Positions 1 through 64,000 of a stretch of 64,000 bases of DNA are shown here, piece after piece. The notes under the pieces were generated by a model. The model was not told the DNA's origin. It was given only the letters and a program-made list of their open reading frames with translations, and made no database searches. Position 1 is the first letter of the stretch. Every line of letters starts with the position of its first letter. This DNA is from a virus (lineage: Duplodnaviria; Caudoviricetes): IMG/VR virus record IMGVR_UViG_3300020576_003018, positions 13,126-77,125 of that record; one strand, written 5' to 3'. Position numbers and translations under genes: made by a program.

Positions 1-116
1 TTCAATCGCCTCAGACAAGTCGTCTTCCAGAAGAAAAATGATCTTGGCCCATCTAACAGCAAAGAAACCAGCAAAACCAGTTGCAACAGCAAGAATCAGA
101 AGAAAAACATACAACA

Positions 117-1376
117 TCAGGAACTCCCCAAAACGCCACCAAGGGCTTTTGAGTAAATACTGGATACCGCGTCGAACGAGTATTCTTTCTGAATCACACA
201 AGCCAAATCCTTGGCCCACTGCTTCGGCATAGAAGAAGATTCAAAAAACTTCTTAAACCTTCTTTTCGCATCAAACTCAATTGGGTTTGCCCATTTCATT
301 CCTGCAAGGAAGATTTGTCCATCAACCCTTGACGCAGGAATCTCACCCAACATCCGATCAACTGGAATGAATTTACCGTGCTTCAGAAATTCAAGATGCC
401 CACTCCAGTTTGTTGCAATCACTGGAAGACCACAAGCAGCCGCTTCGAGAATTGGAAGACCGTAACCTTCCCCATGCGTCAGAGAAACCAACGCAGCAAT
501 ATCTTTGTGCCGATACAACCGATTCATCTCTTCATCAGTCATGTGACCATGAAGCAGGTAAAACGTAGGACCAGGAACCCCAGCAGGCTGAATCTCTGCA
601 ACCAACTTCGTGAAAATCCCCTCGATGTTTTTCTTGTCAAATTGTGTCTGAGCACCAGCATTCGTCTTGACAATCACACCAACGTCCTTATTCCCCGCAA
701 ATGTCTCTGCAATCCATTTGAGGGTATAAGGAAGGTTCTTCCTGTCGTTTTCAGGATTGGTTCCGGTCAACTGACCAACAACCAGCAAATTAAATTTCGT
801 TGTCAATCCCAGGTCCAGGTCTGGATCTTCTGGAATGAGTTGATTCTCCATTCGCATTGCATCAGGAAAAGCTTCAGGGATCACAACAACAGGAACTTTG
901 ATTTCTCCTGTTGCCATGAAAGTCTCTTTGGTGAAGGTGCTGGGGACAACAACCATGTCCATTCTGTTGATACAATCAATCCAAGCTGGATTGCATTTGT
1001 CTGTCTCAACTCCAGCAGTCACTCCGATGTTAAAGTTCCCCAAGAAAGGATTCCATTCGTTTGGAAGTTGGACTTGGATTGTCACATCGTAGAAGGACTT
1101 CTTGTTGCCAGAAGCTTGAAGTATCTGACCAATCAAGCCGTCTTCGGCTTCTGGATCGACAAGGAGGTGTGTATCTCCCCAAGGAAGTGGCTCGGTTGTA
1201 ATGTCAAGGTTGTGTTGTTCAGACGCAACCCGAAACAGCCAACGAGCAATTTGACGGGTATGCACGCCGTAACCGGCATGTACCAACAATGGACCCCTAA
1301 GCAAAACGGTTTTCTTTGTTGTGGTGTTCATCATCTGTAGGTTGCTCACTTGTTGTTGAGTTTGGAGCATGTCCAA
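117..1376 (-). CDS. Glycosyltransferase, GT-B fold (GT4-like)
   Basis: C-terminal SLTHGEGYGLPILEAAACGLPVIATNWSGHLEF is the GT4 E-x7-E motif. Confidence 0.85.
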   Translation of the reverse strand: MDMLQTQQQVSNLQMMNTTTKKTVLLRGPLLVHAGYGVHTRQIARWLFRVASEQHNLDITTEPLPWGDTHLLVDPEAEDGLIGQILQASGNKKSFYDVTIQVQLPNEWNPFLGNFNIGVTAGVETDKCNPAWIDCINRMDMVVVPSTFTKETFMATGEIKVPVVVIPEAFPDAMRMENQLIPEDPDLDLGLTTKFNLLVVGQLTGTNPENDRKNLPYTLKWIAETFAGNKDVGVIVKTNAGAQTQFDKKNIEGIFTKLVAEIQPAGVPGPTFYLLHGHMTDEEMNRLYRHKDIAALVSLTHGEGYGLPILEAAACGLPVIATNWSGHLEFLKHGKFIPVDRMLGEIPASRVDGQIFLAGMKWANPIEFDAKRRFKKFFESSSMPKQWAKDLACVIQKEYSFDAVSSIYSKALGGVLGSS

Positions 1377-2659
1377 CGTTTTGGCGGGTTGTTCCTAAAA
1401 TCTGTGATCAATTTGCTCAACGTCCTGTCCCACTCTGAAATCATTTGTTCGTAGCCAAACTCATGTTCTGCGTAAGCAATGTTCTTCTTTGCAAGCAATT
1501 CCTTCTCTTCTGGAGACATGGAATAGACCTTGTGAAAAGCCGCCGTCAAATCTTCATGCTTGAAATGATCGTCGAAGATGTAAGGAACCATTTGTGAACC
1601 AACGAGAACACGACAAGCTGGATCAATTGCAACGCCATGTTCCGAGCCATCCCGATAATCAACAACTTGACGTGTCATTCCACCTGTCTTCAATGCGATA
1701 ATCGGTTTCCCAACCATCAATGCTGACAAGGTTGCCAACCCAAACCCTTCTGCCTTCGACACATTCACAACAAAATCAACCGAGTTGTAAAGCGCATTCA
1801 TGTCGTTGAAATCAACCTTTTGAGTGGAAAACACAACATTTCCAGCAAGGCCGAGATTTTCAACAGTCGCAAAAAGGTTTGGACCTTCGGTATCCTGTGG
1901 ATCGGTGTGCATCACAAGCATTGCTTTCCTGTGACCTTCCTTCCTCTCCAACTCATCCAAAAACATCTTCCAGGACATCAACACATCATTTGGCATCTTC
2001 CTGGTTGCGTTCCTGTTAACCCAAGCCCCAATAAACCAGTCAGCACGATCCTTGTAATTCACAAGCCTCAATTGTTTCACCGTATCCGCTGGAAGTGGGC
2101 AATAAACCTCCTTCGGAAACGCATGGGGAATGTAATTCGTTTTCTCTGGGAAATGAGGCTTGACAAGATCGTAGGTCTTGTGAGAAAGGCAGTTGATCAA
2201 GTCTGTTGATTTGTACCAAACATCGTTGAAGGCTGGGTATGGATCATTGTCCCAGACGTGCCAATAAGCAATGGGACACACTTGATGCACTTCGTCTTCC
2301 ATCTCCCAAAGCCACATAAACTGTCTTGGATCAGTGAATAGGAGGACCGCATCCGGTCTTTCATTGATCAGAAGATTTCTGATCATGTTTCTATCACCGA
2401 AACCGTCAACGGGTTTGATAATGAAGTCTGGATTTACTACAATTGGATCATAGTTCGGATGTTTGATTGCTCCTCCAAGACAACGAAAGGAATACCTCCC
2501 GGTTGCAACAAGGCCGTGAATAAGAAAGCGACTTTGTGTACCGACACCTGAAGTACACAATGGATGATCCCCCAGCATCAAGATTTTGTGCTTCCTAGCA
2601 GGAAAACTTGGAATTTGCATGTTCATATTCAACTCTGGTTTTACCACTTCCGACTTCAT
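1346..2659 (-). CDS. Glycosyltransferase, GT-B fold (GT4-like)
   Basis: N-terminal KILMLGDHP..TSGVG; C-terminal SKAEGFGLATLSALMVGKPIIA. Confidence 0.85.
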   Translation of the reverse strand: MKSEVVKPELNMNMQIPSFPARKHKILMLGDHPLCTSGVGTQSRFLIHGLVATGRYSFRCLGGAIKHPNYDPIVVNPDFIIKPVDGFGDRNMIRNLLINERPDAVLLFTDPRQFMWLWEMEDEVHQVCPIAYWHVWDNDPYPAFNDVWYKSTDLINCLSHKTYDLVKPHFPEKTNYIPHAFPKEVYCPLPADTVKQLRLVNYKDRADWFIGAWVNRNATRKMPNDVLMSWKMFLDELERKEGHRKAMLVMHTDPQDTEGPNLFATVENLGLAGNVVFSTQKVDFNDMNALYNSVDFVVNVSKAEGFGLATLSALMVGKPIIALKTGGMTRQVVDYRDGSEHGVAIDPACRVLVGSQMVPYIFDDHFKHEDLTAAFHKVYSMSPEEKELLAKKNIAYAEHEFGYEQMISEWDRTLSKLITDFRNNPPKRWTCSKLNNK

Positions 2660-2665
2660 TGGATA

Positions 2666-3586
2666 CTAACTCTTTTGTCTAACTGCCGATGGACTAGATG
2701 CCCAATCCCAATTGGCTCGAACTTCCTTGTTTCTTTCCCAAACCGCCTTGAAAATCTTAGACGAGGGGGAAGGAGTATTAAGAGCCCCCTTTGGATCCCT
2801 CTTCTGGTTATCTTCCACTGAGCAATCTTCTTGACAACTTTCAATCGTTGAAACAAGGGCGTTGATGTCTTTGGGGAAACAGGTGCCACCAAATCCATAA
2901 TCTCCATCGGGGCCAGGGACTTTTGTGTGGCTGGGACCAATTCTCTTATCGGAGACAACACCGGCAACAACATTTTCGTAGGTTGCGCCCATTTTTTCAG
3001 CCAGGAACTTTATCTCGTTGAAGAACATGGTCTTGGTTGCCAGGAAACAGTTCGCAGAGTATTTTACAAGCTCGCTGTCGGTGCTGGACATGGTGAGGGT
3101 GGGAACATGAGGGAACTCGCCCGCATAAAGCTCCTGGAGCGATTGAAGGGCATCCTGGTCATCCCCACCCAAAACGGTTCGGTCTGCATTGAGGAAGTCT
3201 TGGTTGGCTCTTGCTGCTGTCAAAAACTCTGGGTTATGAACAAGTCTCAATCCCGGAAATTGCTTCTGGAGTCTTTTCGTTGTTCCCACTGGAACGGTTG
3301 ATTTGATAACGAAAATTGAAGAAGAGGGGATTGGGTGGTTGGAGGCTTGAGAGAAAAAGGATTCAATGATGGAGAGATTTGCTTCTCCACCTTCTGCGCT
3401 TACCATTGGAGTTGGAAGACAGACAAAGATGAACTTTGACTGGAGGGCTTCTTCCAAAGAACACGTTGATCTTTTCGGATCAATGTCGTAAACTTTTGGA
3501 TTGAGTCTTGAGAAACCATTGGCAACTGCTCCACCCACAAAACCATTACCAATCACACTGATTGTTTTTTCATTGTTGCTAGACAT
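2666..3586 (-). CDS. ugd: UDP-glucose/GDP-mannose dehydrogenase family, short form
   Basis: Rossmann IGNGFVGG, FVCLPTP, KSTVPVGT, HNPEFL, ELVKYSANCFLATK, catalytic GFGGTCFPKD; apparent extra segment after the catalytic motif. Confidence 0.9.
   Translation of the reverse strand: MSSNNEKTISVIGNGFVGGAVANGFSRLNPKVYDIDPKRSTCSLEEALQSKFIFVCLPTPMVSAEGGEANLSIIESFFSQASNHPIPSSSIFVIKSTVPVGTTKRLQKQFPGLRLVHNPEFLTAARANQDFLNADRTVLGGDDQDALQSLQELYAGEFPHVPTLTMSSTDSELVKYSANCFLATKTMFFNEIKFLAEKMGATYENVVAGVVSDKRIGPSHTKVPGPDGDYGFGGTCFPKDINALVSTIESCQEDCSVEDNQKRDPKGALNTPSPSSKIFKAVWERNKEVRANWDWASSPSAVRQKS
2791..2819. repeat. Copy of the dispersed element inside ugd
   Basis: TTGGATCCCTCTTCTGGTTATCTTCCACT, preceded by GGGGG..GCCCCC at 2765-2789. 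Confidence 0.8.
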
Positions 3587-3653
3587 TTACCCACGACTAT
3601 TGATTTCGTGGGTTGTTTTTGTATTGAGGCTCAAAGGCCCCAACAACTGGTTT

Positions 3654-4193
3654 TCATGCTTGCAAAAGCCAAAACGCCGTTTTCCAATCTTGGTGTTTTG
3701 GTTCTTTGAAGACTTGTTTTTTACAAGTCTTCAGCAGTTCATTTGTTTCCGGCCACGACCCCAATCCTGGGACGGTTGCTTGCTCATAATTGTCGGCAAT
3801 TATGATTCCATTGGGTTTGATAGCTTGAAGCGCGTATTTGGCACATTCATCTCTCCACTCTACTGGTTCACCATCAATGATTATGCAATCGAACAAACCA
3901 TCAGCAATCAATGTTAAAGGGGCAGAGAGGAATTCAGCCTTGTCTTTCGTGTAAATGGCGTTTGCCCTTTTCGCCCATTCTGAATTTGAATCTACTGAAC
4001 GAACAAGTTGGGCGTTTTTTCGCCACCAAGTTGTCGAATTTCCAGCCCCGTATTCGAACACTTTCCACTGTTTTGTGTCCCACATTATCAACTCCCTTAA
4101 AAAGGGACGTGTGTACCACGGAAACAACGTAGAGCATTGACTATCGAACGACAACCAGTTGTCCAACTCAACAATCCGTTCTTTGTCAACCAT
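3654..4193 (-). CDS. SAM-dependent methyltransferase-like protein
   Basis: VFEYGAGNST motif I, SVDSNSEW, FDCIIIDG, IIIADN; start moved to ATG 4193, which overlaps the previous stop. Confidence 0.65.
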   Translation of the reverse strand: MVDKERIVELDNWLSFDSQCSTLFPWYTRPFLRELIMWDTKQWKVFEYGAGNSTTWWRKNAQLVRSVDSNSEWAKRANAIYTKDKAEFLSAPLTLIADGLFDCIIIDGEPVEWRDECAKYALQAIKPNGIIIADNYEQATVPGLGSWPETNELLKTCKKQVFKEPKHQDWKTAFWLLQA

Positions 4194-4677
4194 TGGCAAA
4201 GGCTCCAATAAGAATTGGATCATTCGTAAAGACAGCAGTATAGGGAACAATCCCATTGTAAACGAATTCGAAATAATCTTTTGGCTTTTGAATCAAATGC
4301 CAACGATAACTGGGTGTTTCGTAGTCGTGAGTGACAATAGTGCTGCATTTGCCAAAAAAGCGATTGATGATTTCCGGTCGTGAGTCTCCATGACCATCCA
4401 CGAAAACCAAATCATATCCCAAATCAGAAATTTCAAGTTTCTCGAATTCGTTGGGACCAATAGCCAAGTGTGCCTCCCATTTTGAATTGTCTTTCAAGGA
4501 TTGATACACTTTTTCGTACCAATCCTTTGACTGCATTTCAACTGAAGTCAAGTGTTCACAGTTCTGCAATAAAAACGGCGTTGAGCCAAAACCAAGACCA
4601 AATTCCAAAATTCTTGGGAAGTTTTTCACCGCGAACAATTTTTCGAAAACGGGGATGTGTGTTGAATATTTGTCCAT
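4186..4677 (-). CDS. SAM-dependent methyltransferase-like protein
   Basis: ILEFGLGFGST, LTSVE, YDLVFVDG, IVTHD; same architecture as the neighbour. Confidence 0.6.
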   Translation of the reverse strand: MDKYSTHIPVFEKLFAVKNFPRILEFGLGFGSTPFLLQNCEHLTSVEMQSKDWYEKVYQSLKDNSKWEAHLAIGPNEFEKLEISDLGYDLVFVDGHGDSRPEIINRFFGKCSTIVTHDYETPSYRWHLIQKPKDYFEFVYNGIVPYTAVFTNDPILIGAFANG

Positions 4678-4686
4678 TTTTGTTTA

Positions 4687-5406
4687 TTACCTTGGGACTT
4701 TCGTTTGGATTAGTTGCATAGCGAGATCGTCAATGGCTTTTTTGTATTTTACATATGGCCTAAGCAGGTGACTGTCCACATATTTGCCAGACTGGATCAG
4801 ACTTGGATCGTACTGCCAGTTGGACCTATCAATTCTATCTTGAGAGTAGTCTCTCAAAGAAAGACTCTTTAGTTTTGAATATTTCTGGAGTTGGTCGTAC
4901 AAAAAATGTTCGTCTGTGTTCCATGCAGTTCCATATCGGGCATGGACAGACTCATAAAATGATGTGAGATCATCCTGCAAACCAAGAGCGGTCTGCATGG
5001 TTTTGCAGTTTGCCAAGATATAACAGATTGGGTAGTATGGAACATTCCCGTATGGTTGATTGCTGTAACTTAAAATTTGGTCATCTTCGAGATTTGAAAT
5101 GGGTTTCCTGAAATAGTCAGCGTTCAAAGGCATCATGTCTATATCGGACGTTAGCAAGGAGATGTTGGTGAAGTATTTGAAAGCATAAAGTCTAATCAAC
5201 TGTGCTTGCCAACTGGTTGGAAAGCGAGGATCGGCCTTAACCTTCTTCAAGAGTCCAAATTTGTTTTGGACGAAATCTGTTTCTTCGTTTGTGATGTGAA
5301 ACATTAAAACTTTGATGCCAAGATGATTCCAAGCGATTGAAACGGGTTTGTAGAAATCCAGATAGTGCGAGTTGTCAGACGAAATGATTGCATAGTCAAT
5401 TTTCAT
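4687..5406 (-). CDS. Putative GT-A-like glycosyltransferase
   Basis: LLTSDIDMMPL DxD motif, WNTDEHFL; lies inside the glycan cluster. Confidence 0.5.
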   Translation of the reverse strand: MKIDYAIISSDNSHYLDFYKPVSIAWNHLGIKVLMFHITNEETDFVQNKFGLLKKVKADPRFPTSWQAQLIRLYAFKYFTNISLLTSDIDMMPLNADYFRKPISNLEDDQILSYSNQPYGNVPYYPICYILANCKTMQTALGLQDDLTSFYESVHARYGTAWNTDEHFLYDQLQKYSKLKSLSLRDYSQDRIDRSNWQYDPSLIQSGKYVDSHLLRPYVKYKKAIDDLAMQLIQTKVPR

Positions 5407-5407
5407 T

Positions 5408-6286
5408 TTAGACCTTCTCCTTCAAAATCTCCATTAACTGTTTGGCTCTCACGTCGTAGGTGTGATTCGCTCTGACGTGTTCATATCCAGAAGAGGCAAT
5501 CTCTTCAATCACTTCTGGTTTCCTCAGAAGGAAATGTAGCTTCTCAACGAGTTCTTGTTGGTTGTTGTAAGTCATCAAGTGTTTGTCCGGGACAAACAGC
5601 TTGTCAAGCCCAGGAACACTATTGGTAAGCAAACAGGTTTTTGTTCCAAGAGTTTCGAACACTCGGTAGTTGATATCATCCAGCAAGCTTTGATTCAGAG
5701 CAACCTTGTATGAGTTGATAGCTTCCACCATCCCTTTACCCAGAACCCCAACATCCCGTCTAATCGCCTTATTAGAGGCAGAGGAAATGTTTTCCAACCA
5801 CCGATCCCTTCCGCCAATCAACGACCCGCAAAAGCCAACGTCGTGCGATTTGGAGGCATGTGGGATATGATCAATCAGATCATCGGGATAAGCATTCGGA
5901 AACCAAAGACAAGTGGGAGAATGGCGTTGGAAGTGTTTCAGATATCCTTCTGTGCTGTTGAGGTGCAAATCAAACTTGGCTCGTTTGGAAAAGAAAACAT
6001 GTTGCCCCAAAGCGAGATGTGAGTCGATGCTCCAGAACACCTTGAATTTGTTTGTGATTTGAGAAAGGTCCGGGAGCCAGCCTGATTCATCATAATTCTC
6101 CATGACAAAGATCACGTCAAAGTCTTTGATCATTTCATGAAATGGAGTTGAAAAGGTTGGTTGGTTTATTCCCCAGACCTCAGACTCAACACCAATGCGC
6201 TTGAAAGAACGTCGAAAGTTTTCACTTTCACGGAATTCTCTGTTTGCTTCATGCCTGCCACGTTCCTGAATCATGAGGATCTTCAT
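5408..6286 (-). CDS. Glycosyltransferase, CgeB/Glyco_trans_1_2-like
   Basis: DVGFCGS, YKVALNQS..DDINYRVFETLG...LLTN, HTYDVRA C-terminal signature. Confidence 0.75.
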   Translation of the reverse strand: MKILMIQERGRHEANREFRESENFRRSFKRIGVESEVWGINQPTFSTPFHEMIKDFDVIFVMENYDESGWLPDLSQITNKFKVFWSIDSHLALGQHVFFSKRAKFDLHLNSTEGYLKHFQRHSPTCLWFPNAYPDDLIDHIPHASKSHDVGFCGSLIGGRDRWLENISSASNKAIRRDVGVLGKGMVEAINSYKVALNQSLLDDINYRVFETLGTKTCLLTNSVPGLDKLFVPDKHLMTYNNQQELVEKLHFLLRKPEVIEEIASSGYEHVRANHTYDVRAKQLMEILKEKV

Positions 6287-6933
6287 TGGGGAATAGCCTT
6301 CCAATACTCTGGGTGTCTTACATCGCTCGAATCAAACACATCACCAACAAACTCTGTGCCAACTCTTTGTGTTGGGAATGGTTTGTTCTCGAAGAATGGA
6401 TCGTGAACTTTTGCTCGGTGTTTGATGAGCGGGTAAATCTTTTCTCGAAGGAAGTTTTGATCAACTTGCCAAAAGTCTCCTGCTGGGTATTCGTCGATCA
6501 GACTCTTCATCTCGGAGAGGAAACCGCCTCTTGCTCCCCACATCCCACCAAGAATTTCTGTTTTGTGTGCTGGATGATCTCTCATGATGTGAAACACCTT
6601 GTCGGGTTCTGAAAGCCACTCATCAACAGCGGCCTTCTCTCTCAGTGAGAGTCTCGAATCTGTATCTCTTGATAACATCACTTCGACATCAGGCTCACCA
6701 GCAGGATAAAACCTCCAGAACATTCCTCTCCAATCTCCAGGTTCGGGCATGTTGACGACTTCTGCCCCTGCACGAAGAAGTTGTTTTGTCACGGCTGGGG
6801 AAGTGGAAGATCCAACGTAAAACCTTGGGATCCAACCTGGATAAACCGTCTTGGCAAGCTCTGCGTTTCTTAACGCTCCTATGGTGTACTTTGGATCATT
6901 CCCCCAAAGACAAAATGAGATGATCTTTTTCAT
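6283..6933 (-). CDS. Putative glycosyltransferase (conserved hypothetical)
   Basis: KKIISFCLWG, MFWRF, SRDTDSRLS..E (DxD), FHIMRDHP, ILGGMWG, DQNFL. Confidence 0.55.
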   Translation of the reverse strand: MKKIISFCLWGNDPKYTIGALRNAELAKTVYPGWIPRFYVGSSTSPAVTKQLLRAGAEVVNMPEPGDWRGMFWRFYPAGEPDVEVMLSRDTDSRLSLREKAAVDEWLSEPDKVFHIMRDHPAHKTEILGGMWGARGGFLSEMKSLIDEYPAGDFWQVDQNFLREKIYPLIKHRAKVHDPFFENKPFPTQRVGTEFVGDVFDSSDVRHPEYWKAIPQ

Positions 6934-7652
6934 CGCGGGAATCCAGCCGCCTTTCTTTGAAGATAAACCGCAGCATCTTGCCTTTCAAAAGGCAAATTCT
7001 TCATAAAAGTCTCATCCAAGCCGATATTAGTCGTGGTTGGATGAATTTGTTGGAACAGCGTTTTGGTTGCTGGATCTCTCTGAATCCAGTCTGGATGGAC
7101 GTGACGAATAATCACCTTGTCAATGAATGTTTGCTTGCCAAGAGAATTGGCAACTTCAGTAAACTCATTGTCAGACCAGAAGGATTTGTAATCTGGGTGA
7201 TAGATGTACCCAAACCGCTGGTAGTATTTCCTTCCAAGAATACAAAGAGTGTTGAAGTCTTTTCGGTATCCATCAAAAAACCAGAGAACTCCATCGGTGT
7301 CTGGATACAGTTCTTCCATTTTCCCTCTGATGATCTCGTCATAACCTCTTTCTTCTGGAATCATGTCGTCGGAGGCAAGCAAGAGGATATCATATTCTCC
7401 AGCTTTATCCATGTCAGCATTCACAGCTTCGATTTTTGTTTTTGAGTTTCCAAAACAAACTTCAAGGTTCTGATATTGAGAAAACTTCTGCTTCACTGCA
7501 TCGTTGTTCATGCTGGGATCATCCAGATCACAGGACACGAGAAACTTTGTTGCGTTCTTTTTCTTGGAGCCGTAGTAATACCTGTCCAACACGGGAAAAA
7601 ATCTGTCCGGCCTTCCTCTTGTTGGAAACTTCACCAAAACAGTCATTGTCAT
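6930..7652 (-). CDS. Glycosyltransferase family 2 (GT-A)
   Basis: VKFPTRGRP, ILLLASDDMIP, YKSFWSDNEF. Confidence 0.7.
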   Translation of the reverse strand: MTMTVLVKFPTRGRPDRFFPVLDRYYYGSKKKNATKFLVSCDLDDPSMNNDAVKQKFSQYQNLEVCFGNSKTKIEAVNADMDKAGEYDILLLASDDMIPEERGYDEIIRGKMEELYPDTDGVLWFFDGYRKDFNTLCILGRKYYQRFGYIYHPDYKSFWSDNEFTEVANSLGKQTFIDKVIIRHVHPDWIQRDPATKTLFQQIHPTTTNIGLDETFMKNLPFERQDAAVYLQRKAAGFPR

Positions 7653-8605
7653 TTCTTCTTCAACTCCTCTTTGATCCAATCCGTCAGTTTAACAGATGGT
7701 TGATAATTCAGCCATACATTTGCAACAGAAATATCGGCTTGAGTGTGTCGAACCTCGTTTCTTCTTTCGGGCACATGAACGATTTCTCCACCGATCATTT
7801 CAGCCAGATAAAGGATACTGCACCTTTCCATTGTCCCAAGATTGATTGGATACTTCCTAACACTCTCTGGAATGAAGTTGTTAACATCACCAGCCGCGAT
7901 TGTCCCAGCAACAATGTCATCAACGTGGGTAAAATCTCTGGTTTGCTTTCCATCACCGACAACTGTCAAAGGCTTCCCCTCTGCTTTTTGACGCAGGAAC
8001 AATCCAACCACGGGAGCATATTGTCCTTTGATTGGTTGCCTTGATCCATAAACGTTGAAGTATCTCAACACAACCGTCTGAAGCTCATCTTCTGCACCAG
8101 TTGTATCATAGGAGAAACAAGCAAGTTCACCACCAACCTTTCCAGCCGCATAAGGTGTAGAACACTTTGTTGGCGTGTAATGAGTGAAAGGAATAGAGGC
8201 ATTCCCATAAGCTGAAGATGTGGAAGAATAAACAAACCTGTTCGCCTTCAATTCCCTTGCAACTTCCAACATGGAAACAGTCCCCATCACATTGGTCTTA
8301 AACACCAAATCCTTTTTGGTAAAGGAAGGTTGAATCCTTGCTTCCGCTGCAAGGTGATAAACCGTCTCAATGTGCAGGTTTTTCTCTTTGGCGATCCAAC
8401 GAACATCTGAAAGAATGTTGTCTTGATGACAAACATTCCCTTTGATGTTGTAAGCCTCTGGATTCCAGTAAAACTGTGAATTACTTTCCGCTGACTCGTT
8501 GTCGATACAAATGACTTTGGTGTCTTTGGCGATCAAAGCATCAACGAGATTGCTTCCGATGAATCCAGCACCGCCCGTAACAATCGCTGCCCTGTTCTTT
8601 TTCAT
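7649..8605 (-). CDS. NAD-dependent NDP-sugar epimerase/dehydratase (extended SDR)
   Basis: VTGGAGFIGSNL, HLAA, YSSTSSAYG, YxxxK (YAAGK), LRYFNVYG, RDFTHVDD. Confidence 0.92.
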   Translation of the reverse strand: MKKNRAAIVTGGAGFIGSNLVDALIAKDTKVICIDNESAESNSQFYWNPEAYNIKGNVCHQDNILSDVRWIAKEKNLHIETVYHLAAEARIQPSFTKKDLVFKTNVMGTVSMLEVARELKANRFVYSSTSSAYGNASIPFTHYTPTKCSTPYAAGKVGGELACFSYDTTGAEDELQTVVLRYFNVYGSRQPIKGQYAPVVGLFLRQKAEGKPLTVVGDGKQTRDFTHVDDIVAGTIAAGDVNNFIPESVRKYPINLGTMERCSILYLAEMIGGEIVHVPERRNEVRHTQADISVANVWLNYQPSVKLTDWIKEELKKK

Positions 8606-9369
8606 TTTCCCTCTTGTTCCTTGTACCATTCTCTCGTGATATAACCCGCAACAGCTTCTGGTGAAAGATTAGCCTTGTAGAACTCTTTGCAAGATTTGGA
8701 ACGTTCTTTCAACACCATTGGATCCGTGTTGATAAGCCAGGAAGCAAGTCCTGGAAGTTCATCCCATGTTTGCAACCAAAAGGCTGTTTTATGGTCCGGA
8801 TCATACCACTGACGTTCTTTTCTGTTTAGCATCACTGGAATGCACCCAGCCTTCAAAGCCTCTGTCATCCTGAAAGACTCGTAACTTCCTCCAGGTGGAC
8901 AGATTGCCAACATGGTGTTGCACATCACTTCGCTATATTCCTGCCTTGTCAACCCTTTTGAGAAACCCTCGCTAGGACGAATATAGATCCGCTTGTATTG
9001 CCCTTGCAGGGCGGACATAGCATTGACAGCCTGTTGCCTCCGCATATCACCCACAAAACCAGCAAACGACATCATGTACTTCCTGTCGTTGAAAGACAAG
9101 TGATCTGTTAAATCTCCCTTGAACCCAGAAGCAAATGGAAGCGGAATGGGTCTTTCATTGGCTGCTGGCTTTGAAGGAAAATAGTTCCTGAAAACTATGC
9201 AGTTCTTAAAATCAACGGGCTGGTGTGACTCATCAGACAGAAGAATGACAAGCTGCCTCATTCCTCCGGAATAATCTCTTTTTTCTCTGGGACCGAGGGG
9301 GGATTGGTAAATGACAACAGGCTCCTCTGGGAGAAGAGGAATCAGTTTATCAAGAAATTCTGTTTCCAT
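8602..9369 (-). CDS. Exostosin-like (GT47) protein
   Basis: MMSFAG, YSEVMCNTMLAICPPGGSYESFRMTEALKAGCIPVML resembles the exostosin C-terminal motif. Confidence 0.6.
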   Translation of the reverse strand: METEFLDKLIPLLPEEPVVIYQSPLGPREKRDYSGGMRQLVILLSDESHQPVDFKNCIVFRNYFPSKPAANERPIPLPFASGFKGDLTDHLSFNDRKYMMSFAGFVGDMRRQQAVNAMSALQGQYKRIYIRPSEGFSKGLTRQEYSEVMCNTMLAICPPGGSYESFRMTEALKAGCIPVMLNRKERQWYDPDHKTAFWLQTWDELPGLASWLINTDPMVLKERSKSCKEFYKANLSPEAVAGYITREWYKEQEGK

Positions 9370-9383
9370 GTTTTATGTTTCCT

Positions 9384-10361
9384 TCAGGGACAGTGAGGCG
9401 TGTTGGCATAAGGACAGAACCGACAGTTTTGTCGGTTTTTGGGGAAGATCTTCCTTTTGACGTGTCCAAGCATTGAATCAACGGTTTCCAGGGCATTGCT
9501 AAGTGCTTTTGGTCCAACTGACACTGGGACATATTCACAGTTTCCAGGTTTCTTGGATCTGCGGAGAATGACGAAGGCACAACGGATCTTATCCAGAGGT
9601 ATACCTGTCTTCTTGGAATAGAAGTGTTTGTAGAGAACCAATTGCATCGTCTTGTTTGGATCTGTTTTTTTGGAAACAGGCCAAAAGTAACCAGAGGTTT
9701 TCCAGTCTATCAAGTGAGTGATTTCCTCACCTTTCTTATTGGTTGCAGTGATCACACCATCAATGAAACCTTTGAAAAGATGGCTGTGCCCATCAATTGG
9801 TTCCATCAATGGAAATTCACTGGCGACGTATTTCCAATCTTCTCCGAATGTTTCATTCATGAATGCTGGGACTTCTGACAGGATTGGTTCAATGACACCG
9901 TGCCATTCTTCTTCTTTCAGGGAAGCAACGTTTGGAAGTTCGCTAAATGCGTAAGAAAGACCAACTTTGATATCATCGTAGGATGGCATCTTTCTGGTTT
10001 CCAGGAACACTTCAAGGGCTGTGTGAATCACATGACCGAATTCTGTGTGTTCGGATGGACCATCCAAAGCTCCACCATTGATCTTGTCCAGATATTTCAA
10101 CTTGTGACGGAAAGCACACGTTCTCCAGGTAGAAAGCTCGGAGAACGAGATGTTTCCACGGATTGAAAGATAATCCATGTTGGTTGGAGCAGAGAAATCT
10201 AACCCAACAGGCTCAATCTTGGTTTTTCCTTCGAGAAGAGAATCAATCGAATCAGAAGTACGAATGTTTTCCGTGCTTGTCTGAATGATTTTTAGATGCT
10301 TTTTTGTGAGATTGGGAGGAGATTCGGAACTAGGCTTTGGTTTTTTTGGTGAGGCGCTCAT
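9384..10361 (-). CDS. PD-(D/E)XK nuclease (RecB/Cas4-like)
   Basis: ISFSELSTWRTC, FGHVIHTALE, FKGFIDGVI, LIDWKT, QLVLY, terminal CRFCPY..HC cysteine cluster. Confidence 0.85.
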   Translation of the reverse strand: MSASPKKPKPSSESPPNLTKKHLKIIQTSTENIRTSDSIDSLLEGKTKIEPVGLDFSAPTNMDYLSIRGNISFSELSTWRTCAFRHKLKYLDKINGGALDGPSEHTEFGHVIHTALEVFLETRKMPSYDDIKVGLSYAFSELPNVASLKEEEWHGVIEPILSEVPAFMNETFGEDWKYVASEFPLMEPIDGHSHLFKGFIDGVITATNKKGEEITHLIDWKTSGYFWPVSKKTDPNKTMQLVLYKHFYSKKTGIPLDKIRCAFVILRRSKKPGNCEYVPVSVGPKALSNALETVDSMLGHVKRKIFPKNRQNCRFCPYANTPHCP

Positions 10362-10384
10362 GCTAAGAACACCATACACCAACA

Positions 10385-11188
10385 CTACTTCTTTGTCTTT
10401 GACTTATTTTTGCGCTGTTTCTTTTTAGCAGGGAGAACTACTCCCTTGCCATCATCTTCCTCTTTTTCTCCCAGAGGATCATCAACAGGGACAATGTTCG
10501 ACAGTGGATGTTCCGAAACAATGCCGCGCCAGTGCGCTGGTTGCTTATCAAAGTCTTCTTCGGTTGGAAAGGTTCCACTAGGAGTGTTGTGTCGAATGAC
10601 TCTTACATGCCTCTTGGAGTCATAGGGAATATCCTCCGGGTCCATCCCCGTTAAGAGATCTCCAAGTGATTTCTTTAACGGGGATGGAAATGCTGCATCT
10701 TCTTCCATGAAACAACCACAGCCGCAAACATCACATCCAAGTTGTTCATCTGGCTCGCAGTCACCTTCGCACCCACACACGTCACAAACGCCACAGGAGC
10801 CTTTTCCTTGCCCTTGGATTTCTTCAACGGGTTCCTGGTCGTCTTCCTCGTCTTCGTCGATTGTAAAAGCTTCTGGGGCCTCTGGCGGCTGTGTTGGCGA
10901 GCCACCAACATCAACACTTTTGCCTGGGGTTGTTTCATCACCACAAGAGTCATCACACATGTGAGCATCAGGGCTGTGATCACAACAAGGAGCCATGACC
11001 TTTTTAAGTTCATCAACAGCAAGATCAATTGCTTCGTGAACGTCGGTGAGGCTGGTGATCATATCTCTCGACATCTGCCCGGTCTTTTCCACTTCCTCAA
11101 GCATGTCGTGCATGTCTCCGAAAAGAGATTTCAGTCCACCAATGAAAAGACGTGCTTTTAGTGGATGGTTGGTTTTTGCTTTTGTCAT
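10385..11188 (-). CDS. Hypothetical protein with acidic and Cys-rich segments
   Basis: CGVCDVCGCEGDC and GCDVCGCGC; basic C-terminus; start ATG 11188 chosen downstream of the guaC stop. Confidence 0.5.
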   Translation of the reverse strand: MTKAKTNHPLKARLFIGGLKSLFGDMHDMLEEVEKTGQMSRDMITSLTDVHEAIDLAVDELKKVMAPCCDHSPDAHMCDDSCGDETTPGKSVDVGGSPTQPPEAPEAFTIDEDEEDDQEPVEEIQGQGKGSCGVCDVCGCEGDCEPDEQLGCDVCGCGCFMEEDAAFPSPLKKSLGDLLTGMDPEDIPYDSKRHVRVIRHNTPSGTFPTEEDFDKQPAHWRGIVSEHPLSNIVPVDDPLGEKEEDDGKGVVLPAKKKQRKNKSKTKK

Positions 11189-11204
11189 GATGTTGCTTTT
11201 CTGA

Positions 11205-12215
11205 TTACCTTCCTCGGATACCGAATGTGATGTTTTCTCGGAAGTCATTTGTGGATGTTGCGCCAATATAGGAGTACGCTGACTGCAAACCACCTTTGAG
11301 AAGTTCCACAATTTCTTTTGCTGAAGGTTTTTTGGAAACGAGAATAGTCTCGCCTTCCGGCGTTGGAAGTGTGTCAACACTCCGCACTTTGACCGCTGCT
11401 TCGGAACTAGCCATGCCACGATAAATCACCTCACCCTTTTCTGTTGTTCCACCAACACATGGAGCTTCTGGACATCCGGCAAAAAAGTATCCGGACATCA
11501 CAGCAGTCGCCCCAGCACCAATCGCTTTGGCAACATCTCCATATTCTCTTGCTCCACCATCCGCAATGACTGGGATTCCCCATCGACTAGCTCGTTGAGA
11601 ACACTCCAACACTGTTGAAAACATTGGAGTGACAACGCCCGTCACATTCTTCGTCAAACAAACCTTTCCACCACCAATTCCAACCTTGATTGCATCAACC
11701 TTCCAATCTCGCATGGAATCAACAGCCCAAGAAGTTCCCACATTCCCAGCAACAATAAAAATATCCCTGCCATAAGTCCTTCTTAGCCATTTAACCGTGT
11801 TTTCCATCATGGAACTGTGTCCATGAGCAATGTCAACAATGAAAAACCTTGCACCGGCTGTGTAAAGTGCCTCGGCCCGCTCATGCCAGTTCCCATTCAC
11901 ACCCAAAGAAACAAAGCAATTTGCTTGAGCACGTTGAACTTCACAAAACTCAGCAACAGCTTCTGGAATAGAATTGAACCGATGGAGCGCACCGATTGCC
12001 CCAGCTTGCCATAGAGCAATTGCCATTTGAGATCCCGTGACAGTATCCATGTTCGCAGAAACAACTGGAACCATGAGGGAAAGACTCAATTTGCTGTTTG
12101 GGCTTCCAAGAATAACTTCGGTGTTGACTTGCTTTCTGGAAGTCACATCAGAGAAGTTTGGAACGATGAAAACATCGGAGTATTCGTATGAGGGCGTTGT
12201 TAAAATATTAGCCAT
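11205..12215 (-). CDS. guaC: GMP reductase (IMPDH/GMPR family, no CBS domains)
   Basis: [42 protein letters not shown]; GKVCxTK is the Bacillus-type GuaC form of the catalytic loop. Confidence 0.8.
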
Positions 12216-12269
12216 GAGTTCAAGCCTACGCTGGCATATTCCCCCAGTCTAGTTATTTCCACCTGCTCC

Positions 12270-12644
12270 ATGAAACTCACCAAAGAAAACCTGGAAATCA
12301 TCAAACGGTTCATTCAACACTGTGCCAAGGAGCTTGATTTGCATGGAAAAATAACCATCACCCTGTCCGAGAGACAAACAACTGGAATGCCAACTGCTGG
12401 ATATTGTGATCCGCATGGCATGACAGTTTTTGTTGCTATCAAGAACAGGGCAATGGCTGACTGCTTGAGAACGTTGGCTCATGAGTTGACTCATTGCAAA
12501 CAAGCTCAAAGGGGCGTTGTTTTTCCAAACGATGATGAAGGTTTGCAACCTTACGAAAACGAAGCGAATGTTGAGGCTGGAAAGTTGGTTAGGTTTTGGG
12601 GGCGTGAGAACAGAGTGATCTATGAGGATCTGAAATCCGGTTAG
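12270..12644 (+). CDS. Small zincin-like metallopeptidase
   Basis: RTLAHELTHCKQ (HExxH) with downstream ENEAN. Confidence 0.6.
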   Translation: MKLTKENLEIIKRFIQHCAKELDLHGKITITLSERQTTGMPTAGYCDPHGMTVFVAIKNRAMADCLRTLAHELTHCKQAQRGVVFPNDDEGLQPYENEANVEAGKLVRFWGRENRVIYEDLKSG

Positions 12645-12648
12645 ATTT

Positions 12649-13725
12649 TCATTTCATGGAGAGGTAAACATCAGAAACATACTTGAGGGCAACACGTCCG
12701 TGTTTTGAATCAAATCTTTCAGCCCGATTCAACTTCACAACAACACCCTCACGAACAACCTGACCGGGAAACAAAGTCTCCTTCGCTTCCGCCAATTCAG
12801 AAAGATTTACTTCTGAAAGCTTCCCGCGGAACAAAACTGGAACAACTTCCTTCATCCCTTCTGAGTAAGCTGGATTGTCCAACATCTCTCCATTAGAAAC
12901 CCAGCGACCGTTTTCCATCACGTCAAAGGCGGCAAAACCATATTCGCCATTCTTTTTCCCGTATGAGAATTGTCCCCCCTGAACGTTGGGACCATAAATC
13001 TCTCCGTAAAGAACAGCCTTGGGATGTGCTCGGCACCAATCCTCAATCCAAGGGTTCTGTCGAATAGCTTCCCACCACAAGCAGGACTCGGGCCCAATAA
13101 CCTTTGTAACTTCCTCACCTTCCTTGTTTGTGTAGGTGATTTGCCGAGGCTCAACCCCACTTGGATTCCTCTTCCAAGTCTTGTGACTCCCAGCGTGCAT
13201 CTTCTCACCATCAAAAACAAATCGTGCGTTGGTTCCATGAATCTTCACGGAAACATTCACTTCATCTTCTGGATTGAAAAGACGATGATATTTCCTGAAA
13301 TTCTCCAGTTTGTAAACTGGGGCTTCGACATACTCTGGGCCTTGGGTTGCAACTCCAGCCTTGGTTCCACTGAAGAAAGTTGGAGGATCGTAATGCTCCA
13401 CTTCCAGTTGCTCCATGACATCATCTCCCTCAACAGCACCTTCGGGAGCTTTGATCAAAAGCCCATAGGAAGGCTCCCCGCGGAGACGAACAACCGTGAG
13501 ACGATGACGTTCGCGGCCCTTGCCCTTGTCCAAGTGCTGGAATTCAGGGCGAGAAAGCTTAACCGTGTTGTCCGGTTCAATGAACGCAGCCAAATCACCG
13601 ACTTGGAATTGTCCCTTTCGAACGACTGCTTGGTATCCCCAAACAGGAATGATTTCGAGAGCATCGGCATTGGGATGTTTTTTTACTTCTTCAACCCGAA
13701 TCACTTTTACTTCGTGTGTGCTCAT
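12649..13725 (-). CDS. RNA ligase, DRB0094/Rnl5 family
   Basis: N-terminal OB domain (HPNADALE, QAVVRKGQF, GDLAAFIEPD), motif I KIHGTN, LYGEIYG, AAFDV, REGVVVK, LKYVS. Confidence 0.88.
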   Translation of the reverse strand: MSTHEVKVIRVEEVKKHPNADALEIIPVWGYQAVVRKGQFQVGDLAAFIEPDNTVKLSRPEFQHLDKGKGRERHRLTVVRLRGEPSYGLLIKAPEGAVEGDDVMEQLEVEHYDPPTFFSGTKAGVATQGPEYVEAPVYKLENFRKYHRLFNPEDEVNVSVKIHGTNARFVFDGEKMHAGSHKTWKRNPSGVEPRQITYTNKEGEEVTKVIGPESCLWWEAIRQNPWIEDWCRAHPKAVLYGEIYGPNVQGGQFSYGKKNGEYGFAAFDVMENGRWVSNGEMLDNPAYSEGMKEVVPVLFRGKLSEVNLSELAEAKETLFPGQVVREGVVVKLNRAERFDSKHGRVALKYVSDVYLSMK

Positions 13726-13761
13726 GTTTTTGTTATCTCGCTATCTTGATGTTGTGTTGGG

Positions 13762-13790
13762 ATCATACAATGGGATGAAGGTTGTGTCAA
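13762..13790 (-). promoter_or_regulatory. Sigma70-type promoter of the Rnl5 ligase
   Basis: On the minus strand TTGACA-17 nt-TATGAT, upstream of ATG 13725. Confidence 0.75.
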
Positions 13791-13818
13791 GGATTTTCCC
13801 AGACCTTCTCCTGGCCGG

Positions 13819-13903
13819 GCCGGGGGAGGCCCCCTTGAGGTTCCAAAACACCTTATCCTATAGGATTCCCTCTCTTGGATCCCTCTTCTGGTTATCCTCC
13901 ACT
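13819..13903. repeat. Dispersed element: GGGGGAGGCCCCC plus TTGGATCCCTCTTCTGGTTATCCTCCACT
   Basis: 28/29 match to 2791-2819; GC palindrome matches 42137-42154. Confidence 0.8.
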
Positions 13904-13936
13904 AACGGGAGGAGCATCCCCCACAAGGCAAGGGTC

Positions 13937-14401
13937 ATGCCAATACTTACCGAAGGAGTTCAAGTGCTTAATCTAAAGCGGTTTCTTTATCTCGGAGAAC
14001 AAGTTGTGGAGGATGCTCCTCCAGAGTCTGAATCCGAAAAGCCTTTTGCAGTTTTCGCATTGGCGAGGGTTGGTTCTGGTGGGTATGCAGCCACAACACG
14101 TCCAGCAGATCGTGGTCAAGCTGGGAAAATAGGGTTGCCTGGGGGGAAGCTAGATCCTGGGGAAGATCCTTTGGAGGCTGTTTTGCGCGAATGTGAGGAA
14201 GAGGGTTGGTCTGTTCGGATCAGCAACCGCGAACCAATTCAAAAGCTTATGGTCGATGGGAAAATGGTTTGGTGGTACCAAGCTGATCCTAACCCAAAGA
14301 TTCTAACCCAATACAAAGAAAAGCACAGAATCGTTCCTGTTGTTGTTTCAAAGGATGCTGTTCTCACATCTGGATATGGGAATGAAAGATTGCCGCTATG
14401 A
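13937..14401 (+). CDS. NUDIX hydrolase
   Basis: GLPGGKLDPGEDPLEAVLRECEEEG Nudix box; start reassigned to ATG 13937. Confidence 0.85.
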   Translation: MPILTEGVQVLNLKRFLYLGEQVVEDAPPESESEKPFAVFALARVGSGGYAATTRPADRGQAGKIGLPGGKLDPGEDPLEAVLRECEEEGWSVRISNREPIQKLMVDGKMVWWYQADPNPKILTQYKEKHRIVPVVVSKDAVLTSGYGNERLPL

Positions 14402-14787
14402 AAATCAAAATTGAAGAGATGCTGTTCGAGTCGGTAGAAAGCGAAACGCTGATTTTTGAGGCTTGTTTAGAAGAAGACAACTCTCCAGTGTGTGAAGGTT
14501 GTTTGGTTACTTATCCTAATGAACACATGGATGTTTTGGAAGAGGCTGAATATCAAGGGCGCAAGGTTCCTCTTGGAAAACCAACGAGGGGAGATGTAAA
14601 AAAGTTCAAGGTGTTTGTGAAAGACCCCAAAACAGGAAACGTGAAGAAGGTGAACTTTGGAGATCCCAACATGAGGATTCGGAAGAGTGACCCTGAAAGA
14701 AGGAAAAGCTTCCGAGCGAGACACAACTGTGACAACCCAGGTCCAAAAACCAAGGCAAGGTATTGGTCGTGCCGCAAGTGGGAATAA
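14398..14787 (+). CDS. Conserved large-phage hypothetical protein
   Basis: EAEYQGRKV, VKKVNFGDP, RRKSFRARH.C, ARYWSC.KW; motif recalled from large phages. Confidence 0.65.
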   Translation: MKIKIEEMLFESVESETLIFEACLEEDNSPVCEGCLVTYPNEHMDVLEEAEYQGRKVPLGKPTRGDVKKFKVFVKDPKTGNVKKVNFGDPNMRIRKSDPERRKSFRARHNCDNPGPKTKARYWSCRKWE

Positions 14788-15227
14788 GAAAAAAGGCTCG
14801 CTCCACAACTACCCCAGCGAAGAAGAGACGAAAGCGGAAGCACTACAAAACAGGAATTCATCATTCTCCGAAGTGCAGCACACCGATTCATTATCGTTCG
14901 GGTTGGGAGAAAACGGTCGCAGAGTTCCTGGACAGCAATCCAGAAGTGGTCTCGTATGAATATGAGAGCCTTATGGTGCCTTATGTGATGGCTGGGAGGG
15001 GTCACACCTACTACCCAGATTTTCTGGTCCGCTATAAGTCAGGCAGAACCGTTATTGTCGAAGTCAAAAGACAAGACAAGCTCGCAACAAAAAAGGTCAT
15101 GCTGAAAAACGCCGCTGTTCGTTCCTGGATTATCAAAGAGGGAAAGGGTTGGGAGTTTGAGGTTTGGACTGATGCTGTTGTGATGGGTTTCAGGAAACTG
15201 GTTGACGCCAAAAAAGCTGGATGTTAA
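14763..15227 (+). CDS. TnsA-N / T4 gp4-like endonuclease
   Basis: YRSGWE, YEYES...PY, YYPDFLV, IVEVK (PD-(D/E)XK); start uncertain. Confidence 0.75.
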   Translation: MVVPQVGIRKKARSTTTPAKKRRKRKHYKTGIHHSPKCSTPIHYRSGWEKTVAEFLDSNPEVVSYEYESLMVPYVMAGRGHTYYPDFLVRYKSGRTVIVEVKRQDKLATKKVMLKNAAVRSWIIKEGKGWEFEVWTDAVVMGFRKLVDAKKAGC

Positions 15228-15237
15228 ACATGCTCTC

Positions 15238-15825
15238 ATGAGCACAACCACAAAACCCAATTCCATTCCTCTCATCGTTGGCACCAACAAAGAAATTCAT
15301 CAAGTCACTTCTCATCAATCTGCTCTCGACCTTCTCAGCAAAAGACTGATTGAGAAGAATCGAATTGAAAACATGTTTGAGCTTAGGAGTGTTTCCAGAG
15401 GAACTCCCTGGTACATTCAAATGGGCCTCGGCACAGATTCAATGGTTTTCTACACAATCGATGGAATAATCTGGCTGGAATCTATTCTTGCGAAGTGGAC
15501 AGAAAACGATCTGAAGGCTTTTCAGAACAAGTTTGTTGTCACAAAGCCGACCCACCGAATGACTGTTCCATTTGGAAAACCCAAGACTAAGGACACAAAG
15601 AAGAGCAACAATGCAGTGCTGCTTGCTTGCAATGTTTCAGATAGGATTCAAGAGATTTTCAGGAGCCAGTTTGGTGTTGAGTTCTGGAATCCAGAGGATG
15701 CTGTGTTGAGCAAAGACGTACTGGTTAAAACTGGTGTGCTGGACTATAAGATTTCCAACCTTACGCCACTGGCGAAGAACAAGCTGGAGAAGTATTACGG
15801 TTGTCATTTCCGAGAGATGGACTGA
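15238..15825 (+). CDS. Hypothetical protein
   Basis: Long ORF tightly packed between neighbours. Confidence 0.6.
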   Translation: MSTTTKPNSIPLIVGTNKEIHQVTSHQSALDLLSKRLIEKNRIENMFELRSVSRGTPWYIQMGLGTDSMVFYTIDGIIWLESILAKWTENDLKAFQNKFVVTKPTHRMTVPFGKPKTKDTKKSNNAVLLACNVSDRIQEIFRSQFGVEFWNPEDAVLSKDVLVKTGVLDYKISNLTPLAKNKLEKYYGCHFREMD

Positions 15826-15839
15826 AACAATAACTTGGT

Positions 15840-16172
15840 GTGAAAACCACCCCAAAAAAATCCTCCTCTTCGACCAAGACGGCAAACATCAAAACCTTGG
15901 TTCCTGGTGCTCTTGTATATCTCCAAAAGTTTTCTGGGGGGTTGACTTCGTTTAATGTTTTGTCGATGGGCAAGGGAGATTTCCCAGCCTATGAAGAACC
16001 CTTCATGTTTCTTCGCTTGTTGGAGTACAGAGTGAGTGACGACAAACTGGATCATCAATCGAATCCTCTAGTTTGGTTCCAAGGGTTGAATGCAAGGGGA
16101 AAAGTTTTCACTTGCATGGAATTGGTTGTATGTTTGAAGATGTGTGATTTGGAGATCAGCAGTGAAGTCTAG
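15840..16172 (+). CDS. Hypothetical protein, possible outlier of the small beta-barrel family
   Basis: LVPGALVYL N-terminal motif, ARGKVF turn. Confidence 0.5.
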   Translation: MKTTPKKSSSSTKTANIKTLVPGALVYLQKFSGGLTSFNVLSMGKGDFPAYEEPFMFLRLLEYRVSDDKLDHQSNPLVWFQGLNARGKVFTCMELVVCLKMCDLEISSEV

Positions 16173-16470
16173 CGAGTTTGTTCCTGGGGTTTTGTTTCGA
16201 ATAGATTATGGATATCCTGGCTTCGCAACTACCCCAAGCAAATATTGGGACACGAACAGCATTTTCATGTTGTTGAGTTTCTCACTTCATTTTGAATTTG
16301 AAACCATGAACATTCATTCTCTCGCTGGTGCGTTTCAATTTATGCCAGGGGGGCCTTCCTCCGCAACACGAGTCAAAGTGACCGCACTGGGCCCAGAAGG
16401 TGACACAGTTTATATGACTGGAAGTGTTAAGATGTTTTTGAAGGTGGGAACATCAACAACAGATGAGTGA
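16144..16470 (+). CDS. Hypothetical protein, possible outlier of the small beta-barrel family
   Basis: FVPGVLFRI, SIFMLL, TALGPEG. Confidence 0.5.
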   Translation: MIWRSAVKSSEFVPGVLFRIDYGYPGFATTPSKYWDTNSIFMLLSFSLHFEFETMNIHSLAGAFQFMPGGPSSATRVKVTALGPEGDTVYMTGSVKMFLKVGTSTTDE

Positions 16471-16512
16471 GTGTCAAAGGACTGCTGGGTGGTTATTTAC
16501 CACTCAACACCC

Positions 16513-17760
16513 ATGACACTTACTACCTTCCTCTTCTCCACCACTTCCCAATTCCAAGACATTCTCCTTGAATCCAAACAAATGCTGATGAAGCTGGGAT
16601 ACCCAGAGATTATCGCTTCGTTGTTTTATGAGAAGTTTGGAAAGAGGGCACCTTTGTTGGCAAAGTGGTATAAAGAAACCAACGCGAATGATCCAGCCGA
16701 TGAGAATTGGTGGAGGAGTGCTTCACATGGTTTTGAGAAAATAAACGCAGCCGTTCTTTCGAGACTGTATGATGCCACCAAGCAATTTGCCGAAGGAGAG
16801 ATTTCACTAGAGCAGTATAATGAAGTTCGTGATCGGCTTGACTTTGCTTCCTTTGACGAAAAAGACGATCCAAAGATTGAGTTGATAAGAATAAAGGGAT
16901 ACACTACCGAGGAGTTTTTCAAGGAACTATTCTTCAAAAGGCCCCTGATCAGAGATATTGTTTCTGGGAAGCTTGTTGATCTTGCTCCATATTCTAGGCT
17001 TCCTTATCAAAAAGCAAGTGACAAGTATGAAGAGAAGTTCTTGTTCTCTGACAGAACACCAATCAAAACTTATGAAAACGGTTGGATGTGGATTGATGCT
17101 GGTGATAAATGTGATCTTCTTGGAAAGAAGATGAAAAACTGTGGGAGTGTTGGGGTTATGGGCACCGATCCGAACCGAACAATGATCAGTTTGTTCGATT
17201 CCAACAAAAACCCACATGTTGTTGTGACCTATTCTCCAACAGAAAAAAGAATCTCTGGAATTGAAGGGCGGGGCGGCACCGAACCGAAAGATGAGTACCT
17301 TGATTACATCATTGACCTTTCCAGGGCTCTCAATACTCCAATTGACGCATACAACATCAAGTCAACCGCTTTGAAATTAAAAGCACTGCTGAGTCCGGTC
17401 AAGTTCCAAAGGATTCAAAAGCCATCAACAAGTGGTTTTGCTCATGATGCTTACTTTCTGTTCCAACTTCCCAACGGCAAGAGTTATTACACTGATGGCA
17501 GAGATGCTGCACCAAAAGAACAAGTTGATTCCGTCACTCTTCGAAATCCACCAGCAGACATTTACGAGCGTCTCAAAAGCGTGTTTGACTATTATCAGAA
17601 GGATGAAATCCTGCGTGCAAACCCAGGCTTCACCTATGAAAAAATCTTCGACATGGCATCAAACCCAGTCAACGAAAGAGTGATCAAACGCATGGTGAAA
17701 GAATCTCTGAAATCAACCTGGAAGAGTGTGTTACAACAAAAGAATGACAAGCACCCCTGA
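16513..17760 (+). CDS. Hypothetical protein (~415 aa)
   Basis: Long ORF; TATTTA upstream; no family recognised. Confidence 0.65.
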   Translation: MTLTTFLFSTTSQFQDILLESKQMLMKLGYPEIIASLFYEKFGKRAPLLAKWYKETNANDPADENWWRSASHGFEKINAAVLSRLYDATKQFAEGEISLEQYNEVRDRLDFASFDEKDDPKIELIRIKGYTTEEFFKELFFKRPLIRDIVSGKLVDLAPYSRLPYQKASDKYEEKFLFSDRTPIKTYENGWMWIDAGDKCDLLGKKMKNCGSVGVMGTDPNRTMISLFDSNKNPHVVVTYSPTEKRISGIEGRGGTEPKDEYLDYIIDLSRALNTPIDAYNIKSTALKLKALLSPVKFQRIQKPSTSGFAHDAYFLFQLPNGKSYYTDGRDAAPKEQVDSVTLRNPPADIYERLKSVFDYYQKDEILRANPGFTYEKIFDMASNPVNERVIKRMVKESLKSTWKSVLQQKNDKHP

Positions 17761-18328
17761 AAACAAAAAGTCCTGTTTGGTTGGCCTTGATATCTCCACT
17801 TCCTGCACAGGAATCAGTATCATCGACTCAAAAACAGAAGAGCTAATCCTTCTGGATTACATCAAAGTCCCAGCAGATCTCTCCCTGTTCGAAAAAGCCG
17901 ACTTCGTTATTGACGAGGTTGCCGGGTGTTTGACGAGAAATGGCATTGGTAAGCCAGAGAAGGTGTTTGTAGAGGAAAACGCAAAGATGTTTGCTGGTGG
18001 TTTGAGCAGTGCAGACGTGCTTATGACTCTTGCAAAGTTCAATGCACTGATTTCTTACCTCTGCCACAAACAACTCACCCCAAACGTGTCTTCTGTCAAC
18101 GTCACCAAAGCTCGTGGAGCCATTGGTTTCAAAAACACCAAAGCAGACAAACGACCAGTGAAAGACAAAGTGTTTGAGTTTGTTCAAACACTTCATCCCG
18201 AATTCCCTTGGAAAACTTACATCCCCAAAGCTGGAAAATCAAAAGGGAAAGAAATCTCCATTCCAGAGATGAAGGATGCTGCTGATGCTTGGGTTGTTGT
18301 TGTTGGTGGTAAGAGACTAGGCTTGTGA
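17744..18328 (+). CDS. RuvC-like Holliday junction resolvase
   Basis: LVGLDISTSCTG, VFVEE, C-terminal DAADAW; RNase H-fold acidic residues. Confidence 0.75.
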   Translation: MTSTPENKKSCLVGLDISTSCTGISIIDSKTEELILLDYIKVPADLSLFEKADFVIDEVAGCLTRNGIGKPEKVFVEENAKMFAGGLSSADVLMTLAKFNALISYLCHKQLTPNVSSVNVTKARGAIGFKNTKADKRPVKDKVFEFVQTLHPEFPWKTYIPKAGKSKGKEISIPEMKDAADAWVVVVGGKRLGL

Positions 18329-18898
18329 AAGCAGTTGTTTCAACAAAGAAACATTGACAAGAGCAGGATTTCTTCCAAAGAAACCATCATCTGCCGGGAT
18401 AGACACCACAAACCCGCTAAACTCTACCGGCCCAAAAGAAACAACTTCCTGTTCATGTTCCCTTGAAGTTCCTTGAGCTAGATTTCCCGGCTCTCCAGCG
18501 AAATCATTGCGACCGTTTCCTGTCTCCGCTACAAAGACAATCACAACCTCGCCGCCCTCCTCTCCGCTTCTTTCTGGATCAACTGCAAACTGGATGGCAA
18601 CTCCTGGGTGTACTGTCCAGCTTTGAATGTCTCCCGAACCTGGAACCATTCCTTTTCCTTTGAAGAGTTTGTACTCGGTTCCATTGCGGTCTGTTTCCTC
18701 CCTTGAAAACACCAGACCTTCACCAAGGGCTCTATACGCCTTTTCTGTGACTTTAATTCCACGATAGACCCTGAGCCCGTCTGGAGATTTTGGAAGCCTG
18801 GAAAACACCTTCCTGAGCGATTCTTTGTTGTTGTTCTCAAAGAAGTCTTTGAGTGCTGATGAGATTTCGTTGGGAAAGAGGATTTCGGAAAGTTTCAT
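18317..18898 (-). CDS. Putative ADP-ribosyltransferase (R-S-E clade)
   Basis: LRVYRG, QSWT...A.QFA, EHEQEVV. Confidence 0.65.
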   Translation of the reverse strand: MKLSEILFPNEISSALKDFFENNNKESLRKVFSRLPKSPDGLRVYRGIKVTEKAYRALGEGLVFSREETDRNGTEYKLFKGKGMVPGSGDIQSWTVHPGVAIQFAVDPERSGEEGGEVVIVFVAETGNGRNDFAGEPGNLAQGTSREHEQEVVSFGPVEFSGFVVSIPADDGFFGRNPALVNVSLLKQLLSQA

Positions 18899-18900
18899 GA

Positions 18901-19494
18901 TTATCTGTTTGTTGGATAGCGTCGAACGAGTGTTCTTGATTCAATGAGTTGTTTCCAAGTTGGTGTGTTGACTGCATCCCAGATATCCTTACCAACTCCA
19001 TCAACAATCACTTTCCGACTGATCAACCTTGTTCCGTGTGAATAGTCTTTGTAGGAAGCAGAATGGATTGAACTTTCAGGTTGGATTGGTTTTCCATTTG
19101 TTCTATGCCAACCATAAATCACTACCTTTTCCGTTGGAATCCTGCTGCTCAGCACAATGTCTTTTTTATGCCCAGCAACCAAAACAAACTCACGGCTGTT
19201 GATTTGCTGATTGATGAGATTGTTGTGTTGGATCAGTGTTGCTTGACTTCCTCTGTTGGTTGAAATGGTTTGAGGTTCCAGTTTCAAATCTGCTTTCTCC
19301 CATATCAAGTCAACAAGTCTTGGGGAAGGAAGAACACATTGGAGAACATCAGCAAGGTTTTGTGCTTCCCAAGGAAAGAGAGAAAGACGAACGCCCATGT
19401 TGTCCATGAGATAGTCTGAACTTACGGACAATTCAATCTTTCCGTCTCCAACAACCACAGGAACCATTTCTATGTTTGTTGGTTTTGCAATCAT
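18901..19494 (-). CDS. Conserved hypothetical protein, possible enzyme
   Basis: LVAGHKKD, IYGWH...GKPIQP, H...YKDYSHG.RL conserved-looking motifs. Confidence 0.55.
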   Translation of the reverse strand: MIAKPTNIEMVPVVVGDGKIELSVSSDYLMDNMGVRLSLFPWEAQNLADVLQCVLPSPRLVDLIWEKADLKLEPQTISTNRGSQATLIQHNNLINQQINSREFVLVAGHKKDIVLSSRIPTEKVVIYGWHRTNGKPIQPESSIHSASYKDYSHGTRLISRKVIVDGVGKDIWDAVNTPTWKQLIESRTLVRRYPTNR

Positions 19495-19985
19495 GGGGTT
19501 GTTCTTTGTCTCAGGAGATAAACGTGTTCTTCGTGTTTGTCAGCAATCGCCGCAAGCATGTTTTCAAGACCAGAAGTCAAACAGTCTGCTTCGCTCAACT
19601 TGGCCATTACAAAATGAACAATTTTGAGATATGCTTGCTCGGCTTCCAGACTGACTTGGCAATAGGGTTTTCCGGTTGAAACCATGTCGAAAAACTTCTG
19701 CCACACTTTGATTCTTGCGAAGTAGTTTGTCAGTGCTGGTTTCGCAGAAACACCAACGAGTTTTTCTCCCACAAGATCAATTTCTGTTTGAAGTTGTTCG
19801 TATAGACGTTGGAAGAGAAGGTGATCGGAATAAGCTTCTGGTCCAGTGGTCTGCCAGTGATGAGAATGGTGAACAATCTGTAAGGCTTCTGTGCAAGCCA
19901 GAAAAATGGCAAGCGGCGTGTGCTTGTCGTGATTAAAAAGTCCCGCCATTTCTTCACAACATCTTTCCAAGTCGAGTTCAATCAT
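19491..19985 (-). CDS. Ferritin/Dps-like four-helix protein
   Basis: HHSHHWQTTG...YSDHLLFQRLYE...IDLVGEK; HEEHVYLL. Confidence 0.75.
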   Translation of the reverse strand: MIELDLERCCEEMAGLFNHDKHTPLAIFLACTEALQIVHHSHHWQTTGPEAYSDHLLFQRLYEQLQTEIDLVGEKLVGVSAKPALTNYFARIKVWQKFFDMVSTGKPYCQVSLEAEQAYLKIVHFVMAKLSEADCLTSGLENMLAAIADKHEEHVYLLRQRTTP

Positions 19986-20025
19986 TTGTTTGTTCCAGTT
20001 CCTTTGATGGATAGGTATTGAATGG

Positions 20026-20054
20026 TTGACACCACAAACAAAACACAGTAAGAT
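20026..20054 (+). promoter_or_regulatory. Sigma70 promoter, leaderless
   Basis: TTGACA-17-TAAGAT-6 nt-ATG 20061. Confidence 0.75.
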
Positions 20055-20060
20055 AGGAGC

Positions 20061-20390
20061 ATGATGGATGATCTACCCTTTCCGATTGGTTCGCTTGTTA
20101 GACGCAAGACAAGTCCTATTCTAAGTCTGCGAAAAAGGGGCGTTCCAACTTCAGTGCAACAGACTGCTCACGTCTGGGTTTTCTCACGCAGTTTGGAAAA
20201 ACTCGAAATCAACGGATCAAGAACACTGAAATTCATTCAGCCAGTTGTGTTCCTTGGAAAATTCAAGGGGAAAAACCACGAGAGTTTTTGTTTTCTCCTT
20301 CCAGGAGGAGAATATGGCTTGATGTCTGCCCAAGAAAACATTTCTGAGTTGTTTGAGGTAGTTACAGATAACGAAAATGCAATATCCTGA
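20061..20390 (+). CDS. Small beta-barrel array-family protein
   Basis: PIGSLVRR, VVFLG, LLPGGEYG. Confidence 0.6.
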   Translation: MMDDLPFPIGSLVRRKTSPILSLRKRGVPTSVQQTAHVWVFSRSLEKLEINGSRTLKFIQPVVFLGKFKGKNHESFCFLLPGGEYGLMSAQENISELFEVVTDNENAIS

Positions 20391-20793
20391 TCCTGGATAC
20401 AACCACACTCCCGCATACCAAATTTCTGGTATTCCATATGTCACTTCTTCAACAGCAGCAGCGGGACAACCAATTCTGTTGAACTTTCCCTATGTCACTA
20501 AGTTTGTGACTGTTGCTGCAACCGGAGGAGCAACCACTATTGCTTTTACAAGCAATGGTTTGCTAGGCAACAATAAATTCACAGTTCCTTCTGGTCAAAC
20601 ACTGACACTTGAAGTTCGTGTGAAAAAGATGTGGGTTACAGGTTCCACATTCTCTGTTGCTGCTGGACTCACAGGGATTCCAACAGCGAGTATCCCAAAC
20701 CTTACAAGTTCATTTGCTTTCAGCAGTTCAGATCCTTACTTCACTGGAAGTAATGCTTACTCCAACGTCATTGTTTATGACGGCGTTGGCTGA
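20377..20793 (+). CDS. Hypothetical beta-rich protein, possibly virion-associated
   Basis: Ser/Thr/Gly-rich; YQISGIPYVTSS, NFPYVTKFVTV. Confidence 0.6.
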   Translation: MQYPDPGYNHTPAYQISGIPYVTSSTAAAGQPILLNFPYVTKFVTVAATGGATTIAFTSNGLLGNNKFTVPSGQTLTLEVRVKKMWVTGSTFSVAAGLTGIPTASIPNLTSSFAFSSSDPYFTGSNAYSNVIVYDGVG

Positions 20794-20797
20794 TCCG

Positions 20798-21061
20798 TTA
20801 TCTCCCACCCGACTGCATTCTAGCTTTCTCTTTGCTCGCTTCTAGCATTGTTGACACCCAACCGGGCGTCTCCTCTTTGATTTGCTGGAGGACAACTTTT
20901 CCTCCAACAACTCCAGCATGAGCATCGGCGTCATCTCGATACCGATAAATCCCAGCAACCTTCGTTCCCTCCAAAACCACAAAAACATCCCTGCACTCTA
21001 CCGCTGATCCATTCCCATAATTCGATTGACGTTTTCCATATCTGACCATGATCTTATTCAC
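20798..21061 (-). CDS. Hypothetical protein
   Basis: ORF fills the gap; start overlaps the upstream stop. Confidence 0.5.
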   Translation of the reverse strand: MNKIMVRYGKRQSNYGNGSAVECRDVFVVLEGTKVAGIYRYRDDADAHAGVVGGKVVLQQIKEETPGWVSTMLEASKEKARMQSGGR

Positions 21062-21185
21062 CTTTTGTTGTTCGCTCTTGACACGAGAAGGGGCCTTCCA
21101 GGCTTCCGAATTGTTTGGACGACCTGAGACCCGTTAAATTGTTTGCGGGCACTATAAAGCATCCTGAGCCCGTGTAGGATTTTTC

Positions 21186-21214
21186 TTGACCTTGAGACAG
21201 GTGCGTGGTAGATT
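21186..21214 (+). promoter_or_regulatory. Sigma70 promoter
   Basis: TTGACC-17-TAGATT-10 nt-ATG 21225. Confidence 0.7.
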
Positions 21215-21224
21215 CTTCATCATC

Positions 21225-21872
21225 ATGAAGATTTTTCACGCATCTGACCTTCACGCCGACTTACACCCGTTGACCACCATCGACAAAGATGTGGACGTTG
21301 TGGTGTCGTCAGGTGATTTTTTCCCTAACCTTACCAGAGGGAATATTAACATTGAACCCAATTTCCAAAGGGAATGGTTCAAGAAGCACTCGCAAGACAT
21401 CTTCAGGTATCTAGCTGGCCGTCCTACTATTATCGTCAATGGCAACCATGATTACATTTGCTTGGCCGAGATGATGGTAGAACATGGATACGCTGGAAAA
21501 GTTCTTCTCTTGACACCAGACAAGGTTGTTGAGTTTGGTGGGAAACGCTGGGTTGGTCATGGATTCATTCCATACATCTACGGTGATTGGAATGGCGAGT
21601 TGCAACCGCACGATCTTGCTGTTGTTTCAAAACAGTTGTTTCAACATGAGAATGTTGATGTGTTGGTGACGCATGTTCCACCGAAGGGTATTTTGGCAAG
21701 TGAATGGGGTTGCCCTACACTCGCACAATGCTTTGCATATCATCCTGGAGCATCCAGCATCAAACATCACTTCTTTGGTCATGTTCATTCTTCTGGTGGT
21801 GAGACTGCCGAAGTGTTTGGCATAAAGTTCTTCAACTCTGCTTGTATCCCACAAATTGTGAAGATTCCATGA
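21225..21872 (+). CDS. Calcineurin-like metallophosphoesterase
   Basis: SDLH, SSGDF, VNGNHD, LVTHVPP, FFGHVH. Confidence 0.9.
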   Translation: MKIFHASDLHADLHPLTTIDKDVDVVVSSGDFFPNLTRGNINIEPNFQREWFKKHSQDIFRYLAGRPTIIVNGNHDYICLAEMMVEHGYAGKVLLLTPDKVVEFGGKRWVGHGFIPYIYGDWNGELQPHDLAVVSKQLFQHENVDVLVTHVPPKGILASEWGCPTLAQCFAYHPGASSIKHHFFGHVHSSGGETAEVFGIKFFNSACIPQIVKIP

Positions 21873-21893
21873 AAAGAAAACTCGTCATTGCCA

Positions 21894-22257
21894 ATGAAAC
21901 GTTCTTTGATAAATCTTACTTGGCTCAATGATAAAAACATGGAGAAGAACAACTACAAGCTTGTTGATCCTTACCTTGTTGGGTTCCATCCGGATCTTCT
22001 TGCAGAAAATTGGGTGAAGCGAAGTGATACGATCAGACTCTTTGACTATTTTGACCTATCAACCATTTACTTCCCGAAAGGTGCGGTGTTTTTGGTTTAT
22101 GCAACTTTTGATCATGGACTCTTAGAAACCCCCCTACTTGGAAGTAATTGGACCAAACGGCGAAAAACATTCTTACACCGTTCGGTATAACAACGAAACA
22201 GATAAGGAAAAATTCATCTTCATTCCCATCAATGTTTCGGTGGATTCAGAACCATGA
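21894..22257 (+). pseudogene. Array-family ORF split by a frameshift at C6 (22129-22134)
   Basis: Removing one C gives ETPYLEVIGPNGEK... ending in a TGA that overlaps ATG 22254. Confidence 0.55.
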
Positions 22258-22571
22258 CACCAACAACATACGGTTCATTTTCTCCTGGTGATTTGGTGGT
22301 TCCGAATCTGTCAACCAAAGTGTGGAAAAAAGAGATTGCCCATTTGCTTGCTGTGGAATTCTATAGTAAGAATCGTGACAATTGGGCCAACACGCTTATC
22401 AGCTACAAGTACAAACATTATCCGTTCAACTCGATTTTCCTTGTCACAGATTGTTTTCTCACAGGCGACTATCATGGCGAGTATTGGGTTATCGAAACCG
22501 TCTGCCCCGATGGAGCAATTTTGGTCTTTTCGGAAAACTATTTTGAGTTGTTTAAGGAAGCAGCACCATGA
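22254..22571 (+). CDS. Array-family protein, CPDG subfamily
   Basis: PGDLVV, SIFLV, VCPDG. Confidence 0.7.
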   Translation: MTPTTYGSFSPGDLVVPNLSTKVWKKEIAHLLAVEFYSKNRDNWANTLISYKYKHYPFNSIFLVTDCFLTGDYHGEYWVIETVCPDGAILVFSENYFELFKEAAP

Positions 22572-22852
22572 GCAATCACAATTTCAAACCGGGAGATTTG
22601 GTACGCGGAACACCAAACTGTGAAGAAAAGCTGTTTCGGTTTATGGATGCGGAATGTACCGGAACAAGGCTTAATGCGTATACTGTCCGGCAATACCCAG
22701 GAGACTCATTGTTTATTGTCTTGGAATGCCTGTTTGTTTCAAACGCGAAATTTGGGTTACAACTCAACAATTTTTTGGCTGTTCGAGTTGCTTGTCCCGA
22801 TGGAAGAATTGCGATTGCCACACAAGGGTATTTCACAAAGTTTGAGCCATGA
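22568..22852 (+). CDS. Array-family protein, CPDG subfamily
   Basis: PGDLVR, SLFIV, ACPDG. Confidence 0.7.
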   Translation: MSNHNFKPGDLVRGTPNCEEKLFRFMDAECTGTRLNAYTVRQYPGDSLFIVLECLFVSNAKFGLQLNNFLAVRVACPDGRIAIATQGYFTKFEP

Positions 22853-22883
22853 CCAGCAATTCTTTCAGAAGGAAATCAAATCA

Positions 22884-23132
22884 ATGAACAACAGGAATGG
22901 CCGAGCAGTGGTTGGAGATTTGTTGGCACTTGGACACGGACAAAAGGATGTGTTTGATTATTCAACAGCCTCGTTTCGCACCTACCCAGCCAACTCACTG
23001 TTCTTGATTTGTGCGCTGGATGCCAGTTGGGGCAACGAAGCACTCTTACTTTGCCCAGACGGCAATTTAATTCGTGGGGAACTTACCCCTTTCAAAAAAG
23101 CAAAAGATTCCAAAAATGATGAGCAACATTAA
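22884..23132 (+). CDS. Array-family protein, CPDG subfamily
   Basis: VGDLL, SLFLI, LCPDG. Confidence 0.65.
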   Translation: MNNRNGRAVVGDLLALGHGQKDVFDYSTASFRTYPANSLFLICALDASWGNEALLLCPDGNLIRGELTPFKKAKDSKNDEQH

Positions 23133-23487
23133 AGTTGGAGATTTGGTTTGTTTCAAGGATGAGTATGGAAGTCATAACGAACGAGAAGTCCGCATTCTTC
23201 CAAGACCTTCAGATTCTGGCAAGGGTCACTACTGCATCTTCAATTACGTTAACGACAAGTGGATCGTGGTGCCGAGCAGGGAAGGAATTGACCCCGTTGT
23301 TGGGCGCCACGCATTTGATTACTTCCTTATCATTGAAACCCACCCAGCAGAGAACAAGTTCCAAACCAACTTCATTTCCTTGCTTTTTTCAGATGGAAGT
23401 GTGATTTTAGCAAACGCGGATGATCTTGATGAAGAAAGGACGATCCATGCAAATTCTGAGGAAGAACTCGTACAGGAAACCCCCTGA
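23116..23487 (+). CDS. Array-family protein
   Basis: VGDLVCF, YFLII, FSDG. Confidence 0.65.
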   Translation: MMSNIKVGDLVCFKDEYGSHNEREVRILPRPSDSGKGHYCIFNYVNDKWIVVPSREGIDPVVGRHAFDYFLIIETHPAENKFQTNFISLLFSDGSVILANADDLDEERTIHANSEEELVQETP

Positions 23488-23761
23488 AGTCGGACAACTT
23501 GTTCGGTTGCGAGGAGAACTCGATGAAGAGTTCTGGGCCAGGATGGATGGTAGACCTTTCGATCCTGAAAACCCGAAGATGACAACAATTGACTATCGTG
23601 GGCACGGACGGATTTACTTTGGCCAAAACGATCTTTTCGTGCTTCTTGACTCCTATAGCCTTTTTGATAGGGTTATGGCTCTTTTGTTGACTCAGGAGGG
23701 TAAAAAGATTCTGGTTGTTATGAGCGCAGTTGACAGCACTCCCATTCTCATGGTAGAGTAG
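23447..23761 (+). CDS. Array-family protein
   Basis: VGQLVRL, LFVLL, TQEG. Confidence 0.6.
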   Translation: MQILRKNSYRKPPEVGQLVRLRGELDEEFWARMDGRPFDPENPKMTTIDYRGHGRIYFGQNDLFVLLDSYSLFDRVMALLLTQEGKKILVVMSAVDSTPILMVE

Positions 23762-23765
23762 CTTC

Positions 23766-24059
23766 ATGGCAACATCGCTGAAAGAGCCCGAAATCGGCAA
23801 ACTGTATTGGATTCGTCAATTCCCAGAGCCCTTTCTCAACAACTCAACCATCCCGCTGAGTGATTGTTTTGGAAAACAGTTTCGCTTTACACCTAACCTG
23901 GACCCGGGTTTGTGTTGCGGCTCTTTCCTTTTCTTGACACCCGATGGCAAACAGTTTGAATGGTACATCAAGGTTCTCGACAAATCACTCGAATCTGCCA
24001 GCACCTTTCCAATCACGGGACTTTATCTCGAAGAAGTGAAGGATTTAGATGATGAATGA
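23766..24059 (+). CDS. Array-family protein
   Basis: IGKLYW, FLTPDG, LEEV plus acidic tail. Confidence 0.7.
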   Translation: MATSLKEPEIGKLYWIRQFPEPFLNNSTIPLSDCFGKQFRFTPNLDPGLCCGSFLFLTPDGKQFEWYIKVLDKSLESASTFPITGLYLEEVKDLDDE

Positions 24060-24411
24060 TAAGCAAAAAGAAAAGGTTGAGGTTGTTTCAACTGATCCTG
24101 TTCCGGATAAGCTGTACCGTCTCATGAATAGAGGAATGGACAAACGAATCCGAGGTTATCACCCGAAATCAATGCGGTTTGGGCGTTCTTTCATCTTTGA
24201 TGACGAAAATGCTTTTCTTCTTTGCATCCCGCCCAGAAATACGGAAGAGAATAGGCAGTTTTGCCCGACTTTTGTTTGCTCTGACTCCGGTGAAATCTTC
24301 ACTTGGAGTTTGAAGGTACTCCCAGTGAACTATCAACCGAAATCCGGCGAGGAAACTTTCGGATGGAGTTGTTGGTTGGTTGAAGTGGAGTGTGACAAAG
24401 ACAATGAGTGA
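24049..24411 (+). CDS. Array-family protein, FLVSG-like subfamily
   Basis: PDKLYRL, FLLCIP, WLVEV. Confidence 0.7.
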   Translation: MMNDKQKEKVEVVSTDPVPDKLYRLMNRGMDKRIRGYHPKSMRFGRSFIFDDENAFLLCIPPRNTEENRQFCPTFVCSDSGEIFTWSLKVLPVNYQPKSGEETFGWSCWLVEVECDKDNE

Positions 24412-24682
24412 CAACGACAATCACCAACCAATTTCTGGCAAGCTGTACCGTGTGGCGAATTGTGCCTGGAAATCTCTCTCAACTCACGAGGGACCAGTGA
24501 TTGAATTTGATTCCGCAACACAATTTCTTCTTTGTCTTCCCCGAAGAAAAAACTTGCCAGGGTTTGACTTTTTTCTGGTAAGTGGCACCGTTCATATATT
24601 CGCTTGGTTGGGTCCGAAAACAGAGGAGAGCATTTCCGACGTTTGGTTGCAAGAAGTGAAACCGGAGGAAACCGATGGATAA
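24404..24682 (+). CDS. Array-family protein, FLVSG subfamily
   Basis: SGKLYRV, FLLCLP, FLVSG, WLQEV. Confidence 0.7.
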   Translation: MSDNDNHQPISGKLYRVANCAWKSLSTHEGPVIEFDSATQFLLCLPRRKNLPGFDFFLVSGTVHIFAWLGPKTEESISDVWLQEVKPEETDG

Positions 24683-25004
24683 TCGACCCTTTCCAACACC
24701 CGGAAAACTATATCGTCTAATGCCAACAACCACCATACAAATTTTTTCGTTTGTTAGTCTTGACAGGCCATACGGCGATCCCTTCGAAATAGATTCACAG
24801 GTAAATCTATTTGCTTGCTTGCCGAATTTGGAGAACAAGAAAAAAGGGCAGCACTATCAAATGTTTTTGGTCAGCGGCATTGGTAAATTGGTTGCATTTG
24901 GTTTATACGAATCAGAGGTTGTCTTCCCTTTGCGAGTTGGACAGGATCCGAAAAATCCTTTGACCTTTCATTTGGTTGAAGTCGAGGAAGAAGAAGAAGA
25001 ATGA
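24675..25004 (+). CDS. Array-family protein, FLVSG subfamily
   Basis: PGKLYRL, ACLP, FLVSG, EVEEEEE. Confidence 0.7.
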   Translation: MDNRPFPTPGKLYRLMPTTTIQIFSFVSLDRPYGDPFEIDSQVNLFACLPNLENKKKGQHYQMFLVSGIGKLVAFGLYESEVVFPLRVGQDPKNPLTFHLVEVEEEEEE

Positions 25005-25381
25005 GAACAATGGAATGGTTGTTGTGGAACGAAGAGGGAGAAAGAGAATGTTTTCGAACAGAGGAGATGGATAAACAAGCTTTGTTTGAGAAGATTTATG
25101 ATGTTGTTGTAGAGGAAGGTGGAGATGGAGACATGGCTGTCGTGTTTTCTCCCGAAACTCATTGCCATCGAGAAATCGCAAATGATTTTCAAGTGTTTCT
25201 TGAAGAGAAAGACCCAGGTGAGTGGCACCGATGGAACATGAGGGTTGGAAGTGACATTCACTTTTCCCGAGATCAAGAGCGGTTTACGTTTGCTAATGAC
25301 GATCATTTTTGTGAATATGGCGAACAGTTGACAGGGTTCCAACCCGTCTCAAACAAGGTTGTTGTTTATGAATCCCTCTGA
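25001..25381 (+). CDS. Hypothetical acidic protein
   Basis: ATGA-coupled ORF lacking the array motif. Confidence 0.6.
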   Translation: MRTMEWLLWNEEGERECFRTEEMDKQALFEKIYDVVVEEGGDGDMAVVFSPETHCHREIANDFQVFLEEKDPGEWHRWNMRVGSDIHFSRDQERFTFANDDHFCEYGEQLTGFQPVSNKVVVYESL

Positions 25382-25631
25382 GATTTTTGCCACGAATCCA
25401 GTTGTTGGTCGGTTGTACCATGTGCGTGCTAATCCACTTTTACTACCATCAAGTGTGAAAATGGTTGTGGTTTGTTACCTTGACAATGGCGAATATTTGG
25501 CTGCTGGGAGTGGGAAATCAATGACCTATTCCGGTCTCTGTGTTTTCGAACCTGGGGTCGTTGAAAAGAGTGGATACGAAATCCCACACACGATGATTTG
25601 GCTGGAGGAAGTGAAAACGGAGGAAGAGTAG
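25368..25631 (+). CDS. Array-family protein
   Basis: VGRLYHV, WLEEV. Confidence 0.65.
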   Translation: MNPSEIFATNPVVGRLYHVRANPLLLPSSVKMVVVCYLDNGEYLAAGSGKSMTYSGLCVFEPGVVEKSGYEIPHTMIWLEEVKTEEE

Positions 25632-25939
25632 TGAAAACAGAACACAGGCCAGTTCCTGGGAGGCTTTATCGGGTTATGAAATGCCCCGATAGTCACAATG
25701 ATCACATAAAATTGCTTGCTTTTGAGGGACCGGCGCGGATTTATGGGACCGAGTTCATTTTCAATTGGAAGGAGGGCTTCTTTCTTTGCTTGCCTCACAG
25801 AAAAGATTTGCCCGACTGTGACATGTTTTTGGTAAGCGGCACCATCAACACAGTTGTTTGGTATGGTCTTACAACGAAGCCTAGACAGGATTGGCTGTGG
25901 CTAGAGGAGGTTTCTGTTGAAGAAGAAGAAGAAGAATAA
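25631..25939 (+). CDS. Array-family protein, FLVSG subfamily
   Basis: PGRLYRV, FLCLP, FLVSG, WLEEV. Confidence 0.7.
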   Translation: MKTEHRPVPGRLYRVMKCPDSHNDHIKLLAFEGPARIYGTEFIFNWKEGFFLCLPHRKDLPDCDMFLVSGTINTVVWYGLTTKPRQDWLWLEEVSVEEEEEE

Positions 25940-26243
25940 AAATCTTCCCGAAGTTGGAAAGTTGTATCGACTTTTTTGCGAGTCGGACGACGGTGTGAAG
26001 CTTTCTGTGGCTTATGGATTGAATTTGGAGGAGAATCTCCTGGTTTGCATTCCAAACGTTGTTACCAATGGAAGGCCAACGCAATCATTTTTGGTTTCGG
26101 GGACGGGTGAATTTTTTCATTGGTGCTTTGTGGACACGGAACCTGACAAACACCATCAACTGGAAGTGTGGGTCAAAAAATCCATCCATCCCAGTGGCTA
26201 TACAACTTGGCTGGAGGAGGAGGTTGACACCGATGTTGAATAA
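25917..26243 (+). CDS. Array-family protein, FLVSG subfamily
   Basis: VGKLYRL, VCIP, FLVSG, WLEEEV; start uncertain. Confidence 0.65.
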   Translation: MKKKKKNKNLPEVGKLYRLFCESDDGVKLSVAYGLNLEENLLVCIPNVVTNGRPTQSFLVSGTGEFFHWCFVDTEPDKHHQLEVWVKKSIHPSGYTTWLEEEVDTDVE

Positions 26244-26628
26244 GGTCCGGGAACACTTTTGGTTTGTTTATGCAACGAAGGAAAAGGCATTGGAGCAGTA
26301 TGGTCAATTTGTTCACGAACATGAAGACCCATATGTTTGGCTCGCTTATGTGAGTGAATCGGAACACTGGGCTAATAATTGGATTGGCCACAAGAATAAG
26401 ACACATAACAGCAACATTATTGGTCTTTTGGTTCCTGGCGACAATTTTATCGTTTTGGGAAAGGTCACAAGAGCCCACCACGAATCTCTGCGGACTGATA
26501 CAATTGTTCGTGTGTTGTCGGGCAATGGGTTGGTCGGCTGGGTAATCCAGCCTCACACACATGAAGGCAGTTCTTCTTTTTTTGAGGAGATTGAGGTGTC
26601 TGACGACGAGGGCGAGTGGGGGAGTTGA
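26233..26628 (+). CDS. Array-family protein
   Basis: PGDNFIVLG, VLSGNGLVGW, FEEI. Confidence 0.65.
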   Translation: MLNKVREHFWFVYATKEKALEQYGQFVHEHEDPYVWLAYVSESEHWANNWIGHKNKTHNSNIIGLLVPGDNFIVLGKVTRAHHESLRTDTIVRVLSGNGLVGWVIQPHTHEGSSSFFEEIEVSDDEGEWGS

Positions 26629-26767
26629 ACGAGTATTTACTTCCAACCAACAATGTCTGCATCACCACACAGCCTTCAAACACTTCTGAAAGCCTTCATT
26701 GTCCTTGAAGCAACCAGATTCAAAAGAGAAACCAAGTCACGACTTCCCAGGTGGACTGAGAGGTTGA

Positions 26768-28111
26768 TTGCATACGAGCAACAAAAATCGTGTGGATGGA
26801 AACCTGTTCATTCACTTTTCAAGGTTTCCGAAAATGGGACTTTACCTCAAAAACTCATACAACACCCCAATTGGCTTCTACGCCTATCCACTCATTGACG
26901 AATCAATCAGTTCCTTTGCCGTTGAAAGACCTTTCATGATCATCGTTAAACCCAAACCGGAAGCAAGGCTTTTGGATTTATCGAGGTATACAGAAGAACA
27001 GTTGAAACAGGATGGGGAGAAGCTGAAAACTGCTGGGTTTGATCCAAATGTTGTTGACGAGGCAACAGAAAAAACAAAAAACTTCTGGGATTTGTCTGGG
27101 GAATCTTCTGGTTTCCCTGGTAAGAAGATTTGGGATCTCACAAGGATTTTATCTGGAACGAAGGTTGGAGAAGACGAAGATGGTAATGATGTGACAAATC
27201 CACTTTCTTCGGGAAAGGAGGGTGGAGGTCCAACGGCACGGTGGTCTTACATTTTCTGGAAGGTGCTTGGATATGATGGAGTGGTTGACAATAACAGTAT
27301 TGGAATCATTCACCCCAACGAACCAAACCAAGCTGTGTTTTTCAACACGACGAAACTGGAAATTGTTGATGTGATTGAGAAGGAGGGTAAGGAAGAAGGC
27401 TCATACTACCCAGCCCATAAACTTTTTTCAAAACCACAGCAAGCTATTTCTGGCGATGACTATTCTAACCAAGAAATTGATGATTTGCAACTGACAAACG
27501 CGATGGTTCTTGGAACCGACTTCACCAACTCGACAATCAAAAATTCCAAGATGATCTTTTCTCGTCTTGGAGGCTCCAAGTTCATCAACGCCAAACTCAA
27601 CAACGTTGTTTTCACCAACTCCAACCTCGCAAAAGTTAAGCTTGTTGGAGCGAGTTGCTATGAATGCTTCTTTGATTCCTCCCAGTTTTTTCAGACTAAA
27701 GCTCGTGGTGCAAGGTTTACACACTGTAATTTCACTCGAACAACCAATAGTGAGTCTGATTTCTCCAACACGGAAATTCGTCAGTGTTCTTTCTTGGAAG
27801 CAAATTGTTCCTACACCAGTTTTGAGAATGCCAAATTTATTGGCACGAAGATATCTGGGGGGGCTTTTCAAAACTGCAATTTCACAAATGCGGACATGAG
27901 AGGAATAAACACCGATGGGAGCGTTGGATTTGTCAATTCGAGATTCGCTGGTGCTGATTTGAGGGGCGTTGACATGAGTGGTTGGATTTTGTATGGATCA
28001 TCCTTGACAAACCTACCAAACAGGTTCGCAAAAGCCATCTACAACTCCAGTACGAAGTTTCCACCCAACCTTGATCCAGCCGAAGAGGGCATGAGACTGG
28101 TAGACGATTAG
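26768..28111 (+). CDS. Pentapeptide-repeat protein with unknown N-terminal domain
   Basis: C-terminal A(D/N)Lxx-type repeats (ANCSY, AKFIG, ADMRG, ADLRG); the true N-terminus may begin at 26653 across a frameshift. Confidence 0.8.
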   Translation: MHTSNKNRVDGNLFIHFSRFPKMGLYLKNSYNTPIGFYAYPLIDESISSFAVERPFMIIVKPKPEARLLDLSRYTEEQLKQDGEKLKTAGFDPNVVDEATEKTKNFWDLSGESSGFPGKKIWDLTRILSGTKVGEDEDGNDVTNPLSSGKEGGGPTARWSYIFWKVLGYDGVVDNNSIGIIHPNEPNQAVFFNTTKLEIVDVIEKEGKEEGSYYPAHKLFSKPQQAISGDDYSNQEIDDLQLTNAMVLGTDFTNSTIKNSKMIFSRLGGSKFINAKLNNVVFTNSNLAKVKLVGASCYECFFDSSQFFQTKARGARFTHCNFTRTTNSESDFSNTEIRQCSFLEANCSYTSFENAKFIGTKISGGAFQNCNFTNADMRGINTDGSVGFVNSRFAGADLRGVDMSGWILYGSSLTNLPNRFAKAIYNSSTKFPPNLDPAEEGMRLVDD

Positions 28112-28113
28112 GG

Positions 28114-28142
28114 TTGACATGAGCAAGCGGTGCTGGTACTCT
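28114..28142 (+). promoter_or_regulatory. Sigma70 promoter, leaderless
   Basis: TTGACA-17-TACTCT-7 nt-ATG 28150. Confidence 0.75.
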
Positions 28143-28149
28143 CCAGACC

Positions 28150-29019
28150 ATGAAGGAAATCCTGATCCCATCCGACGAATATCAGATTCGTTTCTACTGT
28201 AACACCAAAACTTCCAAAACCTGCTGGTTTGATTGCAACCCAAAAGAAGACGGAACTTACATTGAAATGACCCTGTGTGAAGCGTTCCGATATGCTTCTG
28301 AGGATCGTTCGGTAAAGTGTCCCCACTGTGGCACAAGAATGCAACCAGATTCTCACATCCGACACAAAGAAAAGACTCAGGCAGAAATCCTGGAATCAGA
28401 GCTTTGGCAGTTGACTGATGATGAGGTAGTGGAAAGTTGGTTAGATGATTACAGGGAGGCAACTAGGGCTCACATGGACTCTCTTTCAGATGATGAGTTT
28501 TTGAAACAGGTTCTTCCGCATGAGCTTGTTTTTGTTTACGGAACCCTCAAACGAGGTTTTGGAAACCATTCATATTTGAACGGTTCTGAGTTCCTTGGCA
28601 TTGGGGTTCTTAGAGACTCAAGGATGGAACTTGTTAGTTTGGGTTTCTGCCCAGCGGTTGTGAAAGTTCATGAAGAGAAAGGGAATGGAGTTGCTGGGGA
28701 ATTGTATTCTGTAAATCACAAAACCCTTCGCCGCCTTGACGCTCTTGAGGGTAATGGATTTCTATATGCCCGAGAACAGTTCGAGGTTGATTATTACTGC
28801 CACAAAACAGAAACAACGAAGGCTGCTGTGGCCTGGGTTTATGTCCTCCTGGAAAACAACCTCGAACCACTGACGAGCGATGATCGTGTCAAGCACGTTG
28901 CTGTTGCTGACAATTCTTTCTTGTCAAGGTCTTCAAGCTGTGTTGGTCTTGATGATGCTGGGATTCAACACTGGATCAAACAAGAGGAACTCAAAGAACC
29001 TTTTGAGTTGACCGAATAG
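28150..29019 (+). CDS. Gamma-glutamylcyclotransferase (AIG2/GGCT-like) with N-terminal Zn-ribbon
   Basis: VFVYGTLKRG..NH..L, GELYSV, LDALEG; N-terminal CPHCG. Confidence 0.85.
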   Translation: MKEILIPSDEYQIRFYCNTKTSKTCWFDCNPKEDGTYIEMTLCEAFRYASEDRSVKCPHCGTRMQPDSHIRHKEKTQAEILESELWQLTDDEVVESWLDDYREATRAHMDSLSDDEFLKQVLPHELVFVYGTLKRGFGNHSYLNGSEFLGIGVLRDSRMELVSLGFCPAVVKVHEEKGNGVAGELYSVNHKTLRRLDALEGNGFLYAREQFEVDYYCHKTETTKAAVAWVYVLLENNLEPLTSDDRVKHVAVADNSFLSRSSSCVGLDDAGIQHWIKQEELKEPFELTE

Positions 29020-29051
29020 TAGTTACAAAAACAGGAGTATTTGAAGAACAA

Positions 29052-30389
29052 ATGAGTATGGAACAATACCGGAAGCAAATTCGTGAAATGGTTAAGAAAG
29101 AGTTTGTTTCTCGATTCACAGTGGTGAAAGAGGCTGTTTATCGCGGAAGCAACTATCCAGAGTTTTGGAATGAGTTTCCAACGGGAACCCCAACGAAAGA
29201 GGTTACACCGTCCGTGACAAAGCATGATTTTGTTCGGCGTGTGATGAAGGAGCTTAACAGCCCAACAAACACACCAGCATCCAGAATCTATCTGGAGCCG
29301 GAAGCAAGGGCAAATGCAATAGCAAGGCTCACTCCTCTCATGGATAATCCCGATCAGTTTATTGAAGAGTTGAACAAGGAACGTGAATTGTTTTTTGGTG
29401 GTGGAAGTCTTCGTTCTTCTCCCGATCCTGTTGCAACAATTCTCCAACAGTACGCAGCAGACAAGTCTGTTTTGAAAAGTTTGTCTTCCAAGGCTGTGGC
29501 AAACTACAAACTTCGCGGTGGAGAAGAAGAGGAAGAAGAAACATCCCAGACAACTGGGTCGGAGGGATCAGGTTTTGGAGATGATGACAAACCCGCAACC
29601 GGGCACGGTGAAGGTGACAAAATCATTCGAAACATTCGTGACATGATTGCAGCAGATCCAACCGAAGTTGGAACAACGCAAGGCGTTCACAGTCGGTTGA
29701 AGAAAGCCAAAACACTTCTCAGCAAACCAGAAGTCTTCCAGCTTATGATGTTCTTGAAAAACAAGAACGTTTCTGAGGAAGACAAGACTGATGCGCTGGC
29801 GGATCTTCAAGTGGTGAATTCTCTGGCTGACGAAGCCACAGGCAACTACACTGAATTGTTTGTGGATTCTATGCTTCCCTCACTGAAAAACATCGCTGAT
29901 GTTGATAACGACGATGAGCGTTACTCTGCACTTGAAAAAGGAATTCAAACCTTTGTTGCTGGTCTGAAAAAACAAGGTGTGAAAGAGTTCAACAACAACG
30001 AACTTCCTGTGTTTGTTGATGCGCTTTCAAAAGAACATGGAGAATTTACCGTCCTTGACCTGTTGATTCTTGTTGCCAAAAACCCTGGAAAGAGTTCCCA
30101 GCACTGGCAAACTGCATTTGAGTCTTTGAAGGATTCATTCTCCAAAGAGGCAGACAAACAAACAAACTTCAACTCTCTGGGAGAGTTTATTGACGCTGAC
30201 CCAGAAATGAAATCTGCAAGGAAGGAATTGTTCGACACGATTGTGAGCGTTGGTAGGCCAACAATGTCCGATGAAGAAAAGGCTGCTGCGAAAGCTGCCA
30301 GAGATCAAAAAAAGGCTGCTGAAAAGGCTGCTGAAAAAGCCGCAAGCGATGCAAGGTATGCAGCATACCTTGCCTCCAAAAAACGCTGA
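29052..30389 (+). CDS. Hypothetical helical protein (445 aa) with Lys/Ala-rich tail
   Basis: Long ORF; KAAAKAARDQKKAAEKAAEKAA. Confidence 0.7.
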   Translation: MSMEQYRKQIREMVKKEFVSRFTVVKEAVYRGSNYPEFWNEFPTGTPTKEVTPSVTKHDFVRRVMKELNSPTNTPASRIYLEPEARANAIARLTPLMDNPDQFIEELNKERELFFGGGSLRSSPDPVATILQQYAADKSVLKSLSSKAVANYKLRGGEEEEEETSQTTGSEGSGFGDDDKPATGHGEGDKIIRNIRDMIAADPTEVGTTQGVHSRLKKAKTLLSKPEVFQLMMFLKNKNVSEEDKTDALADLQVVNSLADEATGNYTELFVDSMLPSLKNIADVDNDDERYSALEKGIQTFVAGLKKQGVKEFNNNELPVFVDALSKEHGEFTVLDLLILVAKNPGKSSQHWQTAFESLKDSFSKEADKQTNFNSLGEFIDADPEMKSARKELFDTIVSVGRPTMSDEEKAAAKAARDQKKAAEKAAEKAASDARYAAYLASKKR

Positions 30390-30395
30390 TAGGAC

Positions 30396-30764
30396 GTGAA
30401 GTCAACCGTCATGCTTTCAAATGTTCTGAAACGTTTGTTCCCTTCACTTGTTGATGGGATCGACACAACCCTTCTTCACAACCTTCAATCAGATGGGCAA
30501 CACTGCTCCTTTGACTTGAAGTTTGAAACGAAAGAGGATATGAACAACATGATGTTTTACATCATGAGTCTCCATCACGACAAGACTGTCCATCTCCATT
30601 TGAAAATTGTTGGTGATGATGTGTTGCACGTTGTTGTAGAACACAAACCAGACGCCTCCAAGGATCTGTTGGAGATTTTGGTTTACGACATTTGTGACAA
30701 AGCAAACAAAGTCTCTGCGATTCATCTTCCTTCTTCCTCTCAACCTCCAACCCTCCGACTCTAA
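30396..30764 (+). CDS. Hypothetical protein
   Basis: ORF packed after the previous stop. Confidence 0.5.
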   Translation: MKSTVMLSNVLKRLFPSLVDGIDTTLLHNLQSDGQHCSFDLKFETKEDMNNMMFYIMSLHHDKTVHLHLKIVGDDVLHVVVEHKPDASKDLLEILVYDICDKANKVSAIHLPSSSQPPTLRL

Positions 30765-30793
30765 ACCCACAACCCAAAAGGATTGAATTTCTC

Positions 30794-31354
30794 ATGAAAG
30801 TCCAGATTGACAATCAGGGCAATCGCTTCTATGTTTCAGATGGAACCCCAGAAATCGTTTCGCCAGAGCAACCTCCTCTTCCTCCTGTGAAATCAGAAAC
30901 AGAGCCTCTCAGGGCTTTGTTTTTTAACAGTGCCAAGGATTGTAGGGCTTGGTTGAAGGAATCAAAAGAGATTCCTTTGGCAAATGGTGGCGGTTACAGG
31001 GATTTTATTCCTCCAACCGTCTCCACTGATTCTCCATTGGCGGAAGTAATCCTAAACAGCTTCAAGCTCGACGAAAAAAAAGAACACGACACACTTTTTA
31101 CTGTTTGTTTGTTTGATGGAGTCGTAGACACAAAGTCTCTAAGCGAAATCTACAAATCCAAGGCAAGAAATAGTGGTTCTACCGAGGCAAGACTGTTTGT
31201 CTGTTTTTCTGGATGGAGTGGAGTGGAGTTTGGCGTGTTTGAGGTTAGTTTTATGTTCTGGCATCGGTTTTCTGCCACGCCAATCAAAGAAACACCTGGG
31301 TTGTTTCAAGTAGATTTCATGTGTCGCGTTAGAAACCACTGGCTCGACTTCTGA
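30794..31354 (+). CDS. Hypothetical protein
   Basis: 186 aa ORF. Confidence 0.6.
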   Translation: MKVQIDNQGNRFYVSDGTPEIVSPEQPPLPPVKSETEPLRALFFNSAKDCRAWLKESKEIPLANGGGYRDFIPPTVSTDSPLAEVILNSFKLDEKKEHDTLFTVCLFDGVVDTKSLSEIYKSKARNSGSTEARLFVCFSGWSGVEFGVFEVSFMFWHRFSATPIKETPGLFQVDFMCRVRNHWLDF

Positions 31355-31378
31355 TAAGGAGGATGGCTATTTAGGGTC

Positions 31379-31852
31379 ATGACTCTGAGAAAATCAATCA
31401 TCGCCCTAACCCTCCTGGAAGCCGTGCAAGCCCTTCAAGAGCAACAAGCACCTCCACCACCTCCACCTGAACCAGCGGCCCCTGCTGCGCCTCCTGAGCC
31501 TGTTGCGGGGGCACCAGAAACCCCTTCCTCCGGTGGAGTTGCAACCGACGCAGAAACGGGAGAAGCCCTCACTCTTGATGCAATCCTCGAAAGGCTGAAC
31601 ATTATTCGTTCTGGGAAGAGTTTCTCTGATCCGGCTGTTTATGCCAATCTCTCAAACTGGTATCAAAAACTTCCACCTGACGAACAAACAAAGCTGAATG
31701 AGTCACTGAAAACCATTGGTGCAATTGTTCAAAACCAGCAGCCGGAAATTGCTCAACCACCCGCACCCGAACAACCGGCTGCTCCTCCAACACCTCCACC
31801 AGCAGCACCAGCAGCGTCGCCTTCTCCTCTTCCTCCACCAGCACAACAATGA
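31379..31852 (+). CDS. Pro/Ala-rich hypothetical protein
   Basis: Two Pro-rich arms flank a core LNIIRSGKSFSD. Confidence 0.65.
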   Translation: MTLRKSIIALTLLEAVQALQEQQAPPPPPPEPAAPAAPPEPVAGAPETPSSGGVATDAETGEALTLDAILERLNIIRSGKSFSDPAVYANLSNWYQKLPPDEQTKLNESLKTIGAIVQNQQPEIAQPPAPEQPAAPPTPPPAAPAASPSPLPPPAQQ

Positions 31853-32109
31853 AATCACTGAGCGAAGTCCTTTACAAGAAAACCTTCGTGAGAAGGAAAC
31901 CTCAAGGAGAGGAAAACTTCGTTTATGGAGACAAGACTGTTGGTGTTGAAACCAAGAAACACTACGAAATGCTTTGCAAGACTTTGATGCACCTGGAAGC
32001 TTTGAAGAGTGTCTATCCCAGAGGTTCAGCCAACAGACACATCCTTTCTCAAACTTGCTCGCGGCTGAAAAGATTGATTGCGAGACTTGAGAAAAACCTT
32101 CTTGACTGA
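31849..32109 (+). CDS. Hypothetical protein
   Basis: ATGA overlap with the previous gene. Confidence 0.6.
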   Translation: MKSLSEVLYKKTFVRRKPQGEENFVYGDKTVGVETKKHYEMLCKTLMHLEALKSVYPRGSANRHILSQTCSRLKRLIARLEKNLLD

Positions 32110-32130
32110 TGGGTGAGGTTGTGGTACTCA
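32102..32130 (+). promoter_or_regulatory. Sigma70 promoter, leaderless
   Basis: TTGACT-17-TACTCA-6 nt-ATG 32137. Confidence 0.7.
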
Positions 32131-32136
32131 CGCTGC

Positions 32137-32475
32137 ATGAGTTCACTCACCCCAGAAACAGTCGTTCTCAACAATAAAGTCTATCAGGTTGTCGCTCGGT
32201 TCTACAACGATCCAGAAATGACTGCCATCCCCTGTTTCCCACAAAACGTAAATGACTTGCCCGTTCGGACTCAACTCGATCCAAAAACCATTGTGGAGTT
32301 TGTTGCGTTTGATGGTGAGTTCTATGTTGTCCAGCCAATGCTGGAACTCGAATTAGAGTTCGACAAGAACAAAATTGCTATTACTCGTTACAAACGCTAT
32401 GAGAATTTTGGCGGCACTGTTCTGGTTCACAAGAACTTCTTGAAGTTCTTTCTCTTGTTTAAGCCTGGGCGATAA
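32137..32475 (+). CDS. Array-family-like protein
   Basis: NKVYQVV, IVEFV; start fixed by the promoter. Confidence 0.6.
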   Translation: MSSLTPETVVLNNKVYQVVARFYNDPEMTAIPCFPQNVNDLPVRTQLDPKTIVEFVAFDGEFYVVQPMLELELEFDKNKIAITRYKRYENFGGTVLVHKNFLKFFLLFKPGR

Positions 32476-32487
32476 GGAGATCCCAAA

Positions 32488-32784
32488 ATGGAATTGCAAG
32501 CTGGTGGTTTGTATGAGTCTTATCGCAAGGATATTTTTTTACGTCACCCCAGTAAACTCGCTTGGCAACTCGGTAAAATAGGTTGCAGATTTGTTGTGTT
32601 GGAGAAACAAGGAATTGGCAAGCAAGATTGGGTTTGGTGGCATTGTTACCATGATTCCATTCACTACTCTGTGTTGGCCATTATCGGCAGACAACATTTT
32701 GTGAAATTGACTCTTACTGTTCATGGGGACGCGGCTGACTTTAAGTTGCTGTGTGAGGGAGCAAAAGAAACCAATGTTCATTAA
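32488..32784 (+). CDS. Array-family protein
   Basis: AGGLYE, RFVVLE. Confidence 0.65.
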   Translation: MELQAGGLYESYRKDIFLRHPSKLAWQLGKIGCRFVVLEKQGIGKQDWVWWHCYHDSIHYSVLAIIGRQHFVKLTLTVHGDAADFKLLCEGAKETNVH

Positions 32785-33049
32785 AGGCGGTTTGTATGAA
32801 GTCATGGATGGCGCCTTTGAAGTCCGTTCGTCTGCTGATGGTTCCTTTCTGAGCAAATTGAATCCTGGGGACAAGTTTCTCTTCATTTCCATGTGGTGTA
32901 AAGATTCTTGTGGGTATATTTCCGGAATCAATGTTCTGACCCCAGAAATCACGGGTTTGGTTGTTTTGGTTCACTTTAACCGGATGAATCCAAAATATTG
33001 GGGTTCTCGTGTTCGTCTTTTGGCAAAACCTCATGATGAGGGACAATGA
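32774..33049 (+). CDS. Array-family protein
   Basis: KGGLYEV, PGDKFLFI, VLTPE. Confidence 0.7.
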   Translation: MFIKGGLYEVMDGAFEVRSSADGSFLSKLNPGDKFLFISMWCKDSCGYISGINVLTPEITGLVVLVHFNRMNPKYWGSRVRLLAKPHDEGQ

Positions 33050-33300
33050 TGTCCGCTAGACCCAAAATAGGTGGACTATACCGTTCCATCACATCGTCTC
33101 TCGAACTCCATCCGAGCGATGAATTTGGATTATACCGCTTCCCCAAGCTGGGTGAGATGTTTGTATTTTTGAGGCGTGAACCACAATTCCATAGAAGTGG
33201 TGTGTACCTTGTTTTGAGAGTTGTTGACGGAAAAACGTATTTGTGGTGCGGAAACCTTCAATTTCGATTTGAACCTGTTGAGACAGAGGAAATACTTTGA
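33046..33300 (+). CDS. Array-family protein
   Basis: IGGLYR, GEMFVFL, VDGK. Confidence 0.7.
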   Translation: MMSARPKIGGLYRSITSSLELHPSDEFGLYRFPKLGEMFVFLRREPQFHRSGVYLVLRVVDGKTYLWCGNLQFRFEPVETEEIL

Positions 33301-33788
33301 TGCCAATTCTAACACGAACAACGCCAATCCCCAAGACGCAAGAGGATTACTACAATTTCCTCAATGCACATTACTTCAATCTTTTCGGGAATCATTACCC
33401 AGACGCTTGTGTCCCACTCGGCTGGCATAAGATCATCCTGTTTCTCTGCGAACAAACACAAAGAATGATTTGTGGGTATGGAATGCCGCGCAACATAGTG
33501 CTCTTTGAGCAGATCAAGGAAAAGTTTGGGAGCCTCAGAGTTTATGTTTGCATTCAGGTTGACAACAACCCAGAAGACGTGGTAGAAGGTGTGCCTCTGC
33601 CTGAAACTGTCGAACACCTTCGACTGCATGTTCATGATCTCATCAAGGTTGCGGAGAGAATGGCAGACAAAACCTGCGTTGGTTGTGGCGAAGATGACCA
33701 GCCAGTAAAATCATCCAGTTTTGGCACTTACTGTCAGGATTGTTGGCAACTCATAAACTCTCAAAGAAAGAAGGCATTCATCCCATGA
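33297..33788 (+). CDS. Conserved phage hypothetical protein with C-terminal Zn finger
   Basis: GWHKII, QIKEKFGSLRVY, CVGCG...YCQDC. Confidence 0.7.
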   Translation: MMPILTRTTPIPKTQEDYYNFLNAHYFNLFGNHYPDACVPLGWHKIILFLCEQTQRMICGYGMPRNIVLFEQIKEKFGSLRVYVCIQVDNNPEDVVEGVPLPETVEHLRLHVHDLIKVAERMADKTCVGCGEDDQPVKSSSFGTYCQDCWQLINSQRKKAFIP

Positions 33789-34840
33789 AGATTCTGGTTG
33801 GCATGTCTGGTGGTGTTGACTCTGCGGTTGTTGCTGCTCTTCTCAAGCGAGATGGGCACGAAGTTTATGGGTATACCCTCAAGCTTCTCGAAACCACCAA
33901 GGGCGACGAAAGCGAGGGTTGCTGCACCTTCAAGGATATTCGTGATGCTCAGATGGTTTGTGATACCATTGGCATTGAGTATCTTGTCACCAACTGGAAG
34001 AAGGTTTTCAAGACCAATGTGATTGATCAGTATGTTGCTGGGGCCAAGGAAGGGATTGCTTACAATCCTTGTGTTACCTGCAATTCAACCGTGAAGCTTC
34101 CTGTGCTTTTTGCTGTTGCTAACCATCTCCACTGTGACATGGTTGCAACTGGTCATTACGCTCGGATCAAGAATGGCCGAATTGCTCGTGCAGCAAATCT
34201 CGCAAAGGATCAAAGCTATTTCCTTTGGGAAGCTGACCCGAAGATTCTTGAGCGGTTTGTTTTTCCTCTCGGTGACATTCCCAGCAAGGATGACACCCGG
34301 AAGCTCGCAGAAGAGTTTGGTCTGACTTCTGTTTCAAAGAAGAAGGATAGTCATGATCTTTGTTTCTTCGAAGGCGGAACCAAGACAGAGTTTCTGGAGA
34401 AGCACATTCCTCCAGCCACGGGAAAGTTTGTTGACAACAGCACTGGCAAGGTTGTTGGAACCCATGAAGGTTTTTCCAACTTTGTTCCTGGGCAGCGGGC
34501 AAAGATTGCTGGTTCTTCTTCTCCTCGGTTTGTCTTGAAGGTTCTTCCTTCCAGCAACGAGGTGTTGGTTGGGTCGAAGGAGGATGCTGGTGTGACTGAG
34601 GTCATCATCAATCGCTCCAGGATCGTTTCTGGTGCCACGGATATTCCTCTGTGGGGTGTGATGAGGTACCGAGGTGTTCCCGCCCCTATTAAGGCGATTA
34701 GGCCTCTTCCTGGTGATCTGGACAATTCCAGGATGGTGGTTGAGTTTCAGGAGATGGTTTTTGGTGTTTCTCCTGGTCAGAGTTTGGTGTTCTATGGTGA
34801 GGATGACACCGTGTTCGGTGGTGGAGTGATCGAAAAGTAG
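33785..34840 (+). CDS. mnmA: tRNA-specific 2-thiouridylase
   Basis: PP-loop SGGVDS, GCC, NPCVTCN, ATGHYARI, KDQSYFL, KKDSHDLCF, GQSLVFY. Confidence 0.93.
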   Translation: MKILVGMSGGVDSAVVAALLKRDGHEVYGYTLKLLETTKGDESEGCCTFKDIRDAQMVCDTIGIEYLVTNWKKVFKTNVIDQYVAGAKEGIAYNPCVTCNSTVKLPVLFAVANHLHCDMVATGHYARIKNGRIARAANLAKDQSYFLWEADPKILERFVFPLGDIPSKDDTRKLAEEFGLTSVSKKKDSHDLCFFEGGTKTEFLEKHIPPATGKFVDNSTGKVVGTHEGFSNFVPGQRAKIAGSSSPRFVLKVLPSSNEVLVGSKEDAGVTEVIINRSRIVSGATDIPLWGVMRYRGVPAPIKAIRPLPGDLDNSRMVVEFQEMVFGVSPGQSLVFYGEDDTVFGGGVIEK

Positions 34841-34858
34841 TTCAACCACATAATTCTC

Positions 34859-34887
34859 TTGTGGTTGGGTTCGGGACATGATAGAGT
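34859..34887 (+). promoter_or_regulatory. Sigma70-like promoter, leaderless
   Basis: TTGTGG-17-TAGAGT-6 nt-ATG 34894. Confidence 0.6.
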
Positions 34888-34893
34888 CTCATC

Positions 34894-35184
34894 ATGAACC
34901 ACGCCAAGACAGTGAAATACGTTCGGAAGATGGCTCTTGCCCTTCTTGCCTATGTGCAAGGATATGGTGGCAACGAGCCATTTTCTGTTGATGGTTTGGT
35001 ATTCAACGGCAAGTCGTTCAACTATCTCGGAAACACAATCGGATTTTTGGATTTTGACACGCAGGAACTTCACTTGAATGTCAACAGCAGTTACTCGTGT
35101 CCTTTGATGCGAGATGTTCTCAACCAGTTTGGTTATTTTTTGGAGACTTCGTTTGAGGGTTGGAAGGTGATCTACCATGTCTGA
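34894..35184 (+). CDS. Hypothetical protein
   Basis: First gene after the promoter. Confidence 0.6.
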   Translation: MNHAKTVKYVRKMALALLAYVQGYGGNEPFSVDGLVFNGKSFNYLGNTIGFLDFDTQELHLNVNSSYSCPLMRDVLNQFGYFLETSFEGWKVIYHV

Positions 35185-35637
35185 GACCAATACCATTTTC
35201 AGCAAGTTCATTTTGGAGGCAATCAAATTGTCTCGTGAGCATGAGTATGAACCTAACCTCCAGGCTTATCTGACGGCGTTGATTGTTTCAGGCGGGAAGA
35301 TTCTGTCTGTTGGTTTTAATGGCCGGGATAAGGCATCCTCTGGCCTTCAGCGACGTTATTCCCAGCACAACTCTCATCGTGCTTCCAAGCCTTGCACGAT
35401 TCACGCTGAGATTGATGCTGTTTTGAACTGTCGGAAGAAGATTGATCTGACCGGCAGCAAAATCTTTGTGATTCGTCGGTTGCGTTTAGATTCTGTTGAG
35501 AATCCTTTGATTGCAATGGCGAAGCCTTGTCCGATGTGTCAGGCAGTGCTGTTCTCTCTTATGGTATTCGTCGTGCAACTTACACGATTTCCAATGATGA
35601 GTTTGGTGTGCTGAACATCACTGATCCCAGGAAGTGA
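35177..35637 (+). CDS. Zn-dependent cytidine/dCMP-type deaminase, C-terminal frameshift
   Basis: TIHAEIDA, AKPCPMC; removing one CT at ~35555 restores YGIRRATYT... ending at TGA 35637. Confidence 0.8.
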
Positions 35638-35638
35638 A

Positions 35639-35911
35639 GTGGTTAAAATGTTGAAGAGTGGTGGTTTGTTCCAAGTGGCTCGCATAACGATCGCCGTTTG
35701 GAGTATTTCCGATTTTGCTGATTTTCGCAGGGCTTCCACGTTGGAAGCGGGGGATTTTTTCATTCTTCTCAAGCCAAACAGTTCGTTTGGCTTTCATGTG
35801 AATTATTCAGAAATTCTGGTCTCTAAAGATGGCAAACGTGGTTTTATTGCGAACCTTGTCCTAAACATCCAAAACGGTTTTGTTGTTGAAGTAAAGGAAT
35901 TAGAACAATGA
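35639..35911 (+). CDS. Array-family protein, KDGKRGFI subfamily
   Basis: GGLFQV, AGDFFIL, ILVSKDGKRGFI. Confidence 0.7.
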   Translation: MVKMLKSGGLFQVARITIAVWSISDFADFRRASTLEAGDFFILLKPNSSFGFHVNYSEILVSKDGKRGFIANLVLNIQNGFVVEVKELEQ

Positions 35912-36177
35912 AGATTGGTAGTCTATATCGGGTTGTTTTAGGTTCGAAACCCTGGCTCCGCGGCCATGCCATTTGGGAGACTGATGAGATCGGCTCCGAC
36001 GATGATGCTAAGATAGTCAGCAGGCTGTGCCGAGGAGATCACTTTGTTTTTCTTGGCAAAGGTCGGAATGGTTTCGATGAAATCCTAGTTTCCAAAGACG
36101 GTCAACGTGGCTTTATTCATGGTGTGGACGGGTTGTTGCAGGGGGGCGTGGTGGCAAAAGTGGAGACAGAGAAATGA
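35908..36177 (+). CDS. Array-family protein, KDGKRGFI subfamily
   Basis: GSLYRV, GDHFVFL, ILVSKDGQRGFI. Confidence 0.7.
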   Translation: MKIGSLYRVVLGSKPWLRGHAIWETDEIGSDDDAKIVSRLCRGDHFVFLGKGRNGFDEILVSKDGQRGFIHGVDGLLQGGVVAKVETEK

Positions 36178-36407
36178 AAACTGGGGGTTTGTATCGGGCG
36201 ATTGACAAAGATTCCAACTGGATTGTGTGGTGGAATGCCGATCCAACAGATAGAACAACGGTTTCTGTTTTGAGAGAGGGTGATCTGTTTGTTTATCTTG
36301 GCGAAGGACTAAACGACTACTCGAAGGTTCTCATTGTGAAAGATGGTAAACGTGGTTTTATTAGAATCAACAATGAACACGTTGTAGAAATGGACACTGA
36401 TGAATGA
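36174..36407 (+). CDS. Array-family protein, KDGKRGFI subfamily
   Basis: GGLYR, GDLFVYL, IVKDGKRGFI. Confidence 0.7.
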   Translation: MKTGGLYRAIDKDSNWIVWWNADPTDRTTVSVLREGDLFVYLGEGLNDYSKVLIVKDGKRGFIRINNEHVVEMDTDE

Positions 36408-36682
36408 AAATCGGAGGGTTATTCCGGATTGTTGGCGGAGGAACTTGGGGCGTGTATTCGAACACTACAATTTCCGCCGAAGTAGCTTTCTGCATGAATG
36501 AGGGCGATTGCTTTGTTGTCCTGGAATGCGTCGAGCTAACCAAACGTCATACGGTTTCAAAAATTCTGGTGGTTGGCAGTTGTTTGAGCGGCTACATCTA
36601 TTCCTCAGATCGTTCTGACTCCGTTTATTTGAAAGAATTGACAGACAGAGAGGAAGGTGTTGGTGATGGCAACTCCGTATAA
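36404..36682 (+). CDS. Array-family protein
   Basis: GGLFRI, GDCFVVL, SKILV..GYI. Confidence 0.7.
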   Translation: MKIGGLFRIVGGGTWGVYSNTTISAEVAFCMNEGDCFVVLECVELTKRHTVSKILVVGSCLSGYIYSSDRSDSVYLKELTDREEGVGDGNSV

Positions 36683-37004
36683 TCCAAATTCCAGATATGT
36701 TCCTTGGCGAATCAAGATTGGAGATCTTGTGTTGATTCGTGCCAGTTTGGTTTATCATCCTGCTTCTGATGATGACTATATTCTTGCCGTATTGGTAGAA
36801 ATAAAAGAAGAAGGGGTTGATTTTATCAACCCCTGCAAGATCGTCTTTCTCTCCCCAAAACATGACAAAATTGCCATCTTTCTCTCCCCAAAACATGACA
36901 AAATTGCCATCTTTCTGGACGTTGTGGAAAACGAGGTTGTTGTGTCAAAAGCAAACAGATACCTCATCAGACGCGCACCAAAAGACGAAAATGAAACAGG
37001 TTAA
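36666..37004 (+). CDS. Array-family protein with internal 33-bp duplication
   Basis: IGDLVL; FLSPKHDKIAI twice. Confidence 0.65.
   Translation: MATPYNPNSRYVPWRIKIGDLVLIRASLVYHPASDDDYILAVLVEIKEEGVDFINPCKIVFLSPKHDKIAIFLSPKHDKIAIFLDVVENEVVVSKANRYLIRRAPKDENETG
36844..36916. repeat. Perfect 33-bp tandem duplication
   Basis: TCTTTCTCTCCCCAAAACATGACAAAATTGCCA x2. Confidence 0.95.
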
Positions 37005-37293
37005 ACCATGTACGAATTTGACTCCTGGCAAACTCTACAGTGTTGTTAGATTGCCGTCCACCAATCGAAAGTTTTCCAACATTATTGAATTGGTCGGGGT
37101 TGATCATTTCACGCAAGAATTTGTTGACATTTCACCTGGAGACATTCTCATGTTTATTACCACGGTGGGACCGTCAAGTGACGCCTGTGCGGCATTAAAC
37201 CTGTTTTTGTTTCAGAACAAACTGGTTCAAGTGGGTGCGTATATTCTAATACATGGTTTTTGGCTGGAGGAGGTTCAAAATGCTCATGAGTGA
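36991..37293 (+). CDS. Array-family protein
   Basis: PGKLYSV, PGDILMFI, WLEEV. Confidence 0.7.
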   Translation: MKQVKPCTNLTPGKLYSVVRLPSTNRKFSNIIELVGVDHFTQEFVDISPGDILMFITTVGPSSDACAALNLFLFQNKLVQVGAYILIHGFWLEEVQNAHE

Positions 37294-37519
37294 TCTTGTG
37301 GCCGGAACATTATGTGCTCACAAGGATTACGAAAATTATTTCCTTGTCATTCTGGGGAGGGATACAGAACAGGTAGAGGATTGCATTTATTGTTTCTTTT
37401 ATTGTTTGGAGACATGGAGGGGAAAAAATGGACCAGACATAGAAGCAAGGCGTGTCTTTGCCCCATACATTCTTAGAAAATTCGACTTGGTTGCAACTCC
37501 ACAGGAGGAATCAGAATGA
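37280..37519 (+). CDS. Array-family protein, CLETW subfamily
   Basis: AGTL, FLVILG, YCLETW. Confidence 0.65.
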   Translation: MLMSDLVAGTLCAHKDYENYFLVILGRDTEQVEDCIYCFFYCLETWRGKNGPDIEARRVFAPYILRKFDLVATPQEESE

Positions 37520-37770
37520 TCGAAACATACAGAAATCTTGTGATTGGAGGTCTTTACAAAATTAAAGATTGCTTTCTGCTTGTGCTTGGAGGTCTTTACA
37601 AAATTAAAGATTGCTTTCTGCTTGTGCTTGGACCTTCTGAAGAATACCCGAAAGATCGCGTTTATTGCATTGAATCTTGGAAAACACAAGAGGGTATTCG
37701 TGTTGAGTTGGGCCATGTTCTAATCACCACCATTCTCAGGCATTACAAACTCGTTTCAACGGAGGAATAA
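37516..37770 (+). CDS. Array-family protein with internal 42-bp duplication
   Basis: GGLYKIKDCFLLVL twice, YCIESW. Confidence 0.7.
   Translation: MIETYRNLVIGGLYKIKDCFLLVLGGLYKIKDCFLLVLGPSEEYPKDRVYCIESWKTQEGIRVELGHVLITTILRHYKLVSTEE
37544..37632. repeat. Perfect 42-bp tandem duplication
   Basis: TTGGAGGTCTTTACAAAATTAAAGATTGCTTTCTGCTTGTGC x2. Confidence 0.95.
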
Positions 37771-37774
37771 AAGG

Positions 37775-38008
37775 ATGGAGTTGCGCTATCCTGACGACAT
37801 GCCACTAGAAAAGGGTTGCCCTTATCCGATCATTGGTGGATTGTACCAACATCTCTTTTTTCCCGACACGTTTCTCCTTGTTGTTGAACACCATTCCGGT
37901 TCGGTTTTTACTTGCCTGGAGACAAGCGTTGGGAGGGATCCGATAATTTGTCACCTTTACGCCAGTTCCATTCATCAGTACACCACTCTCGTCACCGATT
38001 TTGGTTGA
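37775..38008 (+). CDS. Array-family protein, CLET subfamily
   Basis: IGGLY, FLLVV, TCLET. Confidence 0.65.
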   Translation: MELRYPDDMPLEKGCPYPIIGGLYQHLFFPDTFLLVVEHHSGSVFTCLETSVGRDPIICHLYASSIHQYTTLVTDFG

Positions 38009-38033
38009 CTCTGGCTCGAAGGCGGGGTAGAGT
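38005..38033 (+). promoter_or_regulatory. Sigma70 promoter, leaderless
   Basis: TTGACT-17-TAGAGT-6 nt-ATG 38040. Confidence 0.75.
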
Positions 38034-38039
38034 CTGGTC

Positions 38040-38288
38040 ATGCTTCATCGAATGCCAAAACCGGGAGATGTGATCCAGCGCCGCACAGCGCAGTGCCGAG
38101 TTCTTTTTGTTCTTTCGAGTTTCGATGAAAAAATTGACAAGAAGTTGCATGAGGACAATTCACACTGTCGGATTGAGGCATTGGCACCTAACGGGACAAA
38201 GATCGAAGTCGTAGTAATCTTCTACGACAGTTGGATTTTCTTCATTGATTCAGAAGTTTCGGATAGAACCAACAAAATAGAGGAGTGA
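38040..38288 (+). CDS. Array-family protein
   Basis: PGDVI, VLFVL, ALAPNG. Confidence 0.65.
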   Translation: MLHRMPKPGDVIQRRTAQCRVLFVLSSFDEKIDKKLHEDNSHCRIEALAPNGTKIEVVVIFYDSWIFFIDSEVSDRTNKIEE

Positions 38289-38785
38289 AAGAGGATAACA
38301 TGGAAGAGACGACTATTACAGAGAAGAAGGTTACGGTTCAGATCAAGGAGAATCCGCGGGACGTGTACTACATGCGTGGTCAGCAAACCCGAGATCATCT
38401 CAAGGCCAGAATGGAAGCCTTGAACGCTGGATATGATTACGACAATCCAGATTTTGACAAGATTCGAGAGTTTCTTGGGACTCTTCAAGTGGGTGACACG
38501 ATTGGTCTTGACGACACAGCTTACAAGGTGGCAAAAGTTAACATTCCCGAGTGTTCTCTTTCCTTGTTCAATCTAACACTGGCAAAACGTGGCAATCCAC
38601 CAGCCGTGGATATTGCTTCGGAAACGATTGGGTTTGCTCTTGCGTGTGGGTTTGCTGAGATCCTTTATCGGGATGACAAGCCTTACGGAATTGAGCTTGA
38701 GAAGGAATACACCATCAAGATTGTCAAGCGCGAAAAGGAGGAATCTGAAGATGGCACTGACGAAGAAGCAGAAAGTGATTCTTGA
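38285..38785 (+). CDS. Hypothetical protein
   Basis: 166 aa ORF with acidic tail. Confidence 0.65.
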   Translation: MKEDNMEETTITEKKVTVQIKENPRDVYYMRGQQTRDHLKARMEALNAGYDYDNPDFDKIREFLGTLQVGDTIGLDDTAYKVAKVNIPECSLSLFNLTLAKRGNPPAVDIASETIGFALACGFAEILYRDDKPYGIELEKEYTIKIVKREKEESEDGTDEEAESDS

Positions 38786-38948
38786 TCGGTTTTGTTCTGG
38801 CACCACCAGGACTTCCGTGGTAGAGTACGAAGACCTTCCAGCCCATGTTCGTGAAGAGCTTGAGGGTGGGAAGCTGTGGGAATCACTTTGGTGTGATGCC
38901 ACTCGATATGTGAATGATTCCCTGAACCCCAACAGAAAGAAAATGTAA
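38751..38948 (+). CDS. Hypothetical protein
   Basis: MALTKKQKVILD... 65 aa. Confidence 0.5.
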   Translation: MALTKKQKVILDRFCSGTTRTSVVEYEDLPAHVREELEGGKLWESLWCDATRYVNDSLNPNRKKM

Positions 38949-39034
38949 CTGATGACGAAGGTTGAACTCGCTTTCATTCAACACTTCCTTTCTCTCTTCC
39001 TTGCTCTTTCCACAAACACTGCCAGGAAACACAA

Positions 39035-39430
39035 ATGACTGAAGCTGAGATCCTTCTGCTGCTTCCTTCTGTTTTCTCTATTCTGGAGAGCAGAAAGGAA
39101 AAGATCCTGGCAGAGTATAAAACCTTTGAGGAAGATGAGGATATCGACCCGAAAAAACTTTGGAGTCTTCTTGTAGACTCAAAGAGTTGGTTCGTTGCAG
39201 ATGTTCACGAACTTCCAATTCAAGAGTTGGTGATGGTTGTTGATGATCTGCAAGCCATTCCAGATTGGTGTTGTGGCATGACTTATGTTTGCGTTCCTCC
39301 CTCTCAGTTGAAAGGAAATGAAATCGTGAAAACTTGGGTTTTTGAGTCAAAGCACGAAGAAGTCGATGAAGGCTTCGACTTGGTTGTTTGGACGGCTGAC
39401 GACGCCATCGTTGCATGGGATTTCCGATGA
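39035..39430 (+). CDS. Hypothetical protein
   Basis: ATGA-coupled to the exonuclease. Confidence 0.6.
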   Translation: MTEAEILLLLPSVFSILESRKEKILAEYKTFEEDEDIDPKKLWSLLVDSKSWFVADVHELPIQELVMVVDDLQAIPDWCCGMTYVCVPPSQLKGNEIVKTWVFESKHEEVDEGFDLVVWTADDAIVAWDFR

Positions 39431-40002
39431 TTGAAACAAACAACAAAACATATCGTTGTTTTCTCGACACTGAAACAACCGGACTGAACACTCGAAAGGA
39501 TCAGATCATTGAGATTTGTTTGGTGCTGGAAGAATTTGATCCAGACCATCGTCACCTTCGTGGAAACATCGTTAGGACATTCACAACCAAGGTAAAGCCA
39601 ACAATCAAAGTTGCTGAAAAGGCAGCGGTAATCAACGGATACACTCCAAAAGCCTGGGAGTATGCTCCTTACTTCTATGAGATTGCAGATAAGGTCGCAG
39701 AGATTTTAAGTCTTGCCATTGAGATTGTTGGGCACAACATCTCTTATGACAGAGCAATCATTGAAGAAGCAATGATTCGTTGTTCTGGGCATGAGGATTT
39801 CAGCTTTTATCACACGATTGATACTGCAACCTTGGCTTATGAACATTGGGTGGTTCCCGGTTACATCCCCAAGCAAAGCTTGCCTGTTGTTACAAAGTAT
39901 CTTGGAATCGAGCATTCCAAGGCTCATAGTGCCGAATCAGATACTCTTGCCTGCCGAGAAGTTTTTTATCGGGCTTTGAGTGAAGTAAACTGGAAACCGT
40001 GA
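39427..40002 (+). CDS. DEDDh 3'-5' exonuclease (DnaQ/epsilon-like)
   Basis: FLDTETTGL, IIEI, VGHNISYD, IDT, HSAESD. Confidence 0.9.
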   Translation: MIETNNKTYRCFLDTETTGLNTRKDQIIEICLVLEEFDPDHRHLRGNIVRTFTTKVKPTIKVAEKAAVINGYTPKAWEYAPYFYEIADKVAEILSLAIEIVGHNISYDRAIIEEAMIRCSGHEDFSFYHTIDTATLAYEHWVVPGYIPKQSLPVVTKYLGIEHSKAHSAESDTLACREVFYRALSEVNWKP

Positions 40003-40277
40003 AGGAGTTCAATGGCACAATGATGTATTTTGTGACGACTGCATGGAGAGGTTCTCTCAACATTTCGAATGCTCGCATGTTTACTGACCTTGATGAAGCA
40101 TTGAAACACTATCGTGTTCTGGCAAAAATGGAAGAACCTTTTTTGTCTGAGGATGGAACTGGTTGTTTTATTCGAATTTATGAGAGTAAAGCGGGTGAAC
40201 CTATCAAGCTGATGCCGGTAAAAGTGCTTAGGGCTGCAATGGCCAAGATCATCAAGAACGAATCCTCTTCTTCCTAA
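39999..40277 (+). CDS. Hypothetical protein
   Basis: GTGA overlap with the exonuclease stop. Confidence 0.55.
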   Translation: MKEFNGTMMYFVTTAWRGSLNISNARMFTDLDEALKHYRVLAKMEEPFLSEDGTGCFIRIYESKAGEPIKLMPVKVLRAAMAKIIKNESSSS

Positions 40278-40280
40278 TCG

Positions 40281-41066
40281 TCATTCTCCTCCGAGAATGA
40301 CCTTCTTCAAAACATCTTTCAGGTTTGCTGACTCGTTGACTCGATCTCTTCCGAGGTTTGGATCAAATGTTCCAGTTGGTGTTGACTTGCTTTGTGCGTA
40401 GTTCAATGCTTGCTGGGACATTCTTTGTGTTGGAGCAGCACGAGGAACTCTTCCAGAAACTCCGAAAGCTGGGGGAGAAGGGGTTACTCTAGCAGCACTA
40501 CGAATTTCATCCGGGGTTTGGCTTGCAGCCATTGGTTGTGTTTCATTTGATCTCGTTGCACCAAGCTCAGAAGTTCCCATGTGTTTTGTTGGGTTGCTTG
40601 CTGGGTTAGCAACGGCATTTGGAGTTACTGCTGGCAAAACCTTCCCTTGAGGAATTGTTGGTGCTGTTGCAACATCGCTTTTTGGAAGTGGAGGAGGAGG
40701 ATTCCCAGCAGAAACCGCTTTCGCAACAGTTGAAGAGTGTTTTGCTGTATCCTTGTCCAGCTTCATCCCTGGTGGTTCTCCCATAAATTTGATTGAGCCA
40801 AGAGCACCAATGTCAGATTCAACATCGTCAATTGCGTCATAAGCTTTTTGGAAGTCTGGGAGTTTTGATCCTGGACTTCTGACTGTCATTCCGATGTTGT
40901 TGAGTTTGCGAAGGGTTGCTCCTTTCAAGGCATCGACAACGGGAGAGTTTTTGATTGAGAATTCTTGTTTCCCAGAAGGAGATGGAGTGCTGTATTGCTC
41001 AGGCAAAAACTTCTCCAGAATGATCCAGTCTTTAATGAGGTTTTTCAAGGACATAGGTGTTGTCAT
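40281..41066 (-). CDS. Hypothetical Pro/Ala/Ser/Thr-rich protein
   Basis: Long minus-strand ORF; TATTTA immediately before ATG 41066. Confidence 0.6.
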   Translation of the reverse strand: MTTPMSLKNLIKDWIILEKFLPEQYSTPSPSGKQEFSIKNSPVVDALKGATLRKLNNIGMTVRSPGSKLPDFQKAYDAIDDVESDIGALGSIKFMGEPPGMKLDKDTAKHSSTVAKAVSAGNPPPPLPKSDVATAPTIPQGKVLPAVTPNAVANPASNPTKHMGTSELGATRSNETQPMAASQTPDEIRSAARVTPSPPAFGVSGRVPRAAPTQRMSQQALNYAQSKSTPTGTFDPNLGRDRVNESANLKDVLKKVILGGE

Positions 41067-41103
41067 GTAAATACTGACACCTGGGCAACAAAGATAAACA
41101 GGT

Positions 41104-42000
41104 ATGCCCAACATCGAGTTTTATGTTCCAAACAACGCCGAAGTGATTTTCGTTGAGGATTTTTTCGTGGATGAGATTCTGGGAGGTGCCGAGCTGACCT
41201 CTGATGCCATTATCCAGGCCGCCGATAGGATGGTATGCCACCTTCACTCACGCTCCCTCACCGAGCGCCTTGTTAAAGCTCACAGAGCCAAGAAATGGGT
41301 GTTTGGAAATCAAACCCAGGTTCCCCACTGGATCCTTAACCTCTTCCTTGAACTCAACGTCGAATATCATTTCTTTGAGTACGACTACAAACCATGTGTC
41401 TATCGCTCAACCAAAAAACATGAATCCATCACTGGAAAACCATGCGACTGCAATCAATCCCAGCACGGCCAATGGATGGCCCACTGGATGACAAGCGCAA
41501 AAACATTGTTCTGGTGCTCTGGAAAACAACGAGACAAGTTCTATTCCGAATATCCTCATCTCGCCGGTAAAACACGAGACTTTGTTCAAGGATCCACCTT
41601 CTATCCAGAAACAATCAAAAAGATTCGTGCTGTCAGAGAACAAAATCTCCCAGCACAAGATCATTGGTGCATCCTCGATTCCGATAGCTGGATCAAGGGA
41701 ACCTCTGACGCTGTTGATTTCTGCAACCAAAATGGAATGAAGTTCGTGCTGCTTAAAAATCTCAGCAACGAAGACTTTCTAAAACAACTAAGCTCCAGCA
41801 AGGGTCTTATCTTCTTTCCCAGAGACATGGACGTTGGTAGCAGAATCACAATTGAATCAAAACTCCTGGGGAGAGAAGTTATCCTGAACTGCAACGTCCT
41901 CGTCCAGTTTGAACCCTGGTTCTCTGGGAGCTTGGAAGGCATCGAAGAGTATTTCCTCGACGGACCAATGAGATTTTGGAAAACAATCCGCGGCTCCTAA
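41104..42000 (+). CDS. Putative glycosyltransferase (GT-B-like)
   Basis: GGAELT, WIKGT, FLKQLSSSKGLIFFP...SRITIESKLLG; resembles a GT-B C-terminal domain. Confidence 0.55.
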   Translation: MPNIEFYVPNNAEVIFVEDFFVDEILGGAELTSDAIIQAADRMVCHLHSRSLTERLVKAHRAKKWVFGNQTQVPHWILNLFLELNVEYHFFEYDYKPCVYRSTKKHESITGKPCDCNQSQHGQWMAHWMTSAKTLFWCSGKQRDKFYSEYPHLAGKTRDFVQGSTFYPETIKKIRAVREQNLPAQDHWCILDSDSWIKGTSDAVDFCNQNGMKFVLLKNLSNEDFLKQLSSSKGLIFFPRDMDVGSRITIESKLLGREVILNCNVLVQFEPWFSGSLEGIEEYFLDGPMRFWKTIRGS

Positions 42001-42072
42001 CTCTTCCCTTCTTGAGAACCACTCTCACCTTCTTGACCATCCTCTTCTTTAAGAGATGCCTCCTTCAATCCC

Positions 42073-42154
42073 CTTCTGGTTATCTTCCACTAGGCAAGAA
42101 AGTTGATCAAGGAAACCCCTAGATTCTCTGGGGGAAGCCGGGGGAGGCCCCCCT
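42073..42154. repeat. Third copy of the dispersed element
   Basis: CTTCTGGTTATCTTCCACT (19/19 to 2801-2819) and GCCGGGGGGAGGCCCCCT. Confidence 0.8.
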
Positions 42155-42165
42155 GACGATTTTTC

Positions 42166-42195
42166 TTGACGTATGGTCATTCGGCATGGTACCTT
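42166..42195 (+). promoter_or_regulatory. Sigma70 promoter, leaderless
   Basis: TTGACG-18-TACCTT-6 nt-ATG 42202. Confidence 0.65.
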
Positions 42196-42201
42196 TTGGT
42201 C

Positions 42202-42702
42202 ATGATGACGAACAACTTGGGGCTGCTGGAAAAGCAGGTGATTTTGATGTTGGGTGTTCCTGGTGCTGGGAAGAGCACCTATATTCGAGGGATTCCTGGG
42301 GAAGTGGTTGTGGCATCTGCCGACCATTATTTCATTGACCGTGAGACGGGCCAGTACCTTTTTGACGGCTCTCAACTGGGTCGGGCACACTCAGAGTGCT
42401 TGGCCAAGTTCAAGGCCGCTGTTATTCGTCCTGGAGCGATTACGGTGGTGGTAGACAACACCAACACCCAACTGAAGGCACTGGTTCCCTACGTCGAGTT
42501 TGCAAACCAACACGGAATCATTCCAACTCTGGTTCACATCGTTGCAGATCCCAAGGTTGCAGCAGCGCGAAATGTCCACGGAGTTCCCGAGGACAGCGTG
42601 ATGAACATGCACAACAGGCTTCAAACCCTCGTGTCTATCCTCAAGGGAAGCAATCACTTTCCGAACAAGCCCGAATGGAGGTATAACTTTGTTGAAGTCT
42701 AA
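42202..42702 (+). CDS. P-loop kinase (AAA_33 / polynucleotide-kinase-like)
   Basis: Walker A GVPGAGKST, SADHYF, VVVDNTN, RNVHGVP. Confidence 0.8.
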   Translation: MMTNNLGLLEKQVILMLGVPGAGKSTYIRGIPGEVVVASADHYFIDRETGQYLFDGSQLGRAHSECLAKFKAAVIRPGAITVVVDNTNTQLKALVPYVEFANQHGIIPTLVHIVADPKVAAARNVHGVPEDSVMNMHNRLQTLVSILKGSNHFPNKPEWRYNFVEV

Positions 42703-42871
42703 AACATGTCCCGAATGCAAGCAGGAAACCCGTTTGGTTGAGGAGTATCACAATGACAAATATGATGCTTACTTTTGTGAGCACTGTGGGGAGTGGGCCG
42801 AAGAGCGTTGCACTGATCCCGATTGTGATTTTTGTTGTTATCGCCCTCTTCATCCTCCGAAGAAAGAATAA
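42689..42871 (+). CDS. Small Zn-ribbon protein
   Basis: CPEC, CEHC, C.DPDCDFC. Confidence 0.55.
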   Translation: MLKSKTCPECKQETRLVEEYHNDKYDAYFCEHCGEWAEERCTDPDCDFCCYRPLHPPKKE

Positions 42872-42884
42872 AGAAAGAAAGACC

Positions 42885-44216
42885 ATGAAATTTGGTGTTG
42901 AAATTGAGTGTTTGATTCCAACTACTCCGCAAGATCCCAACCACCTCACCACTTTCAAAGCGGGCTTTATCCCTGCAATGCAAGGCAAGAAGGTTCCAGT
43001 AACCCGGAATGAATATGCCAGGGGGAATTCTGCTTGGCAAGTGAGGTTGGATGGTTCAATCAGGCCCCACAGCTCAGATTACGCTGGGATTGAGATTGTT
43101 TCGAGAATTCTCGATGCCAGCAAACCTTCTCATTGGAAAGAGATTCAGCATGTTTGTGAATATCTCCAATCAGTAGGGGCATATGCGAATTATTCCTGTG
43201 GTCTGCACATCCACATTGGACTTGGCGCAAAAAACCTGGAGAGAAAAGAAACGCTGAAGTTGGTTCAGCGATTGTTTTTGAGGTATGCAAGGGCAGAAAA
43301 AATCTTCGATGCGTTCGTTCCTGAAAACCGTCGAAACAACAAACTTGAGTATGCCCATTCGTGCAACAACAACAAGATGCTTCAGATGGTTTTGGGAGAA
43401 GAGAAAGACGCTCTCATCCTTTCTTACAACATTGATTCCAAATATTGGAAGGTAAACCTAAACTCTATCGAAAAGTTTGGAACGGTTGAGTTCCGGCACT
43501 TTGCCGGAACTGTCGATGCAGCAACAATCCAGACCTGGGCTCGCTTCCTCCTTGAGTTCGTCGAACAAACCAAAAAGATTGTGGATCTACCCGATTCTGT
43601 TGTTGCTCAGGAGGTTGGTCAAAACGTTGCTGCTGATTATGGGATGACGAAAGGCATGTATAACCTTTGGCAGTACCTTTGTCATGCTTATGAAGATGCT
43701 GTGAAGAACCGTATTGGTCTTCCCCTGCAAGCGGACAAACCAGTAGCGATGGTAGCGATGTCTATGCTTGACTATTACGGTAACAAGTCTAAAGAAGTCA
43801 TGGTTGGCATTCCTGTAGAACTCATTGCTCAAAGCACGGGTTTGTCGGTCAAATATATCACAGGAGCAACTCTTCGCCGCAAGTTTCAAAACTTGTGTGT
43901 TGGGCAAGATTCCATCCCGCAGTTTGAGTTTGAGCGTGCTGACTCCAATACCTTTCACTATTCACATGGAAGGCATCGTCCCATCCCGAGTATTCTTAAA
44001 GAAACCTTTGCATCTGATACGGATATGCGGTTGCTGAAAATCACAAGCAATCCCGCTGAATGGTTCAGGCCCATCATCAAACTGGATTCTTTCAGGAAGT
44101 ATTCTCTTTGGGATGGAATCTCCCCCAACATCAAATCCAAATTGCTCGAACGTGCTTCGGCATTGAACTCTGGTGATGCCGTTCTCCTCAGCCAAGTTCT
44201 TAGCTGTACTTGCTAA
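42885..44216 (+). CDS. Putative amidoligase (COOH-NH2 ligase type 2)
   Basis: FGVEIEC, DGSI, GIEIVS, CGLHIHIG, KVNL, TVEFRHFAGT. Confidence 0.85.
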   Translation: MKFGVEIECLIPTTPQDPNHLTTFKAGFIPAMQGKKVPVTRNEYARGNSAWQVRLDGSIRPHSSDYAGIEIVSRILDASKPSHWKEIQHVCEYLQSVGAYANYSCGLHIHIGLGAKNLERKETLKLVQRLFLRYARAEKIFDAFVPENRRNNKLEYAHSCNNNKMLQMVLGEEKDALILSYNIDSKYWKVNLNSIEKFGTVEFRHFAGTVDAATIQTWARFLLEFVEQTKKIVDLPDSVVAQEVGQNVAADYGMTKGMYNLWQYLCHAYEDAVKNRIGLPLQADKPVAMVAMSMLDYYGNKSKEVMVGIPVELIAQSTGLSVKYITGATLRRKFQNLCVGQDSIPQFEFERADSNTFHYSHGRHRPIPSILKETFASDTDMRLLKITSNPAEWFRPIIKLDSFRKYSLWDGISPNIKSKLLERASALNSGDAVLLSQVLSCTC

Positions 44217-44407
44217 AGGAAAGGATCCAATACATCATGCGGTATAGGTGGGCTTGTAATGATGCTTTTCTTGTCAACGATAAAGTTGACAAGATCAACG
44301 ACTGGCTGAAACAGATGAATGAGGAGTTGAGAACTTCGATCCAGAGTTAATCATCTCGAAGAAGAAAACATGCTGCTCAAAGCAAATTTGCTGGCCAAGA
44401 GCAAAAC

Positions 44408-44728
44408 ATGAACAACATTTTCGTTGGTGACTTGATCAGGGTGAGTTACGAAGCGTCGTCGAAACTTTGGGGAGATTACTGGATAAGGGGCGACAAAGGA
44501 ATCCCAGCCGGAATTCACGGCACCAGAATCAGTGATATTGATGATGATATGAGAACGCACTTTATCCCGGACGGTACAATACTACCAGTTCTGAGCATCA
44601 AAACGATAAAAGACGAGGACCGCTCTCTATTTGAAACGTTTCTCGTACTAGATTCCAGTGGACGACTTCTCTGGGTCGATGAATCATTCGTAGAAAAATA
44701 TCAACCCGAACTCAAAGAAACCCAATGA
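44408..44728 (+). CDS. Array-family protein
   Basis: VGDLIRV, VLDSSG, FVEK. Confidence 0.7.
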   Translation: MNNIFVGDLIRVSYEASSKLWGDYWIRGDKGIPAGIHGTRISDIDDDMRTHFIPDGTILPVLSIKTIKDEDRSLFETFLVLDSSGRLLWVDESFVEKYQPELKETQ

Positions 44729-45015
44729 ACAACAACAACAATGAGTTGAAAGTTGGAGGTTTGGTTGAGGTTTATTCCTCCCGATTCATAACCGTTGGTG
44801 GAACCCCCATTGACATTTCTCAGCCAATGAAAGCCGTCAAAATTGGTGAAGTTGGAGTTGTGCTTGGATTTTTCAGATCTTTTCCTTCTTCTTCCAGGGC
44901 TTGGGTTCCTGTTTTATTTGCCAGCACGGGCGAAACGCTCCTGGTGAGAAAGGAATATCTCCGACAAATTCCCACATCAACAGATGAAGAGTATCCTAGC
45001 AATGCGACTGTTTGA
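44725..45015 (+). CDS. Array-family protein
   Basis: VGGLVEV, GEVGVVLG, FASTG. Confidence 0.7.
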   Translation: MNNNNNELKVGGLVEVYSSRFITVGGTPIDISQPMKAVKIGEVGVVLGFFRSFPSSSRAWVPVLFASTGETLLVRKEYLRQIPTSTDEEYPSNATV

Positions 45016-45295
45016 AACCGGAACACTGGTTGCAGCAAAACCACTAGAGAATCTAGCCAAATCCGTCTCTGGATTTTTACCCAATCCCTTTGGTGGGGTA
45101 GAGAAGATTCCTGTCGGTAGCTTGGGCTTTGTTCTCAAGCAAGATGAAAGATGGATTTCTGTTTTGTTTGCTTGCATCGGTTTGACTCTTTGGGTTTGGC
45201 ACAGCGATCTCCTTCCGATGCCACCAGACGCCTCAGCAGAGCCCGAGAATATCCAGAACGACCCGGAGGACACCAAAACAGTTCAGGGGCCTTAA
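45002..45295 (+). CDS. Array-family protein
   Basis: TGTLV, VGSLGFVL, WISVLF. Confidence 0.65.
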   Translation: MRLFETGTLVAAKPLENLAKSVSGFLPNPFGGVEKIPVGSLGFVLKQDERWISVLFACIGLTLWVWHSDLLPMPPDASAEPENIQNDPEDTKTVQGP

Positions 45296-45298
45296 AAA

Positions 45299-45320
45299 GC
45301 ATCCTGGAGCGATTGAAGGG
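45299..45320. repeat. GCATCCTGGAGCGAT motif
   Basis: 15/15 to 51950-51964 and 62063-62077; extends 19/19 to 3132-3150. Confidence 0.75.
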
Positions 45321-45331
45321 TATGTGTGACA

Positions 45332-45670
45332 ATGACGTGGGAGTATGACAAGGTTGAAGTTGGAGAACTGTTTTTCTGGAAAGGGGGCAGTTTTTCTGTG
45401 TTGAAGGGGGAGAACCTGTTGAATATCTTTTCTGTTCCTGGGTTAGCTGGGACCGATGTGCTATCACAAAAAGCAACAGAGGTTGAATTGATGGATGGAA
45501 TGTCTTTGTTGGTGTTGGAGAAGAGGTATACGAACACGAGGAATCCTTGGGTTAGAGTGCTGCTGTCAACCCCCGAAAAGACTTGGGAAGGTTGGGTCTC
45601 ACAACACAGAATTCGTTGTCATGTCGGAAAAACAGATGGAGAAGTGGTATTGTGGATCAAAAGTTCATAA
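45332..45670 (+). CDS. Array-family protein
   Basis: VGELFFW, LLVLE, EGWV. Confidence 0.65.
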   Translation: MTWEYDKVEVGELFFWKGGSFSVLKGENLLNIFSVPGLAGTDVLSQKATEVELMDGMSLLVLEKRYTNTRNPWVRVLLSTPEKTWEGWVSQHRIRCHVGKTDGEVVLWIKSS

Positions 45671-45679
45671 ATCCAATTA

Positions 45680-45982
45680 ATGAACCAGAAAAACTGGTTG
45701 TTGGTGGTCTTTACGAAGTTAGGTTTATTGACCACACAACAAAGATGGTTTACGCTCATCAGAATAGCAGTGGAAATTACATCCATGATCTTTTGAGAGT
45801 CGGAGACCTTTTTTGTGGTTATGGAACCCTGGGACAAGGAAAGGGCAACTCAACAACGGAAGTGCTGGTTTTCCAGAGTGAATGCTCCCGGATTTATTAC
45901 AACCTCGACACGGTATTTGGTAGGCGCCAGAAGTTTTTTGGTTCTTCAAATTGTCGGTGATGATGAAGAAGGAGGAAAATGA
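45680..45982 (+). pseudogene. Array-family ORF with two homopolymer frameshifts
   Basis: ATG 45680; A5 run then LVVGGLYEV in another frame; T6 run then GDLFVVME...DDEEGGK* overlapping ATG 45979. Confidence 0.55.
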
Positions 45983-46272
45983 GTGACAAAAACAAACTCG
46001 AACCTTTCCCATTTTTGGAAATTGGCGGGTTGTATACCATTGTTGAACTCGAGAGAAAGTTGAGAGAGCTCAACTATTGTGTTTGGTTATGCTGGGAAAA
46101 TAAACACATTGTTCTGCCGATATCAACCATGATCTTTTACCTCGGGAACCATAGGTTTATGGCCCCTTGTGGGCAAAAAGGGTATCTCATTTTTTCAGGT
46201 TTTAGATCAGAAATTGGCATCAAAAACCAACTTGTCAAGATTGAAACAACGGCTGTTGAAGATGGCGCATGA
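45979..46272 (+). CDS. Array-family protein
   Basis: IGGLY, MIFYLG, APCGQKGY. Confidence 0.65.
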   Translation: MSDKNKLEPFPFLEIGGLYTIVELERKLRELNYCVWLCWENKHIVLPISTMIFYLGNHRFMAPCGQKGYLIFSGFRSEIGIKNQLVKIETTAVEDGA

Positions 46273-46580
46273 TGAACAAGGTTGTTGTTGGAGGCTTGTA
46301 CCGACTGAACCAATATGCTTTGAACAAGCAAAATCGCAGAGAACACAGAACACATTACAAGCGCAAAAACGGCAGTGGAGTTTATGGCGTTGTAGATGGC
46401 ACAATGCTGCTAACTTGCTTATCCCAGACAATCGGACTTTTTGGCGAAGACGCTTCGTTGTTCCTGGAGCCAGATCTTGGTGTTATCAGGCTGATTACGA
46501 CCAAGGCTTGGTTCGAGATGTATTTTGAACTCGTTGAAACAAACATGGAGGAGAATGATCAGCCGCCAGAAAACCCTTGA
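46269..46580 (+). CDS. Array-family protein
   Basis: VGGLYRL, GTMLL, FELV. Confidence 0.7.
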   Translation: MMNKVVVGGLYRLNQYALNKQNRREHRTHYKRKNGSGVYGVVDGTMLLTCLSQTIGLFGEDASLFLEPDLGVIRLITTKAWFEMYFELVETNMEENDQPPENP

Positions 46581-46605
46581 CCTTGTTTGGCAGCCATGCT
46601 AGAGT
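46577..46605 (+). promoter_or_regulatory. Sigma70 promoter, leaderless
   Basis: TTGACC-17-TAGAGT-6 nt-ATG 46612. Confidence 0.75.
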
Positions 46606-46611
46606 CTGGGT

Positions 46612-47748
46612 ATGTTCACCACTCCGATCCATCCCGCGCTTTCTTTCTCCTTCCAGGATTTGGTCCAGGGCCTTGAAACCTGGGTCCAGGAAGGTTCCAT
46701 TCTTCGTTCGGATTCTATCCAGGCAAATGGCAAGGTGCTTTCGATCTACAACTACTCCAAGGGTTGTCAGTTCGCTCGCAACTGGAACCAATGGACTGTC
46801 ATGGCTCGTGGTTTGATCCTGGAGCATGAGTCCGTTGATAACCGTACCACTGGCCGAATCGTCGCGATTCCTTTCCCGAAATTTTTCAACGCAACCGAAC
46901 AAGAAGGCGCAAAGTCTGTTCGTTTTGACGATTCTGGATTCGACATCTTCAAGAAGATGGATGGAAGCCTTGGGATCGTTTACCATTATGATGGTTCGTG
47001 GCGTGTTGCCACTCGTGGTTCTTTGAACAGTGATCAAGCTGTCTGGGCAACCAACTGGATCAACGAGCGTCCACAAATTCTTGCTGCTCTTGACAAGGAT
47101 GTGACTTATCTTTGTGAGATCATCTATGAAGCCAACCGCATTGTCATTTCTTACGACTTTGAAGGTCTTGTGATGCTGGGAGCTTACAACCGTGTCACTG
47201 GTCACGAGCTTTCCTATGACTCACTTGATGGGTTGTGTGGAAAGGTTGGAATGCAGATTGCCCAGCGTTACAACTACACCACTTTCGAGCAGATCGTTGA
47301 TGTGTTGAAGGTTCTTCCTGGGACTGAGGAAGGTTTTGTTATTCGATTCCGGGAGACTGGTGATCGAGTAAAGATGAAGGGTGAGGAATACTGTGTTCTT
47401 CACCGCTTGATTTCCAACATCACTCCTCTGTCGATCTGGAACCTTTTGGTTCTTGGTCATGATATGGATTCTTACAAGGCTTCAATGCCTGAAGAGTTTT
47501 GGGGTGATATCGACAACATGCTCTCGTTCTTCATGCGGAAGCGGGACGAGATTTTCCAGGCTGTTCTTGTTGCTGCCAAGTCTGTTGAGCATCTCTCCGA
47601 CAAGGAGCTTGGATTGTTCTTGAAGAGTGAATCCAGTCGCAAGGAAATTCCTTGGAGCCTTGTTTTCCCACTGAGGAAGAAGGGTGAAGAGGCTGTGAAG
47701 CAGACCATCCTCCAGCATATCCGTCCCACAGGAAATGTCTGTGCTTAG
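46612..47748 (+). CDS. RNA ligase, T4 Rnl1-like
   Basis: YNY, ARGLIL, PFPKFFN, motif I KMDGSLG, ATRGS, CEII, EEGFVI, RVKMK..EY. Confidence 0.9.
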   Translation: MFTTPIHPALSFSFQDLVQGLETWVQEGSILRSDSIQANGKVLSIYNYSKGCQFARNWNQWTVMARGLILEHESVDNRTTGRIVAIPFPKFFNATEQEGAKSVRFDDSGFDIFKKMDGSLGIVYHYDGSWRVATRGSLNSDQAVWATNWINERPQILAALDKDVTYLCEIIYEANRIVISYDFEGLVMLGAYNRVTGHELSYDSLDGLCGKVGMQIAQRYNYTTFEQIVDVLKVLPGTEEGFVIRFRETGDRVKMKGEEYCVLHRLISNITPLSIWNLLVLGHDMDSYKASMPEEFWGDIDNMLSFFMRKRDEIFQAVLVAAKSVEHLSDKELGLFLKSESSRKEIPWSLVFPLRKKGEEAVKQTILQHIRPTGNVCA

Positions 47749-47782
47749 ATTTCTCCACCATTACTGTTGGCGCCGCCTTAAA

Positions 47783-48046
47783 ATGGCAAGAATGAAGCCG
47801 CAAGCGATGGTCGGCAAACTGTATACCAATAAACGACTCCTCTCCCCCAGTTTCATTTGGCGAGAGATAGAAAACGGGCAGTTTGAAGAAGATTGGATTC
47901 ATCTTAAAACCTTTGTTGTCGTGGGGTTCTTTTTGAAGAAGGAATTGGTTTTTCGCCTTTTGACAAGAGAGGGGGAACTCGTTCGAATATTGTGGAGTCC
48001 ATATCACGAATGGATTGAACTCAAAGATACCGAGGGGAATTCATGA
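47783..48046 (+). CDS. Array-family protein
   Basis: VGKLY, FVVVG, LLTREG. Confidence 0.65.
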   Translation: MARMKPQAMVGKLYTNKRLLSPSFIWREIENGQFEEDWIHLKTFVVVGFFLKKELVFRLLTREGELVRILWSPYHEWIELKDTEGNS

Positions 48047-48234
48047 CAACAAGAAAACTGCAACCAGCATTCCTGGTTTTGTATGTGATTGGTCCAATCA
48101 CCCTTGGTCCTCACACACTAACCCGGCGCACCCCTGCATTAGAAAAGAAATTCCCAGCGAAGTATAAAGGAGAATATTGGGAGTATGTTACTCCATCAGG
48201 AGAAATTGGGAGCTGCTTCTTCAGTTTGAACTGA
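48043..48234 (+). CDS. Array-family-like protein
   Basis: ATGA-coupled; YVTPSGEIG turn. Confidence 0.5.
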   Translation: MTTRKLQPAFLVLYVIGPITLGPHTLTRRTPALEKKFPAKYKGEYWEYVTPSGEIGSCFFSLN

Positions 48235-48274
48235 TTCGTGTTATCGAGTCTGAAGAAGATTTGGTGATTTAGAC

Positions 48275-48598
48275 GTGCCGAAGAAAACAAAGAGCCCAAG
48301 ACCTCCTGCCAAAGCAAAAAACCTCGTGGGCAAACTCATGTGTTCGACACATCGTTTGAATCTTTACATTGGCTACAAAGGCCCTGGAAGTAATTGGAAA
48401 CCGGGATTTTTGTATGCAGGACAGAATTTTGTTGTTTTGCGTGCGACGCCACACAAGCAGAAACTTATTCGTGACGGTAACGTTTCTGCCTATTTCCTTT
48501 ACGATTTGGAGATCCTTGCGGCAGGCACAGACACTCCAGCCGCGCTGTTGAGTGTGGATTTGAAACATTTCAAGGAAGTGACAATTGGTGATGAATAA
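48275..48598 (+). CDS. Array-family protein
   Basis: LVGKLM, GQNFVVL, FKEV. Confidence 0.7.
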   Translation: MPKKTKSPRPPAKAKNLVGKLMCSTHRLNLYIGYKGPGSNWKPGFLYAGQNFVVLRATPHKQKLIRDGNVSAYFLYDLEILAAGTDTPAALLSVDLKHFKEVTIGDE

Positions 48599-48899
48599 CT
48601 TGGAGGCAACCCGACACTCCTTGATTGGAAAGCTGGTCAGAGCAAACTTTTTCTCCTTCCCAGTGAACAGGCATAAATTGGTTATATCGAGCCATGTGCC
48701 TTTTGAAACCAGTTTTTTGCTTTTTTCATCTTGTTTCGTTGTGTTGGAAGTTGAGGAAATACCTGAAGGCGCACCGCGCAAGAGCACTCACCCAGGTGCA
48801 TTCATGTTAAAAGTCTTGACTGTTCCCGAAGGAATCATTGGTTGGCTTTATTGCTGCGACCCAGCTTGGTTGGTGGAAATCACAGAGGAAAAACCGTGA
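48591..48899 (+). CDS. Array-family protein
   Basis: LIGKLV, FVVLEV, VPEGIIGW. Confidence 0.7.
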   Translation: MNNLEATRHSLIGKLVRANFFSFPVNRHKLVISSHVPFETSFLLFSSCFVVLEVEEIPEGAPRKSTHPGAFMLKVLTVPEGIIGWLYCCDPAWLVEITEEKP

Positions 48900-49241
48900 A
48901 GGACAACAAAGATCCGATTGCTGAAAAGATTGCAGAGATGGAAGCCGAGTATCTGGCAAAGAGAGAGAAAACGGCCTTTACCAGAAGCTGGAAGATTGTA
49001 TCGAGTTTCTTCTGGTTCCAGCCCAGGAGACTTTTGGCCAAGATGCGCTTACGTTCTGCACCCGAATCCGTCAATTGAACGTGATCGAATCACGTTGAAC
49101 GAAGGCGATTACGTTCACGTTCTCGATTCCACTCCTTCTCACTTTGGCAAACATGCTGTGACCAAAGTTATCACGCCTTGTGGAAGGATCGCATATATGT
49201 CCTCAGTGCTCCTTGAAAGAAATCCAGTGGAAACAGAATGA
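48896..49241 (+). pseudogene. Array-family ORF split at A4 (48968-48971)
   Basis: Removing one A joins MKDNKDPIAEK..LAKRE to KRPLPEAGRLYRV..TPCGRIAY. Confidence 0.55.
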
Positions 49242-49447
49242 CAACCAACTCAGAACAAAAACGCTTGACAGAGAAGTTTGTTGGGAAGCTTGTTTGCAGC
49301 ACCTGCACTTTCCCAAGACTCTGGAACTATAGCGCCACCACATCAACAGAGATTTTGGTCGCCGGTTTTATTCGTTTTGGCTGGCTCATTCACCCGAACA
49401 CCAAACTCACTCTACTCTGCCCAGCAAACTCCAATGATGTTCTCTGA
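49238..49447 (+). CDS. Array-family-like protein
   Basis: FVGKLV. Confidence 0.55.
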   Translation: MTTNSEQKRLTEKFVGKLVCSTCTFPRLWNYSATTSTEILVAGFIRFGWLIHPNTKLTLLCPANSNDVL

Positions 49448-49712
49448 TCCACTCATCCCAGGAAAACTGTATTACCTCACAACTCATTCAAAATATAACA
49501 TCCGGGTCTATCAATACCCACATTCAAAGAACAAAACGAGAGATGAAGATGAACTGGTTGGTGAAATTAGCGTCCTTGACAGCTTTGTTTATCTTGGCAA
49601 AAGCCCAGAAGGTTTAGAACTGGTCTTGCTGGGAGATGGAACGTTTGGCTATATGGATGTTTGGTGTGAATATCATCACTTCAAAGAAGTGGTAACAACG
49701 GAAGAAGAATGA
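49434..49712 (+). CDS. Array-family protein
   Basis: PGKLYY, SFVYLG, LGDGTFGY, FKEV. Confidence 0.7.
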   Translation: MMFSDPLIPGKLYYLTTHSKYNIRVYQYPHSKNKTRDEDELVGEISVLDSFVYLGKSPEGLELVLLGDGTFGYMDVWCEYHHFKEVVTTEEE

Positions 49713-50316
49713 TGTGGATTGTTAATGGGTTGTATGAAAATCGCTGCACCGCATATTCCATCAGCGAGGGTTTGATCCAGACGGACGGAACCACTTGGGA
49801 AAACTCTCGACATCTTGGAAACTTGATGAAAGGTGAGAAATTCGTGTTGCTTGATTGGCAACATGCTCGCCTGAGCGGGGTTATTCCTCGACGGTCCCAC
49901 TATAACGTTTTGTTGTTGCGGGTGATGACGTTGGATGGTACAATCGGCTGGATCAGGACAAACGACTCTTACTTCCACACTGGCTTTGAACTCCTTGCAA
50001 GGCCCAATGACAACGAACAACACCAAAAAAAAACGAAGTTCCTTGAACCTTTTCAGCCGTTTGTTGGAAAGTTGGTGATATGGATAGATGATTGGGGAAG
50101 AAATTTGTGGCTTACAGAAGGCTCCACAGGAAACCATTTATGCGGCTCCTTGGAGCCAGACGATTTATTTGTTGTTCTTTCTCTGGAATTTGCCCGTGAC
50201 TGTGATGGTGAAGTGTCCAAATTAAAATCCTACACCCCAAATTCGGCGCCGTGTTTGTCGATGTGGTGTATCCAGATGATCTCGCCGTTATTTCTTCAGA
50301 TGAGGAATCAGAATGA
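49709..50316 (+). pseudogene. Two-domain array-family ORF with C-terminal frameshift at A4 (50224-50227)
   Basis: NGLYE and FVGKLV units in one frame; adding one A gives KILHPKFG...DEESE* overlapping ATG 50313. Confidence 0.55.
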
Positions 50317-50603
50317 CACAATCCAACAATCCGTTTGAAAAGTTCACAGGGAAGCTTGTGAGATGCTCCTACGCTGTTCGTTTGGAGACAGATTATTCTG
50401 GTGGATATGACAGAATCCCAGCTCAAACCATCTTTCTTGTTCTTGATACGAGTGATGTTGGGTACTGCTGGGAAGAAGAAGCAAGTCCGGGTGATTTACG
50501 ATGGGGGTTCGGTTTGAAGGTTTTGACTGCCGAAGGAGTTTTTGAAACCCAAGAAGTCATTCTTGAGTCACTCACCATCGTAGAAACAGAAGACAAGGAA
50601 TAA
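50313..50603 (+). CDS. Array-family protein
   Basis: TGKLV, IFLVL, VLTAEG. Confidence 0.7.
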   Translation: MTQSNNPFEKFTGKLVRCSYAVRLETDYSGGYDRIPAQTIFLVLDTSDVGYCWEEEASPGDLRWGFGLKVLTAEGVFETQEVILESLTIVETEDKE

Positions 50604-50610
50604 GCCAACA

Positions 50611-51012
50611 ATGCCACCAGCCAAAACAAACAAATCCGGAATCAGGAAAGTTAGAGTTTCCAAAAAAGAGATCGAAGCTTCTCAATCGAAAACCAAAGAA
50701 GAATTGTTGTTGGTTTCCTACCACAGACCAACAACTCCGGACGGCAGACTCAGGGATGACTTTTCAACAGACCCCGCAATCATGTTTTTTGAAGCCTTGT
50801 CTTTTGGCAAAAACCTCACACTAAGAGCAGAATCTATTTGTAGCGGTTCTCTCGTTCTTTCAATTGGCAGAATTATTCACAACGAATACACTCTCGACCT
50901 TCCTCTGATTGAAGTTGTTTCCCCAACTGGAAAAGTTGGTTTTGTAAACCCGGTGTTCCTCTATCGACTTGATCAAGTTGCACTTGAAAGTCTGAGCAAA
51001 CAAAATGAGTGA
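50611..51012 (+). CDS. Array-family protein
   Basis: SLVLSIG, VVSPTGKVGFV. Confidence 0.65.
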   Translation: MPPAKTNKSGIRKVRVSKKEIEASQSKTKEELLLVSYHRPTTPDGRLRDDFSTDPAIMFFEALSFGKNLTLRAESICSGSLVLSIGRIIHNEYTLDLPLIEVVSPTGKVGFVNPVFLYRLDQVALESLSKQNE

Positions 51013-51289
51013 AAAGAAATTCGTTGCCCATCTTTGTTTGCTCCGTCATTATGGCAACTCAAATCAATTCGTTTACTCATCCGAACAACCCAGATTTTTC
51101 ATTGAAGAGCTAAAGGAAGGACAACCCTTCGTTGCCTTCTTTGATGTGAACGAAAAGAAAAACCCATTGTGTTATTACTTCCTTCCGGTTCTAACTCAGA
51201 GCGGCAAACTGGGAGCTGTCCTTTGTATGGAAGAAGAAATTGAGATCATTCAGAGAGGAGATATAGACGAACAATGCTGTGCAGAGTAA
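51005..51289 (+). CDS. Array-family protein
   Basis: GQPFVAF, VLTQSGKLG. Confidence 0.65.
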   Translation: MSEKKFVAHLCLLRHYGNSNQFVYSSEQPRFFIEELKEGQPFVAFFDVNEKKNPLCYYFLPVLTQSGKLGAVLCMEEEIEIIQRGDIDEQCCAE

Positions 51290-51576
51290 TTCGTGGTTCC
51301 GGCATCAGAGGGCTGGACAGTCATTATTTCCCCTATGTTGTTAAGGACAACAACACCGGTAAATTTTTCGACATCCGATTTCTTGAAATTGGCTCAATCA
51401 TCATGTTTGTAAATTTTGAGTTTGACTTGGGAGAAGCGCATCGAACGTGCAACTGGCCAAATTTCATCACAGCAGATGGAGTCTTGGGAACGGTGGAATA
51501 TCAAAAACACATGATCCATCCATCTCTACCCATCTGGGTTGAAGAACTCACGGAAGAGAATTGTTTATATGCCTAA
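51274..51576 (+). CDS. Array-family protein
   Basis: IGSIIMFV, TADGVLG, WVEEL. Confidence 0.65.
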   Translation: MLCRVIRGSGIRGLDSHYFPYVVKDNNTGKFFDIRFLEIGSIIMFVNFEFDLGEAHRTCNWPNFITADGVLGTVEYQKHMIHPSLPIWVEELTEENCLYA

Positions 51577-51868
51577 TGGTTACACAAAGACTCCTGGTTG
51601 TCCCAAATACGTTGAAATCTTCAACATCACAAATCCAGATGAGGCTTGGTATGGAGAGTTTGGTGTCGGCCCATTCATTCGAATCATAACGGAAAGAGTC
51701 TATCTGGAGATAGGCGTTGATCCCGAAAACCAGGATCATTGGATTTGGTACATCCAACCAGACTGCGGCAGTCCAATCCCAGCACTTCAAGGCTCTGGCC
51801 CGAATATCCCCGACATCGCTTTTGACATCTTCCGAGACTACGGCCTTCTTCCCCCAGAATCAACGTAA
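51569..51868 (+). CDS. Hypothetical protein
   Basis: Coupled ORF; Pro/Gly-rich, lacks the array motif. Confidence 0.6.
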   Translation: MPNGYTKTPGCPKYVEIFNITNPDEAWYGEFGVGPFIRIITERVYLEIGVDPENQDHWIWYIQPDCGSPIPALQGSGPNIPDIAFDIFRDYGLLPPEST

Positions 51869-51947
51869 AGGCACCTGTACGCCTTTTTAGAGCCTTCAAA
51901 CCTTTCCAAGCCACTCTCACCCATCCCAAAATTCTTCGGGCGTTGCA

Positions 51948-52015
51948 AGGCATCCTGGAGCGATTTGGGTTTTGACCGGAAGGGTGTTGACAGGGTTTTG
52001 TGGTTATGGTAAGGT
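51948..52015 (+). promoter_or_regulatory. AGGCATCCTGGAGCGAT motif plus leaderless sigma70 promoter
   Basis: Motif 51948-51964; TTGACA(51987)-17-TAAGGT-7 nt-ATG 52023. Confidence 0.75.
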
Positions 52016-52022
52016 GTGTGTT

Positions 52023-52310
52023 ATGAAGAACATCGTCAAGGGTCACAAGGTTCGAGTCAACAAGGACATTCACCGGGTTGCTTCCTGGGAAGCGGGAACT
52101 CAAGAAGTTCTTCCTGGAGTGGTTGTTCCTGCAAGCATCCCCAACCACATCCTTTATGCCGAGAAGGGAGAAGAGGGCGAAGTTGTTGAGACTTTCCGAA
52201 ACACTTGCAGCGGCAGTTCTTCTGTTCATGGTCCTTGGTATGCCAAGGTGTTGATGAATGGTAGCATCAAAACTTTTCGACTGACTTCTTTGGAGAGGAT
52301 TGATGGATAG
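52023..52310 (+). CDS. SH3/KOW-like protein
   Basis: KGHKVRV, GEEGEVVE, YAKVLMNG. Confidence 0.65.
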   Translation: MKNIVKGHKVRVNKDIHRVASWEAGTQEVLPGVVVPASIPNHILYAEKGEEGEVVETFRNTCSGSSSVHGPWYAKVLMNGSIKTFRLTSLERIDG

Positions 52311-52587
52311 TAACAACAGCCACCAAACCACTTTTCAAACCAAAGATGGCAGGTTGTGGTCGAAAGGTGATTTGTGTCATTTTGCTCCGTTGCCTGTGAA
52401 CAAACAAATTTGGTGGGTAAGTGCTTCAACCGCAAACCGTCTGAGGTTTTTATCCTCTGATCTCTGGATCCTTCTTCATATTGATTTTACCTTCGAAATT
52501 GTTACTATCCTTCATCCTAAACATGGGGTGTTGGAAGTCCCAATTCCAACCGAAAACATTGTTCGGGTTTGCCCAACAAAACGATGA
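52300..52587 (+). CDS. Array-family protein, HPxHG pair
   Basis: KGDLCHF, DLWILL, ILHPKHGVLEVPI. Confidence 0.7.
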   Translation: MMDSNNSHQTTFQTKDGRLWSKGDLCHFAPLPVNKQIWWVSASTANRLRFLSSDLWILLHIDFTFEIVTILHPKHGVLEVPIPTENIVRVCPTKR

Positions 52588-52594
52588 GAGGAAA

Positions 52595-52879
52595 ATGATG
52601 AGTAAATTTCAGGATTTCGAAGGTAGAAAGCCCAGAAGAGGAGATTTGGCTTGTTTTAACAGCTTTGAAGCTGTCAATAGCACATGGAATATAGCCACGG
52701 TGGATAGTTCGGGAAGGAATGTTTATTTCAGCCCGATGGACTATTGGATCTTGTTGGATATGCCCTGGCATGGCCGTGTTGACATTCTTCACCCAACACA
52801 TGGAGTGCTGAATGTTCCAATTACCCCACGAGCCATTCGGCTTGTTACCACAGCCTCGAAAGAAAACAACAATGAGTGA
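52595..52879 (+). CDS. Array-family protein, HPxHG pair
   Basis: RGDLACF, DYWILL, ILHPTHGVLNVPI. Confidence 0.7.
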   Translation: MMSKFQDFEGRKPRRGDLACFNSFEAVNSTWNIATVDSSGRNVYFSPMDYWILLDMPWHGRVDILHPTHGVLNVPITPRAIRLVTTASKENNNE

Positions 52880-53228
52880 ACGCCAGCAACAAAAGATCCA
52901 GGTTGGTGATTTGGTTCAATACGTTCCAGATCCAAAAGACGAAGAGAAGTATGGGTCTGTGGAAAACTTCATTTACGGGTGTTGTGAAGCGGTTTGTACT
53001 TGCGAGCGATACATCCAGTGTGATAATTGCATCAGGTGCCTGGATGCTGGAGTTCCTGTCCTGGTTGTTGGCATTGTTCCAGTAAACCCATCATCCAATG
53101 ATGGTTCCAGTTACTTGATTGTTCTCATGCCAAACGGGGAAGAGGTTACTTTTGGATACGACGAAGAATACGACGAAGAAGTCGGAGGCGGAAGATTCGT
53201 TCTGGTTGAGGAAAACAATAATGAGTGA
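52872..53228 (+). CDS. Array-family protein with Cys-rich insert
   Basis: VGDLVQY, CCEAVCTCERYIQCDNC, LMPNG. Confidence 0.7.
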   Translation: MSERQQQKIQVGDLVQYVPDPKDEEKYGSVENFIYGCCEAVCTCERYIQCDNCIRCLDAGVPVLVVGIVPVNPSSNDGSSYLIVLMPNGEEVTFGYDEEYDEEVGGGRFVLVEENNNE

Positions 53229-53532
53229 TAAACCGTTGCCATTTCAACTTCAACCCGGAACTTTGTTGAAAGTGACCAGTTTTTGCTTTGGCATTCAATA
53301 CAAACCAGATCCCTGGAAGCCTGATGCCCTTGGTTATTCCAAAGATTTCTCCCTTGAAATTGGAGAGTTTGTGGTTTTGTGTGGATCACCATTTATTTGG
53401 AAGTATTTTGATACCACACTCACCGCCTTCCCGATGATTCACCCAATTCATGGTAAATTCGTTTTGAATTTCCAAGATTCTTCGGAGGTTTCGGTGTTTT
53501 TGAAGTTTGTGAGCAATAACGATGACGATTGA
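53221..53532 (+). CDS. Array-family protein, PDPW/HPxHG subfamily
   Basis: PGTLL, YKPDPW, GEF, HPIHGK. Confidence 0.7.
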   Translation: MSDKPLPFQLQPGTLLKVTSFCFGIQYKPDPWKPDALGYSKDFSLEIGEFVVLCGSPFIWKYFDTTLTAFPMIHPIHGKFVLNFQDSSEVSVFLKFVSNNDDD

Positions 53533-53824
53533 TCAATCGCTCTTGGATGAATTTATGCCTGGGAATTTGTTGAGGGTATCCCGACAATGCTTGGGCTTTC
53601 AATATAAACCAGACTCTTGGCAGATAGGAAGCACCGACCGAGAAAGTTTCACGATCAAACCCAACGATCTGATGAGTTTATGCAAACCGCCATTAATTGA
53701 TTCCAAATTTTCGTTTTTGGTTTTCCCCGTGCTTCATCCAGTTTATGGAAAAATCACTTTGAATTTCAATCCGGGTAACGCAATGAATTATCTGGGGGTT
53801 GTGAGTGTTGAAGAAGATGAATGA
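53522..53824 (+). CDS. Array-family protein, PDPW/HPxHG subfamily
   Basis: PGNLL, YKPDSW, HPVYGK. Confidence 0.7.
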   Translation: MTIDQSLLDEFMPGNLLRVSRQCLGFQYKPDSWQIGSTDRESFTIKPNDLMSLCKPPLIDSKFSFLVFPVLHPVYGKITLNFNPGNAMNYLGVVSVEEDE

Positions 53825-54098
53825 GTGCAGAGATTACAAAACCGGCGATTTGCTTGAGACTTTGCGTCCAACCATTTGTCTCAAACGAAACAAGGAACCT
53901 TGGGTGTTCGATGTTCGTGATGGTAAACTCTTCTCAATAGAGAAAGGAGAGTTTTTGCTCTTGTTCGAAATCGAAGAAGATGCGGATAAAACCTTACGTT
54001 TTTTGTGCATCCACCCAGTTCACGGAAAGATCATTGTCAGTTTTGCTGATTTTATTGATTCAACGAGTTTTCTCCGCAGCAAAGAAATGGCAGAATAA
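53817..54098 (+). CDS. Array-family protein, PDPW/HPxHG subfamily
   Basis: TGDLL, EPW, GEF, HPVHGK. Confidence 0.7.
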   Translation: MNECRDYKTGDLLETLRPTICLKRNKEPWVFDVRDGKLFSIEKGEFLLLFEIEEDADKTLRFLCIHPVHGKIIVSFADFIDSTSFLRSKEMAE

Positions 54099-54100
54099 AA

Positions 54101-54418
54101 GTGGAAATTGAAAACGAGGATTGGGCCATTGGAACTTTGTTGGTGGTTACAGAGGAATGCTTGGGCTTCCAAAGCGAACCAGATCCTTGGGATTTTGCCA
54201 ATGTTACCAAGCATAAACGTTTGGTTGTTGGGGATCATGTTGTTGTCGCATCCCCAGCAACGAAAGAGAAGTGGAAGAATTCAACTTACAACGTTCACAG
54301 AATTATTCATCCTGCTTACGGGAATTTGATTCTTTCTTTTGCATCGGGTCAGGATGATTACCAGATAGAACACTTCACCAGAAAGGTTAAGGTTGTCGTT
54401 GACAATGGAGATGAGTGA
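54101..54418 (+). CDS. Array-family protein, PDPW/HPxHG subfamily
   Basis: IGTLL, EPDPW, HPAYG. Confidence 0.7.
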   Translation: MEIENEDWAIGTLLVVTEECLGFQSEPDPWDFANVTKHKRLVVGDHVVVASPATKEKWKNSTYNVHRIIHPAYGNLILSFASGQDDYQIEHFTRKVKVVVDNGDE

Positions 54419-54686
54419 ACCAGAATTCAAGTGTGGAGATTTGGTTAGCTTTGCCAAAACTTGTTATGTAGTCAAATACCAGCCAAATTCATGGGGCTGG
54501 CAACATTGGACTGATTATTCCGATCATCTTATCAGTCCAGGGGAGTTTTCCGTTGTGTGCAGCGTTGTTAACGACGTGAGTTTTTACCGAGTTTTGCTCA
54601 TTCATCCCACACAGGGGAAGGTTGTGATGAATTTTGCATCACCATACGGCATGAAACAACTTCTCAAGCACCAGGAAACAGAATGA
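54411..54686 (+). CDS. Array-family protein, PDPW/HPxHG subfamily
   Basis: CGDLV, QPNSW, GEF, HPTQGK. Confidence 0.7.
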   Translation: MSEPEFKCGDLVSFAKTCYVVKYQPNSWGWQHWTDYSDHLISPGEFSVVCSVVNDVSFYRVLLIHPTQGKVVMNFASPYGMKQLLKHQETE

Positions 54687-55021
54687 CAAAGAAGGGTGTT
54701 GGTGAAAAGAAAAAAATGGCGAATTATGAAACCTGGGAGGCAGGAACTCTCCTTGTAACAAAACAACGAATTGTAATCGTGCGTCATTTACCGGATCCTT
54801 GGGATTTCCAATCCAAGAATTTCACCCGCATTTGCCTTAATGAGTCAGAGAATTTTATTCTCATGTCTCCCAACACAGAAGAGGAATATTGTGGGACGTA
54901 CTACCTTGTTTTTAGGATTTTGCACCCAATTCACGGTAGAACGGTTGTATCACTTGACAACAGCGATGGTACCAAGGTCGAAGAATACATCGCACCAGTT
55001 CCAACATTGGAAGGATGTTAG
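54683..55021 (+). CDS. Array-family protein, PDPW/HPxHG subfamily
   Basis: AGTLL, LPDPW, HPIHGR. Confidence 0.7.
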   Translation: MTKKGVGEKKKMANYETWEAGTLLVTKQRIVIVRHLPDPWDFQSKNFTRICLNESENFILMSPNTEEEYCGTYYLVFRILHPIHGRTVVSLDNSDGTKVEEYIAPVPTLEGC

Positions 55022-55060
55022 CGATGATTGATTGTCGTAATGGATCGAAATAATTTTCTG

Positions 55061-55089
55061 TTGCTTTTGAGGCTGGCGTGCTGTAGAGT
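55061..55089 (+). promoter_or_regulatory. Sigma70-like promoter, leaderless
   Basis: TTGCTT-17-TAGAGT-6 nt-ATG 55096. Confidence 0.7.
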
Positions 55090-55095
55090 ATCCTC

Positions 55096-55575
55096 ATGAC
55101 GAATAACGTCCAGCAACAAAAAATTCCCGAGATCGGAACTTTGTTGGAAGTGGCAAATGAGGAATTTGGCAACTGGCTTCCTCAAGGTAGTATTGTTCCC
55201 GGATGGGATTGCTCTGGTGATTTTGAGGATGCGTTGTTCGGTCAGAACTTCTCATACAAAGTTGGTGACAAGGTTGTTTTCATGGGCCTTGCGGTCGAAA
55301 ACGATGAAGGTGGCGATCCGATTTGGTTTCGGGTTCTCCTCCTCGATCCTGCTCGTGGTGAAAAAACTTCCGCTGTGTGTATGCCGTTCCTAGAAGATCT
55401 GTTTCTCTTGCACTTCTGCAAATCCTTTCTTCCCATCCCACCAACAACGCAAGACGATGATGAATACTCAGTCTTGACCTTCCTTTCTGCGTGTTCGGGT
55501 GAAGTTGTTTGTTGTGAACTTCTGCCACAGTTATGGGAAAGCACATTCGAAAGGATTCAAGAAGAAGATGAGTAA
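55096..55575 (+). CDS. Array-family protein, extended
   Basis: IGTLLEV, VGDKVVFMG, LDPARG, FERI. Confidence 0.7.
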   Translation: MTNNVQQQKIPEIGTLLEVANEEFGNWLPQGSIVPGWDCSGDFEDALFGQNFSYKVGDKVVFMGLAVENDEGGDPIWFRVLLLDPARGEKTSAVCMPFLEDLFLLHFCKSFLPIPPTTQDDDEYSVLTFLSACSGEVVCCELLPQLWESTFERIQEEDE

Positions 55576-55870
55576 CAACAGCAGGTTCTTTGACTTTAAG
55601 GTTGGGAAGTTGTATCGTCTCACCCGATATTATTTTTGGGCTGGTAATGACGTTGATTGGAACGACGCTGAAGAAGAAGATCTTCTAGTAAAAGAGGCCA
55701 GGGTTGGCGAAATTGTTGTCTTTATGGGTTTCAAATCATTTGTGTCCTTTGGGAAAAAATATAAGGCTTTGTCATTCATTTCGGCAGATCAAGGTGGTTT
55801 GGTTTACATGGCGCTGCATTCAGATTACTGGGATTCGTACTTTGAAAGGATCCCAGACGATGATCAGTGA
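55568..55870 (+). CDS. Array-family protein, FLSPxHG-like subfamily
   Basis: VGKLYRL, VGEIVVFMG, FISADQG, FERI. Confidence 0.7.
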   Translation: MSNNSRFFDFKVGKLYRLTRYYFWAGNDVDWNDAEEEDLLVKEARVGEIVVFMGFKSFVSFGKKYKALSFISADQGGLVYMALHSDYWDSYFERIPDDDQ

Positions 55871-56105
55871 TTTTAAGATTGGGAAGTTGTATGAAGTCAC
55901 TGCCACATTCTACAATTACAACAATTTCGGAACTTGTTTCCAAGTGGGTGATTTTCTGGTTTATTTGGAAGAAAAGGAGTCTCTGACTCCTGGTGTGATA
56001 GAGTTGATTTTTCTTTCCCCGCAGCACGGCAGAGTTTTTTTCTCCCTCCGCGACCACTCGACTTTGTTTTCGCTCCTTCGAGAAATTCCAGGTGATGATG
56101 AATGA
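55860..56105 (+). CDS. Array-family protein, FLSPxHG subfamily
   Basis: IGKLYEV, VGDFLVYL, FLSPQHG. Confidence 0.7.
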   Translation: MISDFKIGKLYEVTATFYNYNNFGTCFQVGDFLVYLEEKESLTPGVIELIFLSPQHGRVFFSLRDHSTLFSLLREIPGDDE

Positions 56106-56446
56106 CAGAAAACACACAACAGCCTCAAATCCTATTGATTAACAGCAACGACTGCGTTGACACTCTGAATCCAGGCGATTTGTGTGAGTGGGCGGATTAT
56201 CCTTTAAGAGACGCATATTGGGTGACAAAGGAGTCATATCGGCTCTACAATTGTGTAGCTTATATGACAAAAACCAATGTTGCTCGTGTTGGATTTTCCA
56301 CAATTTTTGCGGTTGTTGGTGCTGACTGTTTGGACAGCGGAGGATTGGAACTTACTCTGCTGGACCCGGTTGTCGGGCGATGGTATTTCCGTCAACAATC
56401 CACTCAAGTTGTTTGGGCTCTTAGAAAGGTAGTAGCGGACGAATGA
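56102..56446 (+). CDS. Array-family protein
   Basis: PGDLCEW, IFAVVG, LDPVVG. Confidence 0.65.
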   Translation: MTENTQQPQILLINSNDCVDTLNPGDLCEWADYPLRDAYWVTKESYRLYNCVAYMTKTNVARVGFSTIFAVVGADCLDSGGLELTLLDPVVGRWYFRQQSTQVVWALRKVVADE

Positions 56447-56736
56447 ACAGCGCAGAAAATGAAAAGATGACCGACTTGTTCCCAGGAAAACTTTATGAAC
56501 TCACAACGGGGTGGTTGAGCTTTTATTTCGCTTCTATCGAAAAAGAAGTTGTGATTGGTAAAGGTGAACGTCTGTTGTTTTTGTTTGAGAGTTGTCATGG
56601 TCGTCTTCTCTCCCTTGTTTTCCTAAGCCCAAAACATGGTAAAACTGTTGTGTGCGACTTTGGGATCAGTAAAGGAAAGAACTATCATCCGTCGTTCTTT
56701 GAATTGTTTCAAGAAGTGCAGTGCAATGACGAATAA
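56443..56736 (+). CDS. Array-family protein, FLSPxHG subfamily
   Basis: PGKLYEL, GERLLFL, FLSPKHG. Confidence 0.7.
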   Translation: MNSAENEKMTDLFPGKLYELTTGWLSFYFASIEKEVVIGKGERLLFLFESCHGRLLSLVFLSPKHGKTVVCDFGISKGKNYHPSFFELFQEVQCNDE

Positions 56737-57022
56737 ATCGGATCTTGTTGTGGGCCAGCTTTACCGTTTGTCTAATTTTTTGTCCAATTCTTTGGATCCC
56801 GACGAATACAACCTCGTCTACACACACGGGGGAGGAAAACAATGTTGGTTGAAGGCAGACGAGTTGCTTGTTTTCACGGGCCAAAGAGTCGTCGAAGAAG
56901 ATTACGAGTTGTTTGACGAATACGCATTCCTCTCTCCTGAACATGGGCATGTGGTTGTGATTACGCGCCACAAAAAACCACTTTCTTTCACTCTTGCTGT
57001 AGATGAAGAGAAGAATCCATGA
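56726..57022 (+). CDS. Array-family protein, FLSPxHG subfamily
   Basis: VGQLYRL, DELLVF, FLSPEHG. Confidence 0.7.
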   Translation: MTNKSDLVVGQLYRLSNFLSNSLDPDEYNLVYTHGGGKQCWLKADELLVFTGQRVVEEDYELFDEYAFLSPEHGHVVVITRHKKPLSFTLAVDEEKNP

Positions 57023-57294
57023 TTTTCGATCTTGTTCCTGGGGAGTTGTATGAAACTGTTCACGAACTCCGAGTTAATGTGAATTTGACAACCAATGTTT
57101 TGCTCGAAGAAGGGGATCGAGTTGTCGTTCTTTCACATACTTTTGGTCTGCACAAGAGCCCAATGGCCACCGTGTCGCTCTTGAGCCCTAAGCATGGAAA
57201 AGTCAAGGCTACATTGATTTTTAGTAGCAATATTCTCAAGGGAACAGAAGTGTGGTTCAAAAGGATTTCCACAGAAGAAGAGGAACAAGTATGA
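57019..57294 (+). CDS. Array-family protein, FLSPxHG subfamily
   Basis: PGELYE, GDRVVVL, LLSPKHG. Confidence 0.7.
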   Translation: MIFDLVPGELYETVHELRVNVNLTTNVLLEEGDRVVVLSHTFGLHKSPMATVSLLSPKHGKVKATLIFSSNILKGTEVWFKRISTEEEEQV

Positions 57295-57608
57295 TTACGA
57301 ATTCGGTTTACAAGATCGGTGGTTTGTTTCGGTGTTTGAAAAACGTTCATTATGAACGAGAAGGGCAAACTTCCAGGCTTGGAGTGGTTTTTGGCGGGAT
57401 CAACACCAAACTGTTCAGCAGATCAGCGTGGATTGTTTTTGGGGATTTGTGTGTTCTTCTCAACGTTGACAGGATTGGTGGCAAGTTTTTCTGGCTGCAT
57501 CCAGATCATGGAAAGATCTTTACACGATTCACCGTGGATGATTTTTATGATGGGAGATTGTTCCACGAAACCTGGGAGGAGGTAAAACAGGATGAGATCG
57601 TTGAGTGA
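57291..57608 (+). CDS. Array-family protein, LHPDHG pair
   Basis: IGGLFR, GDLCVLL, FWLHPDHGKI, WEEV. Confidence 0.7.
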   Translation: MITNSVYKIGGLFRCLKNVHYEREGQTSRLGVVFGGINTKLFSRSAWIVFGDLCVLLNVDRIGGKFFWLHPDHGKIFTRFTVDDFYDGRLFHETWEEVKQDEIVE

Positions 57609-57882
57609 GATCAAAGTCGGAAAACTGTATCGTAGCAAAACATTTCTAACGTTCAGCCTGGAAACCAACTCAAAACAAACCAAATATCTCACATTCTTTG
57701 GATATCCAAGTCGTAACAGTGTCGAGCCGGGGACTTTGTGTCTTTTGCTGAGTGTTGAGCCAATCGAGTGCAGGACTTATTAGTTGCACCCAGATCATGG
57801 AAAGATCTCTTGCCCATTTCTTTTGAGCAAGTTTTGGATTGGCTGGGAAGAAGTGAGTGACCTGGATGATCATGCTGAATGA
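57592..57882 (+). pseudogene. Array-family ORF with in-frame TAG at 57781
   Basis: VGKLYR, GTLCLLL, then Y*LHPDHGKI...WEEV, matching the upstream paralog. Confidence 0.7.
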
Positions 57883-57908
57883 GTAGTTGTCAACAAAGAG
57901 TCAAGTAA

Positions 57909-58127
57909 ATGAGCACCTGTCAATTTAAGCCTGGGGATTTGGTTCGTAGAAAAGAAGACGACATAAGTTTTGGAATCGTTCTCCGGGTTCGAGACACAAA
58001 CATAAACCAGTTCAAGGGTTCTTCATTTGTCTGCGTCCTTGATTCGGATTCAGGAAACCAAATGTGGTTTTTTGAATCCAGGCTGGTTCATGTCGAGGTA
58101 GAAGAAGAAGCGGAAAACAATGAGTAG
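57909..58127 (+). CDS. Array-family KOW-like protein
   Basis: PGDLVRR, FGIVLRV, DSG..MWFF...LVHV. Confidence 0.7.
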   Translation: MSTCQFKPGDLVRRKEDDISFGIVLRVRDTNINQFKGSSFVCVLDSDSGNQMWFFESRLVHVEVEEEAENNE

Positions 58128-58365
58128 CAACAACAGCAGCAGCGGAAAATTTCAGGTTGGAGACTTGGTTGAGATGCAAGTTATCACCTTCAATGAAGAA
58201 TTGAAAAAAGGAGTTGTTATTGATATTGTTTCCAACAATATCAAGTATCCAGGAGAAGATTCGTTCCAAGTTTTGAAGGTTTGCAATCTTGCTGGTAACA
58301 CAACTCAAATCTGGAGTAGATCTCTCAAACTTTTAGCAACAGCAGCAGAGGAATCGAACACATGA
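58120..58365 (+). CDS. Array-family KOW-like protein
   Basis: VGDLVEM, KGVVIDI, LKLL. Confidence 0.7.
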   Translation: MSSNNSSSGKFQVGDLVEMQVITFNEELKKGVVIDIVSNNIKYPGEDSFQVLKVCNLAGNTTQIWSRSLKLLATAAEESNT

Positions 58366-58643
58366 CCAAGCCAAAATTCTTATCTCTCCGAGACTCACAA
58401 ACCCTTTTGACTTTCTTCAAGAAAGACGACTTCTATCCTGGGTTGCTGTTGGAACAAGAGAACGGCGAGCACATTTGCTTGCTCGATTTCTTGTTTGAAG
58501 TGTTTGATGACGAACAAGAGACTCACACTTATCTTTTCTTCTCAGGCATCAAATTGGATGGCTCCAAAAGTCGTTTCTGCATTCAGTTTCAAAAAAGAGT
58601 TTCTGGGTTCTCGTTCCGTGATCCCGACGCATCCTTCCTCTGA
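58362..58643 (+). CDS. Hypothetical protein
   Basis: ATGA-coupled; PGLLL. Confidence 0.55.
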   Translation: MTKPKFLSLRDSQTLLTFFKKDDFYPGLLLEQENGEHICLLDFLFEVFDDEQETHTYLFFSGIKLDGSKSRFCIQFQKRVSGFSFRDPDASFL

Positions 58644-58729
58644 TATCCACAACCCCTCACAAGCCTCAGCAGTGCCACCAAATCTTTTCAACGACACCCA
58701 ATCCATCCAAGATATTTCCCTGTCAGGAT

Positions 58730-58799
58730 AAGCCTCCTGAAGTGATTTGGGGTGTGGGGTGGTTTTGGTGTTGCGTGTTGGGATGAGTGGTGATAGAGT
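58730..58799 (+). promoter_or_regulatory. Degenerate GCATCCTGG motif plus leaderless promoter
   Basis: GCCTCCTGAAGTGATTTGGG; TTGCGT(58771)-17-TAGAGT-6 nt-ATG 58806. Confidence 0.65.
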
Positions 58800-58805
58800 G
58801 TGGGC

Positions 58806-59066
58806 ATGAACACTCATCCATATCGTCTTGCGTGGCAGCCGTCTCCAATTCCTCCCAAGTTGAATCGGTTCAAGTTTTGGAATAGAGTTTCATTGGCCGG
58901 ACTTGTTTTTCATGTTCTTTCCGCGTTTTTACTCTTGGCCTCAATTCCCTTTTACCCTTACCCATCGCAGAACGGTGAACTGTTCCGGCAAATTGCATTT
59001 CTCTTCTTTGTTAGCTTTGCAATCGTTGTTGTTTACTCTGTTGGGAAGATGGAGGATCTTTCATGA
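58806..59066 (+). CDS. Small membrane protein
   Basis: Two hydrophobic segments. Confidence 0.6.
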   Translation: MNTHPYRLAWQPSPIPPKLNRFKFWNRVSLAGLVFHVLSAFLLLASIPFYPYPSQNGELFRQIAFLFFVSFAIVVVYSVGKMEDLS

Positions 59067-59431
59067 AACCTGGGGATTTGGTTGGTTTTGTTCCCAGTGT
59101 ACGCAGTGGATATAAGAAAGAAAGAGGTTTCTTTGAAGTAACGGATGATCAAAACAATGATTTTGTCGCCATTGAAGAAGCGGGGGGAAAGTGGCGGTAT
59201 GTTTTGCTTCCCCCGGATTATTCCCAGGGGTATGACCGACCAAGAGGAAGAATCAACCTTGTAACAGTACACACCGACGCAAAATTCATTTGCATAGATG
59301 TCGGGTTCAACCCAAACCCATGCACTCATTGGTGTGTCTTGTTGGCTGTGGAACATGCTCATATTATTTTCTCAAGCAGTGCCGATGAACTCTTTGAAGT
59401 TCTTGCGGAAAGCAATGTGGAAGAGCAATGA
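59063..59431 (+). CDS. Array-family protein
   Basis: PGDLVGF, FEVL. Confidence 0.65.
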   Translation: MKPGDLVGFVPSVRSGYKKERGFFEVTDDQNNDFVAIEEAGGKWRYVLLPPDYSQGYDRPRGRINLVTVHTDAKFICIDVGFNPNPCTHWCVLLAVEHAHIIFSSSADELFEVLAESNVEEQ

Positions 59432-59826
59432 CCAACGAACCCACAGAAGAGGAAAAGAAGCTGGTTGGAAAGCTAGTTCGGCTCAAGACCGACGAGGATC
59501 ACAACACTTCAAAAGCTCCAGTTATTTCCATTTCCATTCAGGAGGAGTTGAAATGTGATTCGACACTTCCAAGAACTTGGTTCGGTGGAAGGTATGCAAA
59601 ACCAAATGGCAAGACTCAAGCAGAAGCCTTGAAGTTTTTACCCAAACAAACGACCTTGCTGATTGTTGATGTTGTCACTCTTCATGAATGTGAACCACTT
59701 TATGCTGTTGTTGACAACGGGACTGGATCGTTGTATCTCATCAACCGAGACGGCTTTGAACTGGTTCCAGACAAAGAGGGGAAGATTCATGACAAAGAGG
59801 GGAAGATTCATGACAAAGATTGGTGA
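59428..59826 (+). CDS. Array-family protein
   Basis: LVGKLVRL, LLIVDV, NGTG, FELV; DKEGKIH twice. Confidence 0.7.
   Translation: MTNEPTEEEKKLVGKLVRLKTDEDHNTSKAPVISISIQEELKCDSTLPRTWFGGRYAKPNGKTQAEALKFLPKQTTLLIVDVVTLHECEPLYAVVDNGTGSLYLINRDGFELVPDKEGKIHDKEGKIHDKDW
59770..59819. repeat. Perfect 21-bp tandem duplication at a gene junction
   Basis: GACAAAGAGGGGAAGATTCAT x2, duplicating the RBS and ATG. Confidence 0.95.
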
Positions 59827-60136
59827 TTTGGTTTGCCTGAATAATGAACTTGACCTCAGGCATGTCATTAAAAACCCATCAGAAGTTTACCACGTTGATT
59901 CATTGCCAAAATCAGTTTTAGGGAACTATTGGCTTCTGGCTTCAGGTCCAAACAGCGATCATGTTCTCAATGACGAACTTTTTTTGGTTGTTGATTACTG
60001 TCCAAGCCAAAAAAATATCGAAGGAGAACCGTGGTGGATCGTGTTTTCTCCGAAACACGACCTGTTTTTTCCTTTGGTAGAAGGAGAGTTTGAACCGGCG
60101 ACCGGGGAAAGTAATGTTGATGACACAACAGTTTAA
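59810..60136 (+). CDS. Array-family protein, KIGDLV/LVVD subfamily
   Basis: KIGDLV, LFLVVD, WWIVFSPKH. Confidence 0.7.
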   Translation: MTKIGDLVCLNNELDLRHVIKNPSEVYHVDSLPKSVLGNYWLLASGPNSDHVLNDELFLVVDYCPSQKNIEGEPWWIVFSPKHDLFFPLVEGEFEPATGESNVDDTTV

Positions 60137-60434
60137 GATTGGTGATTTGGTTCGAGTGCTGGGCACGACTAGGCTATTCTCAATTCAGAAATGTGATTCA
60201 CCAGGAGGTGTGGTTTCTATACATTCGAACAACAATTGGTCTTTTGCAGCCAATAACAGGAACAGCCATTTCGATTTGATTGACGAGCTGCTTTTGGTGG
60301 TGGATATTTGCAAAACATCTTTTGATTCAACATGGTGGATTGCGCTTTCTCCTACACATAATTTGTGCTTTGCATTACTGGAGAATGAGTTACAGCCAGT
60401 AGACACGAGCGGAAACACCCAAGATGTTGAGTGA
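60120..60434 (+). CDS. Array-family protein, KIGDLV/LVVD subfamily
   Basis: KIGDLV, LLLVVD, WWIALSPTH. Confidence 0.7.
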   Translation: MTQQFKIGDLVRVLGTTRLFSIQKCDSPGGVVSIHSNNNWSFAANNRNSHFDLIDELLLVVDICKTSFDSTWWIALSPTHNLCFALLENELQPVDTSGNTQDVE

Positions 60435-60738
60435 AAAAATCACAATTGGCGATTTGGTTCAATGCACACGAGACCTCTGCCTTAATGAAGTTGTTCAATC
60501 AACGGAACAAAATCGTGGAAAATATCAACTTTCCCAAACCGGAATCTTTTGGGAATATAAACAACATAGCATTGTCCTCCAAGAAAATTCTCTGTTGCTC
60601 ATTATTGATTTGATCCCACATTTCCGCAGCAAAAACGACCACTTGTTCATTTGTTTGGGGGGCAATGGAAAAACAGTGCCGCTGTTCGACAACGAAATCA
60701 CTCTGATACAAAAAAGAAACGGAGAACTTCCTTTATGA
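60424..60738 (+). CDS. Array-family protein, KIGDLV/LVVD subfamily
   Basis: IGDLV, LLLIID, GGNG..PLFDNEITLI. Confidence 0.7.
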   Translation: MLSEKITIGDLVQCTRDLCLNEVVQSTEQNRGKYQLSQTGIFWEYKQHSIVLQENSLLLIIDLIPHFRSKNDHLFICLGGNGKTVPLFDNEITLIQKRNGELPL

Positions 60739-61043
60739 TCAAGATTGGTGATTTGGTTAGAATCTCGGTCACAGTGTACGAAATACGCAGTCACATCGAG
60801 GCATCAACAAACCAAGGCAGTGCCACTTTGCCTCGTTCTCAAAACGGACTTTATTGGTATTACCGCTACGTCCGCCTCTTCCACAAGAAGCCGCGACACA
60901 GCACAAATGCTATTGTTGTTGATTCTGCTGTTCTTGATGATGGACGTAAAATATTTGTCTGTTTAAGCCCAAATGGAGAGTTCAAACCCTTTGTAGAAAC
61001 AGAATTGTCTCTGATCATAAAAGGAAATTGTGACGAGAGTTAG
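60735..61043 (+). CDS. Array-family protein, KIGDLV/LVVD subfamily
   Basis: KIGDLV, AIVVD, LSPNG..PFVETELSLI. Confidence 0.7.
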   Translation: MIKIGDLVRISVTVYEIRSHIEASTNQGSATLPRSQNGLYWYYRYVRLFHKKPRHSTNAIVVDSAVLDDGRKIFVCLSPNGEFKPFVETELSLIIKGNCDES

Positions 61044-61125
61044 TGTAATAGAAAGATCAATCTTCATTGAAAAACAATCTCTCATTCAGAAAAGGTCAGA
61101 GCGTTGAATAACCACTTGGAAGTTT

Positions 61126-61575
61126 TCAGCAAGTCAAGTGGGTCTTGACGTTATGAATCGGAAGGTATACTTCGCACTCAGAGCAAAAGTGACCTATGCC
61201 ATCATCTCCTTTGTCCCGTTGTCTCCTGCACACAAAAACAGTACCCGAAGGAAACACGGGAATGGTTAGATTTGTTTGTGATGTGTTGGTAGTTTCCATG
61301 CACTTTCTACAGATTCCACCCACTTCCGAGCAGGGTTTTTTGCACTTGTCACATTGATCAAATGTGTTGAAAGGAATCATCCAATCTTTACCCGAAACAT
61401 GGTGCAGAGCGGGCCAGGAGTCGTTTGTGGGAGATCCAACAGAAGATGGAGTTACCTTCGTCATCACAAGAGCAATGTGTTCTTTGATAACCTGCACTTG
61501 TTTTTCATTCAGAGCCACTGTGCCAGAAAGTTCCAAAAACCCGTTTAACCAATACAAAAAATCACGTTCATTCAT
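61126..61575 (-). CDS. Phage hypothetical protein with Zn-finger cysteines
   Basis: FLYWLNGFLE..LNEKQVQVIKEH; CDKC, CRKC, CSEC. Confidence 0.65.
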   Translation of the reverse strand: MNERDFLYWLNGFLELSGTVALNEKQVQVIKEHIALVMTKVTPSSVGSPTNDSWPALHHVSGKDWMIPFNTFDQCDKCKKPCSEVGGICRKCMETTNTSQTNLTIPVFPSGTVFVCRRQRDKGDDGIGHFCSECEVYLPIHNVKTHLTC

Positions 61576-61686
61576 TGTAACACCTAGTCATATCCAGTTG
61601 TGGCACTTTTGATCAACGGTTAACAGCCCTGCAACAGTGCCCCCCGGATCCAACACCAAATCTCAGAAAGGCAACAGAACACCATC

Positions 61687-61986
61687 ATGACTCAGAATAT
61701 CAGCAGGCCAAATCTTCCTCCTCCACCAATCAACCTCGTCCCTGGGGAGACCTATCAACTCCAGCCGTTTCACACCTCGACAATGCGACACACCCCAGAA
61801 GTCCGAATTGTTTTCAACGATCCAACCGATTTGAAAGAGCCCAAATTCTTCCCTGCTGGAACTGAGGTTGTCTGCCTTGGAACAAACGATGGCTGGAAAG
61901 ATACTGTTTGGGTTAAAATTCCAGGTCTTTATGCCTGCTCGGGTTGGGTTTACAACTACGAACTGCAACACCCACATCGGCCTTGA
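61687..61986 (+). CDS. Array-family protein
   Basis: PGETYQL, GTEVVCLG, SGWV. Confidence 0.65.
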   Translation: MTQNISRPNLPPPPINLVPGETYQLQPFHTSTMRHTPEVRIVFNDPTDLKEPKFFPAGTEVVCLGTNDGWKDTVWVKIPGLYACSGWVYNYELQHPHRP

Positions 61987-62053
61987 CACTATACGCCTTA
62001 TTGGCGCCATCCTTCGTCCCAACACACCCTAACCCGTCCAAACAATTTCCTGA

Positions 62054-62077
62054 CACTATAAGGCATCCTGGAGCGAT
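62054..62077. repeat. CACTATAAGGCATCCTGGAGCGAT motif
   Basis: 17/17 core to 51948-51964; 16/17 to 21150-21166. Confidence 0.75.
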
Positions 62078-62079
62078 CT

Positions 62080-62388
62080 ATGACCGATGACAACAGCAAT
62101 CACTTGAAGCGGTGGTGGAATTCTTTTGAGCCGGGGGATTTGGTTCGTCAGAAGAAAGAGTTTATTGGAACTCCTCTTCGTTTTTGGGCAAGAATGGCTT
62201 CTATGGGTATTTTTGAATTTCCTTCGGACACATTTTTTCTTTGTTTGGAAGTGGTAGAAGATGGTGAAGTGTGGAATCTGCTTGCGCCGGGAGGTGAGCA
62301 GGTGTTATGCCGTTATCACGCCCTCGAATTGGTAAGGTTCGCCAGCGAGAAAGATGAAGAGGAAACCGATGACAAAGAATGTGTTTGA
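62080..62388 (+). CDS. Array-family protein
   Basis: PGDLVR, FFLCLE, LAPGG, LELV. Confidence 0.7.
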   Translation: MTDDNSNHLKRWWNSFEPGDLVRQKKEFIGTPLRFWARMASMGIFEFPSDTFFLCLEVVEDGEVWNLLAPGGEQVLCRYHALELVRFASEKDEEETDDKECV

Positions 62389-62620
62389 GGCTGGTAACTT
62401 GATCTTTGGGAAAAACAGTATGGGAGCAAGAGTGTATACTGCGATGAAAGGATTGTCCGGGGGCAAAACGAAGTGGTATTTTGATGCCACACACACACAC
62501 CTCCCTTGCCGCCATCCAGTTGTGTTTCTTGATAAAATCCAAGACGGTTTTGGTCGCAACTTTCTCAGAGTCATTGGACCAGACGGCATTTGTTATGTCA
62601 GGAAGGAAGCTTTCTTTTGA
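62369..62620 (+). CDS. Array-family protein
   Basis: AGNLI, VVFLD, VIGPDG. Confidence 0.65.
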   Translation: MTKNVFEAGNLIFGKNSMGARVYTAMKGLSGGKTKWYFDATHTHLPCRHPVVFLDKIQDGFGRNFLRVIGPDGICYVRKEAFF

Positions 62621-62919
62621 CAGAGACAGAGTATGATGATTCTTTTTATGGTATTCACCCAAAACAGATTGTTCCAGGAACGCTTTTTGTCAGCCGTGAT
62701 CCATCAATCCGTGCGAACCTTTTAGTTTTGGGTGGTGTGGATTGGGATTATAGGGATGCAGGCTATGGCAGGGTTGAGTTTTTGGTGTTCTTCTTTGGTT
62801 TGCATAGTCAAACTGGCAAATCAATGCAATGCCGCGTAAATGCAATAGAAGATTCATACAATGGCAGAATCAATTGGATCAACTACGATATCCTACTTCC
62901 AACTGGGAACGATCCATGA
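62590..62919 (+). CDS. Array-family protein
   Basis: VPGTLF, LLVLG, ILLP; start uncertain. Confidence 0.6.
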   Translation: MLCQEGSFLLTETEYDDSFYGIHPKQIVPGTLFVSRDPSIRANLLVLGGVDWDYRDAGYGRVEFLVFFFGLHSQTGKSMQCRVNAIEDSYNGRINWINYDILLPTGNDP

Positions 62920-63221
62920 CCATCTCTCACAACTCCAAAGACATCGTTCCTGGAGCATTGATTGTTCTGGCAACCACAAAGGAAATCATCTGTCTCGTTC
63001 TGGGCGAAGTAGAAACTGCACAGATGAATGATACCGTCCAAGCACAATTGACAACCTCATCATCCTCTATATTGCTAGCGTATTGCGATGCCTCAACCAG
63101 CTTCATTGGATTGAGTGCCAAATCCGGGGTAAAGAACAAGTTTTATTTGCGAAGCAACAAAAACAGGGTTTTTGACTTTTTGATTTATTCCCCAGACCAT
63201 GATCAGGAAAACTCAGAGTGA
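62916..63221 (+). CDS. Array-family protein
   Basis: VPGALIV, CLVLG. Confidence 0.65.
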   Translation: MTISHNSKDIVPGALIVLATTKEIICLVLGEVETAQMNDTVQAQLTTSSSSILLAYCDASTSFIGLSAKSGVKNKFYLRSNKNRVFDFLIYSPDHDQENSE

Positions 63222-63442
63222 CAACACTAGAAGATCTCAAAAACATTGCACCTGGATCGCTAGTGATTTTTGGGGGTGAGCCCAATCATGTTGCTCTTGT
63301 GCTTGGATGGAGCAGATTCAAAGGCTACTCTGCGGGTTATGTTGTTCTTTGGGGTAGTGGACGTGTTATGGAAATTTTTTTCTGGCCCGATGAAGCTGGG
63401 CATGTTACTATCATCCCACCCAACCCCGACACAGAAGACTAG
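63218..63442 (+). CDS. Array-family protein
   Basis: APGSLVI, ALVLGW, WGSG, IIPP. Confidence 0.65.
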   Translation: MTTLEDLKNIAPGSLVIFGGEPNHVALVLGWSRFKGYSAGYVVLWGSGRVMEIFFWPDEAGHVTIIPPNPDTED

Positions 63443-63451
63443 AAACACCAA

Positions 63452-63691
63452 ATGAATTTTCAAGACGTGAAAGCTTTGTACCCCGTTGGAACCATGCTGA
63501 TGTATCACTCCACGAACACGAACAGATTTTATGACAGTGATCTGATTCTTTCTTGGTGCGAGACTTATGAGACTGCGGAGGTCTTGACTTCCAATGGAAA
63601 AATCAGGACTTTTGGTTATTTGTCAGTTCATAGAAGCACTTTGTGGCCAAACACTCAGATTGTTCTTCCGCCATCAACCACAGAGGAGTGA
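63452..63691 (+). CDS. Array-family protein
   Basis: YPVGTML, LILSW, VLTSNG, IVLPP. Confidence 0.65.
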   Translation: MNFQDVKALYPVGTMLMYHSTNTNRFYDSDLILSWCETYETAEVLTSNGKIRTFGYLSVHRSTLWPNTQIVLPPSTTEE

Positions 63692-63693
63692 TT

Positions 63694-63897
63694 ATGACAA
63701 AGGATTAGTTTCCTGTTGGGACATTGTTGTCTTCTGATTATTGGTCAATTTTGATTCTTGCTTGGAGTGACGATGGGAAGCGGGCAACCGTGTTGTTCGA
63801 GGATGGTGAAATCCATAACCGCAGAGACCTAACAATCAAGGCACATGCTGCATTACACAATGTAATCATTCTTCTTCCAGCGGAGCAACAACCATGA
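63694..63897 (+). pseudogene. Array-family ORF with in-frame TAG at codon 5
   Basis: MTKD*FPVGTLL..LILAW..VLFEDG..IILLP, parallel to 63452. Confidence 0.65.
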
Positions 63898-64000
63898 CTG
63901 ATCAAAAATCTGAATCTACAAATGAGAAATTTCCTCCCGGAACACTGTTTTTTAGCACGCATACTGGCCTTTCTTTCGTGGTTGTGAGTTGGAAGGAAAC
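63894..64000 (+). CDS. Array-family protein, truncated by the window end
   Basis: KFPPGTLFF, FVVVSW. Confidence 0.55.
   Translation, partial: MTDQKSESTNEKFPPGTLFFSTHTGLSFVVVSWKE

Follow-up and report, generated by a model that had tools for sequence, protein, structure and literature searches.

The window analyzed here, a stretch of 64,000 nucleotides of viral DNA (Duplodnaviria; Caudoviricetes), harbors an array of diverged paralogous mini-protein genes. It comprises about 60 genes encoding proteins of 65-160 aa, each predicted to form one small SH3-like β-barrel. The copies arose long ago by tandem duplication and are mostly orthologous between related phages. On balance, we favor reading the array as a multigene family which evolves by birth and death, is located in the accessory arm of an uncultured jumbo myovirus, and encodes putative binder-like proteins.

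Members of the family and layout of the array

A profile constructed from the small plus-strand genes located between 20 and 64 kb identified 54-56 members under strict and 61 under lenient conditions; when the window was scanned, 61 matches with E ≤ 0.01 were found on the plus strand and none on the minus strand. In a pooled iterative search, the number of window members was 54-56, and no decoy passed, be it from the minus strand (0 of 1378) or shuffled (0 of 1270). Local profile-profile tests (hhalign) lifted the supported count to about 60-65, and inclusion of genes which carry only the GxL motif raised it to ~72. GxL[VYFLIMC] occurred within the first 35 residues of 67 out of 95 small genes, as compared to 7.0 ± 2.6 in shuffled sequences and 2 of 43 other genes; ~23 small genes of the region showed neither profile nor motif signal. 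An earlier note on this DNA had counted ~80 paralogs. The array itself, a common profile (54-61 matches, zero decoys) and the placement of tandem small plus-strand genes in blocks at 20-26.6, 32.5-33.3, 35.6-38.0, 44.4-46.6, and 47.8-63.4 kb were borne out, but the number of members was overestimated.

Several candidates were discarded. A family domain in the 256-aa gene 41230-42000 was a circular result, as this gene had been part of the profile training, and it disappeared in the pooled search; two hits of the big profile search were spurious, one being P0001, a protein of fn3 repeats, and the other P0023, which is of low complexity. No family member was found fused to a known domain. Reassignment of a stop codon as the cause of the short reading frames was rejected, as most adjacent genes share an ATGA overlap and are read in different frames.

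All family genes are located on the plus strand. Block 1 (20064..26628) contains 12 of them identified by profile matches, namely 20064-20390, 22254-22571, 22568-22852, 23447-23761, 23766-24059, 24049-24411, 24380-24682, 24675-25004, 25368-25631, 25631-25939, 25917-26243, and 26233-26628. Gene 25368-25631 passes the lenient scan only, 22568-22852 and 23447-23761 reach 91-95% in hhalign, and two unrelated genes (20377-20793, 21225-21872) are interspersed. Block 2 (32488..33300) consists of three genes with profile matches, 32488-32784 (weak), 32774-33049, and 33046-33300. Block 3 (35639..38008) comprises eight genes, 35639-35911, 35908-36177, 36174-36407, 36404-36682, 36666-37004, 36991-37293, 37516-37770, and 37775-38008, found by profile and profile-profile comparison, the last one by profile-profile comparison only; it also includes the motif-only gene 37280-37519 and perfect in-frame tandem duplications at 36844-36916 and 37537-37632. 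Block 4 (44408..46580) holds six genes with profile matches, 44408-44728, 44725-45015, 45002-45295 (hhalign 91.5%), 45332-45670, 45652-45960, and 46269-46580 (hhalign 97%), and the motif-only gene 45979-46272.

The last block is the largest. Its first part, 5a (47741..50603), includes 48591-48899, 48918-49241, 49278-49712, 49709-50338, and 50313-50603, supported by profile and profile-profile matches, and the motif-only genes 47741-48046 and 48275-48598; the first domain of 49709-50338 is strong and a second match borderline (E 0.062), and 50313-50603 reaches 70% in the profile-profile test. The densest run, block 5b (52303..57783), consists of 18 genes with profile matches: 52303-52587, 52595-52879, 52872-53228, 53221-53532, 53522-53824, 53817-54098, 54101-54418, 54405-54686, 54683-55021, 55096-55575, 55568-55870, 55860-56105, 56102-56446 (profile-profile 59%), 56443-56736, 56726-57022, 57019-57294, 57291-57608, and 57592-57783, the latter being a truncated copy of 63 aa. 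Pairwise comparison revealed a 13-member cluster in this run. Block 5c (57909..61043) follows with the profile-matched genes 57909-58127, 58120-58365, 59063-59431, 59428-59826, 59810-60136, 60114-60434, 60424-60738, and 60735-61043 (lenient scan only), an unrelated membrane-like gene (58806-59066), and a 21-nt in-frame tandem duplication at 59770-59819. In block 5d (62080..63442), 62080-62388 and 62916-63221 (lenient scan only) are supported, and 62354-62620, 62590-62919, and 63218-63442 carry the motif only. The stretch ends at 64000; in the relative G001 the array continues.

Sequence scaffold, predicted fold and relatives

The profile consensus is l.iGdLYrv..W..v.L..gd.FVVL....FL.p..G.iv...LeeV..eeee. 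Retained in it are a GxL strand at the N-terminus, a strand of GD plus hydrophobic residues, a hairpin with the pattern L-P-x-x-G, and L-E-E-V in the last strand, in agreement with the layout described in the earlier note; inserts of up to 8-23 aa occur at four profile positions, after 27, 33, 54, and 75. The acidic tail noted there was also recovered: the last 10 residues carry a charge of -2.34 as compared to -0.79 in small genes outside the family. This charge amounted to -2.52 when the next start was located within 12 nt and to -1.25 otherwise; therefore, the tail may in part represent the purine-rich ribosome-binding sequence of the following gene.

Two distant members were modeled, and the fold assignment is based on them. 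AlphaFold models of 54405-54683 (pLDDT 89.7) and 25631-25936 (pLDDT 83.7) were both all-β with 6-7 strands, and their top-50 structural neighbors were nearly all SH3, Tudor, KOW, PsaE, FeoA, or SH3b domains; RecD2-SH3 domains were also among the neighbors, and an Atlas model of a protein that was also modeled by AlphaFold had the same ones. The best match of 54405-54683 was 3g1j with a Z of 7.1 (rmsd 2.7 over 69 residues), FeoA ranking 49, and that of 25631-25936 was FeoA (6e55) with a Z of 5.3. Structural Z values of 5-7 indicate class-level likeness only, and Foldseek returned nothing at E ≤ 0.001 with these models. At this level, the members are predicted to be SH3-like small β-barrels, which is the class that had been proposed before.

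Sequence searches were largely negative. None of 55 members reached any Pfam threshold or matched in a PHROG scan; 0 of 55 matched KOW (PF00467), the nearest being KOWx_SPT5 with E 0.15 for one member, and 0 of 55 matched the Mind bomb SH3 repeat (PF18346, SH3_15). The sole link to PF18346 is indirect, via the N-terminal motif of P0014, and a weak profile match lies within a 905-aa repeat protein, in the part assigned by Pfam to SH3_15/KOW. No match was obtained with the profile among PDB sequences (best E 0.022, EIF1AD). Furthermore, a megablast comparison of the window with 50,697 phage records was negative, as was a profile search of the nearest known phages (Flavobacterium phage immuto, Microcystis phage Mel-JY01, LR756508); a literature search for phage arrays of SH3-like paralogs yielded nothing relevant. 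Among 1.84 billion protein representatives, the family is almost confined to its own clade, the contigs of which have a CheckV completeness of 21-66% and a length of up to 241 kb; outside this clade, it appears to have no relatives detectable by sequence.

The fold might point to a role in RNA metabolism, with the proteins adjusting how stable individual phage or host transcripts are or how they are translated, a reading which we consider unlikely. KOW and Tudor domains are among the structural matches, FeoA is the top match of model 25631-25936, and the GoF/MotB.1/Frd.2 LSm-like family of phage T4, described in 2025, likewise consists of small non-essential early proteins which have an N-terminal bent five-stranded barrel of SH3/LSm type, have diverged beyond BLAST, and have FeoA-type SH3 folds as nearest solved structures (PMC12152347). 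However, a search of the T4 genome with the family profile yielded no match at E ≤ 1, the hhalign probability was 0.2% for GoF and MotB.1, RNA is affected only by a mutant form of GoF, and the mean net charge of the family proteins (-3.8) is unusual for RNA binders.

Age, selection and turnover of the copies

Paralogs share on average 16.5% and at most 44% identity, and 42 of 54 members have a syntenic ortholog that is closer than any paralog. Similarity is greater between adjacent copies (rho -0.15, p 0.001), the nearest paralog being located at most two positions away for 23 of 54 members as compared to ~4 expected. About 15 window genes have no ortholog in the sister phages G001 or G002. 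These two phages are ~95% identical and differ by ~12 gene-sized indels, 8-9 of them with family genes; indel junctions were located at W[IF]EEV, ELTLIQ, an 11-nt repeat, and GG|LY, and motif-level junctions were clear at only ~4 of 10 indels examined. The expansion had been ascribed to a gene accordion. Tandem duplication and ongoing gain and loss of copies, with copy-number differences between close strains and junctions in shared motifs, agree with this proposal, but the near-identical tandem copies of a recent amplification are absent. A recent accordion is rejected: the copies are ancient, and for 42 of 54 the syntenic ortholog is closer than any paralog.

Between G001 and G002, dN/dS of the family was 0.37, in keeping with real coding genes; neighboring genes had values of 0.24 (small) and 0.14 (large). 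Purifying selection on the family is about twofold more relaxed than on these neighbors. Its dN/dS was 0.22 in conserved columns and 0.43-0.51 in variable columns and inserts; the distinction between a kept scaffold and variable loops drawn in the earlier note is therefore supported. No part of the gene showed a dN/dS >1; hence, an arms race is not demonstrated. This relaxed selection, the frequent loss of whole copies between sister phages, the truncated copy 57592-57783, and perfect in-frame tandem duplications in three copies would fit largely dispensable DNA, i.e., duplicated small genes held by recombination and weak selection, most of them without specific function. Such an explanation is quite improbable, however: the proteins are constrained, as dN/dS is 0.37 for the family as a whole and drops to 0.22 in scaffold columns, 42 of 54 copies were retained as syntenic orthologs, and the array has a similar length in three relatives (23.6-26.9 kb).

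Expression signals, proposed function and comparison with known systems

The following gene starts within 12 nt in 48 of 56 members, most commonly with an ATGA overlap. Six TAGAGT-N6-ATG sites (23754..58808, plus strand) are located on the gene starts 23766, 34894, 38040, 46612, 55096, and 58806, most of them with TTGAC 17-18 nt upstream. TAGAGT-N6-ATG had 8 matches with 0.2 expected by chance, and the full promoter pattern 5 with 0.46 expected. We read these sites as candidate sigma-70-type promoters which would give rise to leaderless mRNAs and split the array into transcription units. Generic scans for sigma-70 consensus sequences, taken as a whole, and for terminators were not above chance, and tRNA genes were not found in the window. 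Host inference from MnmA, one of the neighboring genes, failed, its best bacterial match being only 38% identical.

Upstream of the array, the contig also carries genes for a baseplate wedge protein and a late sigma factor, as might be expected if the proteins were virion or capsid-internal components, e.g., decoration or ejected proteins. This is very improbable, since the array is separate from the L001 genes for baseplate and late sigma factor and located on the opposite strand, lies among genes of nucleotide and RNA metabolism (MnmA, deaminase, RNA ligase), and carries sigma-70-like promoter motifs, whereas the T4-type late promoter motif TATAAATA was not found. Programmed diversification, e.g., retroelement-guided or otherwise targeted hypermutation of loops, is scarcely tenable: loops are much more variable than the scaffold and three members contain short perfect in-frame duplications, but a reverse transcriptase (PF00078) was absent from G000, G001 (241 kb), and G002, all incomplete, whereas control genomes matched, long near-identical template/variable repeat pairs were not found, loop dN/dS stays at 0.43-0.51, and the loops of orthologs are conserved when G001 is compared with its sister phage G002. 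The dedicated diversification system suggested in the earlier note is thus not upheld, as the copies are also ancient and mostly orthologous and no dN/dS exceeds 1.

For the birth-and-death family which we favor, the following course is proposed. The genes would be transcribed from sigma-70-like promoters. Since the start of most of them overlaps with the stop of the gene before, they are probably coupled in translation. Short motifs common to adjacent copies would recombine, whereby whole copies are added or removed. Each copy would present a different loop surface on one barrel, and the proteins may act as intracellular binding modules against host or phage macromolecules in takeover or counter-defense. 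Should they turn out to bind host proteins specifically, the array would constitute a natural library of miniature inhibitors and also a model for the assembly and reshuffling of accessory repertoires in large phages. A bolder version, which we regard as unlikely, is a heritable repertoire of SH3-like binders serving as decoys or inhibitors of host defense or core machinery, with end motifs doubling as recombination sites so that whole binders are swapped, added, or dropped as cassettes; if true, it would be a modular counter-defense library of a kind not yet described.

Compared with known SH3-like small barrels (KOW PF00467, SH3_15 PF18346, UvrD/CarD Tudor, RecD2/Pif1 SH3, FeoA), the family has the same predicted topology and a KOW-like GDxV start, yet no member passes any Pfam threshold and the Z values of 5-7 are class-level only. 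A classic binding-module fold is confidently predicted for the two modeled members despite the lack of relatives detectable by sequence outside the clade. In poxvirus gene accordions (K3L amplification), the tandem copy number of a viral accessory gene shifts by repeat recombination, and the copies are recent, near-identical, and transient. The array resembles them in the tandem copy-number change of viral accessory genes; its copies, however, are only 16.5% identical on average, and most predate the split of the related phages. The T4 LSm-like family likewise consists of small barrel proteins diverged beyond BLAST, without detectable sequence similarity to the members described here; FeoA, which represents its nearest solved structures, ranks first for one of our two models and 49th for the other. 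The T4 copies are three in number, dispersed, and extended by a further domain at the C-terminus, whereas ~60 tandem and mostly single-domain copies are found here. Bacillus phage G contains a lineage-specific zinc ribbon expansion of ~35 copies (Iyer et al. 2021, PMC7824862), termed unprecedented in that survey of 224 jumbo phages. Common to both are the strong amplification of one small domain in a jumbo phage and a function that is a guess from the fold; here, the predicted fold is an SH3-like barrel, and the number of copies, at least 54, exceeds that of the phage G expansion.

Membership and predicted fold of the array

Beyond about 20 kb and up to the end of the contig, nearly all genes are located on the plus strand; they are small and tightly packed, with overlaps between a stop and the next start mostly of 1-17 nt. 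By pairwise phmmer comparison, the genes fell into separate subfamilies (one with 13 members, two with 5 and several pairs), which an iterated profile united into a set of 57 genes; of 882 shuffled or reversed decoys, 0-2 passed. Scanning of all stop-to-stop frames with the profile revealed 61 matches on the plus strand and none on the minus strand (E ≤ 0.01). The iterative profile proposed as a check in the earlier note was also obtained under stricter conditions: upon pooled iteration with three relatives, 54-56 window members were retained and 0 of 2,648 decoys passed. Profile-profile comparison using orthologues of each candidate gene added eight members (probability 59-97%; enzymes and other controls ≤2%). 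Of 95 small genes, 67 carry the N-terminal motif GxL[VYFLIMC], as compared to 7.0 ± 2.6 in shuffles. Judged from the sequence, about 60-65 members are supported, or about 72 including motif-only genes; the gene blocks and their shared layout had been described correctly, and the former count of about 80 paralogues was somewhat high. One truncated copy (57592-57783, 63 aa) covers profile positions 3-54 only, is followed by a gap of 125 nt and lacks an orthologue in the related phages.

Models were computed for two members with a mutual identity of 15%, each from a different subfamily, using paralogues as the alignment. The models of the genes at 54405 (pLDDT 89.7, pTM 0.79) and 25631 (pLDDT 83.7, pTM 0.75) are both all-beta with 6-7 strands. 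Foldseek found no match below E 0.001 in PDB and BFVD; an exhaustive structural aligner returned almost exclusively SH3-class domains for both models. Neighbors of the first model were an integron cassette protein (Z 7.1), the SH3 domains of RecD2 and Pif1, bacterial SH3b, PsaE, NusG KOW, UvrD/PcrA Tudor and EF-P, and those of the second were FeoA (Z 5.3), Tudor domains, CdnL/CarD, RecD2 SH3 and KOW, the Z values indicating likeness at class level only. The Atlas model of the first protein likewise adjoins SH3 domains of RecD2-type helicases. Hence, the SH3/KOW-like fold suggested previously holds as a predicted fold class, not as membership in a named family.

Source phage and distribution of the family

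The window comprises the right 64 kb of a 77,125-bp virus contig. A baseplate wedge gene of the gp6 type and a late sigma factor are encoded at the left end of this contig. The wedge protein is 31% identical to that of Flavobacterium phage immuto and 28% each to those of Microcystis phage Mel-JY01 and a 484-kb uncultured phage; by sequence, the nearest named phages are thus distant relatives. CheckV completeness was 21% for the contig and 66% for the collinear relative G001 (241 kb); therefore, the source is a jumbo myovirus, with a genome size, extrapolated from these estimates, probably well above 300 kb. Within its first 12 kb, the window contains nucleotide-sugar and glycosyltransferase genes that form a minus-strand cluster for nucleotide-sugar and glycan synthesis (117-12215), encoding two glycosyltransferases, UDP-glucose dehydrogenase, an epimerase and a dehydrogenase; such big clusters have been described mainly from cyanophage-type jumbo phages (Iyer et al., PMC7824862).

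Between the array blocks, genes encode a pentapeptide-repeat protein (26768-28111), a GGACT-like gamma-glutamyl cyclotransferase fused to an N-terminal Cys-rich region (28150-29019) and an amidoligase-family protein (42753-44216). A full-length MnmA-like tRNA 2-thiouridylase lies near a gene resembling dCMP deaminase by sequence reading (33785-35614), and a T4 Rnl1-type RNA ligase is located within the array region (46612-47748). Compared with G001, identity is 95-96% for MnmA and for the C-terminal half of the ligase; the best identity of the phage MnmA to a bacterial MnmA was only 38%. No tRNA genes were found in the window.

Family members matched neither Pfam nor PHROGs, and the profile had no significant match among PDB sequences. 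Among 1.84 billion protein representatives just 40 matched at E ≤ 0.001, 11 of them the window's own; by their N-terminal sequences, most of the remainder resemble orthologues encoded by related, uncultured phages. At E ≤ 0.01, the profile matched 26 places in G001 and 25 in G002, the sister phage of G001; the three nearest known phages and T4 gave no matches. An unrelated phage contig (Logan SRR22388068, 18.9 kb) contains a run of about 45 tandem small genes; the profile matched 12 of these at E ≤ 0.1, including 4 at E ≤ 0.001, and had no match on the opposite strand; because of these matches, the superfamily probably reaches beyond what the profile can detect. This contig additionally bears a Band_7 gene and a CCA-adding-type nucleotidyltransferase.

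Age, turnover and predicted expression of the array

G001, G002 and an 8-kb contig are all collinear with the window. Most larger non-family genes are 75-98% identical to those of G001, family genes mostly 30-79%; about 15 genes of the window's array lack an orthologue. Paralogues share a mean identity of 16.5% (maximum 44%), adjacent copies are more alike than distant ones (rho -0.15, permutation p 0.001), and the nearest paralogue lies ≤2 positions away for 23 of 54 members as compared to about 4 expected. Furthermore, the syntenic G001 orthologue is closer than any paralogue for 42 of 54 members. These data argue that most duplications are old and local.

G001 and G002 are 90-99% identical at the DNA level. 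Pooled dN/dS between them was 0.37 for the family (n = 46), 0.24 for small neighboring genes and 0.14 for large neighbors. The comparison of loops with scaffold called for earlier gave 0.22 for conserved profile columns, 0.51 for variable columns and 0.43 for inserts. Selection on family genes is therefore purifying but relaxed, with no sign of pervasive positive selection in this comparison.

About 12 gene-sized indels distinguish the two arrays, 8-9 involving family genes. Among the junctions, a first falls in W[IF]EEV, the C-terminal motif of two adjoining copies (10-nt exact repeat), a second in ELTLIQ and a third in an 11-nt repeat, and a fourth begins exactly at GG|LY; these positions support putative unequal recombination at shared motifs, with only about 4 of 10 junctions being clear. 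Between anchor genes, the array measures 26.9, 26.0 and 23.6 kb in three phages; it is a stable clade feature with local turnover. Single array genes only 69-79% DNA-identical between G001 and G002 stand beside neighbors mostly 94-100% identical, a mosaic pointing to the replacement of alleles through recombination between co-circulating phages. In-frame tandem duplications of 33, 42 and 21 nt (98-100% match) occur inside three family genes (36844-36916, 37537-37632 and 59770-59819), and a fourth of 12 nt in another (53156-53180); elsewhere in the window only one perfect tandem repeat was found. These duplications may reflect recent slippage or assembly artefacts.

The next start lies ≤12 nt from the stop in 48 of 56 members, ATGA being the commonest overlap, and these overlaps suggest translational coupling. 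The sequence TAGAGT-N6-ATG occurs 8 times as compared to 0.2 expected, six times on the plus strand (sites at 23754, 34882, 38028, 46600, 55084 and 58794, each directly on a gene start) and on the minus strand at 3848-3862 and 20986-21000. In most cases TTGAC precedes the site by 17-18 nt, and the sites look like candidate sigma-70-type promoters of leaderless mRNAs. The T4 late motif TATAAATA is absent, and we infer early or middle expression of the array. A conserved element of about 100 nt ending in GCATCCTGGAGCGAT is located at 45215-45313, 51866-51964 and 61979-62077, with a weaker copy at 21075-21173. This 15-mer is found in three exact copies, shortly before the gene starts at 45332, 51972 and 62080, and has 8 matches with ≤3 mismatches (1.2 expected). 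The acidic tail (charge of the last 10 residues) averages -2.34 in the family and -0.79 in non-family small genes; since it is stronger with a close next start in both groups, part of it may be owed to the ribosome-binding sequence of the next gene.

Proposed function and known systems

Classical SH3 domains have RT and n-Src loops flanking the ligand site. The family combines a conserved predicted barrel carrying inserts at four profile positions, which may correspond to these two loops, with a tandem origin, purifying selection and gene-sized indels, several of whose junctions fall in shared motifs. For these reasons we tentatively favor, at somewhat less than even confidence, a repertoire of small intracellular binders for host takeover or counter-defence.

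The members might instead be RNA-binding regulators of the GoF type. The T4 proteins GoF/MotB.1/Frd.2 (PMC12152347) represent the closest published family, with the same fold class and kind of protein; however, they comprise three copies as compared to about 60 in the array, and no sequence link was found. The copies could also be largely dispensable duplicates, a reading to be set beside their purifying but relaxed selection. Against programmed diversification speaks that no reverse transcriptase was found in the incomplete genomes of the source record, G001 and G002. Virion proteins are a further alternative, to be weighed against the putative early or middle expression.

Compared with known systems, the binder candidates form an exceptionally large sequence-orphan family whose turnover mechanism can be measured. 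Among published phenomena, the nearest is the expansion of a zinc ribbon in phage G, which comprises about 35 copies and was termed unprecedented (PMC7824862).

Follow-up and report, generated by a model that had tools for sequence, protein, structure and literature searches.

Host thiolation of the wobble uridine of tRNA (s2U34) is a known phage dependency: phage lambda needs the Tus/MnmA pathway, via the control of frameshifting (PMC2900299, PMC3296357), and thiolation of U34 by the host limits lambda through control of ribosomal frameshifting (PMC3296357). Within the MnmA family, a CC-CxxC-C signature defines the C-type enzymes, and direct sulfur transfer from IscS/SufS has been demonstrated for the MnmA of Thermus (PMC7025502). 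Huge phages have been reported to encode functions for both the modification and the ligation of tRNAs (Al-Shayeb et al., 2020; PMC7162821). The main text of the article does not name MnmA, and in the 200 of its 257 supplement files that were searched only chance 'MNMA' strings in protein sequences were encountered; no publication describing an MnmA encoded by a phage emerged from our literature search.

Here we describe a stretch of 64,000 nucleotides (the window) from an IMG/VR virus record of ~77 kb with an estimated completeness of 21%, in which an mnmA gene lies close to a gene for a zinc-dependent deaminase. The original prediction had combined these two genes with the RNA-repair genes of the window into a system that rewrites and repairs anticodon loops.

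Results

The predicted gene order, a full-length MnmA followed by one small gene and then by an HAE/PCxxC deaminase, was confirmed by coordinates, profile scores and motifs, and all three genes are on the plus strand at the positions originally assigned to them (Table 1). They are co-directional and tightly packed, with overlaps or short junctions, in the window as well as in L002 and L003, two of the related loci (L002–L014); this packing, seen in the three closest genomes, would also fit co-expression. A promoter/terminator scan of 32–36.5 kb yielded counts that were not above those of shuffled sequence. The gene preceding mnmA, orf163, belongs to no Pfam family, has only a weak match to phrog_6107 and is kept upstream of MnmA in L002–L005 and L007. 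We considered it as an MnmA-specific accessory and rejected this idea, since it is a member of a broad phage-only family that occurs in many contexts. The small gene between MnmA and the deaminase, orf96, is a real gene, with a dN/dS of 0.11 against L002. Its CPLM motif prompted us to consider a TusA-like sulfur carrier, a candidate that was likewise rejected: a Pfam search, even at E<=1, returned no family match, the AF2 model (pLDDT 80) had a best fold match of Z 5.2, the viral library gave nothing at E<=0.001, the Atlas provided no lead, and only three close protein clusters were found.

Table 1. Features of the mnmA–deaminase locus in the window, and tRNA genes of larger relatives (G001, G002, G003 and G005).
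Feature	Position	Strand	Description
orf163	33297..33788	+	From the ORF list; C-terminal CxxC...CxxC zinc ribbon; stop overlaps the MnmA start (ATGA)
mnmA	33785..34840	+	tRNA 2-thiouridine(34) synthase, C-type (CC-CxxC-C), 351 aa, intact
orf96	34894..35184	+	Small lineage-restricted gene, 96 aa; last 8 nt shared with the 5' end of the deaminase gene
CDA-fold zinc deaminase, as read in this strain	35177..35614	+	145 aa with HAE and PCPMC, then 19 out-of-frame residues
Frameshift site, (CT)3 run	35554..35559	+	2-bp CT insertion relative to the intact alleles of L002 and L003 (DNA alignment)
Displaced deaminase C-terminal remnant	35557..35637	+	beta4-beta5 hairpin with family-invariant YG, Y and G; -1 frame (translations)
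G001 tRNAs			Glu(UUC), Gln(UUG); also Arg(ACG), Lys(CUU)
G002 tRNAs			Lys(UUU), Glu(UUC)
G003 tRNAs			Lys(UUU) x2, Gln(UUG), Glu(UUC)
G005 tRNAs			Lys(UUU)

The mnmA product surpassed the cut-offs of two NCBIfam equivalog models, the curated NF001138 (314.9 bits, cut-off 284) and TIGR00420 (276.7 bits, cut-off 236.95), and the Pfam domains PF03054 (residues 1–196), PF20259 (202–263) and PF20258 (313–349) were all detected above their cut-offs. The three-domain architecture is complete and consists of a PP-loop catalytic domain, a central domain and a C-terminal barrel, the last two of which we take to be the tRNA-binding domains. The best match to a solved structure was E. coli MnmA (2DER; 1.6e-49), with residues 2–350 aligned; in this end-to-end alignment the PP-loop reads SGGVDS, with NPCVTCN at the position of D99/C102 and DLCFF at that of C199. 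The cysteine signature CC-CxxC-C is made up of C46 and C47, C96-x-x-C99, and C193, each found in 40/40 members of the clade described below, and the PP-loop and KDQSYFL motifs are also invariant in all 40. Because a Cys occupies the position of E. coli Asp99 and an extra CC motif is present, the phage enzyme was classified as C-type and not D-type; the class implies a predicted dependence on a [4Fe-4S] cluster. The PHROGs label for the family is 'QueC-like'. Judging from these sequence features, the window holds a real phage tRNA-thiolation gene whose product is apparently active.

The MnmA of the window falls within a discrete clade of ~40 protein clusters, the best identity of which to a cellular MnmA, among those found, is at most 41%. 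In the phylogenetic comparison with cellular homologs that had been proposed with the original prediction, the phage clade stood apart from 77 cellular-like MnmAs, with a single branch (support 100, length 0.6) separating the two. The dN/dS values of 0.036–0.041, at a dS of ~0.65, point to strong purifying selection. That a phage mnmA is uncommon, as stated in the original prediction, held up: matches were obtained in just 26 of 50,697 deposited phage records, many of the 26 being short unannotated contigs. Two annotated records were inspected, of which one proved to be host chromosome flank. The best annotated "phage mnmA" match, ON470584, was rejected because it carries the E. coli chromosome flank icd-rluE-nudJ-mnmA-hflD. 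Microcystis phage MaAM05 possesses an mnmA without an adjoining deaminase.

The window derives from a jumbo phage and is not host DNA. Terminase genes were found in the larger relatives G001 (241 kb), G002, G003 and G005, among which G003 is a complete genome of 391 kb with terminal repeats, and the syntenic block containing MnmA is common to at least 11 viral contigs. The terminases, the viral synteny and the low identity to cellular MnmAs contradict a host-derived contig, one of the two ways in which the original prediction was said to be open to failure. A search of deposited phage genomes for DNA nearly identical to the window gave no match.

The deaminase gene had been drawn as extending to position 35637, and although its motifs are indeed present, it is not a single open frame over 35177–35637. 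The frame starting at 35177 closes at 35614, and the conserved tail SYGIRRATYTISNDEFGVLNITDPRK, with its stop codon at 35635–35637, sits in the -1 frame because of a 2-bp CT insertion in the (CT)3 run. This tail is in frame in L002–L006, L008 and L009; the displaced version is identical at 26/26 residues to the tail of the intact homolog P0005 and contains invariant columns of the deaminase alignment (A2). The frameshift allele occurs in four assemblies, namely the window and three other public ones (ENA and two Logan assemblies, with an identical site), the gene being called at 145 aa in those three. Programmed frameshifting was considered as a means of rescue, but inspection of the (CT)3 run by eye gave no sign of a slippery heptamer. 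The slippage insertion has probably crippled the deaminase of this strain by removing the conserved C-terminal hairpin from the reading frame.

With respect to family, the deaminase matched PF00383 (Pfam cut-off 25), the window allele scoring 37.3 bits and the L002 allele 38.9 bits, and neither HAE nor PCxxC varies among the sequences of alignment A2. The curated NCBIfam deaminase models all scored far below their cut-offs: the dCMP deaminase model TIGR02571 (ComEB) reached 15.9–20.7 bits against 219 and the cytidine deaminase model TIGR01354 ~13 bits against 114, while the TadA model NF008113 gave no match for the intact L002 allele and 13.7 bits against 150 for a distant homolog in L013. The protein matched phrog_174 'dCMP deaminase' at 1e-11, and a PDB profile search returned the dCMP deaminases 4p9c (2.5e-5) and T4 Cd 1vq2 (8e-5), with TadA at 7e-3. 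When the structural model was searched using Foldseek, ranks 1–10 were occupied by dCMP deaminases; the VIA-align Z values lay close together, at 12.4 for cytidine deaminases, 11.1 for dCMP deaminases and 10.1 for TadA. In TadA, a C-terminal helix after the last strand is used in tRNA binding (TadA-RNA structure 2B3J). The C-terminus of dCMP deaminases contains a helix, free cytidine deaminases end in a beta-hairpin, and the homotetrameric cytidine deaminases have a Cys-Cys-Cys zinc site. In the AF2 model of the deaminase (pLDDT 83), the last strand comprises residues 142–146 within a beta4-beta5 hairpin, and no C-terminal helix follows. We lean, on the basis of these profiles and the model, towards a divergent phage family that appears nearest to dCMP and cytidine deaminases and not to TadA. 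A deaminase that acts only on dCMP, the second outcome that had been named as fatal to the original prediction, is now the likelier one, short of proof. The role of tRNA-editing partner fared poorly, given the TadA scores, the modeled C-terminus and the frameshift in this strain.

The genomic surroundings of the deaminase were also informative. The family numbers ~43 phage-associated clusters; on the 241-kb G001, which also encodes ThyA, our deaminase is the only PF00383 match. ThyA was detected in G001, G002 and G003 (398, 408 and 201 bits), whereas the 77-kb fragment yielded no match to it. A homolog with 29% identity adjoins SHMT and a DNA polymerase. The survey of relatives spoke against an MnmA–deaminase pair: in L007, L012 and L014 the interval that separates MnmA from the following conserved gene holds no deaminase, and three contigs of 103–189 kb have the deaminase without any MnmA being found on them.

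An RNA-repair kit had been invoked as a further component. Genes of this type do exist in the window, encoding two RNA ligases, one of them Rnl1-like, a P-loop kinase (AAA_33) and a metallophosphoesterase; they are, however, dispersed 7–20 kb from MnmA, interspersed with arrays of small paralogs, and thus form no module with it. The window also encodes Amidoligase_2, GGACT and glycosyltransferases.

The larger relatives contain 8–23 tRNA genes, among which are those for the MnmA substrates Lys(UUU), Glu(UUC) and Gln(UUG) (Table 1). The tRNA-Lys of G001 is CUU and not UUU, and its tRNA array ends at the contig edge. As no tRNA gene was found on the 77-kb record itself, the link between MnmA and phage tRNAs rests on the relatives. 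The suggestion that decoding of AAA/GAA/CAA is tuned found little backing in codon usage: in the confidently called genes GAA (0.61) and CAA (0.58) are mildly favoured, whereas AAA (0.45) is not favoured over AAG, so that codon bias offers a weak rationale for MnmA. Searches for MnmG found none in the phage, and those for cysteine desulfurase yielded no convincing phage copy, only a weak class-V aminotransferase match (36 bits) located 31 kb from MnmA in one relative; the enzyme would thus rely on its host to supply the sulfur and to complete the xm5 portion of the modified base.

Discussion

We consider it likely that the locus encodes an active C-type jumbo-phage MnmA that thiolates U34, and that the deaminase serves a separate function, their adjacency being a gene order inherited within one phage lineage and not a functional pair. 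During infection, MnmA would adenylate C2 of the wobble U34 in tRNA-Lys(UUU), tRNA-Glu(UUC) and tRNA-Gln(UUG) and would exchange the oxygen for sulfur supplied by a host cysteine desulfurase. Its likely clients are host tRNAs and the tRNAs of the phage itself, the latter because the relatives carry large arrays that include these species. The benefit to the phage may be an efficient, in-frame reading of AAA/GAA/CAA-type codons that is independent of the host's supply of MnmA. The deaminase most likely acts on pyrimidine nucleotides or nucleosides, as a divergent enzyme of that kind, and would supply the phage thymidylate synthase.

An alternative, which we regard as unlikely, is that MnmA functions mainly in counter-defence, with the s2 status of U34 on tRNA-Lys/Glu/Gln of phage or host altering recognition by host anticodon nucleases (PrrC/RloC-like or PARIS-like) that deplete these tRNAs, and the RNA ligases forming a second line. 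Several anticodon nucleases depend on the wobble modification to recognise their targets, and the confinement of the MnmA clade to jumbo-phage-like contigs, its strong purifying selection, the Lys/Glu/Gln tRNAs of the relatives and the RNA-repair genes in the same genome would all agree with such a role. However, a tRNA that is thiolated normally comes to resemble the native substrate of the nuclease more closely, and the simpler role of sustaining translation accounts for the same data.

We give still less credence to the proposal that MnmA, the deaminase and the ligase, kinase and phosphoesterase jointly rewrite and repair anticodon loops through A34-to-I or C-to-U editing, U34 thiolation and resealing. 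The compact arrangement in the window, L002 and L003, the presence of the four repair-type genes, the occurrence in G001 of tRNA-Arg(ACG), the TadA substrate, and of tRNA-Lys(CUU), and the modification and ligation genes reported in huge phages (PMC7162821) are what it can draw on. Against this, the best TadA score is far below its cut-off and belongs to a distant homolog only, the modeled deaminase appears to stop just after beta5, and both the sequence search and Foldseek put dCMP deaminases first. Furthermore, the deaminase is frameshifted in a strain whose MnmA is strongly constrained, the two genes occur apart in relatives, and the repair genes are distant. A module of MnmA, deaminase and RNA repair is hence not supported.

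Very unlikely, in our estimation, is that the deaminase, instead of serving the nucleotide pool, represents a novel type of small nucleic-acid deaminase with a hairpin end, whose targets would be anticodons of phage tRNAs (such as C34, converted to U34, in the tRNA-Lys(CUU)/tRNA-Glu(CUC) of relatives), with MnmA then thiolating the new U34; if this were true, it would constitute a two-step phage-encoded anticodon conversion, for which the frameshift described here would be a natural knock-out. Even more improbable is an action of the MnmA-like enzyme and the deaminase on a non-tRNA substrate, such as a pyrimidine nucleotide thiolated and deaminated for DNA modification. Phage DNA modification has made use of PP-loop enzymes, QueC among them, and the 'QueC-like' label and the other modification-type enzymes of this phage (Amidoligase_2, GGACT, glycosyltransferases and the P-loop kinase) could be read in that way, but the enzyme retains the central and C-terminal MnmA domains, scores at equivalog level and can be aligned over its full length with the E. 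coli enzyme in its tRNA-bound form, while relatives can do without the deaminase, which is broken here. The least probable explanation, that mnmA is host DNA or a recent passenger without a role in infection, is prompted by the many 'phage' database matches that look host-derived (ON470584) or are short unannotated contigs, and can be set aside in view of the distance to the nearest cellular MnmA, the dN/dS of 0.04, the block shared by viral contigs and the relatives with terminases, one of them with terminal repeats.

The preferred reading, a U34-thiolating phage MnmA, has several implications. A conserved MnmA of the relay-independent type suggests that some giant phages handle U34 thiolation themselves, alongside their own tRNAs, and it offers a tractable test of the translational independence of jumbo phages from the host as well as a compact enzyme, predicted to be of the Fe-S type, for biochemistry. 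The outcome for the deaminase cautions against taking adjoining genes for a module, and its family is a modest target for enzyme discovery.

Comparison with known systems places the two enzymes as follows. The deaminase family has the HAE/PCxxC zinc site in common with the phage dCMP deaminases (T4 Cd, 1VQ2; cyanophage S-TIM5, 4P9C; PBCV-1 bi-DCD, 7FH4), which gave its best hits in the sequence-profile and Foldseek searches, and as in these a GxN motif follows strand 2. It differs from them in its identity of only 18–26%, in an insert of ~12 residues before PCxxC, in a distinct SGLQxRY loop and in a predicted end at the beta4-beta5 hairpin with no intervening helix. The cytidine deaminases (B. 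subtilis CDA, 1JTK; mouse CDA, 2FR5) gave the highest structural Z (11.3–12.4, with 117–122 residues aligned) and are of similar size with a C-terminal hairpin in both, but their zinc site is Cys-Cys-Cys where the window family has His-Cys-Cys. The translation gene sets of huge phages (PMC7162821) likewise combine large tRNA arrays, tRNA-modification genes and the ligation of cleaved tRNAs in genomes of >200 kb; MnmA, which the main text of that paper does not name, sets the present phage apart. With E. coli MnmA (2DER/2DET/2DEU; D-type) the phage enzyme shares the PP-loop and both catalytic Cys positions, whereas Asp99 is replaced by Cys and the CC motif is additional. Unlike the C-type MnmA of Thermus thermophilus (PMC7025502), the phage enzyme is encoded by a jumbo phage, forms a clade of its own with at most 41% identity to any cellular MnmA found, and has an Fe-S binding that is predicted; like it, the phage enzyme combines all three domains with a PP-loop and every cysteine of the CC-CxxC-C signature, and by analogy it would be expected to take its sulfur directly from a cysteine desulfurase, without a Tus relay.

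MnmA in the phage lineage

The original prediction held that the locus encodes an intact MnmA, the tRNA 2-thiouridine(34) synthase, with its full motifs, and comparisons bear this out. The protein scores above the two curated NCBIfam equivalog thresholds (314.9 vs. 284 and 276.7 vs. 236.95) and contains all three Pfam MnmA domains. Residues 2–350 can be aligned to the crystal structure of tRNA-bound E. coli MnmA, and the alignment preserves the PP-loop as well as the two catalytic cysteine positions. As far as sequence can establish an enzyme, the assignment is firm. In PHROGs, the protein has a full-length match to a family misnamed "QueC-like".

A related MnmA turned up at 13 loci when viral contigs were searched; the contigs bearing it reach 391 kb. 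Matches in a collection of 5.8 billion proteins split into two blocks: approximately 40 clusters at 45–63% identity, several of them on 90–270 kb contigs, and, past a gap, cellular MnmAs of many phyla at no more than 41% identity. The catalytic motifs are all invariant inside the first block. In the tree, a single branch (support 100, length 0.6) separates this block, so that the phage proteins are discrete from their nearest cellular relatives; the groups were predefined by identity, and the branch is a measure of discreteness and not an independent test. Comparison of the window with its two closest relatives, L002 and L003, gave a dN/dS of 0.036–0.041 for mnmA at a dS of about 0.65. Judged from these comparisons, mnmA is a long-resident phage gene under selection.

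The possibility that the contig is host-derived is contradicted by the records of four MnmA-bearing relatives, which contain terminase genes and one of which is complete with terminal repeats; the window is phage and not host DNA. It spans positions 13126–77125 of an IMG/VR record estimated to be 21% complete, and the genome would therefore be roughly 350 kb. Its accessory genes, typical of a jumbo phage, include two RNA ligases, a P-loop kinase, a metallophosphoesterase, a DEDDh exonuclease, Amidoligase_2, GGACT, IMPDH/GMP reductase and sugar-nucleotide enzymes. The kinase is of the AAA_33 type, and its gene immediately precedes that of the 492-aa Amidoligase_2 protein; the GGACT (gamma-glutamyl cyclotransferase-like) gene, 13 kb from this pair, adjoins a pentapeptide-repeat protein. 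The three may constitute a system that modifies peptides or amide bonds. A separate block of host-like metabolic genes contains glycosyltransferases, UDP-glucose dehydrogenase, an NAD-dependent epimerase/dehydratase and IMPDH/GMP reductase, together with a PD-(D/E)XK nuclease and the second RNA ligase, which has a PHA02142 OB domain.

That a phage mnmA is uncommon, as had been supposed, agrees with matches in only 26 of 50,697 deposited phage records. Many of the others were short unannotated contigs, and of the two records inspected, one proved to be host chromosome flank: ON470584.1, deposited as an "Escherichia phage", ends in icd, rluE, nudJ, mnmA and hflD from the E. coli chromosome, and its mnmA is therefore not a phage gene. 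Literature searches returned no paper on a phage-encoded MnmA.

Gene order around mnmA

The locus consists of four closely packed genes, listed below with the other features discussed.

Coordinates of the mnmA locus and of associated features (window positions unless another locus is named)
Feature	Position	Strand	Remark
orf163	33297–33788	+	stop overlaps mnmA start as ATGA
mnmA	33785–34840	+	curated NCBIfam and Pfam matches
orf96	34894–35184	+	53-nt gap after mnmA
deaminase	start 35177	+	overlaps orf96 end by 8 nt
(CT)3 run with 2-bp insertion	35554–35559
small-ORF run	35639–37770		directly downstream of deaminase
small-ORF run, L002/L003	7866–9966		directly downstream of deaminase
GGACT	28150–29019
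AAA_33 kinase and Amidoligase_2	42166–44216
host-like metabolic block	1346–13725	−
RecA-like protein, L004	336–1370		left end of conserved block
split terminase, L018	2859–5969		immediately upstream of deaminase homolog
split terminase, L019	2912–5992		immediately upstream of deaminase homolog
tRNA array, G001 (L031/L050)	238–241.4 kb		reaches contig end
E. coli genes, L058 (ON470584.1)	37534–43469		terminal in record

The orf163 product is one of a widespread family restricted to phages, of unassigned function and occasionally fused to NADAR. An Atlas structural search linked its fold to a 388-aa viral cluster with a NADAR domain, a possible sign of a modular partner. The orf96 gene is under purifying selection and confined to the three closest genomes; no relatives outside these and no fold match were detected. 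The small-ORF runs are made up of paralogs of about 80–95 aa with an N-terminal GGLY/GSLY motif, and their copy number differs between close relatives.

Clustering of the ORFs of 15 loci revealed one conserved order (RecA-like, GGACT, a 445-aa protein, orf163, MnmA, the deaminase where present, and proteins of 138 and 305 aa), between which variable small ORFs are scattered. In L004, the RecA-like protein carries an intein-splicing domain. The original prediction had joined MnmA, the Zn-deaminase and the RNA-repair genes into one anticodon-loop module. In the survey for the pair, eight loci did have the deaminase downstream of MnmA, at a distance of 0.3–3.4 kb; however, L007, L012 and L014 lack it in this slot, and no deaminase lies close to MnmA in the complete genome G003. 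Homologs also occur on 103–189 kb contigs on which MnmA was not found, two of them directly following a terminase gene, and the RNA-repair genes lie 7–20 kb away. The three-part module is thus unsupported, and the adjacency reflects shared ancestry with local deletions rather than an obligate partnership. In L018 and L019, the large terminase subunit is split by a LAGLIDADG domain, which is probably an intein, and just downstream there is an R2K-type ATP-grasp gene.

The deaminase: a frameshifted allele and its probable substrate

The deaminase was originally taken to end at 35637. The conserved tail of the family does end there, but in the −1 frame: the frame opening at 35177 encodes the HAE and PCPMC motifs, after which come 19 unrelated residues and a stop at 35614. 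Comparison with the nearest two relatives by alignment localized the cause to a 2-bp CT insertion; both parts share one frame in seven relatives. An ENA assembly (167-kb contig) and two Logan assemblies from different sequencing runs carry the insertion with identical bases, and it is therefore a real allele rather than a read error. The segment that the frameshift removes holds the family-invariant YG, Y and G and, in the structural model, the last two strands of the core sheet; the enzyme of this strain is probably crippled.

The family, which comprises about 43 metagenomic clusters, has received conflicting automatic names (dCMP deaminase, TadA, RibD-like). Its hallmarks are HAE, PCxMC, a GxN motif, an SGLQxRY loop and an insert of about 12 residues before PCxxC. 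Profile searches of PDB sequences were topped by dCMP deaminases (S-TIM5, 2.5e-5; T4 Cd, 8e-5), with TadA approximately 100-fold weaker, and Foldseek ranks 1–10 for the model (pLDDT 83) were likewise dCMP deaminases. VIA-align Z-scores placed tetrameric cytidine deaminases (12.4) ahead of dCMP deaminases (11.1) and TadA (10.1), differences too small to discriminate among them; no curated NCBIfam model came near its own cut-off. The model terminates in a beta-hairpin and lacks a C-terminal helix, which argues against a TadA-like tRNA-binding mode. Such an ending is also unlike that of classical dCMP deaminases. Genomic context leans toward nucleotide metabolism: ThyA is present in the larger relatives G001, G002 and G003, the deaminase is the sole PF00383 match on the 241-kb G001, and a 29%-identical homolog adjoins SHMT and a DNA polymerase. 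We moderately favor a pyrimidine nucleotide or nucleoside as substrate, with the remaining probability shared between nucleic-acid and other substrates.

Likely tRNA clients, sulfur supply and known systems

No tRNA genes were found on the 77-kb record. The larger relatives carry 8–23, and ARAGORN identified MnmA substrate tRNAs in each of the four relatives with tRNA genes: G001, with an MnmA 95% identical to that of the window, has Glu(UUC) and Gln(UUG); G002 has Lys(UUU) and Glu(UUC); G003 has two Lys(UUU) plus Gln(UUG) and Glu(UUC); and G005 has Lys(UUU). These tRNAs are likely MnmA clients. In G001, the large relative nearest to the window, at least 23 tRNA genes occupy 3 kb, including tRNA-Arg(ACG) and tRNA-Lys(CUU); tRNA-Lys(UUU) is absent from its sequenced part. 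Codon usage gave weak support to a decoding-bias rationale. A phage-encoded MnmG was not found and there was no convincing match to a cysteine desulfurase; sulfur and the xm5 side chain would therefore come from the host.

Unlike E. coli MnmA, the phage protein has a Cys at the position of Asp99 and an additional CC pair near residue 46. It thereby shares the CC-CxxC-C signature that defines the [4Fe-4S]-dependent "C-type" MnmA of Thermus, an enzyme that takes sulfur directly from IscS or SufS (Shigi et al., PMC7025502), and Fe-S dependence is predicted for the phage enzyme. Replication of lambda needs the host Tus/MnmA pathway, which acts via programmed frameshifting (PMC2900299, PMC3296357), a direct precedent for s2U34 mattering to phages. 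Genes for tRNA modification and tRNA ligation have already been reported in huge phages (PMC7162821), and the mnmA described here is a well-supported further instance of this known tRNA-modification gene content.
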